Shown: piece by piece, positions 1 through 64,000 of the stretch
Position numbering within the stretch: position 1 is the stretch's first letter
Layout of the letters: each line of letters opens with the position of its first letter
Source of the DNA: Gammaproteobacteria bacterium
GTDB taxonomy: Bacteria > Pseudomonadota > Gammaproteobacteria > Eutrophobiales > Eutrophobiaceae
Length of the DNA stretch: 64,000 nucleotides
NCBI GenBank assembly: GCA_021773245.1
Contig: JAJFKK010000126.1
Span: 6,917-70,916 of the forward strand
Direction of reading: 5' to 3'
The notes under the pieces: model-generated
Told to the model about the DNA's origin: nothing
Seen by the model: only the letters and a program-made list of their open reading frames with translations
The model's database searches: none
Position numbers and translations under genes: made by a program

Positions 1-2
1 TG

Positions 3-1997
3 CTTGAACTTGATGCAAGTAACCCGGATACGGAATCAATCAATAATATCTTTCGTGCTGCACACTCTATAAAAGGTGGCAGTGGTAGTTTCGGATTTAA
101 TGACATCACCAATTTCACCCATGTACTGGAGACCTTACTGGATGAAGTGCGTTCTGATAAACATAAACTTAATCAGGATGAAGTTAACTTACTATTGTCG
201 ACGGTGGATTGCCTGCGTGAAATGTTAACCGCAGCCCGTGATGGTACTGATATCGACCAAGCACAGGTTAAATCAATTCATGATGAACTTGAGCGTGCAT
301 TAGGTAACGATTCTGTAACTGAGGCAGAAGCAGAAGAAGATAATGTTGTTGACGATAATGACAGTGAGGCCATTGCCTCCGCATTAGAATGGCATGTCCA
401 TTTTGCACCGCATTTGCACCTGTTTCAGACTGGTAACGATCCTTTGCGTATGTTTCGTGAGTTGGAAGAATTGGGTACGCTCACATCCGCAGCCAACCTC
501 TCTAAATTACCTCCCTTCAATAAATATGATGCAGAAGAATGTTATTTGTCTTGGGATCTGGTGCTGGTCACCGAAGCGAATGAAGAACAAATCAAGGAAG
601 TCTTTGAATGGGTTGAAGATGATTGTGAGTTAAGTATAGAGCAAGCTAATCAACAAGAGGCGAGTAATGTTGTCAATGTTGTCGCAGATAAAGCAGCGCC
701 GATAAGTGAAGACGCTGATGCAAGCAAGGTTGAGCCAATAGTTGATAAAAAGAAAGCCGCTGACAAGAAAGCCGGGGCAAATAATGAATCAACGTCAATC
801 CGGGTCAATATTAGTAAGGTCGATGCGTTAATTAATATGGTTGGTGAATTAGTTATTACGCAATCCATGTTAAGTCAGTTTGGTGAAGAGTTTGATATTA
901 AAAATATTGAGAAACTTAATGAAGGACTAAAACAACTTGAACGCAATACGCGTGAACTGCAAGAAAATGTCATGCAGATTCGCATGCTTCCGATCAGTTT
1001 CTCGTTTAATCGTTTTCCACGTCTGGTACACGACTTGAGTAACAAACTCGGTAAAAAAATAGAATTGAAATTATCAGGTGAAGCAACAGAACTTGATAAG
1101 ACGGTGATGGAAAAGATAGGCGATCCGCTGGTACATCTGGTCAGGAATTCAATTGACCATGGTATCGAAATGCCTGACGAGCGACTGGCGGCAGGTAAGC
1201 CGGAAACCGGGACACTTAACCTTAACGCGTATCACGAAGGTGGCAATATAGTCATTGAGATTGTTGACGATGGTGCGGGTCTAAACAGAGACCGTATCTT
1301 TCAGAAGGCCGTCGATCGTGGATTGATTAAGGCCGACGAAGACTTATCTGACGACAAAGTGAATGAGTTAATTTTTAGTGCCGGATTTTCTACGGCAGAG
1401 CAGGTGAGCGATGTTTCGGGCCGTGGTGTCGGGATGGATGTCGTCAAACGAAATATTCATGATTTAGGCGGTGTAGTTGAGGTGAAATCGGAGGCCGGCA
1501 AAGGTTCAACGTTCACGATACGACTACCTTTGACGCTGGCCATACTTGATGGACAGTTGATAAGAGTAGGTACGCAAACCTACATTATTCCACTCATCTC
1601 TATTATTGAATCATTACAAACGAATATTGAAAATACAAAATCAATCACCGGTGACGTCGAGCTATATCGATTACGTGATGATTATATCCCGGTGGTTCGT
1701 CTGCATTCCATCTTTAACATTGCCTGTGATAGTGCAAAGTTGAACGATGGCTTACTCGTTGTCGCTGAGGCTGAAGGTCAAAAAATAGGTTTGTTTGTCG
1801 ATGATCTGCTTGCCCAACAACAAGTGGTTATCAAAAGTCTGGAAACAAATTATAAAAAAGTCGAAGGTATGTCAGGTGCGACGATATTAGGTGATGGCAC
1901 GGTTGCAATGATCCTGGATATCTCAAGCCTTATTCGACTTTACCGTGAACAAGCAGAATATAAAACATCGTCTGCCATGAATAATCAAGCAGCGTAG
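3..1997 (+). CDS. cheA: Chemotaxis histidine kinase CheA (5' end lies outside the window)
   Basis: Frame 3 is open from the window edge. It reads LELDASNPDTESINNIFRAAHSIKGGSGSFGF (HPt phospho-His motif). Later come the kinase boxes HLVRNSIDHGIE, DDGAGL and GRGVGMDVV, then a C-terminal CheW-like P5 domain. The ORF-track start at 147 is internal. Confidence 0.95.
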   Translation, partial: LELDASNPDTESINNIFRAAHSIKGGSGSFGFNDITNFTHVLETLLDEVRSDKHKLNQDEVNLLLSTVDCLREMLTAARDGTDIDQAQVKSIHDELERALGNDSVTEAEAEEDNVVDDNDSEAIASALEWHVHFAPHLHLFQTGNDPLRMFRELEELGTLTSAANLSKLPPFNKYDAEECYLSWDLVLVTEANEEQIKEVFEWVEDDCELSIEQANQQEASNVVNVVADKAAPISEDADASKVEPIVDKKKAADKKAGANNESTSIRVNISKVDALINMVGELVITQSMLSQFGEEFDIKNIEKLNEGLKQLERNTRELQENVMQIRMLPISFSFNRFPRLVHDLSNKLGKKIELKLSGEATELDKTVMEKIGDPLVHLVRNSIDHGIEMPDERLAAGKPETGTLNLNAYHEGGNIVIEIVDDGAGLNRDRIFQKAVDRGLIKADEDLSDDKVNELIFSAGFSTAEQVSDVSGRGVGMDVVKRNIHDLGGVVEVKSEAGKGSTFTIRLPLTLAILDGQLIRVGTQTYIIPLISIIESLQTNIENTKSITGDVELYRLRDDYIPVVRLHSIFNIACDSAKLNDGLLVVAEAEGQKIGLFVDDLLAQQQVVIKSLETNYKKVEGMSGATILGDGTVAMILDISSLIRLYREQAEYKTSSAMNNQAA

Positions 1998-2007
1998 GAG
2001 AAATTAG

Positions 2008-2523
2008 ATGAACCCTGAAGTTAGAGATGAAAGCGGCATTGGTTTGGATGTTGATGAAAATGTAAATCAGTTTCTTACCTTTATGTTAGCGGGTGAAGAA
2101 TATGGTGTTGATATATTACGAGTTCAGGAAATTAAAGGTTGGGAAAGCGCAACCGAAATTCCGAATACACCTGATTATATACAAGGTGTTATGAATCTAC
2201 GCGGCACGATTGTTCCTATTGTTGATCTGCGAAGTCGTTTTGAACTTGAACGCATTGACTACAGCAATACGACAGTTGTCATCGTACTTAAAATTAAAAC
2301 TGATGATAGTGAAAAAACTATTGGCTTTGTTGTTGACGCCGTATCTGACGTTTACAACGTGAGTGAAGAACAACTAAAACCTTCTCCGGATTTTGGTAGT
2401 GGCGTCAGCACCGAGTTTGTCAAAGGACTCGCTACTGTTGATGAAAAAATGCTGATATTGCTCGACATTGATCATTTGATTGATGCCGATATCGATATTA
2501 ACCAGAGTGCAATGACACATTAA
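2008..2523 (+). CDS. cheW: Coupling protein CheW
   Basis: 171-aa single CheW domain (FLTFMLAGEEYGVDILRVQEI, NLRGTIVPIVDLR). Starts 10 nt after the cheA stop. Confidence 0.9.
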   Translation: MNPEVRDESGIGLDVDENVNQFLTFMLAGEEYGVDILRVQEIKGWESATEIPNTPDYIQGVMNLRGTIVPIVDLRSRFELERIDYSNTTVVIVLKIKTDDSEKTIGFVVDAVSDVYNVSEEQLKPSPDFGSGVSTEFVKGLATVDEKMLILLDIDHLIDADIDINQSAMTH

Positions 2524-2565
2524 ACGGGCGTTAACGATTATTTAATCGTGCCAGAGGAAAATAAA

Positions 2566-5367
2566 ATGAGCGAACAACTAGACCAGCAACAAATTGAAAT
2601 ACTCGAAGAGACCTTTGCGAAACTTGCACCGCAAGGCGAGCAGTTAGTCGAGAAATTTTATGAGAAATTATTTTCTAGATACCCTCAGGTAAAGCCCTTA
2701 TTTGCCAATGTCGATCAGAAAGAGCAACAAAAGAAACTATTATCAGGACTGGTGCTGGTTATTAATAATATACGCAAACCAGAGGCCTTGGGTCCGGCTC
2801 TTACCAGCATGGGAAAGAGACATCAGCAATATGGTGTTGTCGCTGAACAATATCCATTAGTGGCCGACACCATGCTCGAGGTAATGGGTGAATTAGCAGG
2901 AGACTTGTGGACGGATGACGTCAAACGGGCCTGGACAAATGCATTAAACACGGTAGCAACAGCAATGTTGGATGCTTATGAAAATTCGGAGGACGGAACA
3001 ATGAGCGAAGAAATGAATGATGATGTAGAAGTATTAAAGCAAGAGTTAGACAAGCTGAAAAAACAGACTCAGGAACAATCAGGCAGGATTGATGCAATAG
3101 ATAAGGTGCAGGCAGTCATAGAATTTAATCTGGACGGCACTATTATTACTGCCAATGATAATTTTCTTAACACGGTTGATTATACGCTGGAAGAAATTCA
3201 GGGCAAACATCACAGTATGTTTGTTGAAGCGGCTTACAAAGAGAGTACCGAATACAAACAGTTTTGGGAAAAATTGAATCGCGGCGAATTCGATAACGGT
3301 GAGTATAAACGTATTGGTAAGAATGGTAAGGAAGTCTGGATCAATGCTTCATACAATCCTGTTTTTGATGAAGAAGGTAAAGTTTATAAAGTCATCAAGT
3401 TTGCAACGGATGTAACCGAAACGAAACTAGAGCATGCCGATTTTGTTGGTAAGTTAGATGCAGTTAGTAAAACGCAGGCTGTTATCGAGTTTAATCTGGA
3501 CGGAACCATAATTACGGCTAATGATAATTTTACAAATACCGTTGGTTATGAACTGGATGAAATAATAGGCAAACACCATAGTATGTTTGTCGAGCCAACT
3601 TATGCAATTAGTTCAGAATATAAAGAATTTTGGGAAAAATTAAACAACGGAGAATCTCAGACAGGCCAATTTAAACGGATCAATAAAGCCGGCGAAGAGG
3701 TCTGGATAAATGCCAGTTACAACCCTGTGTTTGATATGAATGGCGTTCCTTTTAAAGTTGTTAAATATGCAACTGATGGTACCGAGTTACGTGAACAACA
3801 ATTATCCTCAGCTCGATTACAATCGGCAGTGGATGGTGCCGCCACTAACTTAATGATCTGTGATGCAGAATTGAATATCACCTATGCCAACCCGGCGGTA
3901 GTTGAAATGCTGCGCAATCGCCAGACCGAGTTGCGCGCTATATGGCCGACACTCGATGTTGATAATCTGATGGGTCAGAATATTGATCAATTCCATAAGA
4001 ACCCGACACATCAACGCCGTTTACTAGGCGATGTTAATAGTTTGCCTGCGAATGCTGAGATCAGGATGGGTGAACTGGATTTCAATGTTAATGCGACAGC
4101 TATCCTTGATGACAAAGGCGTTTACATGGGCAATATGGTTGAGTGGCGTGATGTTACCGAGCAAAAAGATGCAGAACGTCAGATCGAAGGCCTGATAGAG
4201 GCAGCAGTCAATGGCGAACTGGATAACCGACTTGAAGCGGATGGTTATAAGGGTTTTATGTTCAACCTTGCAAATTCAATTAATCGCATGATGGATGCGG
4301 TTGTTATGCCGATAAAAGAATCAACGCGTGTTATTGAGCGATTGGCAGAAGGTGATTTATCGCAAACGATGGAAGGTGAATTCAATGGACAGTTTGCAGT
4401 TTTGAGAGATGCGGTCAATACCTCAATCACAAACCTGTTGAATATGGTTACAGAAATTCGCACTAGTGGCGATTCAATAAATACCTCAGCGAATGAGATT
4501 GCACAAGGCAACTTGAACCTCAGTCAACGTACTGAAGAACAGGCTTCCTCGCTTGAAGAAACGGCATCCAGTATTGAAGAATTAACCGGTACCGTTAAAC
4601 AAAATGCAGATAACGCCCAACAGGCGAATCAACTGGCAACAGGTGCACGTTCTGAAGCAGAAAAAGGTGGCGCCGTAGTCGGTAGTGCGGTTGAAGCGAT
4701 GAGTGAAATCAATCAATCCAGCAAAAAGATAGCCGACATCATTGGTGTCATCGACGAGATTGCTTTCCAAACAAACTTGTTGGCCTTAAACGCGGCGGTC
4801 GAAGCGGCCCGTGCCGGTGAACAAGGACGTGGTTTTGCGGTTGTTGCTGCAGAAGTGCGCAACCTTGCACAGCGCAGTGCGGGTGCGGCGAAAGAAATCA
4901 AGACCTTAATCAATGACAGTGTGCAAAAGGTAGATGAGGGTTCACGGCTTGTCGATGAATCCGGTAGCACGCTTAATGAGATAGTTAATTCGGTGAAGAA
5001 GGTCAGCGATATTATTGCCGAGATAGCGGCAGCCAGTTCAGAACAATCCGCAGGTATCGAACAGATTAATAAAGCCGTCGCGCAGATGGATGAAATGACG
5101 CAACAAAATGCATCGTTGGTTGAAGAAGCGGCCTCTGCGAGTGAATCAATGGATGAACAAGCCAAAGGGTTAACCGAGTTAATGGAATTCTTTGATACCG
5201 GTGATGAATCTTCCAGCAAGAAAGCGAATGTTGCAGGAGAACGTCGCAGCAATGAACGCCCTTGGAAAAAAGAAGAGCAGCTTGAAAAGCCGGCGATGGA
5301 AAAAAAGGTAGACAGGAAAGCGGCTAGTAGTGCCGGTGGTAGCGATAGTGAATGGGAAGAGTTCTAG
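2566..5367 (+). CDS. Soluble methyl-accepting chemotaxis protein: globin - PAS x3 - HAMP - MCP signalling domain
   Basis: No hydrophobic TM segment. N-terminal globin pattern: [42 protein letters not shown]. Two near-identical PAS domains ([18 protein letters not shown]...HHSMFVE) plus a third. MCP hairpin [40 protein letters not shown] at 2566 follows AGAGGA at 2553-2558; a GTG at 2548 is the alternative start. Confidence 0.9.
3091..3816 (+). repeat. Intragenic tandem duplication (~363-bp period) encoding PAS1 and PAS2 of the soluble MCP
   Basis: [47 protein letters not shown]... is repeated as [47 protein letters not shown]..., about 70 % identical by eye. Confidence 0.8.
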
Positions 5368-5422
5368 GGTATTACGGACACTCAAATCGCAAACTAATCA
5401 CTAATCAAGGAGAGAACAATAG

Positions 5423-6175
5423 ATGCGCACCATAGCCATCATTAATCAGAAAGGCGGTGTTGGTAAAACGACAACCACAGCTAATCTTGCTCATGCGTTA
5501 GTTTTGAATCAACACAAGGTGACAGTAATTGACCTCGACCCACAAGGACACTTATCTACCAGCCTGGGTATCGACTACCTACAACAACCCGGACTTGATT
5601 CAGTCTTGTTGCACGAGACGCCTATTGAGGATTGCATAAAACAGGTTAGGCCGGGTTTGTCACTTGTGCCTTCAGGATCTCAATTAGGTGATCTTGAAAA
5701 TATGGCAATGCGGGGTGTTAAACGTGGTACACGATTACGTGATGCAATGGCCGATAAGTTTCAGGATCAGGACTATGTCTTGATTGATTGTCCACCTGCA
5801 TCGGGCTTATTAGTTGTTAATGCATTATTTTCTACCCATGAAGCATTAATCCCGATTGCCGGTGATTACCTGTCATTACAAGGCTTGTCTTATCTAATAG
5901 GTACCTTTAAGAACTTTGAAAAACTAGGTCATAAAATTAATGAACTATTCGTTATGACTCGCTATAACACGCGACGACGTCTACCTCAGCAGGTAATGGA
6001 AACCGTAAAGCAATATTTCCCCAAGCGTGTACTCGCTACGCGAATACGTGAAGCTGCAGCATTAGCTGAATGCCCTGGTTTTGGCAAAACGATCTTTGAA
6101 TACAGAAAGAAAAGCAATGGTGCATATGACTATCAGTCTTTAGCGCTGGATTTGGCTAACGGCAGAATGATGTGA
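5423..6175 (+). CDS. ParA/MinD-family ATPase (chemotaxis-cluster-associated, PpfA/ParC-like)
   Basis: Deviant Walker A in IINQKGGVGKTTTTANLA. 250 aa. AAGGAG RBS at 5408-5413. Embedded between the MCP and cheR. Confidence 0.8.
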   Translation: MRTIAIINQKGGVGKTTTTANLAHALVLNQHKVTVIDLDPQGHLSTSLGIDYLQQPGLDSVLLHETPIEDCIKQVRPGLSLVPSGSQLGDLENMAMRGVKRGTRLRDAMADKFQDQDYVLIDCPPASGLLVVNALFSTHEALIPIAGDYLSLQGLSYLIGTFKNFEKLGHKINELFVMTRYNTRRRLPQQVMETVKQYFPKRVLATRIREAAALAECPGFGKTIFEYRKKSNGAYDYQSLALDLANGRMM

Positions 6176-6184
6176 GAAATAATT

Positions 6185-6613
6185 ATGAACGATAATGACA
6201 ACGACAAACAAAGTTTAATCGGTGTTGACCCTCTTGCCTGGTTAAGTGACGAAGAAAAACAATCCGTGCTTAATGAAAACACAGCACCCGAAACCGAAAC
6301 ATCGGCTGACGCGCAAGCCCAGACCGGTTCGACTTACACCGTTACGCTGAATAGTGCTTTAACGATACGTGATGTTTCTGAGCTTATGGCTGAATTAACT
6401 CAGATAGATGATGACTGTAATGAAATTATATTTGAATCAGCAGAATTGGAACGGGTTGATACTGCCGCATTGCAACTATTGTTAGGTTTTTATTTGTCGG
6501 CGACACATGCGGCTAAAAAAGTTATCTGGCATAAGCCCAGCGAGGCATTATGTCATGCTGTTGAAGTCTTAGGCTTAAAGGATGTGTTCGGTATTAAATC
6601 GGCAGCGGTTTAA
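6185..6613 (+). CDS. STAS-domain protein (anti-sigma-antagonist fold)
   Basis: The C-terminal ~95 aa fit the STAS pattern (LTIRDVSELMAEL...ERVDTAALQLLLGF...EVLGLKDVFG). Acidic N-terminal extension. The canonical DSSG phospho-Ser is replaced by DTAA. Confidence 0.6.
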   Translation: MNDNDNDKQSLIGVDPLAWLSDEEKQSVLNENTAPETETSADAQAQTGSTYTVTLNSALTIRDVSELMAELTQIDDDCNEIIFESAELERVDTAALQLLLGFYLSATHAAKKVIWHKPSEALCHAVEVLGLKDVFGIKSAAV

Positions 6614-6663
6614 TAAAGCACATGACAAACAATTATATTTATAACTTTTATGAGAGATGAATA

Positions 6664-7503
6664 GTGACTAGTCACCGTGAATTTGATTTTACCGACAAGC
6701 ATTTCAACTGGTTGAAAAATGCCGTCATGGAAAAGACAGGTATCGCATTAACAGATCAAAAAAAGGATCTTGTTTATGGTCGTCTGGCAAGACGATTAAG
6801 AAAGCTGGATATTAATAATTTTGATCAATATTGCACATTACTAAAAAAAGACAGTGGCGATGAACTGGTTGAGTTTGTTAACTCTATTACCACTAATCTC
6901 ACCAGTTTTTTTCGAGAGAACCATCATTTTGAATATTTGGGTAATACAGTATTAAAATATTTATTAAATGCACGCAAACAGGATAAACGGATAAGGATAT
7001 GGTCTGCCGGTTGTTCTACTGGCGAAGAACCCTATTCGATTGCGATGACGTTACGGGAATCAATACCGAATATTGATGATTGGGACATCAAAATACTCGC
7101 TACTGATATTGATACTAATGTTTTGAGTAAGGCAAGCGAAGGCATTTATGAGAATCAACGCATTGAAGGTATCGATAAGACGAGAATCAAGAAATGGTTT
7201 CTTAAGTCTGGCGATTACGAGCAGACGGGATTAGTTAAGGTCAGTCCTGACCTCAGAGAATTAATTACTTTTAAGCAATTAAACTTGATGAATGAATGGC
7301 CGATGAAAGGTCAGTTTGATGTTTTATTTTGTCGCAATGTGGTTATTTATTTTAATAAAGACACGCAACGGGTGTTGTTTGAACGCTATGCAAACATTAT
7401 GAAGAATGATGCCTATATGTTTCTGGGTCATTCTGAGAGCCTCTATAAGGTTACCGATAGATTTAATCTTATTGGTAAAACGATACATCAAAAGGCTGCT
7501 TAA
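6664..7503 (+). CDS. cheR: Chemotaxis protein methyltransferase CheR
   Basis: SAM motif RIWSAGCSTGEEPYSIAM and FDVLFCRNVVIYF. GTG start as in the ORF track. Confidence 0.9.
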   Translation: MTSHREFDFTDKHFNWLKNAVMEKTGIALTDQKKDLVYGRLARRLRKLDINNFDQYCTLLKKDSGDELVEFVNSITTNLTSFFRENHHFEYLGNTVLKYLLNARKQDKRIRIWSAGCSTGEEPYSIAMTLRESIPNIDDWDIKILATDIDTNVLSKASEGIYENQRIEGIDKTRIKKWFLKSGDYEQTGLVKVSPDLRELITFKQLNLMNEWPMKGQFDVLFCRNVVIYFNKDTQRVLFERYANIMKNDAYMFLGHSESLYKVTDRFNLIGKTIHQKAA

Positions 7504-7531
7504 AAACAAGGCATGAGGAAATTATTAAATC

Positions 7532-8161
7532 ATGAAGCCGGAACAGAATCGTATATTACCTGGATTTGATCATGTTAATCGATTCTGGAACAGACAGCTT
7601 GATATGGAGATGGTTAAAATTTTGCCAGGAGAATATTACGTAACATTTTCTGATGAGGTTATTTCTACCGTATTAGGTTCCTGTATATCGGTTTGTATCT
7701 GTGACAAAAAACTGGGAATTGGTGGTATGAATCATTTTATGTTGCCGGAGAACAAAAATGGTAGTGGTGATGAATGGCAAGATAAGCAGATAGGCCGGGC
7801 GACTCGTTACGGTGTAGATGCAATGGAACATTTAGTGAACGATATTTTGAAAAATGGTGGCCGGAAAAATCATTTTGAGATCAAGATATGTGGTGGTGGC
7901 CGAATGATGGAAAAGATGAGTGATGTAGGTAAGGGGAATATTGAATTTATTCAAAATTATTTACGAAATGAGGGCTACAAAATAACGAGTGAAGATGTTG
8001 GTAATGTTTATCCAAGGAAAGTACGTTATTTTCCAAAGACAGGGCAACTTCAAGTGAAAAAACTGCAGTCATTACACAATGATACGATTTATAAACGCGA
8101 GAATGATTACCAGAATAATCTAAAAACTTCTGATTTGGCAGGCGAAGTCGAATTATTTTAA
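7532..8161 (+). CDS. cheD: Chemoreceptor glutamine deamidase CheD
   Basis: The VLGSCISVCICD active-site Cys region and MNHFMLP motif are typical of CheD. Position between cheR and cheB. Confidence 0.85.
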   Translation: MKPEQNRILPGFDHVNRFWNRQLDMEMVKILPGEYYVTFSDEVISTVLGSCISVCICDKKLGIGGMNHFMLPENKNGSGDEWQDKQIGRATRYGVDAMEHLVNDILKNGGRKNHFEIKICGGGRMMEKMSDVGKGNIEFIQNYLRNEGYKITSEDVGNVYPRKVRYFPKTGQLQVKKLQSLHNDTIYKRENDYQNNLKTSDLAGEVELF

Positions 8162-8190
8162 AACATGGAAGATCTATTGAGACAAAAAAT

Positions 8191-9294
8191 ATGACTAATA
8201 AAATTAAAGTACTCATTATTGATGATTCAGCATTGGTTAGAAAAATGCTGGTGGAGATACTCAGTTCGGATAAAGAGATAGAGGTGGTTGGTACGGCAGC
8301 AGATCCTTTGATTGCAAGAGAAAAGATTAAGCAATTAAACCCCGATGTGTTAACCCTTGATGTTGAGATGCCACGCATGGATGGGATAAGTTTTTTGAGT
8401 AATTTAATGCGTCTGCGACCGATGCCAGTAATCATGGTATCTACATTAACTGAAGAAGGCGCTGAAATTACGCTTGATGCACTTGAGTTAGGAGCGATAG
8501 ATTTTATTACTAAACCGAAAATAGATTTTAGCAATACGATACAGGAATATGCTATAGAGCTAATTGAAAAAATAAAAGTAGCTTCAAAAGCTAAAGTTAT
8601 GGCGTCATCTGATAAAAGACAAACATCAAGCAATGTCAAAATGATGGGGGTTGAGAAAAAGAATACAGCAGATGCAATATTGCAGCTTAATAATGGCAAA
8701 CGAAATTATAAGTTAACCGATACTATTATTGCTATCGGTGCGTCAACGGGTGGTACAGAAGCAATCAAGGATGTACTGATCCAAATGCCCCCAAATTCTC
8801 CTGGCATAGTCGTTACCCAGCATATACCGGAAAATTTTAGTGCAAGTTTTGCCCAGCGTATGGACAAACTCTCACCGATGAAAGTTTATGAAGCGACAGA
8901 GGGACAACAGGTATTACCGGGACATGTTTATATTGCGCCAGGTAATCGACATTTACTGATAGAAAGAAGTGGTGCGCGTTATATATGTCGTTTAAATGAT
9001 GGGCTTGCCGTTAACCGGCACAAACCTTCGGTGAATGTTTTATTTCGCTCTGTTGCTAATCAGGTCGGTCAAAATGCTATTGGCGTTATCTTAACAGGCA
9101 TGGGCGATGATGGTGCTGAAGGTCTACTGGAAATGAAACAAGCGGGAGCATTAACCATAGCACAAGATGAACAAAGTAGTGTGGTTTGGGGTATGCCCGG
9201 TGAAGCGGTAAAGCGTAATGCAGCTGATGATATTTTACCGCTAAGTAAAATTGCTTCCAGGGTGATTTCATTGAGTGCAGAAAAAGCAGCCTGA
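8191..9294 (+). CDS. cheB: Protein-glutamate methylesterase/response regulator CheB
   Basis: Receiver domain (KVLIIDDSALVRKML, DVLTLDVEMPRMDG) plus esterase domain (AIGASTGGTEAI, GMGDDGA). Confidence 0.95.
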   Translation: MTNKIKVLIIDDSALVRKMLVEILSSDKEIEVVGTAADPLIAREKIKQLNPDVLTLDVEMPRMDGISFLSNLMRLRPMPVIMVSTLTEEGAEITLDALELGAIDFITKPKIDFSNTIQEYAIELIEKIKVASKAKVMASSDKRQTSSNVKMMGVEKKNTADAILQLNNGKRNYKLTDTIIAIGASTGGTEAIKDVLIQMPPNSPGIVVTQHIPENFSASFAQRMDKLSPMKVYEATEGQQVLPGHVYIAPGNRHLLIERSGARYICRLNDGLAVNRHKPSVNVLFRSVANQVGQNAIGVILTGMGDDGAEGLLEMKQAGALTIAQDEQSSVVWGMPGEAVKRNAADDILPLSKIASRVISLSAEKAA

Positions 9295-9368
9295 ACCTAA
9301 AGTTTAAACAATGTTATGCCGATTAAATACATAAGTAATGTTTATATTAATGGCGCGGAGAATTTTTT

Positions 9369-10616
9369 ATGAGTCTCAAGTTTTTTAAAAAATATTTAAT
9401 ACCCATAATAATCAGTACGGGTAGCTTGTTATATTTTTCGGTGCAAGGGCATGTCGCTCATGTTCTCCTAATATCACTCGTTTTTCTGTCATGGCTTATC
9501 AGCGTACAAAGGCATGAAAAAATATTACAAACAAAAAATAATAGTAACAATATATCGACTGATAAAAACACAGGGAATGATGAAAAACTAAATTCAATTC
9601 ATAAGATAACTAAACTAGCCAATGATACTATTGATGAATCAATGAACTCGATAAAAACGGAGCTAGGTCAGGTTAGAGATTTAATTGCAAGTTCAGTTAT
9701 GAGTTTGAACGAAAGTTTTTATGGTCTTAATAGTGATGTGTCTTCACAAGGAGAATTAATTGGTAAATTGGCTGGACGTTTAGAAAAAGGAAAAAATGGA
9801 CACGAAGAAACAGATGAAGCTGATGATCTTGATGCAATGAGTATTACTGAGTTTAATGTGAAAACATCATGTATCTTAAAGACATTTGCTGATGCGATGG
9901 TCAATAATAGTAATCGCAGTATGGAAGTCGTTACCTCAATAGAAGATTTATCCAGTGAAATGGAATCGATCTTTAAGTTTTTAAACGAAGTTAAACAGAT
10001 TGCAGATCAAACTAACTTGTTAGCGTTAAATGCAGCAATTGAAGCAGCGCGAGCGGGTGAAGCAGGGCGTGGCTTTGCAGTGGTTGCAGATGAAGTGAGA
10101 AACCTTTCGTTGACGTCAAATAAACTAAATGACGAGATCAAACATTGTGTTACCTCGGCACAAGGTAAATTAAGTAAAACCAGTGAAATGGTTGCGGCAA
10201 TGGCAAATGAAGACGATAACCAAATGTCAGTTAACACACAACGTGTTGATGATATGATGGGCTCACTTTCAAATCTTGAGCAATATATTGATAGTTCAGT
10301 GAATGAAGCAGCAAGTATTAACAGGGAAATATCTGATAAAACGGCTGTTGCGATTCGAAATTTACAATTTGAAGATATTGTCAGGCAAGTCGCAATGCAT
10401 GCAGATGAGAAGATTGATATCTTGTCCTCGTTTGTACAAGGTTTTACATCTGATCTTTGTGAAATAGAAGAGTGTCAGGATCAGGGCAAGGTTGTTTCAA
10501 TGATAAGCAATACACAAGCGAGACTTGATAAAATTAAAGATGAACTTGTCAGTTTACCCGATAAGAAACCGGCAACTCAAAGTACAATGGCAGAAGGTGA
10601 AGTTGACCTATTTTAA
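9369..10616 (+). CDS. Membrane-anchored methyl-accepting chemotaxis protein without a periplasmic sensor domain
   Basis: Two adjacent N-terminal TM segments joined by a few residues, then the MCP hairpin [36 protein letters not shown]. Confidence 0.85.
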
Positions 10617-10672
10617 TTATGCCTTATAGATCAACACAATTTAACAGACTGTAATATAAAAGAGGTAGGGCG

Positions 10673-12118
10673 ATGAAACTTAACGGACACATTTTGTCAA
10701 TTTCAATTATATCGATATTTTTATCTCTTCCGCTGAATGCAGCAGCAGCAGGTGAAGCCCATTTACAGAACTTTACAAGTCATTGGGGAGGCATAGTTTG
10801 TGTCATAGTTTTCTGTCTTGCTTATAGTTTTGTCATCGTAGAAGAACAAATTCATATGCGTAAATCGAAACCGGTCATGCTTGCAGCCGGTATTATATGG
10901 ATGATTGTTGCTATTGTTTATGCTCAACATGGTGATCAGCATACTGCTGAGATAATGGTCAGGCATAACCTTCTTGAGTTCGGCGAGTTATTTTTATTTC
11001 TTCTGGCTGCGATGACCTATATCAATACCATGGAAGATCGTAATGTCTTTGATAAGTTACGCGCATGGTTGGTATCTCAAGGCTTCTCTTTACGCACTAT
11101 TTTTTGGATTACCGGTGTTATATCTTTTCTTTTATCACCAATTGCAGACAATTTAACGACAGCATTATTAATGTCGACTGTGGTTATGGCCGTTGGTGGT
11201 ACCAATATAAAATTTGTTTCAATCGCTTGTATTAATATAGTTGTCGCTGCCAATGCTGGCGGTGCATTTAGTCCGTTTGGTGATATTACGACATTGATGG
11301 TATGGCAAAAAGGAATTGTTGAGTTTCAGCAGTTCTTTGTTTTATTGATTCCTTCATTAGTAAACTGGTTAATTCCTGCGGCAATCATGTCGTGTTTTGT
11401 ATCGAGTGAAAAACCTGGTGCAATTGAAGAAAAAGTTGAATTAAAAGAAGGCGCAGTTGTAGTTGTTGTATTATTTATACTCACCATAATGATGGCAGTT
11501 TGTGCACATAATTTCCTTCACCTTCCTCCCGTACTTGGCATGATGACTGGTTTAGCGCTTCTTAAAATATTTGGTTATTTCTTAAAGATGAAAATAAAAC
11601 GCCAAAATAAATCAGCAGTTGATGATAATGGTGCCGGTGCTTTGGGTGTTGAATTATTTGGTGATAATAATGAAAAGAAAGAGGAAGAGTTTAATATTTT
11701 CAAAAAATTGGCCAGAGCAGAGTGGGATACATTAATGTTTTTCTATGGCGTTATACTTTGTGTCGGCGGTCTTGGTACGATGGGATATCTCGCGGTATTA
11801 TCAGAATTTATGTATATCGATCTGGGACCTACGAAAGCGAATATTCTGGTCGGTGTTTTATCTGCAATTATTGATAATATTCCGGTAATGTTTGCGGTTC
11901 TCACGATGATGCCGGATATGGATTTAACGCAATGGTTGTTAGTCACTCTGACAGCGGGTACTGGTGGTTCGTTATTGTCCGTCGGTTCTGCAGCAGGTGT
12001 TGCGGTAATGGGGCAGGCGAGAGGAATCTACACATTTTTTGCTCATCTTAAGTGGACTTGGGCAATAGCGCTGGGTTATGCAGCGAGCATCTGGGTTCAT
12101 TTTCTGGTTAATGGCTAA
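10673..12118 (+). CDS. nhaD: NhaD-type Na+/H+ antiporter
   Basis: 481-aa polytopic protein with a signal-like N-terminus and the ANAGGAFSPFGDITTLMVW motif I associate with the NhaD/ArsB superfamily. Confidence 0.75.
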   Translation: MKLNGHILSISIISIFLSLPLNAAAAGEAHLQNFTSHWGGIVCVIVFCLAYSFVIVEEQIHMRKSKPVMLAAGIIWMIVAIVYAQHGDQHTAEIMVRHNLLEFGELFLFLLAAMTYINTMEDRNVFDKLRAWLVSQGFSLRTIFWITGVISFLLSPIADNLTTALLMSTVVMAVGGTNIKFVSIACINIVVAANAGGAFSPFGDITTLMVWQKGIVEFQQFFVLLIPSLVNWLIPAAIMSCFVSSEKPGAIEEKVELKEGAVVVVVLFILTIMMAVCAHNFLHLPPVLGMMTGLALLKIFGYFLKMKIKRQNKSAVDDNGAGALGVELFGDNNEKKEEEFNIFKKLARAEWDTLMFFYGVILCVGGLGTMGYLAVLSEFMYIDLGPTKANILVGVLSAIIDNIPVMFAVLTMMPDMDLTQWLLVTLTAGTGGSLLSVGSAAGVAVMGQARGIYTFFAHLKWTWAIALGYAASIWVHFLVNG

Positions 12119-12160
12119 ATATCGTCTTTGAATTAGCTATATATTAAGAATTTAATCTTT

Positions 12161-12191
12161 AAAACCGAATGCCGACGCATTCGGTTTTTTT
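12161..12191 (+). terminator. Rho-independent terminator after nhaD
   Basis: AAAACCGAATGC-CGAC-GCATTCGGTTTTTTT: perfect 9-bp GC-containing stem followed by a T-run. Confidence 0.8.
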
Positions 12192-12266
12192 CTATATAAT
12201 ATCCTCAAACTAAAGGCTGCTTTGTCTGGCTTGTCTCAATCAAATAATAAATATAGTTGATTATAA

Positions 12267-12620
12267 GTGGGAATAAATATACTGGGGGCGTTTAATTATT
12301 GGGTCGTTGTCGTATTGATGATGATAGGACTCTATATAGTGATAACGCATAATAATCTTGTTAAGAAATTAATCGGCATTAATATCTTTCAAACTTCTAT
12401 TTTTATTCTATTTATATCGATGGGAAAAATTTCTGGTGGTACTGCGCCTATCATTACAGGAACAAATACAGTTTATTCCAGTCCTTTGCCACATGTCTTG
12501 ATTCTAACCGCTATTGTGGTAGGTATTTCTACTACAGCTTTAGGTCTTGCCATTGTAATTCGACTGTACCATGCATTCGGTACCGTTGAAGATGATGAAA
12601 TACAGCAGGAGATAGAGTGA
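12267..12620 (+). CDS. MrpC/MnhC (NuoK-like) cation:proton antiporter subunit
   Basis: 117 aa, 3 TM. MMIGLYIVITHNNLVKKLIGINIFQTSIFILF matches the MnhC pattern. GTG start. Its stop overlaps the next start (GTGA). Confidence 0.75.
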   Translation: MGINILGAFNYWVVVVLMMIGLYIVITHNNLVKKLIGINIFQTSIFILFISMGKISGGTAPIITGTNTVYSSPLPHVLILTAIVVGISTTALGLAIVIRLYHAFGTVEDDEIQQEIE

Positions 12621-14104
12621 TTAGTTCTCATTTACCTGTCTTACAGGTAATTATTCCTCTAATAGCAGCACCGATATGCGTCATATTACGACAGGGCTTG
12701 CTAGCCTGGATATTGACAACGTTGGTGTGCTTAATTTCTTTAATTATTTCTTGTGTCTTATTTAATCAAGTATTAGATGAAGGCGTAATTTCATATGCGT
12801 TAGGTGGTTGGTTTAGTCCCTGGGGTATAGAGTACCGTTTGGATAAATTAACAATATTTATGTTGTTGATTATTAATGGTGTCGCAACGATAGTTTTATT
12901 AGGTGCAAAAGAAAGTGTCGCAGATGAAATTTCATCTGATCGTCTTTATTTATTTTATACTGCCTTTTTATTGAATTTAACTGGTCTATTAGGCGTCATT
13001 GTTACAGGTGATGCGTTTAATTTATTTGTCTTTATTGAAATCGCCTCGTTGTCTTCATATGCAATGATCAGCATTGGACGTGATCGACGTTGTTTATATG
13101 CGGCATTTAAATATTTAATCTTTGGTACGGTTGGCGCGAGTTTTATTCTGATTTCTGTGGGTTTACTGTATGACGTAACGGGAACATTAAATATGGCTGA
13201 CATATTTCAACGATTGCCCGATATTGAAAATACAAAAACTGTAACCACAGCATTAATATTTTTTGTTGTTGGCATTGGTATTAAAGCTGCTATTTTCCCT
13301 TTACATTTATGGCTGCCTGATGCTTACAATTATTCACCTTCAATTGTTTCTACTTTTCTTGCTGGGACGACGACAAAAGTTTTTATCTATGTCCTTATTC
13401 GTTTTATATACTCAATATTTGGCCATGAAACTGTCTTTATTCAGGAAGCATTTAATAATCTATTAATGATATTAGCTTGTGCTGGAATTTTATATGGTTC
13501 TTATCTAGCCATTAAGCAAGATAGTTTAAAACGTTTATTGGCATACTCCAGTATTGCGCAATTAGGTTATATGCTATTAGGAATTTCATTAGCAACGGAA
13601 GCAGGTCTGGCTGCTGGATTAATACATGTATTCAATCACGCTATTATTAAAGTGACTTTATTTTTATCGGTAGTGTGTATTATTTTTTATACCAGGACGG
13701 ATTCTATTTCTCAACTTTCAGGTTTGGCTAAAACTACTCCTTTATTGATGGTTTCTTTTCTCGTCGCCGGTTTAAGCTTAATAGGTGTGCCGATGACAGC
13801 GGGTTTTATCAGTAAATGGTATTTAATCAAGGCTTCATTTGAATCAGGTTATTGGGGTTTAGTTTTAGTCATCGTTTTCTCATCCTTGTTGGCAATTGTG
13901 TATATATGGAAATTTGTAGAGGCTGCTTATTTTAAATCTCCAGAAAACGGAGTCAGTAAGTTAGAACTCAATAAAGAAAGACCGTACTTATTGTCTTTTT
14001 CATTATTTATTTTTGTTATTGCTAATATTTATTTTGGGATTGATTCTTCCCTTAATGTTGATATGGCTAATAGTATTGCTCATGATTTTTATCATGGATT
14101 CTAA
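12617..14104 (+). CDS. MrpD/NuoN-like proton-conducting antiporter subunit (PF00361-type), copy 1
   Basis: 495-aa polytopic protein. Motifs LHLWLPDAY and LKRLLAYSSIAQLGYM are typical of MrpD/NuoM/NuoN subunits. Confidence 0.8.
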   Translation: MISSHLPVLQVIIPLIAAPICVILRQGLLAWILTTLVCLISLIISCVLFNQVLDEGVISYALGGWFSPWGIEYRLDKLTIFMLLIINGVATIVLLGAKESVADEISSDRLYLFYTAFLLNLTGLLGVIVTGDAFNLFVFIEIASLSSYAMISIGRDRRCLYAAFKYLIFGTVGASFILISVGLLYDVTGTLNMADIFQRLPDIENTKTVTTALIFFVVGIGIKAAIFPLHLWLPDAYNYSPSIVSTFLAGTTTKVFIYVLIRFIYSIFGHETVFIQEAFNNLLMILACAGILYGSYLAIKQDSLKRLLAYSSIAQLGYMLLGISLATEAGLAAGLIHVFNHAIIKVTLFLSVVCIIFYTRTDSISQLSGLAKTTPLLMVSFLVAGLSLIGVPMTAGFISKWYLIKASFESGYWGLVLVIVFSSLLAIVYIWKFVEAAYFKSPENGVSKLELNKERPYLLSFSLFIFVIANIYFGIDSSLNVDMANSIAHDFYHGF

Positions 14105-14112
14105 AGTGAATA

Positions 14113-15582
14113 ATGATGAGTGATCAATTATTGATTGTATTGGCTATATGCCTTCCTGTTGTTGCAACAGTTTTTATTGCGGTTACACACAACTATACTA
14201 ATGTCAGAGAGACAGTGACATTATTTAGTGCCGTCTGTTTAATTATTGTTGTATATTCATTATTGCAAAGAGTATTAGCGGGCGAGCAACCGCAGTTACA
14301 TTTGCTGGAGTTCCTGCCTGGTCTTTCACTACATTTTAAAATTGAACCATTAGGAATGTTGTTTGCTTGCATTGCTTCTTTCTTATGGTTAATCAATTCT
14401 ATTTATTCCATTGGCTATATGCGTGGAAATAAAGAGAAGCATCAAACCCGTTTTTATATTTATTTTGCCATTGCAATCGCTAGCACTATAGGAATAGCTT
14501 TTTCAGCAAACTTAATTACCTTATTTGTTTTTTATGAAGTATTAACATTATCGACCTATCCATTGGTGACACATAAAGGCAGTGAAGACGCGATGCGAGC
14601 TGGCCGTGTTTATCTAGGCATTCTTCTTTCAACATCAATTTGTCTTTTTCTGCCTGCAATTATCTGGATAAATGTGTTAGCAGGGACAACAGAGTTTACT
14701 AATGGAGGAATACTGACTAACGATATCGGACATGGCGTCATACTGATCCTGTTAATGTTATTCGCTTACGGCATAGGAAAAGCCGCATTAATGCCTATGC
14801 ATCGATGGTTACCAGCAGCGATGGTGGCACCAACACCTGTCAGTGCATTGTTACATGCGGTTGCGGTTGTTAAAGCAGGTGTGTTCAGTATTGTTAAAAT
14901 TGTAATTTATATCTTCAGCCCAGCTTTATTATCTGATGTTATTGAAATTAATATTTTGCTTTATTTAGCGGGATTAACAATTATTGTTGCTTCAGTTATT
15001 GCGTTGCAAGCGGATAACTTAAAACGTCGATTAGCTTATTCAACGATTAGCCAACTATCTTATGTTGTTTTAGCGACAGCATTATTAGCGCCCATATCTA
15101 TCATGGGTGCTGCGCTGCATATTCTTGCCCATGCCTTCGGTAAAATAACCTTATTCTTTGCCGCAGGTTCAATATATACAGCAACTAAGAAAACATCAGT
15201 GAGCGAACTTGACGGCATAGGAAAAGCAATGCCTTGGACGATGGGCGCATTTGCCATAGCCAGTTTATCCATGATAGGTGTGCCACCGACGGCAGGATTT
15301 TTGAGTAAGTGGTATATTTTGCAAGGAGCGTTTTCTGTTGAATCATGGTTTGCAGTGGGTGTCATTATAATAAGTACTTTATTGAATGCGGGGTATTTTT
15401 TACCAATAATTTATGCTGCATTTTTGAAAAAGCCAGTCGACGGTAAAGAATTGAGTTATAACGAAGCGCCACTTCCGATTGTCTTAGCGTTAACGCTAAC
15501 GGCAGCTATAACCATCTTATTATTTTTGTTCCCCGAGACGCCATTGCAACTGCTCAATCTACTTGTAGGTAATATGTCATGA
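14113..15582 (+). CDS. MrpD/NuoN-like proton-conducting antiporter subunit, copy 2
   Basis: 489 aa. Motifs MHRWLPAAMVAPTPVSALLHA and LKRRLAYSTISQLSYV. Confidence 0.8.
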   Translation: MMSDQLLIVLAICLPVVATVFIAVTHNYTNVRETVTLFSAVCLIIVVYSLLQRVLAGEQPQLHLLEFLPGLSLHFKIEPLGMLFACIASFLWLINSIYSIGYMRGNKEKHQTRFYIYFAIAIASTIGIAFSANLITLFVFYEVLTLSTYPLVTHKGSEDAMRAGRVYLGILLSTSICLFLPAIIWINVLAGTTEFTNGGILTNDIGHGVILILLMLFAYGIGKAALMPMHRWLPAAMVAPTPVSALLHAVAVVKAGVFSIVKIVIYIFSPALLSDVIEINILLYLAGLTIIVASVIALQADNLKRRLAYSTISQLSYVVLATALLAPISIMGAALHILAHAFGKITLFFAAGSIYTATKKTSVSELDGIGKAMPWTMGAFAIASLSMIGVPPTAGFLSKWYILQGAFSVESWFAVGVIIISTLLNAGYFLPIIYAAFLKKPVDGKELSYNEAPLPIVLALTLTAAITILLFLFPETPLQLLNLLVGNMS

Positions 15583-15818
15583 AGCAGAATTGGTTTTATA
15601 AAAAAACATCAATTAAAAAGTTATGGATAGGCGCTATTGTTGTCTTGGTCTTAACAATATTAGCTGAAATTATTATTACGTTGCATCCGCATTTTGAAAT
15701 AGAAGCCTTATTTGGCTTTCATGGGCTATATGGTTTTTTGACTTGTGTGATCATGGTAGTTTTTGCAAAAGTATTAGGGTTTCTAATTAAACGCAAGGAT
15801 GATTACTATGACATGTAG
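15579..15818 (+). CDS. Small two-TM membrane protein of the Mrp-like operon
   Basis: 79 aa with two hydrophobic helices. ATGA start/stop overlap with the preceding gene, and a 20-nt overlap with the following gene. No family recognised. Confidence 0.5.
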   Translation: MKQNWFYKKTSIKKLWIGAIVVLVLTILAEIIITLHPHFEIEALFGFHGLYGFLTCVIMVVFAKVLGFLIKRKDDYYDM

Positions 15819-17469
15819 TCTTTTTCATCCTGGTTTATTATTAATTCTTTCAGGTTTATTAATTCCTTTTTTAAGCGGAACAAAAAGAACGATATTTGTT
15901 TTATTAATACCTTGTTTGGCTTTGTTAAGTGTCTGGAGCATGTCTTTTGGTAGTCATTGTTCTTTTAATTACCTTGGTTTCGAACTAACACTCATCAACC
16001 TTGATGCATTAAGCCGACTTTTTATCACTGTATTTTCTATTACTGTTTTCACTGGTAGTTTGTTTTGTTGTAAACAGGCTAGCTCAAAAGAATTAGCCGC
16101 TGCGTTTATTTATGCAGGTGGCGCTATGTCGGTAGTGCTAGCTGGTGATCTTCTTAGCTTATTTGTTTTTTGGGAATTGATGGCATTGGCCTCAACACTT
16201 GTGATTTGGTCTGCACAGAGTAAAAAATCATTGCAAGCAGGAATGCGTTATATCGTTATCCATTTATTAGGTGGCGTTATATTAATGTGCGGTATTTCTG
16301 CTTATGTTAATGAAACGGGTTCAATTCTTTTTACTGCAATGCAGCCCGATAGTATTGCAACATGGTTAATACTTTGTGGTTTTTTATTGAATGCAGGCGC
16401 ACCACCATTAACAGCGTGGTTAGCAGATGCTTACCCTGAAGCATCATTTAGTGGCACTGTTTTCTTAAGTGCGTTTACGACAAAAACTGCCGTTTATGTT
16501 TTATTACGAGGTTTTCCTGGAACGGAATTGTTAGTGTACATAGGTCTTTTTATGATTTTTTACGGCATCATTTACGCATTATTAGAAAATGATATGCGCC
16601 GTATTCTTGCTTATAGCATTATCAATCAGGTGGGTTTCATGCTTTGTGGTATCGGCATTGGTACCGAGATGGCATTAAATGGTGCTGCTGCACATGCGTT
16701 TACCCACATTATATATAAAGCGCTGCTATTAATGTCTGCCGGTTCTGTTTTATATATGACCGGAAAGCATAAATGTACTGATTTGGGTGGATTGGTTCAA
16801 TCTATGCCCGTTACTGCCGTGTGCGGGATTATTGGTGCACTAGCAATCTCTTCATTTCCTCTAACTTCAGGTTTTGTCAGTAAGTCTATGGTGACCCAAG
16901 CTTCGGTTGATGAACATTTATTATGGGTTTGGCTATTATTACAGGCCGCTTCTGCAGGCGTATTCTTACATGCCGGAATAAAATTTCCGTGGTTTGTTTT
17001 CTTTCAAAAAGACAGTGGACTTAGACCTGACGACCCACCACTAAACATGAAGTTGGCAATGATTATATTTGCAATAGCATGTGTTTTACTCGGTGTTTTT
17101 CCGAACTTGCTCTATTCAATGTTACCTTATGAAGTTAATTATGTTCCGTATACGGCAGCGCATGTTCTTACTCAATTACAACTATTATTATTCTCAGGAT
17201 TAGCTTTCTTTGTTATGTTACCGTTGATGAAACGAACATTAACAATCAGTCTTGATTTTGATTGGTTTTATAGAAGGTTTGGAAAGGTTCTATCAATATG
17301 TATTTTGGAAAACTTATGTCGGCTACAAACAAAAATAAACCGGAGTTTGTCAGGATTGATATTAAAAGAACGCCTTGTTAATAAATTAGATATTCAACTT
17401 TCTCTCGGTATGGGTATGAGCATGGTTATGATAATTTTTATTATTTCATTATCTTATCTATTGTTTTAA
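15799..17469 (+). CDS. MrpA/MrpD/NuoL-like proton-conducting antiporter subunit, copy 3
   Basis: 556 aa. Motifs LTAWLADAYPEAS and MRRILAYSIINQVGFM. Longer C-terminal extension than copies 1 and 2. Confidence 0.75.
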   Translation: MITMTCSLFHPGLLLILSGLLIPFLSGTKRTIFVLLIPCLALLSVWSMSFGSHCSFNYLGFELTLINLDALSRLFITVFSITVFTGSLFCCKQASSKELAAAFIYAGGAMSVVLAGDLLSLFVFWELMALASTLVIWSAQSKKSLQAGMRYIVIHLLGGVILMCGISAYVNETGSILFTAMQPDSIATWLILCGFLLNAGAPPLTAWLADAYPEASFSGTVFLSAFTTKTAVYVLLRGFPGTELLVYIGLFMIFYGIIYALLENDMRRILAYSIINQVGFMLCGIGIGTEMALNGAAAHAFTHIIYKALLLMSAGSVLYMTGKHKCTDLGGLVQSMPVTAVCGIIGALAISSFPLTSGFVSKSMVTQASVDEHLLWVWLLLQAASAGVFLHAGIKFPWFVFFQKDSGLRPDDPPLNMKLAMIIFAIACVLLGVFPNLLYSMLPYEVNYVPYTAAHVLTQLQLLLFSGLAFFVMLPLMKRTLTISLDFDWFYRRFGKVLSICILENLCRLQTKINRSLSGLILKERLVNKLDIQLSLGMGMSMVMIIFIISLSYLLF

Positions 17470-17685
17470 ACACAGTCAGGATTTTCTTTCTCCTTATTAT
17501 TGAGTAGATTTTTAACTTATTACATTTACTCTTTTACGATAATTCCCATTACTCATTAATGTACTTATAGTGATTAACACATGGATGTATCTGCACTATG
17601 TATGGCGCTACTAAAAGACTTTAGACAAATAAATTAAAATTAGAAGTATGTCGAGCAGGGGGATTATCTTAATCAGGATAACTTA

Positions 17686-18672
17686 TTAGGAATACTCTTC
17701 TGAATTAAACCAATCAATAGCATCTTTAAGTCCTTCGACTCCGGGGCGTGATTGATACCCTAATTTTTCTTTGGCTTTTTCACTTGAAAAGAACATCATC
17801 TTTTTAGACATTTTAACGCTATCGACAGTAGCTCTAGGTTCTTTATTTGTGATGTCAGCTATTCGTTCCATAAACCAAGCAATAGGTAATACTAGATTAT
17901 GAGGTAGCTTGATTGTTGGTGGGGACATATTTTGATTTATACATATGTATTCGAGAATTGACGCCAATGTCATATTATCTCCGCCAAGAATATAACGATC
18001 TCCGATTTCACCTTTCTCCATTGCCAGTAGATGTCCTTTTGCAACATCATCGACATGTACAATATTTAAACCGGTATCAACGTAAGCGGGCATACGATTT
18101 CTAATAGTGTCCAGTACAATTTTTCCAGTAGGAGTTGGTTTTATATCACGAGATCCAACAGGAGTAGACGGATTAACAATGGTAACTGGAGAAGAGTGAG
18201 TTTTTACTAGTTTATTAACTTCTTGCTCAGCTAGAAATTTTGAACGTTTATAGTGGCCGGTCATATCTTCGATTGATACTGGCGTTGTTTCATCAGAAGC
18301 TGTGCCATCACTATTTATACCTAAAGTGGCGACGCTACTGGTATAAACAATTTTTTCAACACCAGCATCGGTTGCTGCCATAATCAAATTACGTGTTCCA
18401 TCAACATTTGTTTTATACATTGTATCTGGATCTGGTATCCATAAGCGGTAATCAGCAGCAAGATGAAAAAGTAAATTACAATCTGTGACTGCGCGTTTTA
18501 ACGAATCATTATCTGTTAGATCACCTTCAATTACCTCAAGATCCAAACCTTCAAAGTTACGTCTGTCTGCATCAGGTCTGACTAGTACGCGTAGAGAATG
18601 GCCTTGATCTAATAATAAGCGCACAACGGCAGAACCAATAAATCCATTTGCACCTGTTACTAATGTTTTCAT
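17686..18672 (-). CDS. hpnA: Hopanoid-associated NAD-dependent sugar epimerase/reductase HpnA
   Basis: Rossmann motif KTLVTGANGFIGSAV and YKRSK catalytic motif. Lies directly downstream of hpnN (4-nt gap). Confidence 0.75.
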   Translation of the reverse strand: MKTLVTGANGFIGSAVVRLLLDQGHSLRVLVRPDADRRNFEGLDLEVIEGDLTDNDSLKRAVTDCNLLFHLAADYRLWIPDPDTMYKTNVDGTRNLIMAATDAGVEKIVYTSSVATLGINSDGTASDETTPVSIEDMTGHYKRSKFLAEQEVNKLVKTHSSPVTIVNPSTPVGSRDIKPTPTGKIVLDTIRNRMPAYVDTGLNIVHVDDVAKGHLLAMEKGEIGDRYILGGDNMTLASILEYICINQNMSPPTIKLPHNLVLPIAWFMERIADITNKEPRATVDSVKMSKKMMFFSSEKAKEKLGYQSRPGVEGLKDAIDWFNSEEYS

Positions 18673-18676
18673 AACG

Positions 18677-21274
18677 CTATTTTTTTAATGAATTTTGCCA
18701 TATTAGAAAAGCGGGAAGAATCATCATAGTCGATATCATCATTGAGGCAAGCCCCAAGGTAAGTAATAAACCCATGCTGGCAGTACCCGTATGCGAAGAA
18801 AATGCAAGGTTACCTACGCTACAAATGGTAGTTAGTGAACTGACGAAAACACCACGAGAAGAACTGGTCATAAAGATATTTCGATTAGTTCCTTGTTCTT
18901 GACGAAATCGGTCCGCTATATGAATTCCGCTATCTACACCAATACCTAATAACAAGGGTAAGCCTATAACATTGGCAAAATTTAGAGGAATATTAAACAA
19001 AAGCGTAAATCCAAAGGTAAAAATAGAACCAACAATAACTGAAATTAAAATAATGACAGCATCCATTTTTTCTTTAACCAGTATTAATAATAATAAGGCA
19101 ATAGCAATCAGAGCATAAGTAAATGCAGTCTTAAATGCTGTTATTACGGCATTTCCAGCTTCGATACTAATAATAGGTGAACCAATAACAGTACTATCAT
19201 AGGCTTGTAATTCATCGACGAATCGTTTCATTGCCGCGTTATCATTTAAATTTTCTTTTGGAAAAATCTCTATTTTATAGTGTTCTTGACTTATCCACCT
19301 GTCATGAACTTCAGTTGGAATATTTTCCAGATTAACTTCCTGTGCGTTTAATGCTTCTCTCAATGCGCTAATTCTTCCGTCAAGATTAAATAACAACTGT
19401 TTCTCTAATGAATTTAATTTTTCATTATTAATTTCATTGTTCAATAAAGATGCTAAATGTTCATTAAGTTTAGATAATTCATTATCTAATTCTGAATCAG
19501 AAAAAGAATTTAATTGAACTTGAAGTTCTTGTATGGCTTTTATCTTTTCTGCGTCAGTAATATCATTATTCTTTGTTCCTGCTGAAAGTGGCCCCATAAA
19601 TAAATTCATTTCATCAATGATAAAGAGCTTTTCTTCTTGTTCAATTGGTAACAAATCTTCAAACCAGATGGTTTTGTCAACTAACTCAAGTTGTTCAAGT
19701 TCTTTTATAGCAGTGACAACCTGATTTCGATCTTGCTTTAATAAAATGCTGCTCCAGGGAGAAGAATCACTATCCTTTAATAAATCACGATAGGTCTGCA
19801 CTGATTCATTTTCAGGATCTTGTAGATTTAAAGTATTAATATCAAAGCTAACTTTATTAAGTTGTGTTACGAAGCCAATTAAAATAACCAGAGTAAAGAG
19901 CAATATTTGTTTTGAGTATTTATAGGGTAAGCTGGTTAAAAGAATTATCCAGGTTTGACCAGATTTATTTGAGTTTTTAGTTAGCGCTTTATAAGGTCTT
20001 AAACTTAACAAAGCAGGTAATAGTGTGAGCGTAAATATTATGCTAATAAACATACCACTGCCTGCAATCCAACCTAATTCGGCAACACCTTCATAATCAG
20101 TTGGTATAAATGAATAAAACCCAATTGCAGTCGTGATGGAGCAAAGGATTAATGAACGGAATATAAGCAACAATGCTTGTTGTAACGCATTACTTTTATC
20201 TGTCAAAAGAACTTGTTCTCGATAACGTAGCGTTAGATGTATCGTGAAATCAATACCCAAGCCGATATATAAAACGGCAAAGGCAACCGAAATAAGATTT
20301 AGCTCGCCAACTGTTGCTGCGGCAAATGCGGTTGTCGAGATTAAACCAAAAAATAAAGTAATAATTGATGCGATGACTAACCAACCCGAACCCAAGCCGA
20401 TTAATAAAATAATTGTGACTAGAAGAAATGAAACAACAATCGCTTGAATATTAGCTTCTGAAACACTTTTTAATTCTTCATAAGATAATGCTGTGCCGCC
20501 AGTTAATCGTATTTTGACAGTATCATTTGTTAGGTTTAATGAGTTTATTGTAGCTCTTACATGTTCAATTACTTTTTCACCCGGTAATAATTCTTCATCC
20601 GATTCCAATGTTCGTAATACAATAAATTCTCTATAGATAGATTTAATTTCTTTGTCTGTACTCATTAAACGTTGCCATGAGACATGGTGTTGTTCATTCT
20701 CAAAGGCTTGATTAATTTCAAGCAACAAAGGTTTTAAATCGATGTCTTCACCTTCTTGCTTGTAGCGAAGGGCATCACCAAGCATAGTAAATAAACCACG
20801 CAGATTTTTATCTTGTAATAGTGTTCCTAGAAAGGGCTGTATAGTTGCTAACTGGTCAGCAAGATCTTGTAATTCATCTGTATCAAAAAATAAAAATGCA
20901 GACTCACGAAAATAAGGAAGAATGTTCGGGTAATAAATATCGTTAATTAATAGCGGATTCTTTTTTAAAGCTGCATTTAACTTAATTGCTGCATCAGTTG
21001 CTTGATCAGGGGTGTTTGATTCTATAACGATGAGTAGATTATCAGTAAATTGAGGAAACTGTTTTTCATATTCGATATCCAGTTTTCGCCATGCCAAATT
21101 TTCTGACAACATATCTGTTGTATCAGTAGTGACACCTAAGTTATCTTTGATATAAAAGATCGAAAAGATGGTTAGAGCAATATAGCTTGCAATAATTGCA
21201 ATCCGATATTGCTCTACAAATTGGACTAGGTTTATTACGATGTTATCGAGATATGATGAATGACTACCATTCAT
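18677..21274 (-). CDS. hpnN: Hopanoid transporter HpnN (RND/MMPL family)
   Basis: 865 aa with two TM bundles, each carrying an RND-type motif (GIDFTIHLTLRYRE, GVDSGIHIADRFRQE), separated by large soluble loops. Hopanoid gene context. Confidence 0.75.
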   Translation of the reverse strand: MNGSHSSYLDNIVINLVQFVEQYRIAIIASYIALTIFSIFYIKDNLGVTTDTTDMLSENLAWRKLDIEYEKQFPQFTDNLLIVIESNTPDQATDAAIKLNAALKKNPLLINDIYYPNILPYFRESAFLFFDTDELQDLADQLATIQPFLGTLLQDKNLRGLFTMLGDALRYKQEGEDIDLKPLLLEINQAFENEQHHVSWQRLMSTDKEIKSIYREFIVLRTLESDEELLPGEKVIEHVRATINSLNLTNDTVKIRLTGGTALSYEELKSVSEANIQAIVVSFLLVTIILLIGLGSGWLVIASIITLFFGLISTTAFAAATVGELNLISVAFAVLYIGLGIDFTIHLTLRYREQVLLTDKSNALQQALLLIFRSLILCSITTAIGFYSFIPTDYEGVAELGWIAGSGMFISIIFTLTLLPALLSLRPYKALTKNSNKSGQTWIILLTSLPYKYSKQILLFTLVILIGFVTQLNKVSFDINTLNLQDPENESVQTYRDLLKDSDSSPWSSILLKQDRNQVVTAIKELEQLELVDKTIWFEDLLPIEQEEKLFIIDEMNLFMGPLSAGTKNNDITDAEKIKAIQELQVQLNSFSDSELDNELSKLNEHLASLLNNEINNEKLNSLEKQLLFNLDGRISALREALNAQEVNLENIPTEVHDRWISQEHYKIEIFPKENLNDNAAMKRFVDELQAYDSTVIGSPIISIEAGNAVITAFKTAFTYALIAIALLLLILVKEKMDAVIILISVIVGSIFTFGFTLLFNIPLNFANVIGLPLLLGIGVDSGIHIADRFRQEQGTNRNIFMTSSSRGVFVSSLTTICSVGNLAFSSHTGTASMGLLLTLGLASMMISTMMILPAFLIWQNSLKK

Positions 21275-21324
21275 TGGGATGAATTCCTAATCAAGCAATA
21301 GATAAACTATCTTAAGTATATAAT

Positions 21325-22071
21325 TTATACTCTGAATACATATTCTTTATCAACATCACGCTCAATATCAGGCGGATAGCTTAGTCTTTTATCATCGTAA
21401 TATTGTCTGCGCTGATCGCCTTCAGCTGCTGCATTGTAAGTAACATAGAGTACACGGCGTTTATCATTGCTGAGGTTTGGTTTTGAGCGATGCGGCGCAT
21501 AAGAGTCGAAAAAGACGGCGTCACCAGGTTCGGTGGGTAATGCAACATAGTCTAATCCGTCTTCTTCCAGAGGAGCCCATTGTTCACCTATTAATCCTTC
21601 ATTATTGTAACCATTGGCAACTTCCAAACAGCCATTTTCTATAGTTGATGCATCGACGCTGACTAATGCAGTGATATGTAATTTCGCATAACGATCCCAA
21701 CCTGCTTGTACATCCTGATGGGCTTTGAAGCCATCTGCCCCAGGCATTTTGAAATTGATTTTATCTTTGAATAATACGGCTTCATCATCAAATAGCTGAG
21801 AAGTAATTTGTTGAATTTCGCCTTGCACAAAAAGATCACTAAAACCTTTGTGAAAAGGCTCAACATCTTCAATACGAGAAATTATTCTTTTTCCTGGCTC
21901 TAATTTACTTTGTTCAAAGTACATCATCACGTTACCTGGAACTTCCGGGTAATTTGTTACTTCTTCTGTCCACGCAGTTATATCTTTCATTCTTTCTGCG
22001 TCGTATAAGTTACGAATCACCAGAAAACCTGTAGTTTTAAATTCTTCTATTTGTTCTTTACTTATTTTCAT
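21325..22071 (-). CDS. Phytanoyl-CoA dioxygenase (PhyH) family Fe(II)/2-oxoglutarate oxygenase
   Basis: 248 aa. HxD facial-triad motif in FKAHQDVQ and the distal His in YAPHRSKPN. N-terminal GFLVIRNL is typical of PhyH proteins. Confidence 0.7.
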   Translation of the reverse strand: MKISKEQIEEFKTTGFLVIRNLYDAERMKDITAWTEEVTNYPEVPGNVMMYFEQSKLEPGKRIISRIEDVEPFHKGFSDLFVQGEIQQITSQLFDDEAVLFKDKINFKMPGADGFKAHQDVQAGWDRYAKLHITALVSVDASTIENGCLEVANGYNNEGLIGEQWAPLEEDGLDYVALPTEPGDAVFFDSYAPHRSKPNLSNDKRRVLYVTYNAAAEGDQRRQYYDDKRLSYPPDIERDVDKEYVFRV

Positions 22072-22141
22072 AATTTACAATATTTTAAATGATAATTTAG
22101 TTTCTTATAAACCAGCTGGAAATATTTAACAAGCCGACTAA

Positions 22142-22855
22142 TCAAATATGCAAGAAATTTTCTTTTTTGAAGTCCGGAGCAAGATCGACTAAGGTTTTTA
22201 AAGCTAGTTTGTAACTTTTTGCCAAGATATAAATTTCCCGAATTTGAGCTGGTCTTAAAATGCAGGATAGGACAAATTTTAGTATATTTGGTCTTCCTAA
22301 GTTATTAGTATATTTCACAACAGCTTCTGGAATAGTGGTGTCAGCTTTATCAGCAATCGACCGAATTACTATAAAATCAAGATTATTTTTACTTGCTATT
22401 TTGGCAATAGCAGCACTTTCCATATCAACAGCTACTGCATTTGTTTTTACTGATAAATTATTTTTATCGGATATCGATGAACATACTTCTTTGCTGGAGA
22501 CGATGTTGCCATGATGCACTTTTATTTTTGATTTTTTAACATGTTCTAATAATTTGTTTTTCCAATCAGTTGACGTTTGAAAAGTTTCATTCTGGCTGAT
22601 GACTGAGTCAGCGAAGATTAGATCTCCTGAATTAAGTTTTATATCTAATGCGCCAGCAACACCCCAACTAATAATACTATCTATTTTATATTCCAATAGT
22701 TTTTTAGCAGCATTGCTAGCCGATACATCACCAATGCCGGAAAGACACAAAAAGATATCTTTTTGGATTTCAACAGGTGCGCAAATATTTAAATTTTTAT
22801 TATATAGACAGGCCGCTTCAGCAGGCAAAGCCGCAATAATTCCTAGTTTACTCAA
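22142..22855 (-). CDS. hpnG: Hopanoid-associated phosphorylase/nucleosidase HpnG (adenosylhopane nucleosidase)
   Basis: PNP/UDP-1 fold motifs (GIIAALPAEA, SWGVAGAL, AVDMESAAIA). TTG start overlapping the shc stop (TTGA). Confidence 0.75.
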   Translation of the reverse strand: MSKLGIIAALPAEAACLYNKNLNICAPVEIQKDIFLCLSGIGDVSASNAAKKLLEYKIDSIISWGVAGALDIKLNSGDLIFADSVISQNETFQTSTDWKNKLLEHVKKSKIKVHHGNIVSSKEVCSSISDKNNLSVKTNAVAVDMESAAIAKIASKNNLDFIVIRSIADKADTTIPEAVVKYTNNLGRPNILKFVLSCILRPAQIREIYILAKSYKLALKTLVDLAPDFKKENFLHI

Positions 22856-24798
22856 ACCTTAACTTTCAACAGGTTTCTATAACGAGCCATGGCCCAAAGT
22901 GGAAAGTATTTTGTATAACCGTGATATTTTAAATAGAACACGCGAGGAAAACCTGGGGCGGTATAACTATCATTATACCAATGACCATCGCTAGCTTGAT
23001 TAGATATTAAAAAGTTAACACCTTTTTTAACCATTTCTGTATCAGCTTCGCCAACAGCTAATAAAGAGAGTAATGCCCAAGCTGTTTGATAAGCAGTACT
23101 TTCAAAGGGACGACGATGTTTAGGTGGATAATAACTATCATTACTTTCTCCCCAACCACCATCTTCATTTTGCATATCCTGTAAATATGTAACCGCTTTT
23201 CTTATGTAGTCTTGCTGTGGATCTTCTTCGGCAAGTTCTAATGCGGTAAGCACTGACCATGTACCATAGATATAGTTAGTGCCCCAGCGGCCAAACCATG
23301 AACCATCTTCTTCTTGATCTGATTTTAAGAAGTTAATTGCATCTTTAATAACAGAAGAATATTTCTCTTTATCAGCAAGGCTTAATAAGGCAATAACACG
23401 TCCTGTCACATCGGCTGTAGGTGGGTCTAATAGGGCACCATGATCGGCAAAAGGAATTGCGTTTAAATAATACTGTGTATTGTTAACTTCAAATGATCCA
23501 AATCCGCCACCATTTGATCGCATACCGGCTACCCATTTAGCCGCACGTTGAATAGGTTCTGAGTATTTTTCTTTGCCAGTACGGTGCATTGCCCAGGCAA
23601 CCATAGAGGTATCATCGAGATCGGGATAATAATAATTACTGTATTGAAATGCCCAGCCACCGCCTTCAAGTTTCGGTCTAGGTATGCGCCAATCACCGGG
23701 TTCATCTCTAAGCTGTCTTTCTTTAAGCCAATCAAGTGAATGTTCTATTTCAGAACTAGTACTTTCTGTGTCTGATTCAATCAAAGATTGTGCTGCAAGG
23801 CAGGTGTCCCAGACAGGTGATACACACGGTTGGCAATACATTGTATTACCACGTTTAGTTAATAATGAATCAATCGCTTGTCGTGCTAATTTTCGTTCAG
23901 GGCTGTCTTTAGCGTAGCCAAGAATAACTAATGATTCGAATGCATTAACCATGGCAGGGAAAATACCACCGATACCATATTCTTCATTCATTCGATCTAG
24001 GAACCATTGTTCGCATTTACGAATGGAATACCGACGTACAAATTTAGGTACAATTTTTTCAGCGAAACGACCTAAATGATCGAGTATAAGAAACGCTCTG
24101 GTGAGAGCTGTGGTCACTTTGAAATAATGTTGTTCATCTTCTGGCGGAGTTATAAAAAGTTCTCTTATGTCTATGCCGCGTGGGTTAGCTGCTTTAGGTT
24201 TCATTGTGCATAGAATAAATAACGGCACCATAACGGTCCGTGACCAATAAGATACTTTATCAATATGAAATGGAAACCATTTCGGAAGAATTATAACTTC
24301 AGCCGGAATAAAAGGCGTCGCTCGCCAAGGTACTTGTTCAAACAGCGCCATTAATATACGTGTAAATACATTACTACGTGCAGCACCACCATGATTCAAA
24401 ATCATGTTTCTTGCGCGAACCATGTGTTCTTCGTGTGGAGCGTCACCAACAATTTTTAAAGCATAGTAACTCTTAACAGCACAACTGATATCAAAATCGC
24501 CCCCAGTATAAAGAGACCATCCGCCATCTTCATTTTGTTGATCACGTAGATATTGAGCAATCTTTAATTCAGTTTCATCATCGATCTCATCGACGAAATG
24601 ATTCATTAATATATATTCAGCAGGAATGGTGCAGTCAGCTTCAAGTTCGTACACCCAATGACCATCATCATGTTGTTGCTCAAGCAATTTATTTTTTGCA
24701 GCTTGAATAGCGTCATCTAAATCAGCTACAGTTTTTTTCGAGTGAGACTCTCCAAGTGTTTGGCTGGAAGAATTTTCGTTGTTACTCACGAGAGTCAT
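22852..24798 (-). CDS. shc: Squalene-hopene cyclase
   Basis: 648 aa. Catalytic DxDDT motif (YPDLDDTSMVAWAM). Multiple QW repeats (QNEDGGWS, QEEDGSWFGRWG, QNEDGGWGES, QASDGHW). Confidence 0.95.
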   Translation of the reverse strand: MTLVSNNENSSSQTLGESHSKKTVADLDDAIQAAKNKLLEQQHDDGHWVYELEADCTIPAEYILMNHFVDEIDDETELKIAQYLRDQQNEDGGWSLYTGGDFDISCAVKSYYALKIVGDAPHEEHMVRARNMILNHGGAARSNVFTRILMALFEQVPWRATPFIPAEVIILPKWFPFHIDKVSYWSRTVMVPLFILCTMKPKAANPRGIDIRELFITPPEDEQHYFKVTTALTRAFLILDHLGRFAEKIVPKFVRRYSIRKCEQWFLDRMNEEYGIGGIFPAMVNAFESLVILGYAKDSPERKLARQAIDSLLTKRGNTMYCQPCVSPVWDTCLAAQSLIESDTESTSSEIEHSLDWLKERQLRDEPGDWRIPRPKLEGGGWAFQYSNYYYPDLDDTSMVAWAMHRTGKEKYSEPIQRAAKWVAGMRSNGGGFGSFEVNNTQYYLNAIPFADHGALLDPPTADVTGRVIALLSLADKEKYSSVIKDAINFLKSDQEEDGSWFGRWGTNYIYGTWSVLTALELAEEDPQQDYIRKAVTYLQDMQNEDGGWGESNDSYYPPKHRRPFESTAYQTAWALLSLLAVGEADTEMVKKGVNFLISNQASDGHWYNDSYTAPGFPRVFYLKYHGYTKYFPLWAMARYRNLLKVKV

Positions 24799-24917
24799 TA
24801 TTAATTATTTTGATTATGTTGTTAGATTTAGTATAGACAGTGCTATTGTTATGACTATGGCAAAGACCGTATTTTCCTTTTTACGATACGAGATATGTAC
24901 GTATCTTACTGATTTTA

Positions 24918-25973
24918 TCAAAGTTTCTCATGAATATTTGCCATAGGCAAACGACGTCCGCTGAATTGAAATAAATACTCTAGTATTTTGTTTTGACCGA
25001 CAAAAAGGCTGGTTAATAGGATGGTGGCTTTTACGCTACGGCGACTGATTTTGACTTCCTGCCCTAATGTAAAATCGGGTTTCTGTCTTATTTTTTCCAA
25101 TGTTAATACCGCCATTCCTAATGCCCATAAGCAAAATTTTCGTAATCCTTTCTCTTTTTCAGGAATCATCAAGGTGTAGCGCAAAGCGTTGTAAACATGA
25201 GCATGAGCAACACCGAGTAATTCAATCAAAGCGTCATTAAAACCTTGTGGCATTTCTCCAGGTGTTTTATGTCGAATATCAACTCCATGCTTTTCAAAAA
25301 TATCACGAGGTAACCAACAGGCACCACGATCATGATCTTCCCAGATATCTTTTAGAATGTTGGTCATTTGAAGTCCTTGACCAAATGACACACCGAGTTC
25401 CATCATTTCATCGCGCTGTGCATCGATTTCAGGAGAATGGTCACAAAATAGTTCGGTCAACATTTCACCAACAACACCAGCGACATAATAACAATATTGG
25501 TCCATATCTTTCTGATCGGCAACGCCATCAAGGGTTTCAGCATCCTGATAGAGCACCATGCCATCAGCCATAATTTTTACACAGCGCTCTAAAGCAGCAC
25601 GCTGTCGTTGATTAAAGCTATGTGTAATTCGAATTACCGGCGCCGTATTGGCAATCAAGTCATGTTCTGCTTCAGTCGCAGTAGCTGATAACAATGGAAA
25701 GAGTGCTACTGCAAATGAACCTGAATCTTTATTTCCCTGAACAACCTCAATAAAACGTTCTGCATATTCTTTCTTCGATTCAGCAGACATGCTCTTATCA
25801 TCTTCAATCGTGTCGGCAATTCGACATAAAAGGTAGGCATTTCCGACTACTGTGCAAAGTGGTTCTGGTAATTGTGGAATAGTTAACGCAAAGGTTCTCG
25901 AAACGTGCTGCAATATTTCATTTTGATATGCAATATCATCGAGTGGGGTTAAAAATTCGTCTCTGGATTTCAT
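24918..25973 (-). CDS. sqs: Squalene synthase (single-enzyme, farnesyl-diphosphate farnesyltransferase type)
   Basis: Motifs YLLCRIADTIEDD, YCYYVAGVVGEMLTELF and GLQMTNILKDIWED parallel the eukaryote-type SQS motifs (DTxED, YCxYVAG, NIxxDxxED). 351 aa is longer than HpnC/HpnD. Confidence 0.8.
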   Translation of the reverse strand: MKSRDEFLTPLDDIAYQNEILQHVSRTFALTIPQLPEPLCTVVGNAYLLCRIADTIEDDKSMSAESKKEYAERFIEVVQGNKDSGSFAVALFPLLSATATEAEHDLIANTAPVIRITHSFNQRQRAALERCVKIMADGMVLYQDAETLDGVADQKDMDQYCYYVAGVVGEMLTELFCDHSPEIDAQRDEMMELGVSFGQGLQMTNILKDIWEDHDRGACWLPRDIFEKHGVDIRHKTPGEMPQGFNDALIELLGVAHAHVYNALRYTLMIPEKEKGLRKFCLWALGMAVLTLEKIRQKPDFTLGQEVKISRRSVKATILLTSLFVGQNKILEYLFQFSGRRLPMANIHEKL

Positions 25974-26081
25974 TTACAATGATTATCTCTTTTAAAAACA
26001 ATAGGATATAACAAACTATCGTTTCATATTATTATGTGTAAGTTAAAAATAGTCAGTTTACTCGTTATTTTGAACCAAATT

Positions 26082-26127
26082 TACAAAACCATAACCGTTT
26101 TCAGCGATGATGCTACAAGGTTTTGTA
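26082..26127. promoter_or_regulatory. 9-bp perfect inverted repeat in the sqs / pfaD divergent intergenic region
   Basis: TACAAAACC (26082-26090) and GGTTTTGTA (26119-26127), separated by 28 nt, inside the 288-bp region that must hold both divergent promoters. Confidence 0.3.
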
Positions 26128-26261
26128 TGAAAATAATGATATTATTCAATAATTAGGCTCGTTTAGGACGCGCACATTACAATTAGAACAGATGGATGTA
26201 AATAAATAAGCATCGTCCTTTCCGACATAACATATCAGAAGGCATTATTGATTAAATTACA

Positions 26262-27938
26262 GTGAGCTCTATTCCAGAAATTATTAATTCGTCTCGCTCG
26301 ACGAAAACAGAAGGTCATTCTCAAAATGTATGGCTGTCAGATAGTCGAGCTCAGTTATCTGAATTAGAAAAATTGCCACAACAGCTATGCCGGTTAAATG
26401 TTCCTTTTAGTATTGTTGAAAATAAATCTGAAAAAGCAATTGCCTTGGGTGGTTCAATTCAGATTGATGATGTTCAGGGAGATATAAACCAATATAGCTT
26501 ACTCGGATTTTCACCTGCTCAAACTATTAAAGCCTTAGGTGATCAAAGTTTTTGTCACGATTATCACGTTGATTATCCCTATATGGCAGGCTCAATGGCA
26601 AACGGTATTGCCTCTGTTGAATTAGTTGAGGCATTAGCAACGAAAGGCATGCTTGCATCTTTCGGTGCAGCTGGATTGTCATTGAATGAAATAGAAACGG
26701 CGATCAAAAGATTACAAACATCATTAGGCAATAAAACGCATTGTTATAACCTCATTTATAGTCCAAATGAAATAGGACATGAAGATGCGGTTGTTGATCT
26801 TTATTTAAAATACGCTGTGTCATTAATTGAAACATCGGCTTATATGAAGCTAACGTTGCCCGTTGTACGTTATCGAGTTTCAGGGATTTATAAAGATAAT
26901 CAGGGCAACATTGTTGTTCCCAATAAAATTATAGCCAAAGCATCACGAGTTGAACTTGCCAGCAAATGGTTTAGCCCACCACCGGAAAAATTGTTAAATC
27001 AGTTATTAGAGCAGGGTGCGATAACAAAAGAAGAGGCTGACTTAGCTAAACGTATTCCAATGGCACAAGACTTAACAGTCGAAGCAGACTCAGGTGGACA
27101 TACTGATAATCGTCCAGCGATTACCTTATTACCCACAATGATATCGCTGCGTGATCAATATCAAGAAAAGTATAATTATGAAAATTCACTGCGTGTTGGT
27201 GCTGCTGGTGGTATAGCAACGCCTGCATCAGCATTAGGCGCGTTTGCTATGGGTGCTGCTTATATTGTTACCGGTACTGTTAATCAAGCGTGTAAAGAAT
27301 CAGGTTCGTCTGACATTGTAAGAGAGATGTTGGCTAATGCAGAACAAGCCGATGTCACTATGGCACCAGCGGTCGATATGTTTGAAATGGGTGTGAAGTT
27401 ACAAGTGTTAAAACGCGGCACTATGTTTGCGATGCGTGGCAATAAACTTTATGACATTTATAAAAAATACGGATCAATAGATGAAATCCCTGAAATAGAA
27501 AAAGGGAATTTAGAAAAAACGATTTTTAAAATGTCTTTAACCGAAGTTTGGCAAAAGACGGAAGAATTTTTTAATGATCGTGATCCGCGTCAAGTTGAAA
27601 AAGCGGCTAAAGATCCTAAACATAGGATGGCTTTAATCTTCCGTTGGTATTTAGGTTTGTCTTCACGCTGGGCTAATGCCGGTGTAGAAGATCGTCAAGT
27701 TGACTATCAAGTTTGGTGTGGACCAGCGATGGGTGCATTTAATGAATGGACACGTGATACGTTTCTTTCTGAAACCAATAATAGAGATGCGGTAAGTGTC
27801 GCTATGAATATTTTGTTTGGTGCTGCTATTTTATATCGAATAAATGTTTTACTTAAACAAGGTGTAGAGCTGCCGGTTGCGTTAACGCAATTTAAACCTA
27901 TGACACACGAAACAATAAAGAATTATTTATCTGAGTAA
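26262..27938 (+). CDS. pfaD: PfaD-type trans-acting enoyl reductase (nitronate monooxygenase fold)
   Basis: 558 aa. The motifs YPYMAGSMANGIAS, EADSGGHTDNRP and GAAGGIATP are as I recall them from PfaD/PksE-type ER. Immediately precedes pfaA (3-nt gap). GTG start. Confidence 0.85.
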   Translation: MSSIPEIINSSRSTKTEGHSQNVWLSDSRAQLSELEKLPQQLCRLNVPFSIVENKSEKAIALGGSIQIDDVQGDINQYSLLGFSPAQTIKALGDQSFCHDYHVDYPYMAGSMANGIASVELVEALATKGMLASFGAAGLSLNEIETAIKRLQTSLGNKTHCYNLIYSPNEIGHEDAVVDLYLKYAVSLIETSAYMKLTLPVVRYRVSGIYKDNQGNIVVPNKIIAKASRVELASKWFSPPPEKLLNQLLEQGAITKEEADLAKRIPMAQDLTVEADSGGHTDNRPAITLLPTMISLRDQYQEKYNYENSLRVGAAGGIATPASALGAFAMGAAYIVTGTVNQACKESGSSDIVREMLANAEQADVTMAPAVDMFEMGVKLQVLKRGTMFAMRGNKLYDIYKKYGSIDEIPEIEKGNLEKTIFKMSLTEVWQKTEEFFNDRDPRQVEKAAKDPKHRMALIFRWYLGLSSRWANAGVEDRQVDYQVWCGPAMGAFNEWTRDTFLSETNNRDAVSVAMNILFGAAILYRINVLLKQGVELPVALTQFKPMTHETIKNYLSE

Positions 27939-27941
27939 GTT

Positions 27942-30900
27942 ATGTCAAAGAAAAAAAATAAAAATCAAATGCAACCTCTGGCTATAGTCGGTATCGGTTG
28001 TTTATTTCCCAAAGCGGATAACCCTCAAGAGTATTGGACCAATATTCGTGAAGGCGTTGATGCGATAACGGATATTCCTGAGTCGCATTGGAAACCGCAA
28101 GATTATTTTGATGCAGATAAAACTGCGCCAGACATGACTTATGCAAAACGTGGTGGTTTTATTAATGCGCAGGATTTTAATCCATTGTTATATGGACTAA
28201 GTCCAAACAATATTGAAGCAACCGATACCACACAATTGTTAGGTATGGTGGCAACACGTCAGGCGTTAATAGATGCAAATTATTCAACGGCTAAAGATGC
28301 GGGTGATGGGCGTGAATTTGATCGCGATCGCACCAGCGTCATTATGGGTGTGACAGGCACATTGGAGTTAGTTATTCCTCTTGGCGCAAGACTGGGACAT
28401 CCCATCTGGCGCAAAGCATTAGCTGATGCTGGAATAGATCCGGAAACAACAGAAGATGTTGTACAACGTATTGCTGATGGTTATGTGCCTTGGCAAGAAA
28501 ATTCATTTCCCGGATTGTTAGGTAACGTTGCTGCCGGTCGTATTGCTAATCGTTTTGATTTTGGTGGAACTAACTGTGTCGTAGATGCGGCTTGCGCAAG
28601 TTCGTTAAGCGCATTACATCTTGCGGCAATGGAACTTGATTCTGGTAGAGTCGACATGGCTATTACCGGTGGTGTTGATACCTTCAACGATATTTTCATG
28701 TATATGTGTTTTAGTAAAACACCGGCTTTATCACCAACGGGTAATAGTCGTCCGTTTGCGAAAGAAGGTGATGGCACTATTCTTGGTGAAGGTATTGGCA
28801 GCGTAATATTAAAACGACTTGATGATGCAAAACGAGACAACGATAAAATTTATGCGGTGTTACGCGGCATTGGATCGTCATCTGATGGACGAGGTAATGC
28901 AATCTATGCTCCGAGCGCAGCCGGACAAACCAAAGCGTTATGGAATGCCTATCGTGAAGCAGATGTGTCGCCAAGAAGCATTGAACTAGTTGAAGCACAT
29001 GGTACTGGCACCTCAGTAGGTGATGCCGTTGAAGCAACAGCATTATCTGGTGTTTATGCTCAAGACAATGAAGATGAAACATGGTGTGCGATTGGATCAG
29101 TCAAATCCATGATTGGACATACAAAGGCAGCAGCCGGTGTTGCTGGTCTTATTAAAACAGCGATGGCTTTAAAATATAAAGTCTTGCCACCAAGCATTAA
29201 AGTGGATGAACCATTAGAGATGATTAATCCGGGAACATCTCCTGTTTATTTGAATACGGTTAAACGTCCGTGGTTAAAAACACAAGCAACACCACGTCGT
29301 GCGGGTTTAAGCTCCTTCGGTTTTGGTGGCAGTAATTTTCATTGTGTGCTTGAAGAAGCCGAAGAAACGAAAACAGATATCGAATGGGATGGCCATGCTT
29401 TAATTATTGCTTTAAACGCAGATTCAAAAGAAGAATTAATAAAACAATTGCCTGACTCTTCAATTCTTGTTTCATGGAATGAACTAAGGTTCTTTGCTTA
29501 TGACTCATGTCAAAGTTTCAAGAGCGATGCAGCACATCGTTTAACGATAGTCATTGAAAAAAGTAATCCTGATGTTACAAAACACATTACTGATATTAAA
29601 TCGCAATTAAGCTCTTCTTCTGAATCATCTTGGCAAAGACCGGATGGTGTAACTTATAGTTCTGAAGAGAGCAATGACAATGTTGCATTTGTTTTCCCTG
29701 GTCAAGGATCGCAATACACAGGCATGTGTCGTGATCTGGCTTGTCAGTTTCCTCAGTTTTTAAATGTATTGGAACAAGCAAACAATATTTTTATAGAAGC
29801 AACAGGGAAAGAAAGCCTAGGAAAAGAAAGCTTGGGCGATGTGCTTTATCCCATTCCTGTTTTTTCTAAAGCTGATCAAAAACAACAGGAAGAAAATTTA
29901 CGACAAACACAAAATGCACAGCCTGCCATCGGTGCGGTGAGCCTTGGTGTATTAAACGTATTAAATCATTTCTCGGTAAAACCAAAAGCAGCAATTGGTC
30001 ATAGTTACGGCGAATTAACTGCACTGTCTGCAGCAGGTTTGTATGACGCTGAAACATGTCATCGCTTATCCCGAATTCGTGGCGAATTAATGGCCGCAGG
30101 TGAAGGTGATCGTGGTTCTATGTTGGCGGTTGTAGCATCTTATGAACAAGTAGAATCATTATTAAAAGAAAACAATATAGAATTGGTTATTGCCAACCAC
30201 AATTCGCCAACTCAGGTTGTTTTATCAGGTGCCACTGATCAAATAGATGCTTTTGCAAAGGTCGCTAAAGCTGAAAAAATACGGGCAATTAAATTACCTG
30301 TTGCTGCTGCATTTCATAGTTCCTTTGTTGCTGACGCTGCAAAACCTTTCGCTGCAGCAATGGCTCCATTTGAGTTTGATAAAAATACTTATCAAGTATT
30401 ATCAAATACAACAACAGATGCTTATCCTGAAGATACGGATGCAGCGAAACAATTATTAGCGAATCAATTAGCTTCACCAGTGCGTTTTGTTGAACAAGTA
30501 GAAAAACTTTATGCAGAAGGTATTACGACTTTTGTTGAAGTTGGTCCGGGTAAAACATTAACCGGATTAATTAATTCAATTCTTGCAGGCAAGGCAGTTA
30601 TAACAGTTGCAATTGATGCCTCAGTTGGTAAGAAGGAAGGTCAATATGATCTAGCTCTGGTATTAGCGACATTAGCGGCACATGGACAACAAGTTGAACT
30701 TAGTAAATGGGATGGCGCTTGTTCAGAAATGGAAAGACCAGCAAAAGACGCAAAGCCAGCAATGACGATAGCGATAAGTGGTGCGAATTACATGATGCCA
30801 CGTGAACCACGTCCACCAAGACAACCTAAACAAGTAACGAATACCATGACGGATGATGTAAAAACTAATGTTTCTAATAAGAAAACTGAACTAGTAACAA

Positions 30901-33900
30901 CAGGAAATCCTGTTGCCAGTAATGGTTTATTACAAGCAACTCAAGAAAGTATCATTGCTTTACAAAAAATGCAGGAACATACCGCGCGTTTACATCAACA
31001 GTATCTTGAAGGACAAGAAACAGCACAAAAATCAATTCAATCATTGTTAGAGCAACAGCAGCGATTAATGTCAGGACAACCATTAGCTGCTCCTATGCAA
31101 CAGACAGCACAGGTAAGCACGCCAGTACAAGTAAATACTGAAATAATAAAAGCGGAATCAATTAAAGCTCCTATAAAAGAAATACATGAAACGATACAAG
31201 CAACTCCAGCTCAAGATGAACAATCGGATGTTGATATTAATAATTTGTTATTAAAGGTTGTTTCAGAAAAGACCGGTTATCCTTTAGAGATGTTAAGCCT
31301 TGATATGAGTCTGGATACGGATTTAGGTATTGATTCAATCAAGCGTGTTGAAATTCTTTCAGCTTTGCAGGAACAATTACCATGGTCACAAACGGTTAAT
31401 CCGGAAGAGCTTGGTACTTTTCAATTCTTGCAACATATTGTTGAGTTTATTGCTGCGGGCAGGCCTGTAGGAACATCAATAAGTACAGCAGAAAAATCAG
31501 AAGTTACAACAACTCCTCAAATTAATGATAACTTTGCCAAAGTTTTATTGGAAATTGTCTCAGAGAAAACAGGTTATCCAATAGAGATGTTGGAACTAGA
31601 TATGAATCTGGATAGCGATCTCGGTATCGATTCGATTAAGCGTGTTGAAATTCTATCAGCCTTACAAGAGGCGATGCCTGAATTACCAACGATTAGCCCG
31701 GATGAATTGGCTCAGTTACAAACTTTACGTTCTATTACAGAATTGTTTGTTTCTGAACAAACAGAGTCCGTCTCTGCTACTCAGGCAGTAAATACCATTA
31801 ACGGTTTTGCAGATACCTTGTTAGAAGTCGTTGCAGATAAAACCGGATACCCAGTCGATATGCTTAATCTGGAAATGAATCTGGATAGCGATTTGGGTAT
31901 CGACTCAATTAAACGTGTTGAAATTTTATCTGCAATACAAGAATGCATGCCTGAATTACCTTCGGTAAGTCCGGATGATATGGCGACCTTGCAAACATTA
32001 CAGTCTATTGTTGATGTATTTAATATTTCAGAGAATCAGAAATCATTGCCAACAATAAGCAATGATTCAAATTTGTCAGAGGTATTACTCGAAGTTGTTG
32101 CAGATAAAACTGGTTATCCGGTTGATATGTTAAATTTAGAAATGAATTTAGATAGCGACCTCGGAATTGATTCAATCAAACGAGTAGAAATCTTATCAGC
32201 ATTACAAGACAAAATGCCGAACCTTCCAGTCGTAGCAGCAGATGATTTAGCAGCATTACAAACGTTACAACAAATCATTGAGTATATGAATGAGCAGGTT
32301 GTGAGCGAAAACAAAGTAACTCCGGTTACAGTAGATAAAGAAGAAACAATTGAAAATAATAAAGAATCACGAATTGTTAGAAGCGTTGTTCATCTTGTTG
32401 AGATTGATGATGCAGAGGCCAGGCAGAAGGTAGACTTTAATAAAGACAAAGAAATCTGGATTACTAAAGAAGCTGGTGAATTGTCTGAGCAATTAGCAGT
32501 CTCTTTAGAAGGTAAAGGTTATAAAACAAAGCTGATTAATAATGAACAAGAAGTAAAAGGTGACTTTGGTGCCTTGATTATTTGCGCCAAAGCAGAAGCA
32601 GATAAACAATATTTGCTTGATACGTTTAGTTTAATTCAACGTTGTGCTAATAGTTTAAAAAGGTCAAAAGGCATACTTGCTTCAATCACTTCATTAGGTG
32701 GTGACTTCGGGTTTGAAAAAAGCATTGAAGGAAATCCGATTCAAGCTGGGTTGTATGGCATTATCAAAACTGCCGATAAGGAATGGCCAGAAGTTAATTG
32801 CAAGTCAATTGATATCAATACTACGACAACATCACTCGAGATAATTCAAAGTGAACTCTTCCTTGACGGGCCATTAGAAGTTGGTTTAGCTGAAGAGCAA
32901 GCTAAACAACTCATGTTGGAAGAAGAGGAACTCTCTAAAATAAAACAAGAACGAACAGCTTTAAATCAGGATGATCTTGTTGTTATTTCTGGTGGTGCTC
33001 GCGGTGTCACTGCAGAAGTAGCTGTTAAGTTAGCTGAAACATATCAATGTTCCTTATTATTGCTCGGTCGTAGTTCGCAGCCAGAAAATGAACCTGATTG
33101 GTTATCGTCACTATCCGATGCGGCAAGTATCAAGAAAGCAATTATGGATAATAATGAAGAAAAATTACGACCTGCTGATTTAGAGAAACAATACCAATCC
33201 ATACTGGCGAATCGAGAAATTAGAACAACGCTAGATCGAATTGTAAAAACTGGAGCTAAAGCTGAATATGTATCTGTTGATGTCACTAATTCTGATGCGG
33301 TATCAAATGTTATTGATTTGGCCAGAATTGAATTAGGTAATGTCACCGGAATAATACATGCTGCCGGTGTACTTGCTGATCGATTAATAGAAGATAAAAC
33401 AGAAGAACACTTTAATACGGTTTACTCTACTAAAGTTGATGGTTTTCAGAGCCTAATATCTGCAACTGAGAATGACACATTAAAATTGGTCGTTCTATTT
33501 TCATCAACAACAGCAAGACTCGGACGTAAAGGTCAGGTTGATTACGCTGCTGCAAATGAAATATTAAATAAACGAGCAGTATTAGAAAGTCAAAATAGAA
33601 AAGGATGTAAGGTGTTGTCCGTTAATTGGGGTCCATGGGATGGTGGCATGGTTACACCTGCATTAAAGAAACTGTTTTCAGAAGAAGGTGTTGGCGTTAT
33701 TGGATTAAAAACTGGCGCAGAATATTTGATTAATGAAATAGAATCTGATGGCCCTGTAGAGATTGTTGTCCTTGGTGAATCAGACAATATATTGAAAAAA
33801 ATACCATTAAATAATTATTCGGCATCTTCAGTTGAAAGTAGCGATCTATCTATCGCTTTTGAACGAGATCTTTCTGTTAATACACATCCGTTTCTTAAGT

Positions 33901-34694
33901 CACATGTAATGAATGAACAAGCTGTCTTACCTGTGGTGGTTATTATTGAATGGTTCGCACATGGCGCATTACATTTGCATCCTGGTATGCAATTTAATGG
34001 ATTCGATGATTTCCGTGTTTTTAAAGGAGTTACTTTGAAAGCCGATGAAAATATTCGTTTGAGAATTCTCGCTGGTAATATTATACATAAAGGAGATGTT
34101 TCTTTAGTGCCTGTAGAGTTACGTTCTGATGATTTATTACATGCGAGTGCTGTGATGATACTGGCAGATAGTTATGAGACTAATGTTCTACCACAATTAA
34201 AACCTGTTAATGAGAAGTACAATAAAAAACAAGGCGAATATTATCAAAATGGACAGCTGTTTCATGGACAAGACCTACAAGGCATTAGCGAAATAACAGA
34301 TTGTAATGATAAAGGCATTGTTGCCAATGTAAATGTAGCACCACAGCCATCAGCCTGGATAACACAACCAATACGTTCGAGTTGGTTAGCAGAACCTTTA
34401 GTGCTTGATTCTGCATTTCAGATGATGATTCTTTGGAGTTTTGAAGAAAATGGAATTGCATCATTACCAACAGCCATTGCCAGCTATCGTCAATACCAAC
34501 GCAGTTATCCAAAAGATAGCGTTAAAATAGTTGTTAATGTTGATGAGCAAACTAAACACCGCGCGAATGCAGCAATCGAATTTCTTGATAGCAAAGGTCA
34601 GTTAATTGCATTAATCGATGGCTATGAATGTGTTCGTGATGGTTCATTGCAAACGGCATTTAAGAAAAATCAACTAAATCTTGAAGCAATATAA
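27942..34694 (+). CDS. pfaA: PfaA-like PUFA/secondary-lipid synthase subunit: KS - AT - ACP x4 - KR - PKS-type DH
   Basis: KS active site VVDAACASSLSAL (Cys218) with EAHGTGT and GHTKAAAG. AT motifs GQGSQYTGM and GHSYGE. Four LGIDSIKRVEILSA ACPs (Ser1132, 1231, 1322, 1411). KR Rossmann motif VVISGGARGVTAEVA. DH motif HPFLKSHV. Confidence 0.9.
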   Translation: MSKKKNKNQMQPLAIVGIGCLFPKADNPQEYWTNIREGVDAITDIPESHWKPQDYFDADKTAPDMTYAKRGGFINAQDFNPLLYGLSPNNIEATDTTQLLGMVATRQALIDANYSTAKDAGDGREFDRDRTSVIMGVTGTLELVIPLGARLGHPIWRKALADAGIDPETTEDVVQRIADGYVPWQENSFPGLLGNVAAGRIANRFDFGGTNCVVDAACASSLSALHLAAMELDSGRVDMAITGGVDTFNDIFMYMCFSKTPALSPTGNSRPFAKEGDGTILGEGIGSVILKRLDDAKRDNDKIYAVLRGIGSSSDGRGNAIYAPSAAGQTKALWNAYREADVSPRSIELVEAHGTGTSVGDAVEATALSGVYAQDNEDETWCAIGSVKSMIGHTKAAAGVAGLIKTAMALKYKVLPPSIKVDEPLEMINPGTSPVYLNTVKRPWLKTQATPRRAGLSSFGFGGSNFHCVLEEAEETKTDIEWDGHALIIALNADSKEELIKQLPDSSILVSWNELRFFAYDSCQSFKSDAAHRLTIVIEKSNPDVTKHITDIKSQLSSSSESSWQRPDGVTYSSEESNDNVAFVFPGQGSQYTGMCRDLACQFPQFLNVLEQANNIFIEATGKESLGKESLGDVLYPIPVFSKADQKQQEENLRQTQNAQPAIGAVSLGVLNVLNHFSVKPKAAIGHSYGELTALSAAGLYDAETCHRLSRIRGELMAAGEGDRGSMLAVVASYEQVESLLKENNIELVIANHNSPTQVVLSGATDQIDAFAKVAKAEKIRAIKLPVAAAFHSSFVADAAKPFAAAMAPFEFDKNTYQVLSNTTTDAYPEDTDAAKQLLANQLASPVRFVEQVEKLYAEGITTFVEVGPGKTLTGLINSILAGKAVITVAIDASVGKKEGQYDLALVLATLAAHGQQVELSKWDGACSEMERPAKDAKPAMTIAISGANYMMPREPRPPRQPKQVTNTMTDDVKTNVSNKKTELVTTGNPVASNGLLQATQESIIALQKMQEHTARLHQQYLEGQETAQKSIQSLLEQQQRLMSGQPLAAPMQQTAQVSTPVQVNTEIIKAESIKAPIKEIHETIQATPAQDEQSDVDINNLLLKVVSEKTGYPLEMLSLDMSLDTDLGIDSIKRVEILSALQEQLPWSQTVNPEELGTFQFLQHIVEFIAAGRPVGTSISTAEKSEVTTTPQINDNFAKVLLEIVSEKTGYPIEMLELDMNLDSDLGIDSIKRVEILSALQEAMPELPTISPDELAQLQTLRSITELFVSEQTESVSATQAVNTINGFADTLLEVVADKTGYPVDMLNLEMNLDSDLGIDSIKRVEILSAIQECMPELPSVSPDDMATLQTLQSIVDVFNISENQKSLPTISNDSNLSEVLLEVVADKTGYPVDMLNLEMNLDSDLGIDSIKRVEILSALQDKMPNLPVVAADDLAALQTLQQIIEYMNEQVVSENKVTPVTVDKEETIENNKESRIVRSVVHLVEIDDAEARQKVDFNKDKEIWITKEAGELSEQLAVSLEGKGYKTKLINNEQEVKGDFGALIICAKAEADKQYLLDTFSLIQRCANSLKRSKGILASITSLGGDFGFEKSIEGNPIQAGLYGIIKTADKEWPEVNCKSIDINTTTTSLEIIQSELFLDGPLEVGLAEEQAKQLMLEEEELSKIKQERTALNQDDLVVISGGARGVTAEVAVKLAETYQCSLLLLGRSSQPENEPDWLSSLSDAASIKKAIMDNNEEKLRPADLEKQYQSILANREIRTTLDRIVKTGAKAEYVSVDVTNSDAVSNVIDLARIELGNVTGIIHAAGVLADRLIEDKTEEHFNTVYSTKVDGFQSLISATENDTLKLVVLFSSTTARLGRKGQVDYAAANEILNKRAVLESQNRKGCKVLSVNWGPWDGGMVTPALKKLFSEEGVGVIGLKTGAEYLINEIESDGPVEIVVLGESDNILKKIPLNNYSASSVESSDLSIAFERDLSVNTHPFLKSHVMNEQAVLPVVVIIEWFAHGALHLHPGMQFNGFDDFRVFKGVTLKADENIRLRILAGNIIHKGDVSLVPVELRSDDLLHASAVMILADSYETNVLPQLKPVNEKYNKKQGEYYQNGQLFHGQDLQGISEITDCNDKGIVANVNVAPQPSAWITQPIRSSWLAEPLVLDSAFQMMILWSFEENGIASLPTAIASYRQYQRSYPKDSVKIVVNVDEQTKHRANAAIEFLDSKGQLIALIDGYECVRDGSLQTAFKKNQLNLEAI
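31240..32290 (+). repeat. Tandem array of four ACP-coding repeats (~270-300-bp period)
   Basis: Four copies of ...KTGYP(L/I/V)(E/D)ML.L(D/E)M.LD.DLGIDSIKRVEILSA... ACP3 and ACP4 share a 39-aa identical run (31818-31934 and 32085-32201). Confidence 0.9.
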
Positions 34695-34732
34695 AAGTTT
34701 AGATTTTATAAATCTGAGCGAGTAATAATTTA

Positions 34733-37700
34733 ATGGCAGAACGAATAGCAATTGTTGGTATTGGCGGTGTTTTTCCTGGCTCCAGTAATCTAGATGAATT
34801 CTGGAAAAACATTCTTGATGCAAAGGATACTGCGGTTAATGTTGGAGCAGATCGTTGGCGTCTCGAAGCTAATGACTTGTATTCTCCAGAATTAGCAGCG
34901 GACAAAGTCAATTCTCGCCGCGCCTGTCTGATTCAAGACTTTAAGTTTAATCCTGCTGGATTTAATGTTGATGCTTCTCTGCTTCAACGTCTGGATCCAA
35001 TGTATCAAATTTTATTACATGCCGGTCGGGATGCTTGGGCCGATGCAAAGACTGATGCAATAAACAAAGAGCGTGTTGGTATTGTCATTGGAAATATCGC
35101 ATTGCCTACAGAATCATCTTCACAATTTAGTGATGAAGTATTTAAGCAACTGTTCGAAGCACAACTAAATATTGAACAGAATAATAATAAAGAAAGTGTT
35201 GAGCCATTAAATCGTTATGTTGCTGGATTACCTGCTGGCTTGTTGGCAAAAGCATTAGGTTTTGGCGCAGGAGCTTATACATTAGATGCGGCCTGTTCTT
35301 CTTCTCTTTATTCCTTAAAGTATGCAATTGATGAATTAATTGCTGGACGTACTGATGTAATGTTGGCTGGTGGCTTATCTCGGCCAGATTGTTTGTATAC
35401 GCAAATGGGTTTTTCACAACTCAACGCTATTTCTAAATCAGGACGTTGTTCTCCTTTCGATAGTAAAGCCGATGGTCTGGTTGTCGGTGAAGGTTCGGGT
35501 ATTTTTGTGCTTAAGCGTTTAAGTGATGCTATAGAACAAGATGATCATGTTTACGCAACGATTGAAGGTATTGGTTTATCGAATGATATTGAAGGCAATA
35601 TCATGTCGCCGGATTCTGAAGGTCAAGGTCGTGCCATGCAATCAGCATATGAGATGGCCGGTTGGAAACCAAACCAGGTACAACATATTGAATGTCATGG
35701 TACCGGTACTCCAGTTGGTGATGGCGTTGAGTTCACATCATTAAAAAATCTTTGGAAAAGTCATAATGTCGATGGCGAATGTATTATTGGTTCTGTTAAG
35801 AGTAACGTTGGTCATTTATTAACTGCTGCCGGTGCAGCAGCATTAATGAAAACCTTGTTGGCAATGAAGCACGGCGTATTACCACCTACTGCAAACTATG
35901 AATCTCCTTCGAATAAAATCGATTTAGCTAACAGTCCATTTAAAGTATTAGATGTAGCTGAAGCATGGGATGTTGAAAACAATGTGCCTCGGCGTGCGGC
36001 GATAAGTGGCTTTGGTTTTGGCGGTATTAATGCTCATATTCTTCTTCAACAATACTTGCCAGAAAATAATGAAACTTTATCTGATGTTAATACTGAAATA
36101 AATAAAATAGACATCGCAATAATTGGTTTGGAGTCACGTTTAGGTCCATGGAGTAATCAACAAGAATTTGATGAAACTGTATTGTTTGGTACAGATGAAA
36201 AATTGAAGCAGCCAAGTAATTGCTGGGGAGCTGATTGCAAGAATGTTCAAGGCTATTTAATTGATGAAGTCAAAATACCTTTAGGTCGTTATCGAATTCC
36301 ACCCGCAGAATTAAAAGAGATGTTGCCTCAACAACTACTTATGTTAGAAGTTGCGGCAGATGCTTTGCAGGACGCAGGGCTTTCAGAACTTTCTGATGAG
36401 CAACAATGCAGAACAGGTGTATATATAGGCATTGCACTTGATTTGAATACAACAAACTTTCATTTTCGCTGGATGCAGAAGAAATATGCGAGTGAATGGC
36501 TTAAGAAATTGGGCATTAAATTAAATGATACTGATTTATCTGAATGGATAGAAAACCTTAAACAAGCATTTGGTCCAGCTTTAACAGCTAATAGAACGAT
36601 GGGAGCGTTAGGAGGTATTGTTGCCAGTCGTATTGCGCGTGCATTTCGTATTGGCGGTCCTGCGTTTACTATTTCATCCGAAGAAACGTCTGGGTTGCAT
36701 GCGCTGGAATCAGGTGTTCGTGCTTTACAACAAAATGAACTTGATCAGGCTATTGTTGGTGCTGTTGATCTTGCCAGTGATATCAGAGCCGTAAAAGGAA
36801 ATATTGCTGAAATCGATAGTATTGCCGATGGTGCAACTGCCTTTGTGTTAAAACGACATGAAGATGCAATGCGAGATGGCGATAAGGTATACGCTACAAT
36901 CAAAGGTATTGGTGCTGCTTCAGCTGGTGGATGCGATATAAAACCTGAACAATCAGCAATGATAACGGCTATTCAAAACGCCTGTTCAGATGCACAGTGT
37001 CATTTAGATAAGATTGATTTTGTTAGTCAGGCAGCGAAAACTAATGCCGTTGATATTCCTGTTTTAAAAAATGCTGAAATAAGTAAATTTTCTTTAGGTA
37101 ATTCTGGTGCCGCAAACGGCTTAATGAGTGTAGCAAGTACGATTAGTGCCTTACACCACTGTATCCAACCAGGTGATAATCATTCAAAACCACATTATTG
37201 GTTAAGAGATCGAATTAAAGGCTCAAGACAGGCATTGGTAAATGCTACAAGTATTGATGGTAATTGTGTCAGTGTGGTTTTGGAACAAGCAGACACGGAT
37301 ATTAATGTTAAAAATATATCATCAAAACTAATTACATTATCTGCAAGTACTAAAGAATTATTAATAGCTAACCTTAATGCTTTGTCTTTTAATGATGTTG
37401 TTGTAGATAAACAGGAAAAGCATCGCATTGTTATATTAGTTGATGATGAAAAAGAATTTAATCAGGTTCGAAATGAAGTCATAACTGCAATAGAAAATAA
37501 CATTTCCATTGATAATGGGCATTGTTTTTATTCTGCATCGCTTTTAGCGGAAGAGGGTAAGCTTGCTTTTGTTTATCCAGGTTCTGGCAATCATTTCTTT
37601 GGTATGGGACAGGAATTAGGAGTCACTTTTCCTGATGTATTGGAAAAATTAGATGACGAAAATGAAACTCTGGCGACACAATTTGCACAGGGGCGTTTCT

Positions 37701-40700
37701 GGAAAAAAGATGATGGCAAGGAACTGAGTCATGAAGAAGTCATTTTTGGTCAAGTTTGGTTAGGTACTTTTGTTAGTGATGTTGTTGCCAGTTTTGACAT
37801 CAAGCCTGATGCGGTTATCGGATATAGCTTAGGTGAAACAGCAGGTTTCTTTTCAACGCGTACATGGACAGCGCGAGATGAAATGTTAAAACGAATTCAG
37901 CAAAGCACCTTGTTTACAGAAGAACTCGCGGGCCCTTGCACCTCTGTACAAAAAGCATGGGGAACGGCTAAACCTGTCGATTGGGCATTAGGTGTGATTA
38001 ACACCAGTGCGGATAAGGTCAAAGCTGCAGTAGAAAAATATGAACATGTTTATTTACTGATTATTAATACACCGAATGAATGCGTTATTGGTGGTGATAA
38101 AACCGAATTAAATAAAGCCGTTAAAGAACTTAATGCGCAATACCACCCTTTGTCAGGAGTCACGACAGTACATTGTGAAGTTGCAAAGCCTGTCGAAAAA
38201 GCTTATCGCGATTTGCACATCTTTGAAACGACACCACCGAAAGATGTCACGTTTTATAGTGGCATACGTGGTGGTGCTTATGAAGTTACACAAGATTCTG
38301 CTGCAGATTCGATTTTGGATCAGGCATTAGCACCGTTTGATTATACGAAAGTGATTAATAGCGCTTATGAAGATGGCGTACGTTTGTTTGTTGAAATGGG
38401 GCCAGGCGGTTCTTGCACACGGATGATTGATAAAATTCTTGAAGATAAGCCTCATTATGCAAAAGCAGTTTGTGTTAAAGGAAAAAATAGTGTCGATAAT
38501 GTATTGCAGTGTTTGGCCAGACTATATGTTGAAGGTATAGACGTAAACTTTTCAAAATTACAAACTCATAAAGCTAATGATAAAATAGAATATAAAAACT
38601 TTATCAGTGTTAAAACAGGTGGTGAGTCATTCAAAGTTCCGCAGCCATCTATATCGAAACCGGATGTGATTAAAGATCTGCAATTTGAAGTAAAAGATAA
38701 TGTTATTGAATTAAGTAATACGTTAAAAAATGTTACGCCATTGCCAATGGCTGCTAATGACGGTTTTCAACCTATGATTCAACAGATGCAATTAACTGAA
38801 CAGGCTCGTGCAGAAGCACAGGAAACATTTTTGCGTGTTAGACAAGGAATGACAGAAACACTAACGCAAGCTATTAATATGCAAATGCAATTGTTGGGTA
38901 ATTCGGATGTGGATTTATCTCAAGCATCGATAGTTCCTGATAGATTAGAAAAAGTTGAATGTTTATTTGATAGAGAACAGTGCATGGAGTTTGCAATCGG
39001 TTCAATTGGCAAAATGCTTGGATCTGAATTTGCTGATATTGATCAATATTCAACACGTGTTCGGCTTCCTGATGAACCTTTAATGTTGGCTGACCGGATA
39101 TTAGAAATTGAAGGAGTAGAAGATTCATTAAAAGACGATCCTAATACTAATGGACGTGTTGTGACCGAACATGATGTATTGCCGGGCGCATGGTATTTGG
39201 ATCAAGGACGCATTCCAACCTGCATTGCAGTAGAGGCTGGTCAGGCTGATTTATTTTTATCAGGTTATTTAGGAATAGATCATATTACCAAAGGTCTGGC
39301 AGTTTATAGATTATTAGATGCGAAAATAACCTTTCATGGTTCTTTACCTAAAGCCGGTGAAACGATTCATTATGATATTCGTATTGAAGAGTTTTTCCGT
39401 CAGGATGATACCTATCTATTCCGTTTTAATTTTGAAGGTACTGTTAATGGTCAGCCGCTATTAACGATGACAGAAGGTTGTGCCGGTTTCTTTACGCAAC
39501 AGGAATTGGATGCGGGCAAAGGTATAGTGTTGACGAATATAGAGAAGCAACCAGCGCAAGGTAAATATACTAAAGATTGGAAGCAACTTATTGCTATGCA
39601 AGTTGAAAGTTATAGCGATGAACAATTAACTGCCCTACGACAGGGTGACTTAGCAGCCTGTTTTGGTGAGTCATTTAAGAATATTGATTTGATTAATCCG
39701 GTTGGTTTACCTAGTGGTCGTATGACGTTGGTTCATCGCATACTTAAACTCGATCCAAATGCAGGGCGTTTTGGAATAGGCCAAATTACAGGTGAAGCAG
39801 ATATTCATCCGGATGATTGGTTTCTGACTTGTCACTTTGTAGATGATCGCGTTATGCCAGGTACATTAATGTATGAATGCTGTCTTCATACTCTACGTGT
39901 TTACTTATTGCGCATGGGTTGGATTGGCGAAGAAGATGAATTTGTTTATGAACCCATTATTGGTGAAGTCAGTCAGTTGAAATGTCGAGGACAAGTCACA
40001 GAAGAAACCAAAGCAGTTCAGTATGAAATTACATTAAAAGAAATTGGTTATCGTGAAGATGGCACACCTTATGTATTAGCCGATGCCTTAATGTATGGTG
40101 ACCATCGCGCTATTGTGCAGATGAAAAATATGTCTGTTCAATTAAGTGGTTTGAAAAAAGAAAAACTGGAAGCATTGTGGCAAAACAAAAACTCAATAGA
40201 AACAAAACAGGTTTTATTTGATAATGAATCAATACTTGCTTTTGCTACTGGCAAGCCGTCTGAAGCTTTTGGTGATCGATATAAAATATTTGATAGCGGA
40301 CGAAAGATTGCAAGACTACCTGGACCACCGTATAAATTTTTAGATCGTATTGTTTCTATTAAAGATTGCGAACAATGGGTCTTGAAAGCAGGCGGTACTA
40401 TTGAGGCGGAATATGATGTCCCTACCGATGAATGGTATTTTACTGAAGATAACCAACCCTATATGCCTTTTGCGGTATTACTGGAAGTGGCATTACAGCC
40501 ATGTGGTTGGTTAGCCGCTTATTTAGGTTCTGCTTTGACCAGCGATGTTGATATTTCATTTAGAAATCTCGGTGGCACGGCAACACAATATATAAAAGTA
40601 ACGCCGGAGATAGGAACGCTTACTACTAAAGTGAAAATGACCAGCGTTTCACAATCGGGCGGTATGATTATTCAGACTTATGAATACGAAATGACATCAG

Positions 40701-41293
40701 ATCAGGGGCTGGTCTATAAAGGCGATACCAACTTTGGCTTTTTCTCCAAGCAAGCTTTGGCTGATCAGATCGGAATTCGTGATGCCAAACCTTATGTTTC
40801 TACAGAACTGGAGCAACGAGTTCAATCCTTTACTTACCCGACAATTGCTCCTATGCCAGCAGATATGATGCGAATGTTGGATGAGATTAGTCTGTTTGAT
40901 ACTGAAGGCGGGCCAAATAATCTCGGTTTTATAGAAGGGACTGCTAAAGTTAAAGAAGATGCCTGGTTTTTTAAGGCACATTTTTACGAAGATCCAGTCT
41001 GGCCTGGATCATTAGGCTTGGAGTCGTTCATGCAATTATTGAAAGTATTTGCCTGGGAACGTTGGCAGGATGAGTTGAAAATAGGTGAGTTTGTCTTTGA
41101 AAGCATGGCTTTGAATCATCTTCATAAATGGGTGTATCGAGGCCAAATTTTGCCTGTAGATGAGCAAGTCACTATTCAGGCTGTGATAACCGAGATTGAT
41201 GATGCTACTAAAACTATTAAGGCGGATGGTTTTTTGACTGTAGATGGAAGAATTATCTACCAGATGAAAGATTTTGCCCTCCGAATCGCATAG
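34733..41293 (+). CDS. pfaC: PfaC-like subunit with embedded acyltransferase: KS - CLF - AT - 2x FabA-type DH (with pseudo-DH partners)
   Basis: KS motifs LDAACSSSLYSL and ECHGTGT. CLF with Cys replaced (TISSEETSGLHAL). AT motif GYSLGE. FabA-like motifs FLTCHFVDDRVMPGTLMYE and FKAHFYEDPVWPGSLGLE. Confidence 0.85.
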   Translation: MAERIAIVGIGGVFPGSSNLDEFWKNILDAKDTAVNVGADRWRLEANDLYSPELAADKVNSRRACLIQDFKFNPAGFNVDASLLQRLDPMYQILLHAGRDAWADAKTDAINKERVGIVIGNIALPTESSSQFSDEVFKQLFEAQLNIEQNNNKESVEPLNRYVAGLPAGLLAKALGFGAGAYTLDAACSSSLYSLKYAIDELIAGRTDVMLAGGLSRPDCLYTQMGFSQLNAISKSGRCSPFDSKADGLVVGEGSGIFVLKRLSDAIEQDDHVYATIEGIGLSNDIEGNIMSPDSEGQGRAMQSAYEMAGWKPNQVQHIECHGTGTPVGDGVEFTSLKNLWKSHNVDGECIIGSVKSNVGHLLTAAGAAALMKTLLAMKHGVLPPTANYESPSNKIDLANSPFKVLDVAEAWDVENNVPRRAAISGFGFGGINAHILLQQYLPENNETLSDVNTEINKIDIAIIGLESRLGPWSNQQEFDETVLFGTDEKLKQPSNCWGADCKNVQGYLIDEVKIPLGRYRIPPAELKEMLPQQLLMLEVAADALQDAGLSELSDEQQCRTGVYIGIALDLNTTNFHFRWMQKKYASEWLKKLGIKLNDTDLSEWIENLKQAFGPALTANRTMGALGGIVASRIARAFRIGGPAFTISSEETSGLHALESGVRALQQNELDQAIVGAVDLASDIRAVKGNIAEIDSIADGATAFVLKRHEDAMRDGDKVYATIKGIGAASAGGCDIKPEQSAMITAIQNACSDAQCHLDKIDFVSQAAKTNAVDIPVLKNAEISKFSLGNSGAANGLMSVASTISALHHCIQPGDNHSKPHYWLRDRIKGSRQALVNATSIDGNCVSVVLEQADTDINVKNISSKLITLSASTKELLIANLNALSFNDVVVDKQEKHRIVILVDDEKEFNQVRNEVITAIENNISIDNGHCFYSASLLAEEGKLAFVYPGSGNHFFGMGQELGVTFPDVLEKLDDENETLATQFAQGRFWKKDDGKELSHEEVIFGQVWLGTFVSDVVASFDIKPDAVIGYSLGETAGFFSTRTWTARDEMLKRIQQSTLFTEELAGPCTSVQKAWGTAKPVDWALGVINTSADKVKAAVEKYEHVYLLIINTPNECVIGGDKTELNKAVKELNAQYHPLSGVTTVHCEVAKPVEKAYRDLHIFETTPPKDVTFYSGIRGGAYEVTQDSAADSILDQALAPFDYTKVINSAYEDGVRLFVEMGPGGSCTRMIDKILEDKPHYAKAVCVKGKNSVDNVLQCLARLYVEGIDVNFSKLQTHKANDKIEYKNFISVKTGGESFKVPQPSISKPDVIKDLQFEVKDNVIELSNTLKNVTPLPMAANDGFQPMIQQMQLTEQARAEAQETFLRVRQGMTETLTQAINMQMQLLGNSDVDLSQASIVPDRLEKVECLFDREQCMEFAIGSIGKMLGSEFADIDQYSTRVRLPDEPLMLADRILEIEGVEDSLKDDPNTNGRVVTEHDVLPGAWYLDQGRIPTCIAVEAGQADLFLSGYLGIDHITKGLAVYRLLDAKITFHGSLPKAGETIHYDIRIEEFFRQDDTYLFRFNFEGTVNGQPLLTMTEGCAGFFTQQELDAGKGIVLTNIEKQPAQGKYTKDWKQLIAMQVESYSDEQLTALRQGDLAACFGESFKNIDLINPVGLPSGRMTLVHRILKLDPNAGRFGIGQITGEADIHPDDWFLTCHFVDDRVMPGTLMYECCLHTLRVYLLRMGWIGEEDEFVYEPIIGEVSQLKCRGQVTEETKAVQYEITLKEIGYREDGTPYVLADALMYGDHRAIVQMKNMSVQLSGLKKEKLEALWQNKNSIETKQVLFDNESILAFATGKPSEAFGDRYKIFDSGRKIARLPGPPYKFLDRIVSIKDCEQWVLKAGGTIEAEYDVPTDEWYFTEDNQPYMPFAVLLEVALQPCGWLAAYLGSALTSDVDISFRNLGGTATQYIKVTPEIGTLTTKVKMTSVSQSGGMIIQTYEYEMTSDQGLVYKGDTNFGFFSKQALADQIGIRDAKPYVSTELEQRVQSFTYPTIAPMPADMMRMLDEISLFDTEGGPNNLGFIEGTAKVKEDAWFFKAHFYEDPVWPGSLGLESFMQLLKVFAWERWQDELKIGEFVFESMALNHLHKWVYRGQILPVDEQVTIQAVITEIDDATKTIKADGFLTVDGRIIYQMKDFALRIA

Positions 41294-41302
41294 AATGAAC
41301 CG

Positions 41303-42502
41303 ATGAAATATTCACGCGTACATATGGAATCCATCGGCTATGAATTGCCACCGGTAGTGATTACTTCTGATGACCTCGAGCAACGTCTAATGCCTATGTA
41401 TGACGCGCTCCATATAGCGCCTGGGCAGTTAGAAGCTTTGACGGGTATTCATGAACGTCGCTGGTGGGAAGAAGGGCATATTTTGTCTGATGGTGCTGCA
41501 AATGCGGCTCGAAAGGCGCTAGATCAGTCAAATGTCGAGGCAAAAGACGTAGAAGCACTGGTTTACACCGGTGTTTGCCGAGAAAACTTCGAACCAGCAA
41601 CCGCTTGTGCCGTAGCAGCTCAATTGGGTATCAGTGATGATGCCAATATCTATGATATTTCCAATGCTTGCTTGGGTGTTATGAACGGGATCATTGATAT
41701 CGCCAATCGCATCGAATTAAAGCAGATCCGTGCCGGTATGGTCGTATCGTGCGAGACCTCACGCGAAATCGTTGAAATTATGATCGAACGCATGTTGAAA
41801 GATAAAACGATAGATATGTTCTCCAGCTCTCTGGCGACTTTAACGGGTGGTTCGGGTGCTGCTGCAGTTTTACTGACTGATGGCTCTTTTGATAATAAAG
41901 AAACACATCGCTTGATGGGTGGCGCAAATCAATCTGCTCCGGAACATCACAAACTTTGCCGTTGGGGCGTTTCAATATCACCAGTAGCCATCGGTGAATT
42001 TGTCTTTTCTCCTGATAAATTATTAGCGGCAATTGATCAGGTAATGGAACCTGACGTTATTCCTTCAGTGGTTAAAGAAGTAATGTCCAGTGATAAATTG
42101 CCACCCGCTTTATCCAGCATGTTACCCAAAGAAAAGCTACCGGCGGCACTGTCTGAATTCATGTCGACCGATTCTGTCTCCGTTTTAAAGCATGGCGCCA
42201 TCTTAGGTGTAAAAACCTGGGGTACATTTTTAACGAGAATGGGTTGGGCTAGAGATCAGGTTGATAAAGTGATTTGTCATCAGGTCGGCGAAGGCCATCG
42301 AGATACAATATTAAGAGAGCTTGGTATCGCGCCTGAAAAAGATTTTAGTACCTATAAATATCTTGGCAATATCGGGACTGTCTCGGTGCCCTTAACAGCA
42401 GCAATTGCTGATCAAAGACAGTTCTTAAAGAAGGGCGATCGTGTTAGTTTTCTTGGTATCGGTAGTGGATTAAACTGCCTAATGCTTGGTTGGGAATGGT
42501 AA
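41303..42502 (+). CDS. oleA: OleA-like thiolase (KAS III/FabH superfamily) with a ~60-aa insertion
   Basis: Cys-His-Asn triad contexts ISNACLG, ICHQVG and YLGNIGTVSVP. Starts 9 nt after the pfaC stop and is followed by oleBCD. 399 aa versus ~320-350 for family members I know. Confidence 0.65.
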   Translation: MKYSRVHMESIGYELPPVVITSDDLEQRLMPMYDALHIAPGQLEALTGIHERRWWEEGHILSDGAANAARKALDQSNVEAKDVEALVYTGVCRENFEPATACAVAAQLGISDDANIYDISNACLGVMNGIIDIANRIELKQIRAGMVVSCETSREIVEIMIERMLKDKTIDMFSSSLATLTGGSGAAAVLLTDGSFDNKETHRLMGGANQSAPEHHKLCRWGVSISPVAIGEFVFSPDKLLAAIDQVMEPDVIPSVVKEVMSSDKLPPALSSMLPKEKLPAALSEFMSTDSVSVLKHGAILGVKTWGTFLTRMGWARDQVDKVICHQVGEGHRDTILRELGIAPEKDFSTYKYLGNIGTVSVPLTAAIADQRQFLKKGDRVSFLGIGSGLNCLMLGWEW

Positions 42503-42584
42503 TAACTCTATTCTTTTGTTTTATCAGATTTTATTTAGCTTAATAATATCACTCCAATTTTTTTCTCTTGTATTCTCGTAATCA

Positions 42585-43691
42585 ATGGATACGGAAAATC
42601 CTGACAGTACTCAAGAACGACGTAAAATTATCCATGTCGATATGGATGCGTTTTATGCTTCAGTTGAACAAAGAGATAACCCTGAGTATAAAGGTAAACC
42701 TGTCGTAGTTGGCGGTACACCCGAGCAACGCGGTGTTGTCGCTGCCTGTAGTTATGAAGCTCGTAAATTTGGTATCCATTCAGCAATGCCTGCGGCACAA
42801 GCATATAAAAAATGTCCGAAAGCTATTTTTTTAAAACCACGCTTTACAGCCTATAGAGAAGTATCCGCACAAATTCAAGATGTGTTTCATCAATTTACAG
42901 AACTAGTCGAACCCTTATCACTTGATGAAGCTTATCTCGACGTAACAAATAATCAGGAATTTTCAGGTTCGGCAACATTAATAGCCAAGCAAATAAAAAA
43001 AATAATTAAAGAAAAGACAGACCTTAATGCTTCGGCAGGCATTTCCTATAATAAATTTTTAGCGAAGATAGCCTCTGATATGGATAAACCGGATGGATTG
43101 TTTCTTATTACACCCGAACAAGGTCCCGAATTTATAAAAACGCTTCCAATACGAAAGTTTCATGGAATTGGAAAAGCAACTGAAAAGCGAATGAATGCAG
43201 TTGGTATACATACTGGAAATGATCTTCTGCAAAAAAGTTTGAATGAACTCGTTATGAAATTTGGTAAAGCAGGTCATTTTTATTTTGATATTGCACGTGG
43301 CATTGATTTACGTCCGGTTAATAATAAACGAGAGAGAAAATCTCTAGGGAAAGAAACGACATTTAGTGAAGATATAGGTGATACGGGTGAAATGTTTAAA
43401 GTACTTGATGAACTTTCAAATAGTGTCGCAAGAAGTCTTTTTGAAAAACAACTGGTAGCGAAAACGATTACTCTGAAGGTTAAATACGCAGATTTTGAAT
43501 CAATTACGCGTAGTCGAACAATTGAAAAACCAACACAATCTGCCAGTAACATAACAAAATTAGTAAAAGAACTATTAAAAGATACAGAGGCAGGGAATCG
43601 CAAAGTACGTCTTCTGGGTGTAAGTACCTCAAAGTTACAGGAAAAAGGATTAAAAGGTATAGATAAAACAGAACAAATGGATTTGCTCTAA
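42585..43691 (+). CDS. dinB: DNA polymerase IV (Y-family translesion polymerase)
   Basis: Canonical N-terminus IIHVDMDAFYASVEQRDNP...KGKPVVVGG...RGVVAACSYEARKFGIHSAMP, plus SLDEAYLDVT and GISYNKFLAKIASD. Confidence 0.95.
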   Translation: MDTENPDSTQERRKIIHVDMDAFYASVEQRDNPEYKGKPVVVGGTPEQRGVVAACSYEARKFGIHSAMPAAQAYKKCPKAIFLKPRFTAYREVSAQIQDVFHQFTELVEPLSLDEAYLDVTNNQEFSGSATLIAKQIKKIIKEKTDLNASAGISYNKFLAKIASDMDKPDGLFLITPEQGPEFIKTLPIRKFHGIGKATEKRMNAVGIHTGNDLLQKSLNELVMKFGKAGHFYFDIARGIDLRPVNNKRERKSLGKETTFSEDIGDTGEMFKVLDELSNSVARSLFEKQLVAKTITLKVKYADFESITRSRTIEKPTQSASNITKLVKELLKDTEAGNRKVRLLGVSTSKLQEKGLKGIDKTEQMDLL

Positions 43692-43786
43692 TTATATTTC
43701 TATTGAAAAGTTTCGAAGTATTTGGCTTGGTGATTAGAGTAATATTCAGTAAACTAGTTATCTTTTTATATTAAAACCAATAACTT

Positions 43787-44674
43787 ATGAAATATCCGGA
43801 TTATCCCTCTGAGTCTTCTTGCTATACATCAGTCAATGGTAGAAGAATGCATTATCTTGAAGGCGGTAATGATAAATCTGAAGTAGTAGTTATGGTACAT
43901 GGTAACCCTAGTTGGTCTTTTTACTATCGCCATCTATTTAGTGCACTCATTGAAAAATACCATTGTGTTGTACCTGATCATATTGGTATGGGTTTATCGG
44001 ATAAGCCTGGTAATGAATATGAATTTACATTGAAACAGCGAGTAGACGATCTTAATGTGCTTCTAAGTTCGCTTGGTGTAGATAAAAATATAACTCTAAT
44101 TGTTCATGATTGGGGAGGCATGATCGCTATGGCTTACGCCACGCGTTATCCAGAAAAGATAAAACGTTTGGTGATCTCTAATACGGCCGGTTTTCATATT
44201 CCGAAAGGAAGAGAAGTTCCTTGGCAATTAAAGCTAAGTCGTACTCCAATAATAGGCGCTTTATTAATTCAGGGATTAAATGCATTTTGTCGAGGTGGCG
44301 TTATTCAATGCGTAACCCGTAATCCGATGAGTAATGAAATAAAGAATGCTTATTTAGCGCCATATGATAGTTGGGCTAATAGATTGTCTGTATTACGTTT
44401 TGTTGAAGATATTCCGCTAGATAAAAAGCATCCTACTTACGATCTTGTTGATGAAGTAGATAAAAACCTAGATCAGTTTTCTAATTTACCCATGTTAGTT
44501 TGCTGGGGTTTAAATGACTTTGTGTTTGACCAATATTATCTTGATGAATGGAAGAAACGAATGCCGAATGCAGAATTTCATGAATTTGATGCTGGACACT
44601 ACTTATTGGAAGATGCGGGCGATGAAGTTATACCAATTATTCAAAAATTTATTAGTAGTAATCCTCTCGGTTAA
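43787..44674 (+). CDS. oleB: OleB-like alpha/beta hydrolase (haloalkane-dehalogenase fold, beta-lactone decarboxylase)
   Basis: VHGNPSWSFYYRHL and the nucleophile elbow VHDWGG (Asp nucleophile), with C-terminal GHYLLED. Directly upstream of oleC (6-nt gap). Confidence 0.75.
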   Translation: MKYPDYPSESSCYTSVNGRRMHYLEGGNDKSEVVVMVHGNPSWSFYYRHLFSALIEKYHCVVPDHIGMGLSDKPGNEYEFTLKQRVDDLNVLLSSLGVDKNITLIVHDWGGMIAMAYATRYPEKIKRLVISNTAGFHIPKGREVPWQLKLSRTPIIGALLIQGLNAFCRGGVIQCVTRNPMSNEIKNAYLAPYDSWANRLSVLRFVEDIPLDKKHPTYDLVDEVDKNLDQFSNLPMLVCWGLNDFVFDQYYLDEWKKRMPNAEFHEFDAGHYLLEDAGDEVIPIIQKFISSNPLG

Positions 44675-44680
44675 TCTTTC

Positions 44681-46336
44681 ATGATTACGGCAAATATTGC
44701 ATCTCATTTACCTGTGATGGCAAAAAAACAACCTGATACCTATGCTGTTGTTAAACAGAATAAGAATAAATCAAAAAAATCATTATATGACACGGCTTAT
44801 ACCTACAAACAGCTGGATGAAGAAAGTAATCTCATTGCTAATGGATTAGAAGCATATGGAGTAAAGAAAGGAACAAGAACTGTTCTTATGGTGCAGCCAG
44901 GACTTGATTTTTTTGCTTTGGTATTTGCATTATTTAAACTCGAAGCGATTCTTGTCGCGGTTGACCCTGGTATGGGAGTTAAGAACTTAGGAAAATGTTT
45001 AAAAGACGCTGAGGCCGAAGTCTTTATTGGAAATACAAAGGCGCATTACGCTAGGGTTATTTTAGGCTGGTCAAAAAAAACTATACATAAAAATATTCTG
45101 GTTGGAGATAACCCGTTAATTAGTCCCTTTATAACAAGTTTAAATAAGATAAAGGAACTTGGAAAAAAAACAGATCGAGAAAGCACTAACACAAAAGCTG
45201 AAAATATTGCCGCAATACTTTTTACTAGTGGTAGTACAGGCATACCTAAAGGTGTGGTTTATACACATGCGAATTTCACAGCACAAGTCGATACATTAAA
45301 ACAACTCTATCATATTCAAGCTGGTGAAATAGATCTGGCAACATTTCCATTATTTGCATTGTTTTCGCCAGCATTAGGGATGACTTCAATTGTACCAATA
45401 ATGGATTTCACTAAACCGGGTTCTGTCAATCCGATAAGAATTATAGATGCTGTAACACAATATAAATGTACCAATATGTTTGGTTCTCCAGCATTACTTA
45501 ATCGTGTAGGAAAATGGAGTGAGAATAAAAATATTAAATTAGGCTCTTTAAAACGAGTACTTTCAGCCGGCGCTCCTGTTGCTCCATTAGTACTAGGGAG
45601 GTTTAAAAGTTTATTAAATAAAGAAACTCAGATATTTACTCCTTATGGCGCGACTGAATCATTACCTGTTAGCTCTATAGGTAGCGATGTAATTTTGAAA
45701 GAAACAGCTAAAGAAACAGCAAAAGGTAAAGGTGTCTGTGTCGGGCAGCCTGTACCTAATCTTGATATAAGAATTATTAAGCTAACTGATGACATTATTT
45801 CTGAATGGAGTGATGATTTAGAATTGCCGGCGATTAAGATTGGTGAAATCTGTGTTAAAGGCCCTCAGGTTACGCGTTCTTACTATAATCGTAATAAAGA
45901 AACAGGATTAGCAAAAATTAGAACGGGTGATAGTTTTTATCATCGTATGGGAGATATTGGTTATCTCGACTGGCAAGACAGGCTTTGGTTTTGTGGCCGA
46001 AAGAGCCAACGAGTTATAACTGAATCAGAAATAATGTTTACCATATGTTGTGAAGCAATTTTTAATGCACATCCATTTGTTTTTCGATCTGCACTTGTTG
46101 GCGCAATAAACAAAAATATAGTAATCCCTGTAATATGCATTGAACTTGAATCTGAGAATAAGAGGTTTAACAAAAAAGAACTTATAGACGAGTTACTCGT
46201 ATTAGCATCTGCATCTGAAGTGACTAAAAACATTAAGCATGTCCTTTTTCATTCTGGTTTTCCTGTTGATATTCGTCACAATGCAAAAATTGGACGTGAA
46301 AAATTAGCAGAATGGGCAACAGAGGAATTATTTTGA
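44681..46336 (+). CDS. oleC: OleC-like AMP-dependent synthetase (beta-lactone synthetase)
   Basis: Adenylation core LFTSGSTGIPKGVVYTH plus YGATE and GDIGYLD motifs. Position between oleB and oleD. Confidence 0.75.
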   Translation: MITANIASHLPVMAKKQPDTYAVVKQNKNKSKKSLYDTAYTYKQLDEESNLIANGLEAYGVKKGTRTVLMVQPGLDFFALVFALFKLEAILVAVDPGMGVKNLGKCLKDAEAEVFIGNTKAHYARVILGWSKKTIHKNILVGDNPLISPFITSLNKIKELGKKTDRESTNTKAENIAAILFTSGSTGIPKGVVYTHANFTAQVDTLKQLYHIQAGEIDLATFPLFALFSPALGMTSIVPIMDFTKPGSVNPIRIIDAVTQYKCTNMFGSPALLNRVGKWSENKNIKLGSLKRVLSAGAPVAPLVLGRFKSLLNKETQIFTPYGATESLPVSSIGSDVILKETAKETAKGKGVCVGQPVPNLDIRIIKLTDDIISEWSDDLELPAIKIGEICVKGPQVTRSYYNRNKETGLAKIRTGDSFYHRMGDIGYLDWQDRLWFCGRKSQRVITESEIMFTICCEAIFNAHPFVFRSALVGAINKNIVIPVICIELESENKRFNKKELIDELLVLASASEVTKNIKHVLFHSGFPVDIRHNAKIGREKLAEWATEELF

Positions 46337-47328
46337 AAGCGTTAGTTACAGGTGGAGGAGGCTTTCTTGGTGGTGAAATTGTCAAAGCATTATTAAAAAG
46401 AGGTGATAGTGTTAAAACAATTCAGCGTGGTAATTATCCTTTTTTGAATGAACTTGGTGCTGAGTCTATCCGCGGTAATCTAACACAACTGGATGATGTT
46501 AATGACGCAATTAGTGGATGTGATATCGTTTTTCATGTCGCAGCAAAAGCAGGAGTGTGGGGCGATTATAATGGCTATTACCAGTCAAATGTCGTTGCTA
46601 CCAAAAATGTACTAGAAGCCTGTCGAAAAAATAATGTTAAATATCTAATTTATACTAGTACGCCAAGTGTTGTTTTTAATGGTGATAATGAAGAAGGTAT
46701 CAACGAATCAGAACCATATATAAAAGAATATTTTAATGCGTATCAAAAAACAAAATCGATAGCAGAAAAATTAGTTCTTGAAAATAATGATGAAGGGCTT
46801 AAGACTGTCGCATTGAGACCGCATTTAATCTGGGGTCCTAATGATCCCCATCTTGTACCTAGAATTATCAGTCGAGCAAAAGCGGGACGTTTAAAGCTGG
46901 TTGGCAATAGAAACAATAAAGTTGACTCATGCTATATAGATAATGCTGTGCAGGCACATATGCTCGCAGCTGATTGTCTTCAGAAAAATATTGATTGTGC
47001 TGGGAAAGTCTATTTTATCAGTAATGATGAACCAATTGGCATGGCTGATTTAATTAATAAAATATTGTCCGCAGCAAAGTTACCTTCTGTTAATAAAACT
47101 ATTCCTGTTTCTGTAGCGTATGTTGTTGGATTTGTTCTAGAAAAAATATATAAATTATTTAATATAAAAAACGAACCGATAATGACTCGATTTGTTGCAA
47201 AACAACTATCTACATCACATTGGTTTGATCTAAGTGCAGCTAAAAATGATTTAGGTTACCGGCCAAAAGTCAGTATTGATGAAGGCATGATAAGGCTTGA
47301 AGAATCACTTGCAGAAGAAATAACTTAA
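46312..47328 (+). CDS. oleD: OleD-like NAD(P)H-dependent reductase (3-beta-HSD/extended SDR family)
   Basis: KALVTGGGGFLGGEIV Rossmann motif and YQKTK catalytic motif. The ATG at 46312 overlaps the oleC end by 25 nt, so the exact start is uncertain. Confidence 0.75.
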   Translation: MGNRGIILKALVTGGGGFLGGEIVKALLKRGDSVKTIQRGNYPFLNELGAESIRGNLTQLDDVNDAISGCDIVFHVAAKAGVWGDYNGYYQSNVVATKNVLEACRKNNVKYLIYTSTPSVVFNGDNEEGINESEPYIKEYFNAYQKTKSIAEKLVLENNDEGLKTVALRPHLIWGPNDPHLVPRIISRAKAGRLKLVGNRNNKVDSCYIDNAVQAHMLAADCLQKNIDCAGKVYFISNDEPIGMADLINKILSAAKLPSVNKTIPVSVAYVVGFVLEKIYKLFNIKNEPIMTRFVAKQLSTSHWFDLSAAKNDLGYRPKVSIDEGMIRLEESLAEEIT

Positions 47329-48050
47329 TGAATAATAGTCTTCAATTTTTAGATAAAAAAATTGAATTATCAAATGATAAAATTCATGTGTTTTTATTAA
47401 ATCTTGAGGAATTTAATTACAAAGAATTTCTATTTTGTTTGTCAGAAGAAGAAAGTGAAAGAGCAACTCGATTAAAAGTAGAAGAAAAAAAGAAACAGTT
47501 TGTTGTTACTAGAGCTGTGTTGCGAAAGTTGTTGTCAAAAAGTTTGAGTAAAGTGGAAGAGGAAATAGTTTTCTTATATGGACAACATAAAAAACCCTAT
47601 ATAGAAAATAAACTTAATAATAAGTCAGTTGAGTTTAATATTTCACACTCTGGTGAATATGCACTTATAGCGATTACACTTGACCGTAAAGTAGGAGTTG
47701 ATATTGAAAAAATCAATAATGATGTGGATTATCAATCATTGTCTAAACGATTTTTTAGTGAAAAAGAAAATAAAGAGTTAGATAAGACGGATAAAGAAAA
47801 AAAATTAGATGCCTTTTATCGAGCATGGGTTAGAAAAGAATCATTCATAAAAGCAATAGGGAAGGGAATTGTTTTTGGCCTTGATAATTTTTCTGTTTCA
47901 TTAGGAGACAATAAAAAAAATAAAGTAAATATTGTTTCCAAAGATATCGATAGTGAACAGTGGTATTGCTACGATTTAATGGAAGTAATTAATTATAAAA
48001 CAGCATTAACAAGTTGTAATGAGAGCGCAGAAATTATTTTTTACCAGTAA
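47328..48050 (+). CDS. Sfp-type 4'-phosphopantetheinyl transferase (PfaE-like)
   Basis: Motifs FNISHSGEYALIA, GVDIEKI and WVRKESFIKAIGKG. Start overlaps the oleD stop (TAATG). Extremely AT-rich coding sequence. Confidence 0.8.
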   Translation: MNNSLQFLDKKIELSNDKIHVFLLNLEEFNYKEFLFCLSEEESERATRLKVEEKKKQFVVTRAVLRKLLSKSLSKVEEEIVFLYGQHKKPYIENKLNNKSVEFNISHSGEYALIAITLDRKVGVDIEKINNDVDYQSLSKRFFSEKENKELDKTDKEKKLDAFYRAWVRKESFIKAIGKGIVFGLDNFSVSLGDNKKNKVNIVSKDIDSEQWYCYDLMEVINYKTALTSCNESAEIIFYQ

Positions 48051-48534
48051 GTAGTGTGGCTAGTCTTTTTGTTGTGTCACGCAGGCGTGCGGTAAGTATT
48101 TTTGACAGTTTCCACAATAATTTATTTCCTAGATCGTGATGTTGGTTAACGATATCCTGGAAATCTTCACTAGTAATTAATAAAACCGTAGAATCTTCTG
48201 AAGCTATTGCCGATGCAGAAAAAGGTTCGCCATCAATAATCCCCATCTCACCAATAGATTCACCAGCAGTGACGTCAGCGATTTTTAATTGTTCGTCATT
48301 TGGTAAGCCTTTGAATATATTAATTGTGCCGGTAATGATGATACACAAGCAATTACTTTTATCTCCTTCGTGTAAAACGACGCAACCAGTATCTGCAATA
48401 TAAGCTTTGCTCCAACGGGATAATGTTCTCAGTTCTTCTTCATTAAAATCTATAAAGAAGTTTGATTCTTTTAATAAGTTGTACGTGGCTTCTCTAAATG
48501 AGTCACCGTTATCGAGTAGTTTTAGATCTTTCAA
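48034..48534 (-). CDS. Stand-alone cyclic-nucleotide-binding domain protein
   Basis: 166 aa with the cNMP-binding signature GESIGEMGIIDGEPFSASAIA. No output domain. Confidence 0.7.
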   Translation of the reverse strand: MKDLKLLDNGDSFREATYNLLKESNFFIDFNEEELRTLSRWSKAYIADTGCVVLHEGDKSNCLCIIITGTINIFKGLPNDEQLKIADVTAGESIGEMGIIDGEPFSASAIASEDSTVLLITSEDFQDIVNQHHDLGNKLLWKLSKILTARLRDTTKRLATLLTGKK

Positions 48535-48546
48535 AATTAATTATTT

Positions 48547-49971
48547 TTAAATGCTACCTTGTGAAGGTGTTGGATTATTTATATCAGCAGCATTAGGAAT
48601 TGATGATTTTCCAATTCTCGAAATTACTTCCCAACACGGCCCTGGAAATTTATGTAGTGAATCCATGACAGTTTTAAATGAAGATATAAAGTAATCAACA
48701 TCTGTTTTATCGATCATTAATGGCGGAATCAGTTTAATCACATCAATATTATGTCCTGCAACTTGTGTTAGTACACCATGATCTTGTAATAATGGAATGG
48801 TGACAGCTTGAGGAAATAAACTTTTGTTCAATTTATGAGCTAGTGCCCATGCTGCTTTTAGTTTAAGTGATTTTGGTGTGCCAAATTCAATCGCAAGCAT
48901 CAGGCCGCGCCAGCGAATATCTTTAATAAATTCATAAGAATTCTTTAATTCAGTTAATTGGGCCCCAAGGAGGTCACCCATTTTATTCGCATTATCCATC
49001 AAGTTATGTTCATCGATGTAATTCAAAGAAGCCAAGCCTGCCACCATTGCAAGATTACCTTGTCCAAATGTAGATGAATGAACTACAGAGCGGTCCATCG
49101 ATGAAAATACTTTGTTATAAATCCATTTTCTTGTGAGAACGGCACCTACTGGGATAAAGCCACCAGATAATGATTTTGATAATATGACTATATCTGGATC
49201 AATATCATTTTCATGTTCTAAAGCTAGAAATTTACCTGTACGACCCATGCCACTTTGAATCTCATCGGCGATAAATAATGTTTTATGTTGATGACATAAT
49301 TCCTGAGCTTGTTTGAGATAACCTGCGGGTGGAATATTCACGCCTTTACCTTGAATCGGTTCAATAATGAACGCCGCAATATTATTCTTAGAAAGGGCTT
49401 TTTCAAGTGCTTCAATATCACCAAAGGGAACTTGAACGCAATCAGGCAATAATTCTCCGAAACCTTCTCGAAAAGTTTTATCTCCATTTACGGAAAGTGC
49501 ACCATTACTTAAACCATGAAAAGATTTTTTTGCGTGGATTATACCGGAACGTTGTGTAGCACAACGAGCAAATTTAATTGCTGTTTCTACTCCTTCTGTA
49601 CCTGAATTTGTAAAATACACATAGTCCAACTCATTTGGCATACGTTGTTTAAGTTCTTTAGCAAGCAATCCAGAGAGCAGTGGAGCATCTAATTGAACCA
49701 AGCTTGGATAATCAGACTCCATAAATTCGATAAGAGCCTGTCGGATTTCAGGGTTATTCCGACCAACATTAAAAACTCCGTAACCAGCCAACATGTCGAG
49801 GTAACGTTGACCATGGGTATCCCAAAGGTATTGACCTTCCGCACGGGTATAACATTTATCAAAACCTATGGTATTAAGGGTTTTAACAAAACGAGGATTT
49901 ACATGTTTCTCATGTAACTCGTAGTTTTCACCTCTGGCGCTGGCCAGTATCTGGTTGATATTGATTGCCAT
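48547..49971 (-). CDS. Class-III (ornithine/acetylornithine-type) PLP aminotransferase, HpnO-like candidate
   Basis: Motifs FTNSGTEGVETAIKFAR, DEIQSGMGRTGKF and LSKSLSGGFIPVGA (PLP Lys). Lies between two hopanoid gene blocks. Confidence 0.6.
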   Translation of the reverse strand: MAININQILASARGENYELHEKHVNPRFVKTLNTIGFDKCYTRAEGQYLWDTHGQRYLDMLAGYGVFNVGRNNPEIRQALIEFMESDYPSLVQLDAPLLSGLLAKELKQRMPNELDYVYFTNSGTEGVETAIKFARCATQRSGIIHAKKSFHGLSNGALSVNGDKTFREGFGELLPDCVQVPFGDIEALEKALSKNNIAAFIIEPIQGKGVNIPPAGYLKQAQELCHQHKTLFIADEIQSGMGRTGKFLALEHENDIDPDIVILSKSLSGGFIPVGAVLTRKWIYNKVFSSMDRSVVHSSTFGQGNLAMVAGLASLNYIDEHNLMDNANKMGDLLGAQLTELKNSYEFIKDIRWRGLMLAIEFGTPKSLKLKAAWALAHKLNKSLFPQAVTIPLLQDHGVLTQVAGHNIDVIKLIPPLMIDKTDVDYFISSFKTVMDSLHKFPGPCWEVISRIGKSSIPNAADINNPTPSQGSI

Positions 49972-50138
49972 ATGTTTCTAGCTCTAGTCCATTAAAATCC
50001 GATTTCAGCCTCGATTATAGAATAATTCTTAGATTGTGCATGTGTTAAGCATACAAAATTTTGGACTAAAAGCACATTTTTACTGATACTTAAAAGCATG
50101 AAACTATTTCTACTCGGCATGTAACGCAGAGCGATATA

Positions 50139-50912
50139 ATGCCTAATTGGTATAATCTACCCACCTATTATGACATTTCATTTTCACATGAGATGCATGA
50201 GGAACTTGTCTTTCTTAAGAACGTGTTTAAGAAATATCGTGCTGGAAACTCGCTACATTTACTGGAACCTGCATGTGGTACAGGTCGCTTGATCGTTCCA
50301 CTAAGCCGTTTTGGATACCAATGTACTGGTTTTGATATAAATAATAATGCGCTCAATTATCTTAATGAAAAGCTTAATAGAAACAATCTCGTTGCAACTC
50401 TTTTTCACGCGGATATGGTTAATTTCCCAATTAAACCAGCAAAATTCGATGGTGCGTATTGTACAGTTGATACCTTTAGACATTTATTATCTGAGAAACA
50501 TGCGGTTCAACATTTAAAGAATGTAGCAAAAGGACTTAAAAAAAATGCTATCTATGTAATAGGTTTACATTTATATCCGAAACAGGGTATTACAAATAAG
50601 CTCTCTCGGTGGACATCAAGAAGAGGACAACTGACAGTTAAGACATCAATGACATTGATAGGGCAAGATAGAAAGAAACGAACAGAAACGTTAAGCGTTA
50701 TTTTAAAAGCAGATACAAAGACACAAAGTAATCAGTATGAGTCGGTCTATAAACTTCGGACATATACGTTAAACGAATTATATAAATTGGTTTCAAAGAC
50801 AAAGGTTTTTGAAATAGAAAGTATTTTTGATTACGACTACGATCTTTCTCGACCAGTTGTACTAGATGAAAAGTCAGATTATGGTGTATTTATACTCAGA
50901 AAAGTGAAATAA
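50139..50912 (+). CDS. Class I SAM-dependent methyltransferase
   Basis: Motif I LLEPACGTGRLIVPL and post-I GFDIN. 257 aa. Substrate unknown. Confidence 0.7.
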   Translation: MPNWYNLPTYYDISFSHEMHEELVFLKNVFKKYRAGNSLHLLEPACGTGRLIVPLSRFGYQCTGFDINNNALNYLNEKLNRNNLVATLFHADMVNFPIKPAKFDGAYCTVDTFRHLLSEKHAVQHLKNVAKGLKKNAIYVIGLHLYPKQGITNKLSRWTSRRGQLTVKTSMTLIGQDRKKRTETLSVILKADTKTQSNQYESVYKLRTYTLNELYKLVSKTKVFEIESIFDYDYDLSRPVVLDEKSDYGVFILRKVK

Positions 50913-50917
50913 AAAAG

Positions 50918-50960
50918 CCTGTTTGAATCAGTGTTATAACACATCACTGATTCAAACAGG
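50918..50960 (-). terminator. Strong hairpin terminator between convergent genes, with a T-run on the minus-strand transcript
   Basis: 16-bp perfect stem CCTGTTTGAATCAGTG / CACTGATTCAAACAGG. On the minus strand it is followed by CTTTTTTATTT. On the plus strand it is followed by a G-run. Confidence 0.75.
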
Positions 50961-50994
50961 GGGGGATAATATCAAGGGGGATTGATATTAACTT

Positions 50995-51513
50995 TTAGTG
51001 ATGATTTTTAGCGAATTCAACCAGGCTTGAATGTGAGAATAAATAGTCTTGTTCAGATAAAGGTGTGTGACAGCTAGCACAGTCCAAATTGTTTTCTTTT
51101 AGAGAACCATCTGCTTTGTATATTGCAAAACCCCAATCATTTGAGCGTTCTTTCGCATCATATTCGGCAGGCCAATCAGAGCGTTTTTCCATAACTGCAA
51201 TTGCAGCAAATTTTCCTTTTTCGAAAACACCGTCTTCACCAGCAACAGGTTTACCATCGTCACCGGGGTTAGTTTTATAAACTTCCATTACAATTATTGC
51301 ACCATCGCCAAGTTTCCCCTGCGAAGCAGTAGACATAGCGACATCATTACCATAGAGAACACCGACTTGTTTTCCATTCAATCTGTTACGAGTGTCATAT
51401 TTAGTAAACTTTGTTTTATATCCTTCTGGTATCTTTACCAGATCAGGATTTCCGCCAGCATTGGCAAAAAAGCTGATGGATAAAGCAAGGCAAATATAGG
51501 CAAGTTTTTTCAT
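50995..51513 (-). CDS. Secreted cytochrome P460-family haem protein
   Basis: Signal peptide MKKLAYICLALSISFFANA. Single C-terminal CASCH haem motif preceded by WGFAIY, mirroring the WAFYIF...CAACH arrangement of Nitrosomonas cytochrome P460 as I recall it. Confidence 0.6.
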   Translation of the reverse strand: MKKLAYICLALSISFFANAGGNPDLVKIPEGYKTKFTKYDTRNRLNGKQVGVLYGNDVAMSTASQGKLGDGAIIVMEVYKTNPGDDGKPVAGEDGVFEKGKFAAIAVMEKRSDWPAEYDAKERSNDWGFAIYKADGSLKENNLDCASCHTPLSEQDYLFSHSSLVEFAKNHH

Positions 51514-51556
51514 TTTAGCTCTCCAAGTAGTGTTCTCTAATAAATTAGTGTTAAAA

Positions 51557-51643
51557 TATTAAGTGCACGAAACAATATGTATTGAAGTATAGTAGAGCTA
51601 AAATTACACTGCAAGTATTTAGTGCACGAAACAAATTAATTTG
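51557..51643. promoter_or_regulatory. Repeated operator-like motifs upstream of the MarR/OhrR-like gene
   Basis: TATTAAGTGCACGAAACAA (51557-51575) and TATTTAGTGCACGAAACAA (51617-51635): 18 of 19 identical, 60 bp apart. A perfect 12-bp palindrome CAAATTAATTTG (51632-51643) ends 11 nt before the ATG. Confidence 0.45.
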
Positions 51644-51654
51644 AATAGAGAAAT

Positions 51655-52083
51655 ATGGGACCAAAATTGACAGAGCAGGTGTGTTACACCTTATATTCAA
51701 CATCCCGAGCTGTAACTCAGGCTTATAAACCCTTATTGGAGCCATTAAATTTAACTTATCCGCAATATGTAGTGATGATGGCCTTATGGGATAATGATGC
51801 AGTCAAAATAACTGAAATTGCTGAGTTGACAGGTATTAGCAATGCAACTCTAAGTCCTTTACTTAAGCGTTTAGAGTTAAATGGTTTTCTTGAGAGAAGA
51901 ATGACGGAAACTGACGAACGTCAAAAATCATTAATATTAACTACTTCTGGAAAAGCATTAGGGCGGAAAGCAAAGAAGGCTAGTGAAATGGCATTATGTG
52001 CTACCGGACTAAACGAAAAAGATGCCTCTAAACTAATGAGTCTATGTGAACGGATTAGATCGAATCTGGATGAATTATCCTAG
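51655..52083 (+). CDS. MarR-family regulator, OhrR-like (N-terminal redox Cys)
   Basis: LTEQVCYTLYSTSRAV resembles the OhrR QLCFxLY sensing-Cys motif. Winged HTH region ITEIAELTGISNATLSPLLKRLELNGFLER. Confidence 0.7.
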   Translation: MGPKLTEQVCYTLYSTSRAVTQAYKPLLEPLNLTYPQYVVMMALWDNDAVKITEIAELTGISNATLSPLLKRLELNGFLERRMTETDERQKSLILTTSGKALGRKAKKASEMALCATGLNEKDASKLMSLCERIRSNLDELS

Positions 52084-52120
52084 AAAACGCAGTTGACTGG
52101 TTATAACTCGGAACAATGTT

Positions 52121-52717
52121 TTATAAATCAGACTTCTTTAATTTATATAAAGTTACTAGTGCAAAAACAGGTGCGCCAACTGATGCTCCTATAAGAAAAG
52201 GGTAGTGCCAACCTAGCCAAACTACCGGCGCAAATAAATAAAGAACATCATCAAAATCAAATCCTGCAAAGCCAGCATAAGCTTTTTCACCGGTGTCCTT
52301 TTGTGCCTGGTCAATGATTTCGGCAAGAATTTCAGCTGCAACAACACCTGCCGCTGCACTTATTCCCATAAGAATTGACCAGTAACCAAGAGCACTGTCT
52401 CTAAGACCAATGCCAATACCAACAAAGAACAGAGATGTGACCGTAACATCACAGAAGTAATCAAATTTATGTCCCCATTCGCTAGTTTTCCCCGATACTC
52501 TGGCAAGCTCACCATCAGCACGATCAAGAAAAGAAGAAATTAACCAGAGAATACCGCCCCAAAGATTCCATTCTTTTGTGCCTATCGCGAAAGCACTACA
52601 AGCAGCGATACCCGTTATCAAGCGAAGTATGGTTAGGTGATTAGGTGTGACGGGTGTTTTTACTAATGGCAGTATACAAACACGCGCTATTTTATGTGTC
52701 CAGGAATCTCCGACCAT
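52121..52717 (-). CDS. CDP-alcohol phosphatidyltransferase family membrane protein (copy 1)
   Basis: Signature D-x2-DG-x2-AR...D-x3-D in LDRADGELARVSGKTSEWGHKFDYFCD. 198 aa, polytopic. Confidence 0.75.
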   Translation of the reverse strand: MVGDSWTHKIARVCILPLVKTPVTPNHLTILRLITGIAACSAFAIGTKEWNLWGGILWLISSFLDRADGELARVSGKTSEWGHKFDYFCDVTVTSLFFVGIGIGLRDSALGYWSILMGISAAAGVVAAEILAEIIDQAQKDTGEKAYAGFAGFDFDDVLYLFAPVVWLGWHYPFLIGASVGAPVFALVTLYKLKKSDL

Positions 52718-52966
52718 GGGTATTATCCTGGAATCCTTAGTTGGACTCGTGTAAGTGTGCGTTTATCAGTTTCAGTTGCGCCGATTAAAAAGCTGCGCAT
52801 AGTTATTCTACGTAAGGCTTTTGCCGTCAAGCAAATGAGACTGATAAACGTGCAATTATGCGAGTAGGCAAGCTTCTCCAGAGTCTGAATGCTCAATGTT
52901 TTATAAGCAGTTATTTTAAAGTAGATAAGTCCCGTCATGGCCGGTCAACTGAGGAATCCAGGATTA

Positions 52967-53929
52967 TTAGTCGTTAAAACCAGAGAGTGTAATATCAAAC
53001 TTTTCGATAGTGCGTTTCGTGCGCGCGTGGATTAATGCCTTATATTCAGCTTCGAATTCATAATCGTTAGCAGCGGGATCAATGTCATCCCAACGCTCTG
53101 TCGCAGGGTGAGCGTATATTTCTGTTACGCCATCTTCAATGTGCGGCAAAATACGAATCAATTTGTCGATGTTCATATGCCCGCTATCATGTAAACCGAA
53201 GATACTATCGTTGTAATTAATATTCCTGACATCGCATTGCTTCTTCATGCTTGCAACAAACGGTTTAAAGAATAACCATTGAGCATAACGTTTAAGTTTT
53301 TCTTTTTTATTTTCAATAATCGATTCAAGCGGTACTTCATTAGGAATACGAATCGCTGTTAAGTTGTATTCACTGCCAATAGTCAGGAGCAAACTGAATA
53401 CAGTAGGATGTAAATGCATATGGTTATGTGCATTGACATGATCTAATGTTAATCCTGTTGCTTTAAAGGCTTCAAATTGTGCACGAATTTCTTTTTCAAG
53501 TTGATATTTTGCTTCGGTATTAAAGAACATCTTAATACCGCTGCTTATCTGCTTAGTACTGAAATTGCCATCGGCATCAACCAGCGCAGAAAGTTCAGAA
53601 GCAGGTAAGGTTGCTTTACCATTACTCAAGACGAGATGTAATCCAACTTTTAAATCAGGTAAAGTTTTAGCACGATTAACAGCATCATCTACAGCAGGTG
53701 CAGATACCATCAGACTAGTTGTCGTCAGGATCCCTTTTTCGTGAGCCTTTGCTATTGCCTCATTAACAGGTGTGGAAAGACCAAAATCATCACCGCTAAC
53801 GATTAGTTTTTTCAGGCCGTGCTCTCCCGTCCAAACAGGAATTTGAAGAACTCGACGCCTTCGCGTAATCGACGTTTCATTATTTCCCAATCGCGACACA
53901 TCTCGAAAAATAATGTGGCCATCTTCCAT
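52967..53929 (-). CDS. hpnK: HpnK (YdjC-family deacetylase of the hopanoid cyclitol-ether branch)
   Basis: KKLIVSGDDFGLSTPVNEAIAKAHEKGILTTTSLMV is the YdjC N-terminal motif. The ATG at 53929 overlaps hpnJ by 118 nt, and the conserved part begins at about 53812, so the true start is uncertain. Confidence 0.7.
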   Translation of the reverse strand: MEDGHIIFRDVSRLGNNETSITRRRRVLQIPVWTGEHGLKKLIVSGDDFGLSTPVNEAIAKAHEKGILTTTSLMVSAPAVDDAVNRAKTLPDLKVGLHLVLSNGKATLPASELSALVDADGNFSTKQISSGIKMFFNTEAKYQLEKEIRAQFEAFKATGLTLDHVNAHNHMHLHPTVFSLLLTIGSEYNLTAIRIPNEVPLESIIENKKEKLKRYAQWLFFKPFVASMKKQCDVRNINYNDSIFGLHDSGHMNIDKLIRILPHIEDGVTEIYAHPATERWDDIDPAANDYEFEAEYKALIHARTKRTIEKFDITLSGFND

Positions 53930-55233
53930 GGGCGGAAATAAAAACGTTTATAGAAATTATCTACCGCTTCAAAAATTTCTTCACTAGGTAGGTGCGGATA
54001 ATTTAATACTGAATGTTGAACTCCATCATCACCGACAAGATCTTCATCGACAATTAGCCAGCCATTTTCTACTGCTTGTTTGTACAACAACGTTCCTGGA
54101 TAGGCAGCAGGAAGCGAAACTTGAATCGTTTGTGGGTTAAGTTCCTTGGCATAGTTAATTGACTCTTCTATGGTTTCTTGTGTTTCACCCGGCAAACCAA
54201 CAATGAATGTACCGTGAATAAGAATACCGAGCTTATGACAATCTTTTGTAAATTGACGTGCGATATCAGTACGAATGCCTTTCTTTATGTTTATTAGAAT
54301 TTGTTGATTACCAGATTCATAACCGACCAGTAATAAACGCAGGCCATTATCTTTCATTATTTTCAATGTTTCATAAGGGACATTAGCCTTAGCGTTACAA
54401 GACCAGGTGATACCAAGCTTGCCGATTTCTTTTGCTAATTCTTCAACATAAGGAATGTTGTCTGTCAGAGTGTCATCATCAAAAAAGAATTCTTTTATTT
54501 CAGGAAAATTATCGCGTGCATAAGTTAACTCTTTAATAACATTTTCAACCGATTTATGACGATAGTTATGGCCAGAGATTGTTTGTGGCCATAAACAGAA
54601 CGAACAATGTGATTTACAACCACGACCGGTATAGAACGACATATACGGGTGCAGCATATAACCATTGTAATAATCTGTTGTCACCAGATGTTCTTTATAA
54701 ACCGGGGTGACCGGAGGCAGGGTATCCATATCTTCGATCAAAGCACGATCTTTATTGTGAACCGGTTTACCGTCTTTTTTATAAATAATACCATCTACTT
54801 CTTCTAACGCTTTGCCTTCAGCAATTTCTTTAATCGTAAAATCAAATTCGTTACCGGTAACAAAATCGATTGCATCGGAAGCAGTAACTGTTTGATCAGG
54901 GTTAACTGCAACATGTGCTCCACAAAATCCGATTTTTAAATTTGGATTCTCACTTTTAAATGCTTCAGCAATCTTTACATCATTTGGAAATGATGGGGTA
55001 CTGGTATACATAACAAGAAATTCATAATCTTTTGCTAAAGGTAAAATTTCTTCTAGCGATGTACCACGAGCGGGTGCATCTATTAAACGGCTTCCTTCTA
55101 CTAAAGCGGCTAGCTGAGCTAACCATGTAGGGTACCAGAATGATTTAACTTCACGAGTACATTGGTAACGGGAACCAGCCGCGCCATCAAAGCCATTAAA
55201 TGAAGGCGGATTAAGAAATAATGTTTTTAACAT
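53812..55233 (-). CDS. hpnJ: HpnJ (B12-binding-domain radical SAM enzyme of hopanoid side-chain modification)
   Basis: MLKTLFLNPPSFNGFDGAAGSRYQ N-terminus and a mid-protein CxxxCxxC cluster (GRGCKSHCSFCLW). The ATG at 55233 is preceded by GGAG and lies 19 nt after the hpnI stop. The ORF-track start at 55299 would overlap hpnI. Confidence 0.8.
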   Translation of the reverse strand: MLKTLFLNPPSFNGFDGAAGSRYQCTREVKSFWYPTWLAQLAALVEGSRLIDAPARGTSLEEILPLAKDYEFLVMYTSTPSFPNDVKIAEAFKSENPNLKIGFCGAHVAVNPDQTVTASDAIDFVTGNEFDFTIKEIAEGKALEEVDGIIYKKDGKPVHNKDRALIEDMDTLPPVTPVYKEHLVTTDYYNGYMLHPYMSFYTGRGCKSHCSFCLWPQTISGHNYRHKSVENVIKELTYARDNFPEIKEFFFDDDTLTDNIPYVEELAKEIGKLGITWSCNAKANVPYETLKIMKDNGLRLLLVGYESGNQQILINIKKGIRTDIARQFTKDCHKLGILIHGTFIVGLPGETQETIEESINYAKELNPQTIQVSLPAAYPGTLLYKQAVENGWLIVDEDLVGDDGVQHSVLNYPHLPSEEIFEAVDNFYKRFYFRPWKMATLFFEMCRDWEIMKRRLREGVEFFKFLFGRESTA

Positions 55234-55252
55234 TGTATGAAAATGCTCCGAA

Positions 55253-56476
55253 TTAATAATCTTGTGTTGTTGCCAACTCAGGAATGTCTTCTTCCCCAAT
55301 CAGCACGTCATGTTTTGTATGAATTAAACCAGCTTGGTCAACGTTGAATGAATTATTGCGCCATTGGATTGAATTGCCAGTAAAACTAGCAACTCTAATA
55401 CAAAATGACAAAGTATCACGCAACGGAATTAATAAAATCGAACCAGCTCTATTAGAGCTTGTTATCTGCGATGTACGTATATGTAAAATTACTCGAGCGA
55501 TTGATACTAAAAGGACTGGTAATAATGCCCAGAATAAACTGGCTGTTGAAAAATAAATTATAAAAGCAGTAATGAAACTGATTACTAACGTATCAGTTAA
55601 AAATGTAAATGCGTAACCTAAAGGTTCTACACGTCTTAATGTTCTTGCCCAACGTAATTCATGGGTTACCAGATCTTTAATTGATGATTCTTCAACAATA
55701 TTTTCTACGATAAAATTAGACAGATGAATTTTGTAACCAAGATCAGAAACAAGTTTTCCAAGCATGTAATCATCAGCTAAGTAATCGGATAAAGCTTTAA
55801 AGCCACCGATCTCGTCAAGTAGATTTTTTCTAACGACCATGGTTGCACCCAGACAATATTTAATGGGCTGCAATATTTTTGAAATTAAAACAGAAGGTAA
55901 AAACCATTCGTTAATAAACATAGCGTTTAATGATGAAGCAATCTTACCTTTGGCAGAGCCCGAATAGAGACAAGTAACAGCACCAACTTCGGAATCAGAA
56001 AATGCCGGCATAACACTGGATAGATAATTCTCAGGTACACGCATATCACTATCTGCAATCAGAACATAATCATGTTTTACAGATGGATACATATTAATCA
56101 GATTCGATACTTTGCGATTAGCACCATGAATTTTTGAATCAACAATATAACTAACATCGACATTCTTAAATTCTTTTATAACTTTTTCGATAAGGGGGAT
56201 AGCTAGATCCTTTTTATCTTGTACACCAAAAATAATTTGGTAAGAGGGATAATCCTGACGACAAAAACTACGAAGATTATCTAGCATTTCAGGGTCAAGA
56301 CCATAAACAGGTTTTAATACGCTGACCGGAAAATTAACGTCTTTTGAAGATAATTCTTTTTTACGTTTTAGATTAAAAAGTTCTACGGCAAATATGGCAA
56401 AAATTGAATAAGCAGCCGAACACAGACATATCAAAATGACAGTAATATTAAAAATGTTGAAAAATTCAGTTTGCAT
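55253..56476 (-). CDS. hpnI: HpnI (family-2/21 glycosyltransferase of hopanoid side-chain modification)
   Basis: N-terminal TM segment, then PVSVLKPVYGLDPEMLDNLRSFCRQDYPSYQIIFGV (ceramide-glucosyltransferase-like signature). Adjacent to hpnJ and hpnK. Confidence 0.75.
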   Translation of the reverse strand: MQTEFFNIFNITVILICLCSAAYSIFAIFAVELFNLKRKKELSSKDVNFPVSVLKPVYGLDPEMLDNLRSFCRQDYPSYQIIFGVQDKKDLAIPLIEKVIKEFKNVDVSYIVDSKIHGANRKVSNLINMYPSVKHDYVLIADSDMRVPENYLSSVMPAFSDSEVGAVTCLYSGSAKGKIASSLNAMFINEWFLPSVLISKILQPIKYCLGATMVVRKNLLDEIGGFKALSDYLADDYMLGKLVSDLGYKIHLSNFIVENIVEESSIKDLVTHELRWARTLRRVEPLGYAFTFLTDTLVISFITAFIIYFSTASLFWALLPVLLVSIARVILHIRTSQITSSNRAGSILLIPLRDTLSFCIRVASFTGNSIQWRNNSFNVDQAGLIHTKHDVLIGEEDIPELATTQDY

Positions 56477-56695
56477 GGATTATCTGTATTTGTGCTTTAA
56501 AAAACTCATTATGTTTTGTTTGGGTTTGTCACTAAATAAACATTTTAAATAACAATGACTTAGAAGCGGAAATTATAAATCTTTTAAAGCTATTAAGACA
56601 AGTAATATTAATTTCTGAAATTGCCATCGTATTAACCGCGCAGCATATTGATTTTGGGCTCTTAAAGCAAATTTTTACAGAATGATGTTGTGACG

Positions 56696-57697
56696 TTACG
56701 GAGTATCTTGAGGAGGTGTTTTTCCTGATTTTTTCAGCAAATATTTGGCCTCGATGTTATGCCAATAGAGTAATCCAGGAAGATCGACAATCAGTTCCCT
56801 GATACGAGTTGCCAGCGATATGGTCAGAGAGAGTTCCGGACTCAGGCCAATAAGTGCGCCCAGCATCAAATAACCACCTTCCTGAACCCCATATCCATTG
56901 GGAATAACGAAGGCAATGTCAGTAATTATGGATGTCAGACTTTTCAGCATCAAAGCTTCAATCAGGCTAATGGGGTAGCCTAAAAGGTAGCAGGCAAGCC
57001 AAACTTCGGAGGTTTGCCAAATCAAACCAATGGTTCGCCATAAAATTGAAGCAAAAAACCGCCCCTTATTACTGTAGATTTCTTTGACGATAGCATCGAC
57101 TTCATGGGCATTATTGGTGATTTGACCCCAGCCATCTGAAGTATGGAATTTGCCAATAAAACGGGTAATAAAGCCAAATAGTCCTGCACGCTGGATAATG
57201 ACAAAACCGACAATTCCCAATCCCAGCAAAAAGGTACCGAGCATAATGAGTTTGGCCAGTTCATTATCTATTGCCAAATACACTAATAAAGCCGTACCAA
57301 TGATGGCCCACGGGACTAAAGCCAATGCCTGCACAGTTTTATCGACTAAAACGGAGGCGCTGGCATCAACACCACCTCTACCCCAAAGTATCAATAATCG
57401 TGCTTTGGCGATTTCCCCGCCAATAGAGGCAACGGGAAGTAGCGTATTGATTGCTCTTCCCATCCACAAAGCCAGAGATAATTCCTTGAAAGGAGGAATT
57501 CGATTAACTGGAAAAAGATAATGCCACGAGATAATCGCGAATAAGAGACTAGGCAGCCAGGCAATAGGTAATAATAATAAGGAGAAACCAGTCTCAACCA
57601 ATAATTCAAATATTTCATCTATCCCTTGCCATGCGATAAGTATTGCTAATATTAAGAGCCCAGCAAGTAAGCCAATGTAGGAAACAATTCGAATCAT
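56696..57697 (-). CDS. UPF0104/LPG-synthase-TM family membrane protein (HpnL-like)
   Basis: 333-aa polytopic protein. VASIGGEIAKARLL resembles the conserved GGE..R motif of this family. Upstream of hpnI on the same strand. Markedly GC-richer than hpnI. Confidence 0.5.
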   Translation of the reverse strand: MIRIVSYIGLLAGLLILAILIAWQGIDEIFELLVETGFSLLLLPIAWLPSLLFAIISWHYLFPVNRIPPFKELSLALWMGRAINTLLPVASIGGEIAKARLLILWGRGGVDASASVLVDKTVQALALVPWAIIGTALLVYLAIDNELAKLIMLGTFLLGLGIVGFVIIQRAGLFGFITRFIGKFHTSDGWGQITNNAHEVDAIVKEIYSNKGRFFASILWRTIGLIWQTSEVWLACYLLGYPISLIEALMLKSLTSIITDIAFVIPNGYGVQEGGYLMLGALIGLSPELSLTISLATRIRELIVDLPGLLYWHNIEAKYLLKKSGKTPPQDTP

Positions 57698-57817
57698 TTA
57701 ATTAGGGAAGTTCGTAGAGTAAGTAAGATTTTAATTTCTGTGTACGGATTAGAATAACAAGCGGATTTGTAACATACTAGACGAATCATTTCACGCTAGA
57801 AACACAAGAATCACAAC

Positions 57818-58519
57818 ATGACTGCAGAAACACAAGACTATTCCGACCAGATAACCAAACCAACGCAACTCTTTCCATTAGTACGCCATATGTCGTATCG
57901 ATTAACACCGATACTATTAAAAACGTCATTAACACCAAATCAGGTTACCAGCATATCAATGGCGATGGGACTAATAGGCTCAGCCTGTTTCTTATTTGGT
58001 AATTTAATAATGGGAATTATTGGAGCTTTGTTATTAACAGCGAGTTATACCTTTGATAATTGCGATGGTGAAATTGCACGTATCAAAAGAATGTCTTCCG
58101 AGTTTGGCGCAAAGTTGGACGACTTGTCTGACTGGATGGTTGATGCGAGTTTTTTTGCTGCATTAGGTTACGGCACAACACTAGCAACCGGTCAGGTATT
58201 CTGGGCATGGTTAGGTTATGCGGCGGCCGCCGGCGCGATTATAGATTACATTGTCGATTTACGTTTTCATGCAAAAAACGCAAAAGACGAAGAAGCAAAA
58301 TCACGCGAAGAAGTTGCTACCGAACCCAAACAACCAGAAGATGCATTGGACTGGATGATCTATATTTTTCATAAACTCAGCCGTGCTGACTTTTGTTTGA
58401 TTGTATTAGGACTCGCTTTGTTTAATGTAACGTGGATTTTGTTACCGTTTGCCGCGATAGGTGCGCAGGTATATTGGATTACTGATTTGTTTGAAAGAGC
58501 TCGGGGATATCACACGTAG
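57818..58519 (+). CDS. CDP-alcohol phosphatidyltransferase family membrane protein (copy 2)
   Basis: Signature FDNCDGEIARIKRMSSEFGAKLDDLSDWMVD. 233 aa. Divergent from the hpnL-like gene. Confidence 0.7.
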   Translation: MTAETQDYSDQITKPTQLFPLVRHMSYRLTPILLKTSLTPNQVTSISMAMGLIGSACFLFGNLIMGIIGALLLTASYTFDNCDGEIARIKRMSSEFGAKLDDLSDWMVDASFFAALGYGTTLATGQVFWAWLGYAAAAGAIIDYIVDLRFHAKNAKDEEAKSREEVATEPKQPEDALDWMIYIFHKLSRADFCLIVLGLALFNVTWILLPFAAIGAQVYWITDLFERARGYHT

Positions 58520-58652
58520 GACAATTTAAAAAGGCACCTTTTTCGCGATCGCTAAAACTACTGTGCTGGGGGAATACCTATAAAGTATATTTTATACTCT
58601 GAATTTATTGGGTGTAGGTAAATTTCAGTGAATTTAACTCGCCTGAATCCGG

Positions 58653-60995
58653 CTATGTTTTTCGGACCCAAAATTGATACATGCCTAGAAATGTATTCGG
58701 ATTTTGTGTTTCGAATTCATGCCATAATGGTAGTGAAGTCAGTGCGGACTTCACCGAATATAATGTTTTGAACCGCGTCATTGCTTTTTGATCCCTTAAT
58801 TCGAAACCAAGGAATTTCAGTCCAAATTCCTGCAGGGCGGCCTCGATCTGTGGTAGCGTGAAACAATGTTCCTGAACATGAAATAAAAGATCTCGGCATT
58901 CGCTCAGATTATAAAAATCTATCATTTTACTTATTTCTTCCATCTCCCGATTTCCGTCTTCAGCCTTTGTTACAATCTCTTGTCGGCATTGTCTAATGCC
59001 TTCGGGAGATGTTGTATCTACTTTCTGATCAACTAGTAAGCGTCCTTTCGAGATATTTTGGCGTGCAATAGTACTATACAAACCAATTTTCATGAGACCT
59101 CCAGGTTCAAGTAGGTCCAACAAAATGCGCCATCCCGACAAAGGATCCTCAAGATGGTGAAGGACACCACTACAATCGATGACATCGAATTGCTGTCCCA
59201 GGTCCCCGAGTTCCATGATGTCTGCCTGGGCATAGTCAATATTCGTGAAACCCTGCTCATGGGTTTTCCTCATAGCATAAGCAATACTTTTCAAGCTGAG
59301 ATCAACGGCCATAATAGTCGCATTTGAATAACGTGATGCCACGTATAATGCTTGATGTCCCGTACCGCAACCAGGGACAAGAATTCGTGGATTTTTTGGA
59401 GTAACATAGTCTCCTAAATCAAATCGAAGGAGAGGACTCTCCAATACATTTCTGATCGTCTTGGCCTCGGCCGGAAAGTCTCCCTTTATCCAACGTGGAT
59501 AGGGGTTCACTTCATATTGCCCCCGGACGGCTTGTGAGACCTTATTTTCGATGTTAGTCAGACAGGGGATTTGATCGTATAAGGCTATCTCCTCTAATGG
59601 TTCTTGTACCTGCCGTGTGATCAACGGTTTAAGATCATTTGGCAAGTCACGTTTGAGCAGTTCCTTAGACCAAGGGAATTGATATAGTGGCCTATAGGTT
59701 GCCAGTGCCACCAACAATGCGGGAGGGATCTCTTGCCCGTTTGTTGACAACATGGCCACTTCCTTACTCAGATGCTCTACTATTGCCGTCTCTTCCGTAG
59801 TTATCTGAAAAATATAATCGTTAGTAAAGCAATGCAGAGCCAAGGCTGCGGAAAAGGGTAAAGTTTTGTCACTAACCATACCTTGATCAGTCTTTATTCC
59901 AAAGATCATGGACCGACGTAAAACGGTTAGCATTATTTCGATCTCATGATCAGTAATGACGCTCAACGCCATAAAATTCAGCAGCAGCGGAATCGATGAT
60001 AAGCGTTTTGCCACGTCCTCGTAATCAACCTTTTCTCTCTCTATTGTGTTCATGCTTTTAAGAAGCTGTGAAAATTCCGGGTGATGGCGTAGCGCGCTGA
60101 TTATAGGTTGAATTAAGCGGTAAGGGTCTATCGTAGGCCACTCCAACAGGTCGCATAGATCTTGTAAGATATTTTCATTAAAAGAAGAGAAAGTGAGAGT
60201 TTCTATAGATGATGCCAACCCTAACCAAAATACATTATCCTGGGGACTGAGAGCAATAGCACGTCGGTGACTTATGATGGCATCTTCCCCCTTCCCCAAT
60301 GCATGGAGGGCAAGCCCCAGATTATGATGCGCCTCGGCATAGTCAGGCTTGAGAACAATGGCTTTTTCATAGTGGGCAATGGCTTCTTCCGCACGACCGA
60401 GTGACTGAAGGGTATTGCCTAGATTAATATATACAGCTGCAAAGTTCGGTCTGATGACTATGAACTGTTCATATCGGGCAATGGCTTCTTCGCCCCGTCC
60501 GAGTGACTGAAGGGCATTTCCTAAGTGAACATATGCTTCGACAAAGTCAGGATTGAGAACAATGGCCTTTTCAAAATGGATAATGGCTTCTTCTAGCCGA
60601 CCGAGTGACTGAAGTGTATGTCCTAGACTAATACATGCTGTTGTATAGTTCGGTTTGATGACTATAACTTGTTCATATCGAGCAACGGCTTCTTCCACTC
60701 GACCTAATATCTGGAGGGCATTGCCTAGATTAATATATGCTTCAGCAAAGTCAGGCTTGAGAACAACGGCTTGTTCATAGTGTACAACGGCTTCTTCCAC
60801 CCGATTGAGTGACTGAAGGGTAACTCCCAGATTATAATGCGCCTCAGGATGATTAGGGTATCTTTCCAGAATGTACTGGTATATGCCTTCTGCCTTTTGG
60901 AGATTTCCTGCCTGATGACATGTCACGGCCTCTTGCAAATACTTTGAAGCACGTAAGGCATGCTTCTTAGTTAGTCCCTTATTTTTTTTTAGCAT
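58653..60995 (-). CDS. TPR-repeat protein with C-terminal class I SAM methyltransferase domain
   Basis: Seven consecutive 34-aa TPRs (aa 16-253). Methyltransferase motif I ILVPGCGTGHQALYVAS and FDVIDCSGVLHHL. Confidence 0.8.
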   Translation of the reverse strand: MLKKNKGLTKKHALRASKYLQEAVTCHQAGNLQKAEGIYQYILERYPNHPEAHYNLGVTLQSLNRVEEAVVHYEQAVVLKPDFAEAYINLGNALQILGRVEEAVARYEQVIVIKPNYTTACISLGHTLQSLGRLEEAIIHFEKAIVLNPDFVEAYVHLGNALQSLGRGEEAIARYEQFIVIRPNFAAVYINLGNTLQSLGRAEEAIAHYEKAIVLKPDYAEAHHNLGLALHALGKGEDAIISHRRAIALSPQDNVFWLGLASSIETLTFSSFNENILQDLCDLLEWPTIDPYRLIQPIISALRHHPEFSQLLKSMNTIEREKVDYEDVAKRLSSIPLLLNFMALSVITDHEIEIMLTVLRRSMIFGIKTDQGMVSDKTLPFSAALALHCFTNDYIFQITTEETAIVEHLSKEVAMLSTNGQEIPPALLVALATYRPLYQFPWSKELLKRDLPNDLKPLITRQVQEPLEEIALYDQIPCLTNIENKVSQAVRGQYEVNPYPRWIKGDFPAEAKTIRNVLESPLLRFDLGDYVTPKNPRILVPGCGTGHQALYVASRYSNATIMAVDLSLKSIAYAMRKTHEQGFTNIDYAQADIMELGDLGQQFDVIDCSGVLHHLEDPLSGWRILLDLLEPGGLMKIGLYSTIARQNISKGRLLVDQKVDTTSPEGIRQCRQEIVTKAEDGNREMEEISKMIDFYNLSECRDLLFHVQEHCFTLPQIEAALQEFGLKFLGFELRDQKAMTRFKTLYSVKSALTSLPLWHEFETQNPNTFLGMYQFWVRKT
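60237..60950 (-). repeat. 102-bp tandem coding repeats (7 TPR units) visible at the DNA level
   Basis: Recurrent GGCTTCTTC....CGACCGAGTGACTGAAGG blocks on the plus strand. At the peptide level, (A/V)EAY(I/V)(N/H)LGN(A/T)LQSLGR.EEA(I/V)A.YE units. Confidence 0.85.
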
Positions 60996-61257
60996 AATAT
61001 TATAGGTGGATTTACAGAGAATATATTAAGTCATTTGGCTATCTCAATTAGTTCTATTATTGACCGAAAGGCATAATCTAACCTCGTGTAGATTACATTA
61101 TTCTCCTAAAATAATCACTGATTCTATGAGCATTTAAACGTAAGGAAATATTTGGAAAATTGATAACTGAGGCCGTCATTTACCAAGGAAAGTTTGATAA
61201 ACTTTTTTACTGAACATCAATGTATTTATCAAAGCAAACAATTTGAAATTTATATGA

Positions 61258-61521
61258 AAAGATATTAATGCATACAAAGTATATTTTGGTACTAACAAGG
61301 CTGTTGCCATAAAAATCAGGAAAGCGATTAAATTTCAAAAGCCAGTTAAGCTTAGTGCAATTGATAAAAATATCAGTGTTTCGCAAAGCTATATATCCAG
61401 ATCAATTTAACAACGTGTTAAAGAAAACTGGTTAAATGCAATTTGCAATCTCTTTAAAAGATTGCAGCTATCATTTCCTGAATACATTAATAAAGCATTA
61501 GAAAATAATTTATATTCGTAA
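61258..61521 (+). pseudogene. Decayed XRE/Cro-type HTH regulator (no start codon, internal TAA at 61408)
   Basis: The frame reads ...AIKIRKAIKFQKPVKLSAIDKNISVSQSYISRSI*QRVKENWLNAICNLFKRLQLSFPEYINKALENNLYS*. The ISVSQSYISR core is HTH-like. Preceded by a 9-bp inverted repeat, TTTGATAAA (61193-61201) and TTTATCAAA (61225-61233). Confidence 0.3.
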
Positions 61522-61571
61522 AACTTTGATTTGTTTTATGTAAACATTTGAAACGATTTATGCTGAAAAGA

Positions 61572-61610
61572 TGGGGCGAACCTCCGACCTATGCGTTACG
61601 AATGCATTGC
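61572..61610 (-). pseudogene. tRNA-Thr(CGU) fragment (anticodon arm to 5' half of the T-arm only)
   Basis: The minus strand reads GCATTCGTAACGCATAGGTCGGAGGTTCGCCCCA. As I recall, E. coli tRNA-Thr(CGU) reads GCATTCGTAATGCGAAGGTCGTAGGTTCGACTCC. There is no acceptor or D arm, and the 3' half of the T stem is missing. Confidence 0.45.
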
Positions 61611-61613
61611 TTC

Positions 61614-62585
61614 TTAAAATTGTCTATCTACAGAAAATCTAGCTAATGCATAAAGTGCATCAAGATATTCCGATGCGGGTAGTTCTTTTAATTCATTGAT
61701 TGCTAGCTTTGCTTCTTCATCTGCTATCTTTGCGGTGTAGGCAATCGCACCTGTTTTATTTATTGTCTCTTTGATTTTTTCAATATGTTCCAGTCCGCCG
61801 TGTTCAATAGCATCACGAATTATTTTTGCTTCTTCTTCGCTTCCATTCCACATGGCATAAAGTAGCGGTAGTGTTGGTTTGCCTTCGGCTAAATCATCAC
61901 CGATGTTTTTCCCGAGTTCTTCAGCGGAAGAACTGTAATCTAGGACATCGTCAATTAACTGAAATGCCGTACCAAGGTGTCTTCCATAAGCGGCCATGGC
62001 TTCTATTTCTTTATCAGATCGATCGGCAATAACAGCGCCTAGTTGAGCAGCCGCTTCAAATAGTTTTGCTGTTTTATGGCGAATCACTATTAAATAATTT
62101 TCCTGACTGGTGTCTGGATCTTGTCGGTTAATTAATTGTTGTACTTCACCCTCTGCAATCGTATTGGTAGTTTCAGCCAAAATTTGCATGACTTGCATAG
62201 AGTCAGTATTGACCATCATCTGAAATGCGCGGGAGTAAACAAAATCACCGACTAAAACGCTGGCTTCATTTCCCCAGCGTTGATTGGCGGTTGCGTGACC
62301 ACGTCTTAATAATGACGCATCGACAACGTCATCGTGTAGCAGTGTAGCGGTATGGATAAATTCGATAATCGCCGCCAAATTGATGTGTTGTTCACCCTCA
62401 TATGAGAAAAGTCCCGCGCTTAGTAATACAACAGCGGGCCGTAAACGCTTGCCGCCACTATTAATAATGTAATGGCCAAGTTGGTCAATTAGGCCTACTT
62501 CTGAATAGAGACTTTCCTCGATTAGGCTATTTACCTTGTCCATATCCTCTACGATGAGCTCTCGAATACGGTCAATATTCATCAT
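61614..62585 (-). CDS. ispB: Octaprenyl-diphosphate synthase IspB
   Basis: Both aspartate-rich motifs (LLHDDVVDAS, QLIDDVLDY). Divergent from rplU as in enterobacteria. The ATG pair at 62585/62582 matches the usual N-terminus (MNIDRIRELIVEDM); the GTG at 62621 is the alternative. Confidence 0.9.
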   Translation of the reverse strand: MMNIDRIRELIVEDMDKVNSLIEESLYSEVGLIDQLGHYIINSGGKRLRPAVVLLSAGLFSYEGEQHINLAAIIEFIHTATLLHDDVVDASLLRRGHATANQRWGNEASVLVGDFVYSRAFQMMVNTDSMQVMQILAETTNTIAEGEVQQLINRQDPDTSQENYLIVIRHKTAKLFEAAAQLGAVIADRSDKEIEAMAAYGRHLGTAFQLIDDVLDYSSSAEELGKNIGDDLAEGKPTLPLLYAMWNGSEEEAKIIRDAIEHGGLEHIEKIKETINKTGAIAYTAKIADEEAKLAINELKELPASEYLDALYALARFSVDRQF

Positions 62586-62726
62586 TTCTGTTTTTTCGGC
62601 GGTTGAGTCGTTCTGGGTCACGTTGTTTTCTTATAGTTAAGTTACTGAAAATAAATAAAATCGAGTGCAAAATACTGCTCGAAGAGGCTTAATTCAAGCT
62701 TATTTACAAATTTTATCATTCTTACC

Positions 62727-62755
62727 TTGTCACCACCTGCTGAATTTCTTAGAAT
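62727..62755 (+). promoter_or_regulatory. Sigma-70-type promoter of rplU-rpmA
   Basis: TTGTCA (62727-62732), 17-nt spacer, TAGAAT (62750-62755). About 50 nt upstream of the rplU ATG. Confidence 0.5.
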
Positions 62756-62804
62756 CGCCCCCTTTGTTGAAAGTGCACAATCGTGCGCAGTATGGAGAAT
62801 TCAG

Positions 62805-63122
62805 ATGTACGCGGTAATTAAGACGGGTGGCAAGCAGTATAAGGTAGAAAAGGGCGATAAGCTCAAAGTTGAGAAGCTTGATACCGAAGCAGGTAAAAAG
62901 GTCAAAATCGAAGACGTATTGATGCTTGTTGATGGTGAAAACGTCACTGTTGGTACGCCGCTTGTTAAAGGCGCAAAAGTAACCGCTACAGTTGAGAGTC
63001 ATGGTCGTGGTCCTAAGGTGAAAATTGTTAAATTTCGCCGTCGTAAGCACCATCGTAAACAGATGGGACATCGTCAGGCTTATACCGAACTCTCTATAAC
63101 CGATATCGCAGCAGCGAAATAA
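62805..63122 (+). CDS. rplU: 50S ribosomal protein L21
   Basis: [18 protein letters not shown]... canonical L21 N-terminus. GGAG RBS at 62794-62797. The ORF-track start at 62727 is an upstream extension. Confidence 0.95.
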
Positions 63123-63138
63123 GAACTGGAGTAAAGCA

Positions 63139-63396
63139 ATGGCTCATAAGAAAGCAGGTGGTAGTACTAGAAACGGACGCGATTCAGAATCGAAACGTCT
63201 TGGTGTAAAGAAATTCGGCGGTGAACACGTTATAGGTGGCAATATCATCCTACGCCAGCGTGGTACGAAGTATCATGCCGGAGTTAATGCTGGATTAGGA
63301 CATGACCATACGATTTTTGCTAAGGCAGAAGGTAAGGTTGAATTTAATCAGCGTGGCCCGAAAAACCGTACATTTGTGGATATTGTAGCGGGATAA
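63139..63396 (+). CDS. rpmA: 50S ribosomal protein L27
   Basis: [29 protein letters not shown]... canonical L27. Confidence 0.97.
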
Positions 63397-63416
63397 GCTG
63401 ATTTCAGATTTATCAT

Positions 63417-63446
63417 GAAAACCCCGCTTTTGGCGGGGTTTTTTAT
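63417..63446 (+). terminator. Rho-independent terminator after rpmA
   Basis: AAAACCCCGC-TTTTG-GCGGGGTTTTTTATTT: GC-rich stem plus a T-run. Confidence 0.85.
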
Positions 63447-63587
63447 TTGTGGCAAAGTAAAAATAATAATTTTAAATTTAGCATGTATTTTATTCTTGGA
63501 TATACCAAGCATTTCTCTTCAGAGCGAGGCACGCGCCTTTTATTCGAAGGGAGTGTATGTTTATACATGACCGAGGATAAAAGGTAA

Positions 63588-64000
<413 letters not shown>

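Follow-up and report, generated by a model that had tools for sequence, protein, structure and literature searches.

Canonical hopanoid (hpn) clusters are known from Rhodopseudomonas palustris TIE-1, Burkholderia and Methylobacterium. For polyunsaturated lipids, the Pfa synthase supplies OleABCD to give a 31:9 polyunsaturated hydrocarbon, and the adjacency of pfa and ole genes is already known (PMC6463001, PMC3098273); the two sets are adjacent in Photobacterium profundum SS9 (PMC6463001), a physical linkage also present in the locus described here. This hydrocarbon increases under the same culture conditions as polyunsaturated fatty acids (PUFA), and it has been suggested to help in adapting to cold or high pressure (PMC6463001). 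Type I and Type L "pfa-like" secondary lipid synthase clusters, of which only Type L is stated to have a 5' pfaD, were proposed to supply olefin precursors, and Geobacter bemidjiensis makes hentriacontanonaene; pfa clusters have also been described as horizontally acquired islands, for example in Vibrio splendidus 12B01 (PMC3098273).

Here, we analyzed a window of 64,000 nucleotides in which a pfa/ole array lies between hopanoid genes. Searches of positions 17686–58519 with Pfam and NCBIfam profiles located all the named genes and confirmed the gene content and order of the original prediction, including the 288-bp sqs-pfaD gap (25974–26261) and the division of the hopanoid genes around the array. 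The locus is probably a composite of two pathways, in which a self-contained polyolefin operon was inserted into an older, contiguous hopanoid cluster, inherited vertically and partly lost.

Gene content of the two pathways

The left hopanoid block lies on the minus strand in the order hpnA-hpnN-PhyH-hpnG-shc-sqs. hpnA, coding for a hopanoid-associated SDR/epimerase (17686–18672; TIGR03466, 496 bits), and hpnN, coding for an RND hopanoid transporter (18677–21274; TIGR03480, 847 bits), scored above their cut-offs (368 and 752, respectively), and hpnG, coding for a hopanoid-associated nucleoside phosphorylase (22142–22855; TIGR03468, 181 bits), scored slightly below its cut-off of 187, with conserved synteny. 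The PhyH-family Fe(II)/2-oxoglutarate dioxygenase gene within this operon (21325–22071; PF05721) keeps the same position across the marine clade (62–94% identity). The block ends with the squalene-hopene cyclase gene shc (22852–24798; TIGR01507, 805 bits) and with sqs (24918–25973; PF00494, 198 bits; top NCBIfam match TIGR01559), coding for a single-enzyme squalene synthase and not HpnCDE.

To the right of the array come an hpnO-type class-III aminotransferase gene (48547–49971; PF00202) and then hpnK-J-I-L, all on the minus strand. hpnK (52967–53929; TIGR03473, 355 bits), the B12/radical SAM enzyme gene hpnJ (53812–55299; TIGR03471, 763 bits), the glycosyltransferase gene hpnI (55253–56476; TIGR03472, 406 bits) and hpnL (56696–57697; TIGR03476, 251 bits, cut-off 196) all exceeded their cut-offs. 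Six further genes of this region were absent from the list of the original prediction. They code for a cNMP-binding domain protein (48034–48534, minus strand; PF00027), a SAM-dependent methyltransferase (50139–50912, plus strand; Pfam), a cytochrome P460 (50995–51513, minus strand; PF16694), a MarR-family regulator (51655–52083, plus strand; PF01047) and two CDP-alcohol phosphatidyltransferases (both PF01066), one conserved beside hpnK (52121–52717, minus strand) and the other next to hpnL in the relatives called clade B below (57818–58519, plus strand).

As originally predicted, hpnH is missing from the window although hpnG is present: a tblastn search with a verified HpnH query (TIGR03470, 534 bits) gave no match, and hpnH is unlinked to the hopanoid cluster across the entire marine clade. 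Squalene would be made by Sqs and cyclized by Shc, and extended side chains would be built by HpnG, the hpnO-type aminotransferase and HpnI/K/J from adenosylhopane provided by an HpnH encoded elsewhere, with HpnN exporting the hopanoids.

Across the gap from sqs, the array pfaD-pfaA-pfaC-oleA-dinB-oleBCD-PPTase runs on the plus strand. We read it as a single operon because the gaps between its genes are short (3, 38, 9, 82, 95 and 6 nt) and are followed by two overlaps. The enoyl reductase gene pfaD (26262–27938; TIGR02814, 632 bits) has a conserved GTG/ATG start. PfaA (27942–34694; Pfam) has the domains KS-AT-4xACP-KR-DH, with four LGIDSIKRVEILS ACP repeats visible in its sequence, and PfaC (34733–41293) has the domains KS-CLF-AT-DH-DH, as assigned by Pfam searches with both the full-length protein and segments of it. 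The array has no separate pfaB, since this PfaB-like AT (E-value 1.7e-7) is fused into PfaC.

OleA (41303–42502), a head-to-head condensing thiolase, keeps the Cys, Glu, His and Asn motifs; its top PDB matches, 3ROW and 4KTI, carry the deposited name "3-oxoacyl-[ACP] synthase III" and are presumably X. campestris OleA, and its homologs are named acyl-CoA:acyl-CoA alkyltransferase by JGI. OleB, an alpha/beta-hydrolase of the beta-lactone decarboxylase type (43787–44674; PF00561, top matches haloalkane-dehalogenase-like), OleC, an olefin beta-lactone synthetase (44681–46336; NF045785, 646 bits; PRK09274, 705 bits), and OleD, a 2-alkyl-3-oxoalkanoate reductase (46312–47328; NF042423, 483 bits), all score below the NCBIfam equivalog cut-offs. 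An Sfp/HetI-type phosphopantetheinyl transferase (PPTase) in the PfaE role (47328–48050; PF01648 and PF22624) ends the operon in every context seen. The dinB gene (DNA polymerase IV, 42585–43691; Pfam IMS domains) between oleA and oleB is a lineage-specific insertion, present only in L159 and L160 and missing from L163, L081, L158, L161, L162 and L164.

The PPTase would activate the four ACPs of PfaA, and the Pfa synthase would build polyunsaturated acyl-ACPs, two of which OleA would condense head to head for conversion by OleD, OleC and OleB into a long, polyunsaturated 31:9-type olefin. The original prediction had counted three chemically unrelated membrane modulators, which is incorrect, as Pfa and OleABCD form one known pathway (PMC6463001, PMC3098273). 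Since the Pfa synthase feeds OleABCD, the locus encodes two lipid pathways, whose chemical products we infer from their genes.

The location of the hpnO-type gene near the PPTase end of the array and the unexplained tailoring genes of the cluster (PhyH, methyltransferase, CDP-alcohol transferases) might suggest that a Pfa product is joined to a hopanoid in one hybrid lipid, for instance by N-acylation of the hpnO-type amine. Such a coupling is very unlikely, as the cluster contains no acyltransferase or condensation enzyme for this link and the complete oleABCD at the end of the array consumes acyl chains. Moreover, the L007/L159 lineage encodes the full pfa/ole array without hpnO, and many genomes that lack pfa have hpnO linked to shc; on contigs from soil and peat, hpnO-type homologs (~50% identity) neighbor hpnN/hpnG/hpnH/shc.

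Placement and inheritance of the array

In outgroup relatives, the hopanoid cluster is contiguous (hpnIJK-hpnO-sqs-shc-hpnG-PhyH-hpnN-hpnA). L044 has the order hpnI-J-K-CDPOH-hpnO-sqs-shc-hpnG-PhyH-hpnN-CDPOH-hpnA, with a 4-nt overlap between hpnO and sqs, and the hpnO-type gene lies directly upstream of sqs, in the order hpnO-sqs-shc, in L032, L037, L041 and L049 as well. If positions 26262–48534 (pfaD to PPTase and the cNMP gene) are taken out of the window, this outgroup order reappears, which shows the array to be an insertion. In the common ancestor of a single clade of uncultured marine and sediment Gammaproteobacteria, the pfa/ole operon would have entered the space between hpnO and sqs, splitting the hpnO-sqs-shc operon, and would then have been passed down vertically, with later loss or rearrangement in some descendants. 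Against a simple insertion history, L037 has pfaA-pfaD on the other side of hpnO, which calls for more than one rearrangement.

The 23 species-level relatives that retain the sqs-pfaD junction all belong to a single clade (bootstrap support 100%), and their gap is nearly constant (286–301 bp in most of them). The pairwise distances of SHC and PfaD correlate (r = 0.87, Mantel p = 0.001), and the GC3 of the pfa/ole genes (0.255) matches that of the left hopanoid block (0.263). Together, these data suggest that the arrangement was inherited vertically within the clade, and the split itself is conserved in at least 23 species-level relatives. An assembly or binning artefact could be considered, as the source organism is uncultured, the runs containing the sequence are biofilm and sediment metagenomes, and the protein collection has no entry for the exact PfaD when it is read from the GTG start adopted here. 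This explanation is refuted by the recurrence of the junctions in at least 23 independent assemblies, complete chromosomes and megabase-scale contigs among them (sqs-pfaD in 23, the right-hand junction in L163 and L081), and we give it practically no weight.

Five genomes (clade B: L017, L019, L024, L025 and L027) have probably lost pfaD to oleD and keep only the PPTase, which is intact (242–244 aa) and lies exactly between sqs and MT-CDPOH-hpnK, with the SAM methyltransferase still next to it. In the concatenated tree, clade B falls among the lineages that carry pfaD (supports of 62, 72 and 83%), and in the SHC-only tree it is sister to them; the moderate bootstraps and the PPTase remnant suggest a secondary loss rather than the ancestral state. 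In two other members of the clade (L021 and L026), sqs lies beside unrelated genes, and in the 2.5-Mb chromosome OZ244890.1, pfaC-oleABCD-PPTase is ~170 kb from sqs-shc-hpnG-hpnN-hpnA. Elsewhere, the module is found as RND<->pfaC-oleABCD-PPTase-leuS (five genomes), as pfaA-pfaC-oleABCD-PPTase followed by unrelated genes, or as pfaA-pfaC-oleA-PPTase. The original prediction had named contiguous hopanoid blocks in relatives, with pfa/ole elsewhere, as evidence against its proposal; this pattern exists in part, with contiguous hopanoid blocks in clade B and L044 and distant pfa/ole genes in OZ244890.1. Relatives without the split layout show that linkage of the two lipid pathways is not obligatory.

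The shared sqs-pfaD region

The divergent 288-bp region between sqs and pfaD, read directly, contains a conserved block of ~90 bp (~26116–26202). In an alignment of 22 relatives, the invariant columns include TGnTAnnAT (26137–26145), reading toward pfaD, and the block also contains CACATTACA (26173–26181) and GGATGTAAA (26194–26202). The block and its motifs are present only in loci with pfaD adjacent to sqs, and the remaining hopanoid promoters lack the motifs. The block looks like overlapping divergent promoters of sqs and pfaD, an assignment that we infer, as we would any coupling of the two pathways. If the insertion left such promoters, some transcriptional interplay would be plausible, and co-regulation of sqs and pfaD is possible.

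The genes flanking hpnA differ among relatives (mrpD or citMHS), and the survival of the junction in 23 species amid varying neighbors is also compatible with selection for linkage, which speaks against the insertion history preferred here. In line with the homeoviscous co-regulation hinted at in the original prediction, hopanoid and PUFA/olefin genes might then form a selected membrane-homeostasis supercluster, co-regulated from the sqs-pfaD region, perhaps by the MarR or cNMP-binding proteins, that tunes membrane order with temperature, pressure or oxygen. The near-constant gap, the block seen only at this junction, the retained right-hand junction and the rise of the hydrocarbon under PUFA conditions, with its suggested cold or high-pressure role (PMC6463001), would all fit. 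However, the linkage is dispensable, as seen in clade B, L021, L026 and OZ244890.1, and the motifs are missing from the other hopanoid promoters. The hpnO, cNMP, P460 and MarR genes are gained or missing between close relatives: the cNMP gene occurs in L163 and L159 and is absent from L081, and the MarR regulator is also in L159 and L163. Finally, an unrelated mrpD-like trio adjoins the hopanoid block, beside hpnA or, where hpnA is missing, beside hpnN, and does so across a broader phylogenetic span than pfa, so that functional ties do not follow from conserved adjacency here. We thus regard a selected supercluster as unlikely and favor the inherited insertion.

Comparison with known systems

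The locus, with its predicted olefin product, shares the domain sets of PfaA, PfaC and PfaD, an Sfp-type PPTase, a complete oleABCD and the OleA catalytic motifs with the Pfa and OleABCD 31:9 pathway of Shewanella oneidensis MR-1 and S. pealeana. It differs in its order (pfaD-pfaA-pfaC, with the enoyl reductase first), in having the AT inside PfaC instead of a separate pfaB and no pfaT thioesterase in the array, in the PPTase being the last gene, in dinB lying between oleA and oleB, and in the location of the whole operon inside a hopanoid cluster. Compared by gene and domain layout with the Type I and Type L clusters (Shulse & Allen 2011; Geobacter, Gemmata and others), the pfaBC fusion is common to both types and to our locus, whereas the domain order is KS-CLF-AT-DH2 here and KS-CLF-DH2-AT in Type L, and the host here is a marine gammaproteobacterium.

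With canonical hpn clusters, the locus has in common shc, hpnG, hpnI/J/K, hpnN, hpnA, hpnL and the hpnO-type aminotransferase, most of them above TIGRFAM cut-offs. In contrast, squalene is supplied by a single Sqs and not by HpnCDE, hpnH is unlinked, a conserved PhyH dioxygenase, two or three CDP-alcohol phosphatidyltransferases and a methyltransferase are added, and the pfa/ole operon interrupts the cluster. Like the horizontally acquired pfa islands, the array is a discrete module that close relatives may have or lack and that occurs in several genomic settings; unlike them, it has no compositional anomaly in GC3, and its insertion is old enough for co-divergence with SHC.

Hopanoid genes on either side of the array

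In the window, which has a low GC content (~38%), the hopanoid cluster is split around a plus-strand array, pfaD-pfaA-pfaC-oleA-dinB-oleBCD-PPTase (26262-48050), a genuine arrangement that has been inherited within one clade of relatives. All the genes named in the original prediction were recovered by ORF listing and by Pfam and NCBIfam scans. The left block lies on the minus strand and comprises, from left to right, hpnA (17686-18672), hpnN, a PhyH-family gene, hpnG, shc and sqs (24918-25973). The sqs gene, directly upstream of shc, matches PF00494 and is of the single-enzyme type, not HpnC/D/E, and the shc product scores 805 bits with TIGR01507 (cut-off 431). To the right of the array are genes for a cNMP-binding protein, a class-III aminotransferase (48547-49971, minus strand), a SAM methyltransferase (MT), a cytochrome P460, a MarR regulator and a CDP-alcohol phosphatidyltransferase (CDPOH), then hpnK, hpnJ, hpnI, hpnL and a second CDPOH gene. 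The MarR regulator, a 142-aa ORF (51655-52083) between the P460 and CDPOH genes that was missing from the earlier gene list, is also found in two relatives (L159 and L163). HpnI, HpnJ, HpnK and HpnN score above their NCBIfam cut-offs; HpnG scores 181 against a cut-off of 187, with conserved synteny.

A PhyH-family dioxygenase gene (21325-22071) lies between hpnG and hpnN, and its product is 62-94% identical across the marine clade, versus 29-64% for HpnG. It is missing from the Steroidobacteraceae outgroup, and its best NCBIfam match, a methylphosphonate hydroxylase, falls far under the cut-off. We consider it a candidate, as yet uncharacterised, hopanoid-modifying oxygenase. The two CDPOH genes (52121-52717 and 57818-58519) sit inside the hopanoid cluster, are conserved with it and encode proteins similar to archaetidylinositol-phosphate synthase; a third copy occurs between hpnN and hpnA in several relatives (L010, L015, L017, L019, L025, L044 and others). 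To our knowledge, no hpn function has been assigned to CDP-alcohol phosphatidyltransferases, and the embedded genes may signal an unusual phospho-linked head group. On the other side of the left block, three consecutive Proton_antipo_M (MrpD/NuoN-like) genes (12617-17469) adjoin hpnA. A chemotaxis operon upstream encodes a 939-aa transducer (2548-5367) that combines PAS domains and an Aer2-like MCP module with a globin-like region at its N terminus (flavohaemoprotein match, residues 11-143).

As predicted, hpnH is absent from the window: tblastn with a verified relative HpnH (TIGR03470, 534 bits) gave no match, and the sole radical-SAM gene present is hpnJ. There was no match either in the relative loci L001-L053, meaning that hpnH never lies within 10 kb of shc in the marine clade, and its absence is thus a trait of the whole marine group and not of the window alone. 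It is linked to shc in Steroidobacteraceae and in soil/peat loci (L054-L080 and L087-L157). Since the known pathway needs HpnH upstream of HpnG, HpnI/J/K and HpnO, the gene is expected to lie in another part of the genome. The aminotransferase matches no HpnO model, its best NCBIfam match being the PigE aminotransferase domain. However, five relatives carry it directly upstream of sqs, and homologs of ~50% identity adjoin hpnN, hpnG, hpnH and shc in more than 30 soil/peat contigs, a synteny that strongly supports an HpnO-type role.

Genomic contexts in relatives and a probable insertion history

The neighbourhood was compared across relatives by an SHC-anchored scan with one genome per species, yielding 80 loci with 10-kb flanks against which all window proteins were searched by tblastn. 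All 80 come from uncultured Gammaproteobacteria labelled Thiotrichaceae UBA7357/UBA973/UBA4486, 'Legionellales' or Steroidobacteraceae. The divergent junction between sqs and pfaD-pfaA was found as in the window in 23 loci (SHC identity 76-88%), hereafter clade A; two further contigs (L008 and L013) stop short of pfaD, yet the sequence block specific to this junction is present in both. Five loci (L017, L019, L024, L025 and L027; clade B) instead have the order ispB-CDPOH2-hpnL-I-J-K-CDPOH1-MT-PPTase-sqs-shc-hpnG-PhyH-hpnN-hpnA, that is, the window minus pfaD to oleD and minus the cNMP, aminotransferase, P460 and MarR genes, with an intact PPTase ORF. Two others (L021 and L026) carry unrelated housekeeping genes upstream of sqs. 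Further away, L044 is fully contiguous, hpnI-J-K-CDPOH-aminotransferase-sqs-shc-hpnG-PhyH-hpnN-CDPOH-hpnA, with aminotransferase and sqs overlapping by 4 nt; aminotransferase-sqs-shc is also found in L032, L041 and L049, and in L037 pfaA-pfaD diverges from it. The juxtaposition is kept in 23 members of one clade, is lost in seven members of the same clade and is absent outside, the two gene sets lying ~170 kb apart in OZ244890.1.

The right side was followed through the contexts of OleA homologs. One relative (L163) copies the right half of the window exactly, dinB excepted (pfaA-pfaC, oleABCD-PPTase-cNMP-aminotransferase-MT-P460-MarR-CDPOH-hpnK-hpnJ), and another (L081) reads pfaC-oleABCD-PPTase-aminotransferase-MT-...-CDPOH-hpnK. 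In the latter, a 1514-aa multi-PAS GGDEF-EAL protein (L081 1322-5866) takes the place of P460 and MarR between MT and CDPOH. The lineage of L159 and L007 has dinB and lacks the aminotransferase. In five genomes (L158, L161, L162, L180 and L181), pfaC-oleABCD-PPTase diverges from an RND efflux gene pair at a housekeeping site, with leuS adjoining in three of the five. None of these has pfaA or pfaD upstream of pfaC, indicating that the Pfa synthase genes are split between loci in that lineage. One of the five, OZ244890.1, has its hopanoid locus (L043) on the same chromosome (1.18-1.20 vs 1.36-1.38 Mb). Further lineages carry pfaA-pfaC-oleABCD-PPTase followed by unrelated genes, and L172-L179 carry pfaA-pfaC-oleA-PPTase, with the pfaC region fragmented in several contigs. 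Found in several genomic contexts, the pfa/ole/PPTase genes behave as a portable module of which the PPTase is always the terminal gene.

An NJ tree with bootstrapping, built from the joined sequences of Sqs, SHC, HpnG, HpnN and HpnA, places all pfaD-adjacent loci, clade B, L021 and L026 in a clade with 100% support, in which clade B is nested among pfaD-bearing lineages (supports 62, 72 and 83%); in an SHC-only tree, clade B is sister to them. The outgroups have the contiguous order with no pfa beside sqs, and deleting 26262-48534 from the window gives back the outgroup aminotransferase-sqs-shc operon. The most economical reading is that a single insertion occurred between hpnO and sqs in the ancestor of the clade; it may be older still if L037 stems from it too. 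Vertical descent would have followed, as suggested by the correlation of SHC and PfaD distances (r = 0.87, Mantel p = 0.001) and by the array showing no GC or GC3 anomaly, hence no compositional sign of recent transfer. Clade B would then have deleted pfaD to oleD, retaining the PPTase as a remnant, and L021 and L026 would have been rearranged later.

The unrelated mrpD-like trio offers a control. Its place beside the hopanoid block (next to hpnA, or to hpnN in loci lacking hpnA) is kept in both clades, A and B, as well as in several outgroups, a broader range of relatives than that of the pfa-sqs junction, so conserved adjacency is no evidence of function here.

The shared region between sqs and pfaD

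In the original prediction, the arrangement was taken to hint at co-regulation for homeoviscous adaptation, sqs and pfaD diverging across a shared region. This gap measures 288 bp (25974-26261), as first described, and 286-301 bp in most clade A species. A ~90-bp block (~26116-26202) has 21 invariant columns among 22 species, most of the remaining gap sequence having diverged, and it is found only where pfaD adjoins sqs. Its columns T164 G165 n T167 A168 n n A171 T172 form an extended -10 pattern toward pfaD (26137-26145). The block also contains CACATTACA (26173-26181) and GGATGYAAA (26194-26202), which read on the opposite strand as TTTRCATCC-N-TGTAATGTG, with a -35-like TTTRCA and a -10-like TAATGT 17-18 nt apart, toward sqs. 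Should both readings be correct, the start sites of pfaD and sqs would cross by ~14 nt.

Rfam gave no match on the whole window. RNAalifold gave no consensus structure for the putative pfaD leader in 16 relatives, so a signal in the DNA is a likelier reading of the conserved block than a folded RNA. A sigma-70 scan of 25800-26400 returned no more sites than in shuffled sequences and did not call the block. As for a shared operator, the three conserved motifs were not enriched elsewhere in the window nor repeated at its other promoters. Genomes with the RND-pfaC layout do not have the block ahead of pfaC. Clade B has its own conserved, promoter-like block 107-140 bp upstream of sqs, AAAATACTCTTTGCCTAAT-N-TA(C/T)(A/T)TATATTAATGT. 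Homology between its sqs promoter (TTGCCT-N17-TAATGT) and the clade A block would have been proof of a clean deletion; the idea was dropped, as local alignment scores were no better than those of shuffles. The sequencing runs holding the locus are biofilm and sediment DNA metagenomes, with no RNA-seq among them.

The conserved block is the only positive hint of a transcriptional interplay between sqs and pfaD. One might imagine that the insertion made face-to-face overlapping promoters (pfaD extended -10 at 26137-26145; sqs pair at 26202-26173, minus strand) and that polymerase exclusion or one shared regulator would wire hopanoid and polyunsaturated-hydrocarbon synthesis as a reciprocal or coordinated membrane-ordering switch; we find this unlikely. 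Co-regulation for homeoviscous adaptation is a less likely possibility, and the adjacency is best read as insertion history, not as evidence of a regulon. The linkage is dispensable, as the relatives show.

The array as one probable polyunsaturated olefin operon

With overlaps or gaps of 3-95 nt between them, the plus-strand genes of the array are consistent with a single operon. PfaA has the domain order KS-AT-4xACP-KR-DH (Pfam, four PP-binding stretches). PfaC comprises KS-CLF and two FabA-type DH domains, with an AT between CLF and DHs (segment scan, E-value 1.7e-7, GYSLGE motif); there is no separate pfaB in the window. PfaD scores 632 bits with TIGR02814 (cut-off 449), an exact-sequence look-up of it returning no record, and the last gene encodes an Sfp-type PPTase (PF01648 and PF22624) in the PfaE role. 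Among PDB entries, OleA aligns best to 3ROW and 4KTI; both were deposited under the name '3-oxoacyl-[ACP] synthase III', and we take them to be X. campestris OleA. In the alignment to 3ROW, the motifs of the catalytic residues Cys, Glu, His and Asn (NACL, EP(A/S)TA, HQV and GNIG) are kept. OleC (646 bits) and OleD (483 bits) have Shewanella-type best NCBIfam matches and OleB is dehalogenase-like, all three under strict equivalog cut-offs. The relatives share the order oleA-(dinB)-oleB-oleC-oleD, except that L172-L179 have no adjacent oleBCD.

The dinB gene (DNA polymerase IV, 42585-43691) separates oleA from oleB and runs in the same direction. Apart from the window, only the L007/L159 lineage has it; L163, L081 and all the remaining contexts lack it. 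Elsewhere, different cargo is found between oleB and oleC (IS1595 and Bro-N in L158; an N6/N4 methylase and an HTH protein in L181), so the ole operon tolerates insertions. The oleA gene itself (41303-42502) shares 99% protein identity and 91.6% DNA identity with that of L159/L160, while its flanking genes reach only 67-76% and 70-73%, respectively; L163 is overall the closer relative of the window, yet its OleA is only 89% identical. The GC3 of the window oleA (0.39) is an outlier toward the L159 value (0.41), its neighbours having 0.21-0.26. This looks like a recent recombination of oleA between lineages.

The split cluster encodes two known pathways and most likely arose when a portable operon was inserted. 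Uncultured Gammaproteobacteria of marine and sediment habitats, a widespread group, probably produce both lipids, and hopanoids and the 31:9 polyunsaturated hydrocarbon both serve as biomarkers. No description of the hopanoid/pfa adjacency was found in a literature search. The relatives form a natural genome series (split cluster, contiguous cluster with only the PPTase remnant, and gene sets far apart) for testing whether hopanoids and the hydrocarbon interact in the membrane. What the 31:9 hydrocarbon does physiologically is still called obscure (PMC6463001), and a promoter switch, if true, would give it a defined physiological partner.

The two-pathway count departs from the original prediction, which saw three separate lipid products, polyunsaturated fatty acids and a polyolefin being distinct beside hopanoids. 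According to the literature, the first two belong to one pathway (PMC6463001, PMC3098273): the Pfa synthase supplies the acyl chains from which OleA, by condensation, builds the 31:9 hydrocarbon (PMC6463001). Given this chemistry, the known pfa/ole adjacency, and the alignment and motifs of OleA, one operon for a long-chain polyunsaturated olefin is the best reading of the 22-kb array. PMC6463001 and the fusion of the operon with pfa lead us to infer that this olefin is formed from Pfa acyl chains; the array may or may not release free PUFA as well. In Photobacterium profundum SS9, pfa and ole are likewise adjacent (PMC6463001, PMC3098273), and the AT inside PfaC here is as in the pfaBC-fusion types, whose 'pfa-like' clusters have been proposed as suppliers of olefin precursors (PMC3098273).

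Follow-up and report, generated by a model that had tools for sequence, protein, structure and literature searches.

The question raised by this locus is whether a Pfa-type synthase encoded directly beside oleABCD supplies its chains to the Ole enzymes, and whether the array acts as a single unit. The window analyzed here, a 64,000-nt stretch of DNA from an uncultured marine gammaproteobacterium, carries the cluster at positions 26262-48050 of its + strand. Our reading, to which we assign a probability of about 0.8, is that this is a "secondary lipid" cluster, Type-I-like and of the same kind as those of Geobacter and planctomycetes, in which Pfa chains would be delivered to Ole, with its genes in two blocks and dinB as a passenger.

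Gene content of the cluster

The open reading frames were recovered exactly where the first-pass annotation had placed them, all on the + strand, in the order PfaD, PfaA, fused PfaBC, OleA, DinB, OleB, OleC, OleD and an Sfp/HetI-type phosphopantetheinyl transferase (PPTase), and its domain and gene-order calls were confirmed by Pfam and NCBIfam profile matches and by active-site motifs (Table 1). PfaD matched TIGR02814 at 631.5 bits (cutoff 449), and its GTG start is kept in 9 loci. PfaA matched TIGR02813 at 1700 bits (cutoff 1010) and contains Pfam KS, AT, four PP-binding stretches, KR and PS-DH, with the KS cysteine in DAACASS, the AT serine in GHSYG and the ACP serines in four LGIDS motifs at residues 1128, 1227, 1318, and 1407. 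In PfaBC, Pfam identified two KS domains, Acyl_transf_1 and FabA in three stretches; the first KS has DAACSSS, the second lacks the catalytic cysteine (ISSEETSG), i.e. is a CLF, and the FabA CHF motif is present. The AT of PfaBC (GYSLG) is PfaB-like, with a PfaB-family match of 108 bits, below the cutoff. The PPTase was matched by Pfam ACPS and AASDHPPT_N and, at 147 bits and below cutoff, by the HetI model. Type I clusters are defined by the pfaBC fusion (Shulse & Allen 2011, PMC3098273), which we found here together with the PfaA domain order, PfaD-family ER and cluster-associated Sfp-type PPTase of that type.

Table 1. Features of the cluster and its flanks (positions in the window)
Feature	Position	Strand	Basis
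hpnA	17686-18672	-	HpnA 496 bits
hpnN	18677-21274	-	HpnN 847 bits
PhyH-like dioxygenase	21325-22071	-	Pfam PhyH
hpnG	22142-22855	-	HpnG 181 bits, just under 187 cutoff
squalene-hopene cyclase (SHC)	22852-24798	-	SHC 805 bits
squalene/phytoene-synthase-family gene (squalene synthase-like)	24918-25973	-	Pfam SQS_PSY
upstream hopanoid block as a whole, divergent (context only)	17686..25973	-	NCBIfam, Pfam
conserved non-coding block, ~60-140 nt 5' of pfaD	26120..26205	+	invariant columns across 9 loci
pfaD, trans-acting enoyl reductase (ER)	26262..27938	+	TIGR02814 PfaD family
pfaA, KS-AT-ACPx4-KR-DH (PS-DH)	27942..34694	+	TIGR02813, Pfam domains
fused pfaBC, KS-CLF-AT-FabA-type DH domains, Shulse & Allen Type I-like	34733..41293	+	Pfam
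oleA, head-to-head Claisen-condensing thiolase	41303..42502	+	PDB sequence matches, Foldseek, PRK09258
clade-specific OleA insertion, residues 223-286	41969-42160	+	
dinB, DNA polymerase IV, intact, at oleA-oleB junction	42585..43691	+	PRK02406
promoter-like/operator element 5' of oleB	43726..43786	+	alignment of 13 loci
oleB, haloalkane-dehalogenase-type alpha/beta-hydrolase; presumed beta-lactone decarboxylase	43787..44674	+	Pfam Abhydrolase_1
oleC, AMP-dependent olefin beta-lactone synthetase	44681..46336	+	NF045785/NF045786/PRK09274
oleD, NAD(P)H-dependent 2-alkyl-3-oxoalkanoate reductase	46312..47328	+	NF042423/NF042422
pfaE-like Sfp/HetI-type phosphopantetheinyl transferase	47328..48050	+	Pfam ACPS + AASDHPPT_N
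downstream context: cNMP-binding protein, class-III aminotransferase, methyltransferase (+), cytochrome P460, OhrR (+)	within 48034..57697	- unless marked	Pfam
downstream context, continued: CDP-alcohol phosphatidyltransferase, hpnK, hpnJ, hpnI, hpnL	within 48034..57697	-	Pfam + NCBIfam (HpnK 355, HpnJ 762, HpnI 406, HpnL 251 bits)

The thiolase, for which FabH was the alternative assignment, proved to be an OleA by its best sequence and fold matches and by its conserved Glu, Cys, His, and Asn. Its best PDB matches were to Xanthomonas campestris OleA (E 1.7e-57, versus about 5e-18 for FabH), the top 28 Foldseek matches were all OleA (TM 0.85-0.89, versus ~0.75 for FabH), and PRK09258 scored 479 bits. 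Glu97, Cys123, His326, and Asn356 are invariant and align with X. campestris Glu117 (trans-subunit), Cys143, His285, and Asn315, the OleA-specific Glu being kept in the window's OleA and in its relatives. The clade-specific insertion measures 52-64 aa across the clade and 64 residues in the window, at a site where X. campestris OleA has three residues; this insertion is possibly a novel detail, as is, possibly, an oleA-only recombination tract.

The window and about 45 related loci all carry oleA, oleB, oleC, and oleD in that order. OleB, whose position is kept in about 45 loci, matched Pfam Abhydrolase_1 and NCBIfam and PDB entries of the haloalkane-dehalogenase family, and its HDWGG nucleophile and GHY motifs fit the Asp-nucleophile haloalkane-dehalogenase type. 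The best equivalog match of OleC was olefin beta-lactone synthetase: the top specific models, NF045785 (Shewanella-type, 646 bits, cutoff 850) and NF045786 (613 bits, cutoff 900), scored under their cutoffs, and the broader PRK09274 model scored 705 bits, above its cutoff of 478. No solved structure matched OleC at E 1e-30 or better. OleD best matched 2-alkyl-3-oxoalkanoate reductase (NF042423, 483 bits; NF042422, 422 bits; both under the 580 cutoff), with a score about threefold that of the next family (HpnA, 148). Both OleC and OleD scored higher on Shewanella-type than on Xanthomonas-type models.

The oleA-oleB junction

The array consists of two tight blocks, pfaD-pfaA-pfaBC-oleA and oleB-oleC-oleD-PPTase, with a loose junction between them. 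The tight 3-9 nt junctions first described were found at pfaD/pfaA (3 nt), pfaBC/oleA (9 nt), and oleB/oleC (6 nt), but not at pfaA/pfaBC, where the gap is 38 nt; oleC and oleD overlap by 25 nt, and oleD and the PPTase gene by 1 nt. At the loose junction, 82 nt separate oleA from dinB and 95 nt separate dinB from oleB. The same pattern was seen in related loci, where junctions of 30 nt or less were counted in 44/51 for pfaBC/oleA, 37/37 for oleC/oleD and 24/27 for oleD/PPTase, versus 2/47 for oleA/oleB.

The DinB protein is a full-length Pol IV (PRK02406, 478 bits, cutoff 256; Pfam IMS, IMS_HHH, and IMS_C). Its gene lies at the junction only in loci L001-L007, L009, L010, L017, and L041, and across 11 related species-level genomes its synonymous sites are saturated although the proteins remain 70-81% identical, i.e. 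it is under purifying selection. In relatives, the junction holds other cargo: alpha-2-macroglobulin with PBP1C, TelA, transporters, toxin-antitoxin genes, an IS1595 transposase and a DNA methylase. The dinB gene, earlier singled out as a noteworthy insert, is likewise a passenger, one of many unrelated genes found at this site, and is limited to one subclade.

Directly 5' of oleB lies an element comprising TTGGTG (43727-43732), a 17-nt spacer, TAAACT (43750-43755) and a conserved leader, AAAACCAATAnnTT, followed by ATG. Every locus whose oleA-oleB gap reaches 176 nt or more has it, no locus with a 24-65 nt junction does, and its core is unique in the window. It agrees with the sigma-70 consensus at 7/12 positions, and a promoter scan did not flag it; judged from its sequence it is a putative promoter, and it could alternatively be an operator or leader element. 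The block upstream of pfaD, AATGATAyTATTCAAyAATTAGG...GCACATTACA...TGGATGyAAA, presumably serves the pfa-oleA block as promoter or operator; neither a conserved RNA fold nor an Rfam match was found for it. The view that the array forms a single transcription unit was not upheld, given the promoter-like element directly 5' of oleB in all open-junction relatives and the opposite-strand genes within the oleA-oleB junction in several of them. A terminator-like hairpin was sought flanking dinB and none was seen, and transcription may therefore run through from oleA into oleB.

Pfa-Ole coupling and competing explanations

The functional coupling of Pfa and Ole that the first-pass annotation had proposed is supported by the closeness of pfaBC to oleA in the 51 related loci and by an order kept across three phyla. 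The arrangement pfaBC-oleA-oleBCD(-PPTase) recurs in Gammaproteobacteria, Planctomycetota, and Desulfobacterales, in about 50 species-level genomes altogether, and pfaBC-oleA-oleBCD is found also in the cultured Aquisphaera giovannonii; because these genomes are independent, the adjacency is not due to chance. Type I clusters have been proposed to feed Ole enzymes (PMC3098273). Further, expression of oleA with pfaA-E in Escherichia coli lacking fadD gave a 31:8 ketone by direct ACP-to-OleA transfer, which implies that OleA uses an acyl-ACP substrate there (PMC6463001), and such direct transfer probably operates in the window's system as well.

In the mechanism that we propose, the PPTase would prime the four ACP domains of PfaA, on which PfaA, PfaBC, and PfaD would iteratively build a methylene-interrupted polyenoyl chain. 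OleA would take up two of these, probably by direct transfer from the ACPs, and condense them head to head to a 2-alkyl-3-keto acid, which OleD would reduce, OleC would close to a beta-lactone and OleB would decarboxylate to a cis-olefin. In this lineage the stand-alone promoter-like element precedes oleB, and the junction before it has gathered unrelated genes, here dinB. The product is most likely a C31:9-type polyolefin. A hot-dog thioesterase was sought among the window's ORFs of at least 120 aa and none was found; the gene for a thioesterase of the PfaT type could lie beyond the window. Chain length and double-bond number are not readable from sequence.

Two competing explanations concern the chemistry. 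The thiolase could be a FabH-type enzyme of the ordinary kind that primes the megasynthase or FAS II, with unrelated hydrolase, ligase, and SDR genes downstream; relatives are indeed named "3-oxoacyl-ACP synthase III" in databases, and the thiolase gives weak FabH-family matches (86-101 bits). These scores are far under the cutoffs of the FabH models, however, and the much better match to OleA structures by both E-value and TM, the invariant OleA-specific Glu, the best matches of the downstream OleC and OleD to olefin-pathway equivalogs and the company of the four ole genes in about 45 loci leave this explanation with almost no credibility. The other is that, as in Shewanella, the synthase is dual-use, making mainly EPA/DHA-type phospholipid fatty acids from which OleA siphons an intermediate, so that olefin is a minor by-product and clustering reflects shared regulation. 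The same Pfa synthase does make EPA in Shewanella and Photobacterium, with C31:9 arising from a 16:4 intermediate (PMC6463001, PMC4882568), and the PfaB-like AT of PfaBC, with its active-site Ser, could off-load a full-length product. Yet oleA within 30 nt of pfaBC in most loci of three phyla fits a dedicated partnership, the cluster lacks an AGPAT/PlsC-type acyltransferase as well as a thioesterase, and reviews report C31:9 from Type I hosts, Geobacter for example, and describe the other pfa/ole products of these hosts as largely uncharacterized (PMC4882568). We therefore regard dual use as unlikely and retain the secondary-lipid reading.

Two others concern the neighboring genes. A co-expressed Pol IV might serve the system by bypassing N2-dG adducts formed by polyene lipid-peroxidation products, which would suit an intact, co-directional dinB under purifying selection in 11 genomes, with no terminator-like site flanking it. 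We consider this role very improbable, because most pfa-ole loci have no dinB, the junction elsewhere holds unrelated cargo that includes transposase and toxin-antitoxin genes, and the conserved oleB element sits downstream of dinB, which places dinB outside the ole block. As for the surroundings, the nesting in a hopanoid locus is real: SHC and hpn genes flank both sides of the cluster, with SHC, HpnN, HpnA, HpnJ, HpnI, HpnK, and HpnL above their cutoffs and the class-III aminotransferase a candidate HpnO, and the nesting is shared by all of the clade in which PfaD is at least 70% identical. Whether it is adaptive rather than merely historical, the hopanoid and polyolefin genes forming one functional, co-regulated membrane-lipid island, seems to us doubtful. 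In its favor, the divergent hpn block lies beside pfaD in every locus of that clade (it adjoins pfaD in L055-L067 and L089), the window's downstream genes, hpnK/J/I among them, recur in five loci (L004, L006, L014, L025, and L026), the squalene synthase-pfaD spacer contains the conserved block, and the only occurrences of TATTCARTAA in the 64-kb window are 5' of pfaD and 5' of oleB. Against it, more distant clusters (those with a PfaD identity of no more than 64%, L013/L018-type loci, and Aquisphaera) have no hopanoid neighbors, the 10-mer common to both sites was defined after the fact, 29/100 shuffles gave at least 2 matches to it, and genes for a cNMP-binding protein, P460, OhrR, and a methyltransferase separate the cluster from hpnK.

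Comparison with known systems

Geobacter was compared by its published gene order, and the nearest loci examined directly were those of a Desulfobacterales MAG (L052) and of planctomycetes (L049, L051, and L090). Production of C31:9 by Geobacter bemidjiensis was reportedly described by Sukovich in 2010. The genes pfaD,A,B,C,oleA,B,C,D,pfaE lie in tandem in this organism, which makes C31:9 (Yoshida 2016, PMC4882568). In G. bemidjiensis Bem the order is identical to that of the window, with ER first, then PfaA, fused PfaBC, oleA, oleB, oleC, oleD, and the PPTase last, and the same logic, Pfa feeding Ole, has been proposed. The gene order had been thought to stand out, but the arrangement is not new: it is already published for Geobacter and is widespread, being found in about 50 further genomes. 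The window differs from Geobacter in having dinB and the conserved promoter-like element between oleA and oleB, in its hopanoid setting, in the OleA insertion and in its uncultured marine gammaproteobacterial host.

In Aquisphaera giovannonii (Isosphaeraceae; CP042997.1, L090), PfaA (2267 aa), PfaBC (2136 aa), OleA, OleB, OleC, and OleD are encoded in tandem, but OleA (350 aa) lacks the insertion, the locus has no dinB and no PPTase gene adjoining downstream, and no hopanoid neighbors were found within 10 kb. This OleA, to which Gemmataceae/Singulisphaera OleAs are related, belongs to an insert-less cluster (representative P0121) that is the nearest insert-less relative of the window's OleA (64-65% identity), whose lineage is nearer to planctomycete OleAs than to that of Shewanella.

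Shewanella oneidensis and S. pealeana resemble the window in their chemistry and in an experimentally supported direct ACP-to-OleA hand-off, and the catalytic Cys is at position 123 of OleA in both systems (PMC6463001). They differ in having separate PfaB and PfaC, pfaD last, unlinked pfaEABCD and oleABCD, the accessory thioesterase PfaT and EPA as a further product. Photobacterium profundum SS9, in which no olefin was detectable, resembles the window in that its pfa and ole operons adjoin and a non-core gene marks where they meet (PMC6463001). In SS9, however, complete operons are separated at that point (pfa / pfaT / oleABCD), whereas in the window oleA stays with pfa and the break comes after oleA. 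Finally, Xanthomonas campestris OleABCD shares with the window the OleA fold and catalytic tetrad, the haloalkane-dehalogenase-type OleB and the OleC and OleD families, but its OleA, about 31% identical to that of the window, is fed by FAS II or acyl-CoA, without a Pfa synthase.

Gene content and enzyme assignments of the pfa-ole array

The ORF listing reproduced exactly the gene map of the first-pass annotation, with all genes of the array on the + strand, and its domain calls were borne out by Pfam and NCBIfam. Motif inspection revealed intact ketosynthase cysteines (DAACASS, DAACSSS) and acyltransferase serines (GHSYG, GYSLG) and four LGIDS motifs bearing the ACP serines; the second KS of the PfaBC fusion is without its Cys and is therefore assigned as the chain-length factor. 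The junctions measure, in array order, 3, 38, 9, 82, 95, and 6 nt, followed by overlaps of 25 and 1 nt. Thus, the spacing of 3–9 nt claimed for the junctions outside dinB needs a sole correction, at pfaA/pfaBC, where the spacer is 38 nt. The window was also scanned over its full length for Rfam families and tRNAs, with no match.

Features of the array and its surroundings (positions within the window)
Feature	Position	Strand	Evidence or remark
Chemotaxis operon	147-10616	+	complete
Globin-PAS-HAMP-MCP receptor, 939 aa	2548-5367		part of the chemotaxis operon
PhyH-family dioxygenase	21325-22071	-	within the hopanoid block
Conserved block in sqs-pfaD spacer	about 26120-26205
pfaD, ER	26262-27938	+	TIGR02814, 631 bits, above cutoff
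pfaA	27942-34694	+	TIGR02813, 1700 bits; KS, AT, four PP-binding domains, KR, PS-DH
pfaBC fusion, 2186 aa	34733-41293	+	two KS-type domains, PfaB-like AT, FabA-type dehydratases
oleA, thiolase	41303-42502	+	Pfam/NCBIfam
OleA insertion, residues 223-286	41969-42160
dinB, DNA polymerase IV	42585-43691	+	Pfam/NCBIfam
oleB element, promoter-like or operator	43726-43786		downstream of dinB; conserved in open-junction relatives
oleB, alpha/beta-hydrolase	43787-44674	+	Pfam/NCBIfam
oleC, ANL ligase	44681-46336	+	best specific matches are two "olefin beta-lactone synthetase" equivalogs
oleD, SDR	46312-47328	+	best matches are two "2-alkyl-3-oxoalkanoate reductase" equivalogs
Sfp/HetI-type PPTase	47328-48050	+	Pfam/NCBIfam
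Class-III aminotransferase	48547-49971	-	best NCBIfam match PigE-like, below cutoff
Cytochrome P460	50995-51513	-	between the cluster and hpnK
CDP-alcohol phosphatidyltransferase family	52121-52717	-	brackets the hpnK-hpnL block
CDP-alcohol phosphatidyltransferase family	57818-58519	+	brackets the hpnK-hpnL block

The assignment of the thiolase as OleA would fail if the protein were an ordinary FabH, and both sequence and fold point to OleA. The top twelve PDB sequence matches were all Xanthomonas OleA (E about 1e-57), with FabH next at 5e-18, and Glu117, Cys143, His285, and Asn315 of Xanthomonas campestris OleA align with Glu97, Cys123, His326, and Asn356 of the window's protein, which are invariant across all relatives aligned. 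A fold search with the AlphaFold model, which has a confident core (pLDDT 85–96), returned Xanthomonas OleA as the first 28 chains (TM 0.85–0.89, E about 1e-28), with FabH and PqsD second at about 1e-19. The PDB matches and the fold search together rule out FabH. OleB is of the haloalkane-dehalogenase type, the family expected from its biochemistry, and contains the HDWGG nucleophile motif. OleC and OleD are candidate assignments, as they score under the strict NCBIfam equivalog cutoffs, and no other family scores close.

Distribution of the arrangement and its hopanoid flanks

Searching each GTDB species, represented by a single genome, for OleA gave 54 loci (L001–L054), onto which the window's proteins were then mapped. 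The order pfaBC-oleA-oleB-oleC-oleD, usually with the PPTase next, was found in about 50 of the 54, mostly in metagenome-assembled genomes (MAGs) of uncultured marine Gammaproteobacteria labeled "Thiotrichaceae bacterium UBA973/UBA7357/UBA7359," OFTM63, and similar, and also in Phycisphaeraceae, Pirellulales, another Planctomycetota MAG, and one Desulfobacterales MAG. PfaA-PfaBC-OleA-OleB-OleC-OleD lie likewise in tandem in the complete genome of the cultured Aquisphaera giovannonii, and the closest insert-less OleA cluster (representative P0121, 65% identity) is made up of proteins from planctomycetes (Aquisphaera, Singulisphaera, Gemmataceae).

The gene order does not, as first proposed, stand out, being both this widespread and already published for homologous clusters: that given by Yoshida et al. 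(PMC4882568) is the window's order without dinB. The Type I cluster, set by the pfaBC fusion and found in Geobacter, Desulfuromonas, Pelobacter, and Gemmata, was proposed as the source of olefin precursors, with ole genes "often linked" (Shulse & Allen 2011, PMC3098273); both PMC3098273 and PMC4882568 give C31:9 as a finding for Geobacter. Further, an Escherichia coli fadD mutant with oleA and pfaA-E produced a 31:8 ketone, and it was concluded that OleA draws acyl-ACP directly from PfaA, the thioesterase PfaT being accessory only (Allemann et al. 2019, PMC6463001). The central inference of the first-pass annotation, that the megasynthase product is made for head-to-head condensation, is therefore reasonable, yet homologous clusters have been published with the same idea. 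Overall, the array is a Type-I-like pfa-ole cluster within a marine gammaproteobacterial clade, for which we infer by homology a C31:9-type polyene as product, and the known mechanism of the pathway is unchanged by these data. What is extended is the range of the Geobacter/planctomycete-type cluster, which now includes a widespread uncultured marine gammaproteobacterial lineage. Metagenomes hold thousands of close relatives of this OleA, pointing to a probable source of very-long-chain polyenes in plankton or sediment.

The reported nesting of the array in a hopanoid locus is real, with hpn-type genes on both flanks: upstream and divergent, a squalene-synthase-family gene, SHC, HpnG, a PhyH-like dioxygenase, HpnN, and HpnA, and downstream, HpnK, HpnJ, HpnI, and HpnL. 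A metagenome scan with PfaD, combined with mapping of the window's proteins, placed the divergent hpnA-hpnN-PhyH-hpnG-shc-sqs block beside pfaD in each locus that had a sufficient flank and a PfaD of at least 70% identity (L055–L067 and L089); at a PfaD identity of 64% or less, no locus had the block. Downstream hpnK/J/I were also found in L004, L006, L014, L025, and L026. Hopanoid nesting is thus a stable feature of the clade, and other pfa-ole hosts are without it. A literature search (OleA, pfa, and hopanoid) found no paper describing the nesting, and this stable embedding offers a testable hint on the physiological role of these hydrocarbons.

The sqs-pfaD spacer contains a conserved block, in which no conserved RNA fold was found; a riboswitch or attenuator upstream of pfaD is rejected on this ground. 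A 10-mer, TATTCARTAA, tried as a regulatory sequence shared by pfaD and oleB, was without statistical support. Several neighboring genes deserve mention. The class-III aminotransferase, kept beside the cluster in L010, L014, L016, L026, L032, and L033, is a candidate HpnO-like hopanoid aminotransferase, and the paired CDP-alcohol phosphatidyltransferase-family genes may hint at head groups of the inositol or cyclitol type. The window showed no hpnH. The PhyH-family dioxygenase is 77–89% conserved in relatives, and a cytochrome P460 gene lies downstream of the cluster.

The oleA/oleB junction

Comparison of junctions across the 54 loci revealed that pfaBC/oleA is at most 30 nt in 44 of 51 loci (median 9 nt), which supports the proposed functional coupling of the Pfa synthase with the Ole enzymes. 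The junctions oleB/oleC (31 of 44), oleC/oleD (37 of 37, with a median overlap of 25 nt), and oleD/PPTase (24 of 27) are likewise mostly at most 30 nt. The corresponding figure for oleA/oleB is 2 of 47, with more than 150 nt in 19 loci. The cargo of the open junction varies by genome and comprises an alpha-2-macroglobulin with PBP1C, TelA, an ion channel with an SBF transporter, SRPBCC proteins, a GGDEF protein, DUF2189, AbiEii-like and HicB-like toxin-antitoxin genes, and dinB. In two loci, the gap between oleB and oleC is occupied by an IS1595 transposase and a DNA methylase. A number of these cargo genes are encoded on the opposite strand.

When the 130 nt before oleB were aligned, an element, CTTGGTG-N17-TAAACTA, and the leader after it proved to be conserved. 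All loci whose oleA-oleB gap reaches 176 nt have this element, the cargo-free 252–254-nt spacers of L026 and L028 included, and no locus with a junction of 24–65 nt does; sites equivalent to the window's lie in L001–L006, L009, L010, L012, L015, L019–L021, L026, L028, L029, L032, L033, and L041. Read as a sigma-70 promoter, the element agrees with the consensus at only 7 of 12 positions. A consensus promoter scan of 40500–48700 was uninformative, with 18 promoter-like matches versus 28.8 expected. No terminator-like site flanking dinB was found in the same interval, and read-through from oleA may therefore occur.

A single obligatory transcript, as first proposed, is not supported by the open oleA/oleB junction, its mixed-strand cargo, and the conserved element before oleB. 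The simplest reading of the junction data is that oleBCD-PPTase of this lineage would have gained its own promoter or operator, thereby splitting the operon after oleA, and that the relaxed junction would then have collected passengers, dinB among them. The dinB gene is intact and is held at this junction under purifying selection in eleven relatives (70–81% amino-acid identity, synonymous sites saturated). Nevertheless, its distribution is that of junction cargo and marks it as such rather than as a pathway component, and a role for it in the pathway is not supported. In genomic terms, oleA belongs with the Pfa synthase rather than with oleBCD, which fits the published acyl-ACP hand-off model. 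The ole block is separable behind its own conserved element, so that passenger genes collect at the junction, and the presence of dinB is explained in this way.

Open and tight oleA/oleB junctions do not track pfaBC similarity (L014, L016, and L025 are tight, and the close relatives L012 and L015 open), and the open form may have spread by recombination inside the cluster. The pfaBC/oleA spacer is about 240–290 nt in five loci (L001, L008, L009, L030, and L041), compared with the usual 9 nt or so. L027, L039, and L040 contain pfa and oleA with no oleBCD within the flank retrieved, and may be ketone-only producers or have a relocated ole block; in L039 and L040, the PPTase directly follows oleA, and L039 has a 553-aa ORF at 10803–12464. 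In the related loci L029, L032, and L033, a small SRPBCC (Polyketide_cyc2) gene of lipid-binding type recurs immediately before oleB in opposite orientation; it could encode a pathway-linked lipid carrier or be simply inherited cargo.

Constraint, probable replacement, and an insertion in OleA

No other protein of the array is nearly as constrained as OleA, which is 85–87% identical where its neighbors are about 60%. For most relatives, saturated synonymous sites rule out that this identity stems from recent horizontal transfer, and we retain that explanation only for the comparison with L001, L002, L004, L006, and L041. Here, oleA has a nucleotide identity of 0.90–0.96 and a fourfold-degenerate-site identity of 61–70%, whereas the neighboring genes are all saturated (33–46%). 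The limits of the tract coincide with the borders of the gene, and the rest of the window's backbone is closest to L014, L012, and L015. Unsaturated sites confined to oleA look like allelic replacement of this gene alone, with breakpoints at its borders.

The window's OleA is 399 aa long owing to a clade-specific insertion, which measures 64 residues against X. campestris OleA and about 52 against the pfa-linked OleAs of L051 and L052. The insertion sits between the Cys-bearing and His/Asn-bearing halves of the thiolase fold, is fixed in length and net acidic, has four Pro-capped helix-like repeats, and is 55–75% conserved, compared with 78–93% for the core; AlphaFold places short helices there with pLDDT below 50. 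A function in ACP docking or channel capping is speculative. After clustering at 50%, nearly all full-length OleA representatives are without the insertion, the sole 403-aa exception having unrelated sequence at the site. The OleAs of Xanthomonas, Desulfobacterales, and most planctomycetes lack the insertion, but it is present in Pirellulales L049 and Phycisphaeraceae L048, whose OleAs are both 70% identical to the window's, which suggests inter-phylum transfer. The insertion, the constraint on OleA, and the oleA-only tract may be features new to science.

In a joint reading, to which we give roughly one chance in eight, polyolefin and hopanoid synthesis would be co-inherited, and perhaps co-regulated, as one membrane-lipid island of an abundant clade of uncultured marine Gammaproteobacteria; the acidic 52–64-residue helical insertion of OleA would dock on the tandem ACPs of PfaA, and the split of oleBCD-pfaE behind its own promoter would tune ketone/olefin output. 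If this were true, the clade would be a major unrecognized oceanic source of C31:9-type hydrocarbons.

Elsewhere in the window, the chemotaxis operon encodes CheA, CheW, CheR, CheD, CheB, a ParA-like ATPase, and a STAS protein, and its globin-PAS-HAMP-MCP receptor suggests aerotaxis in the host organism.
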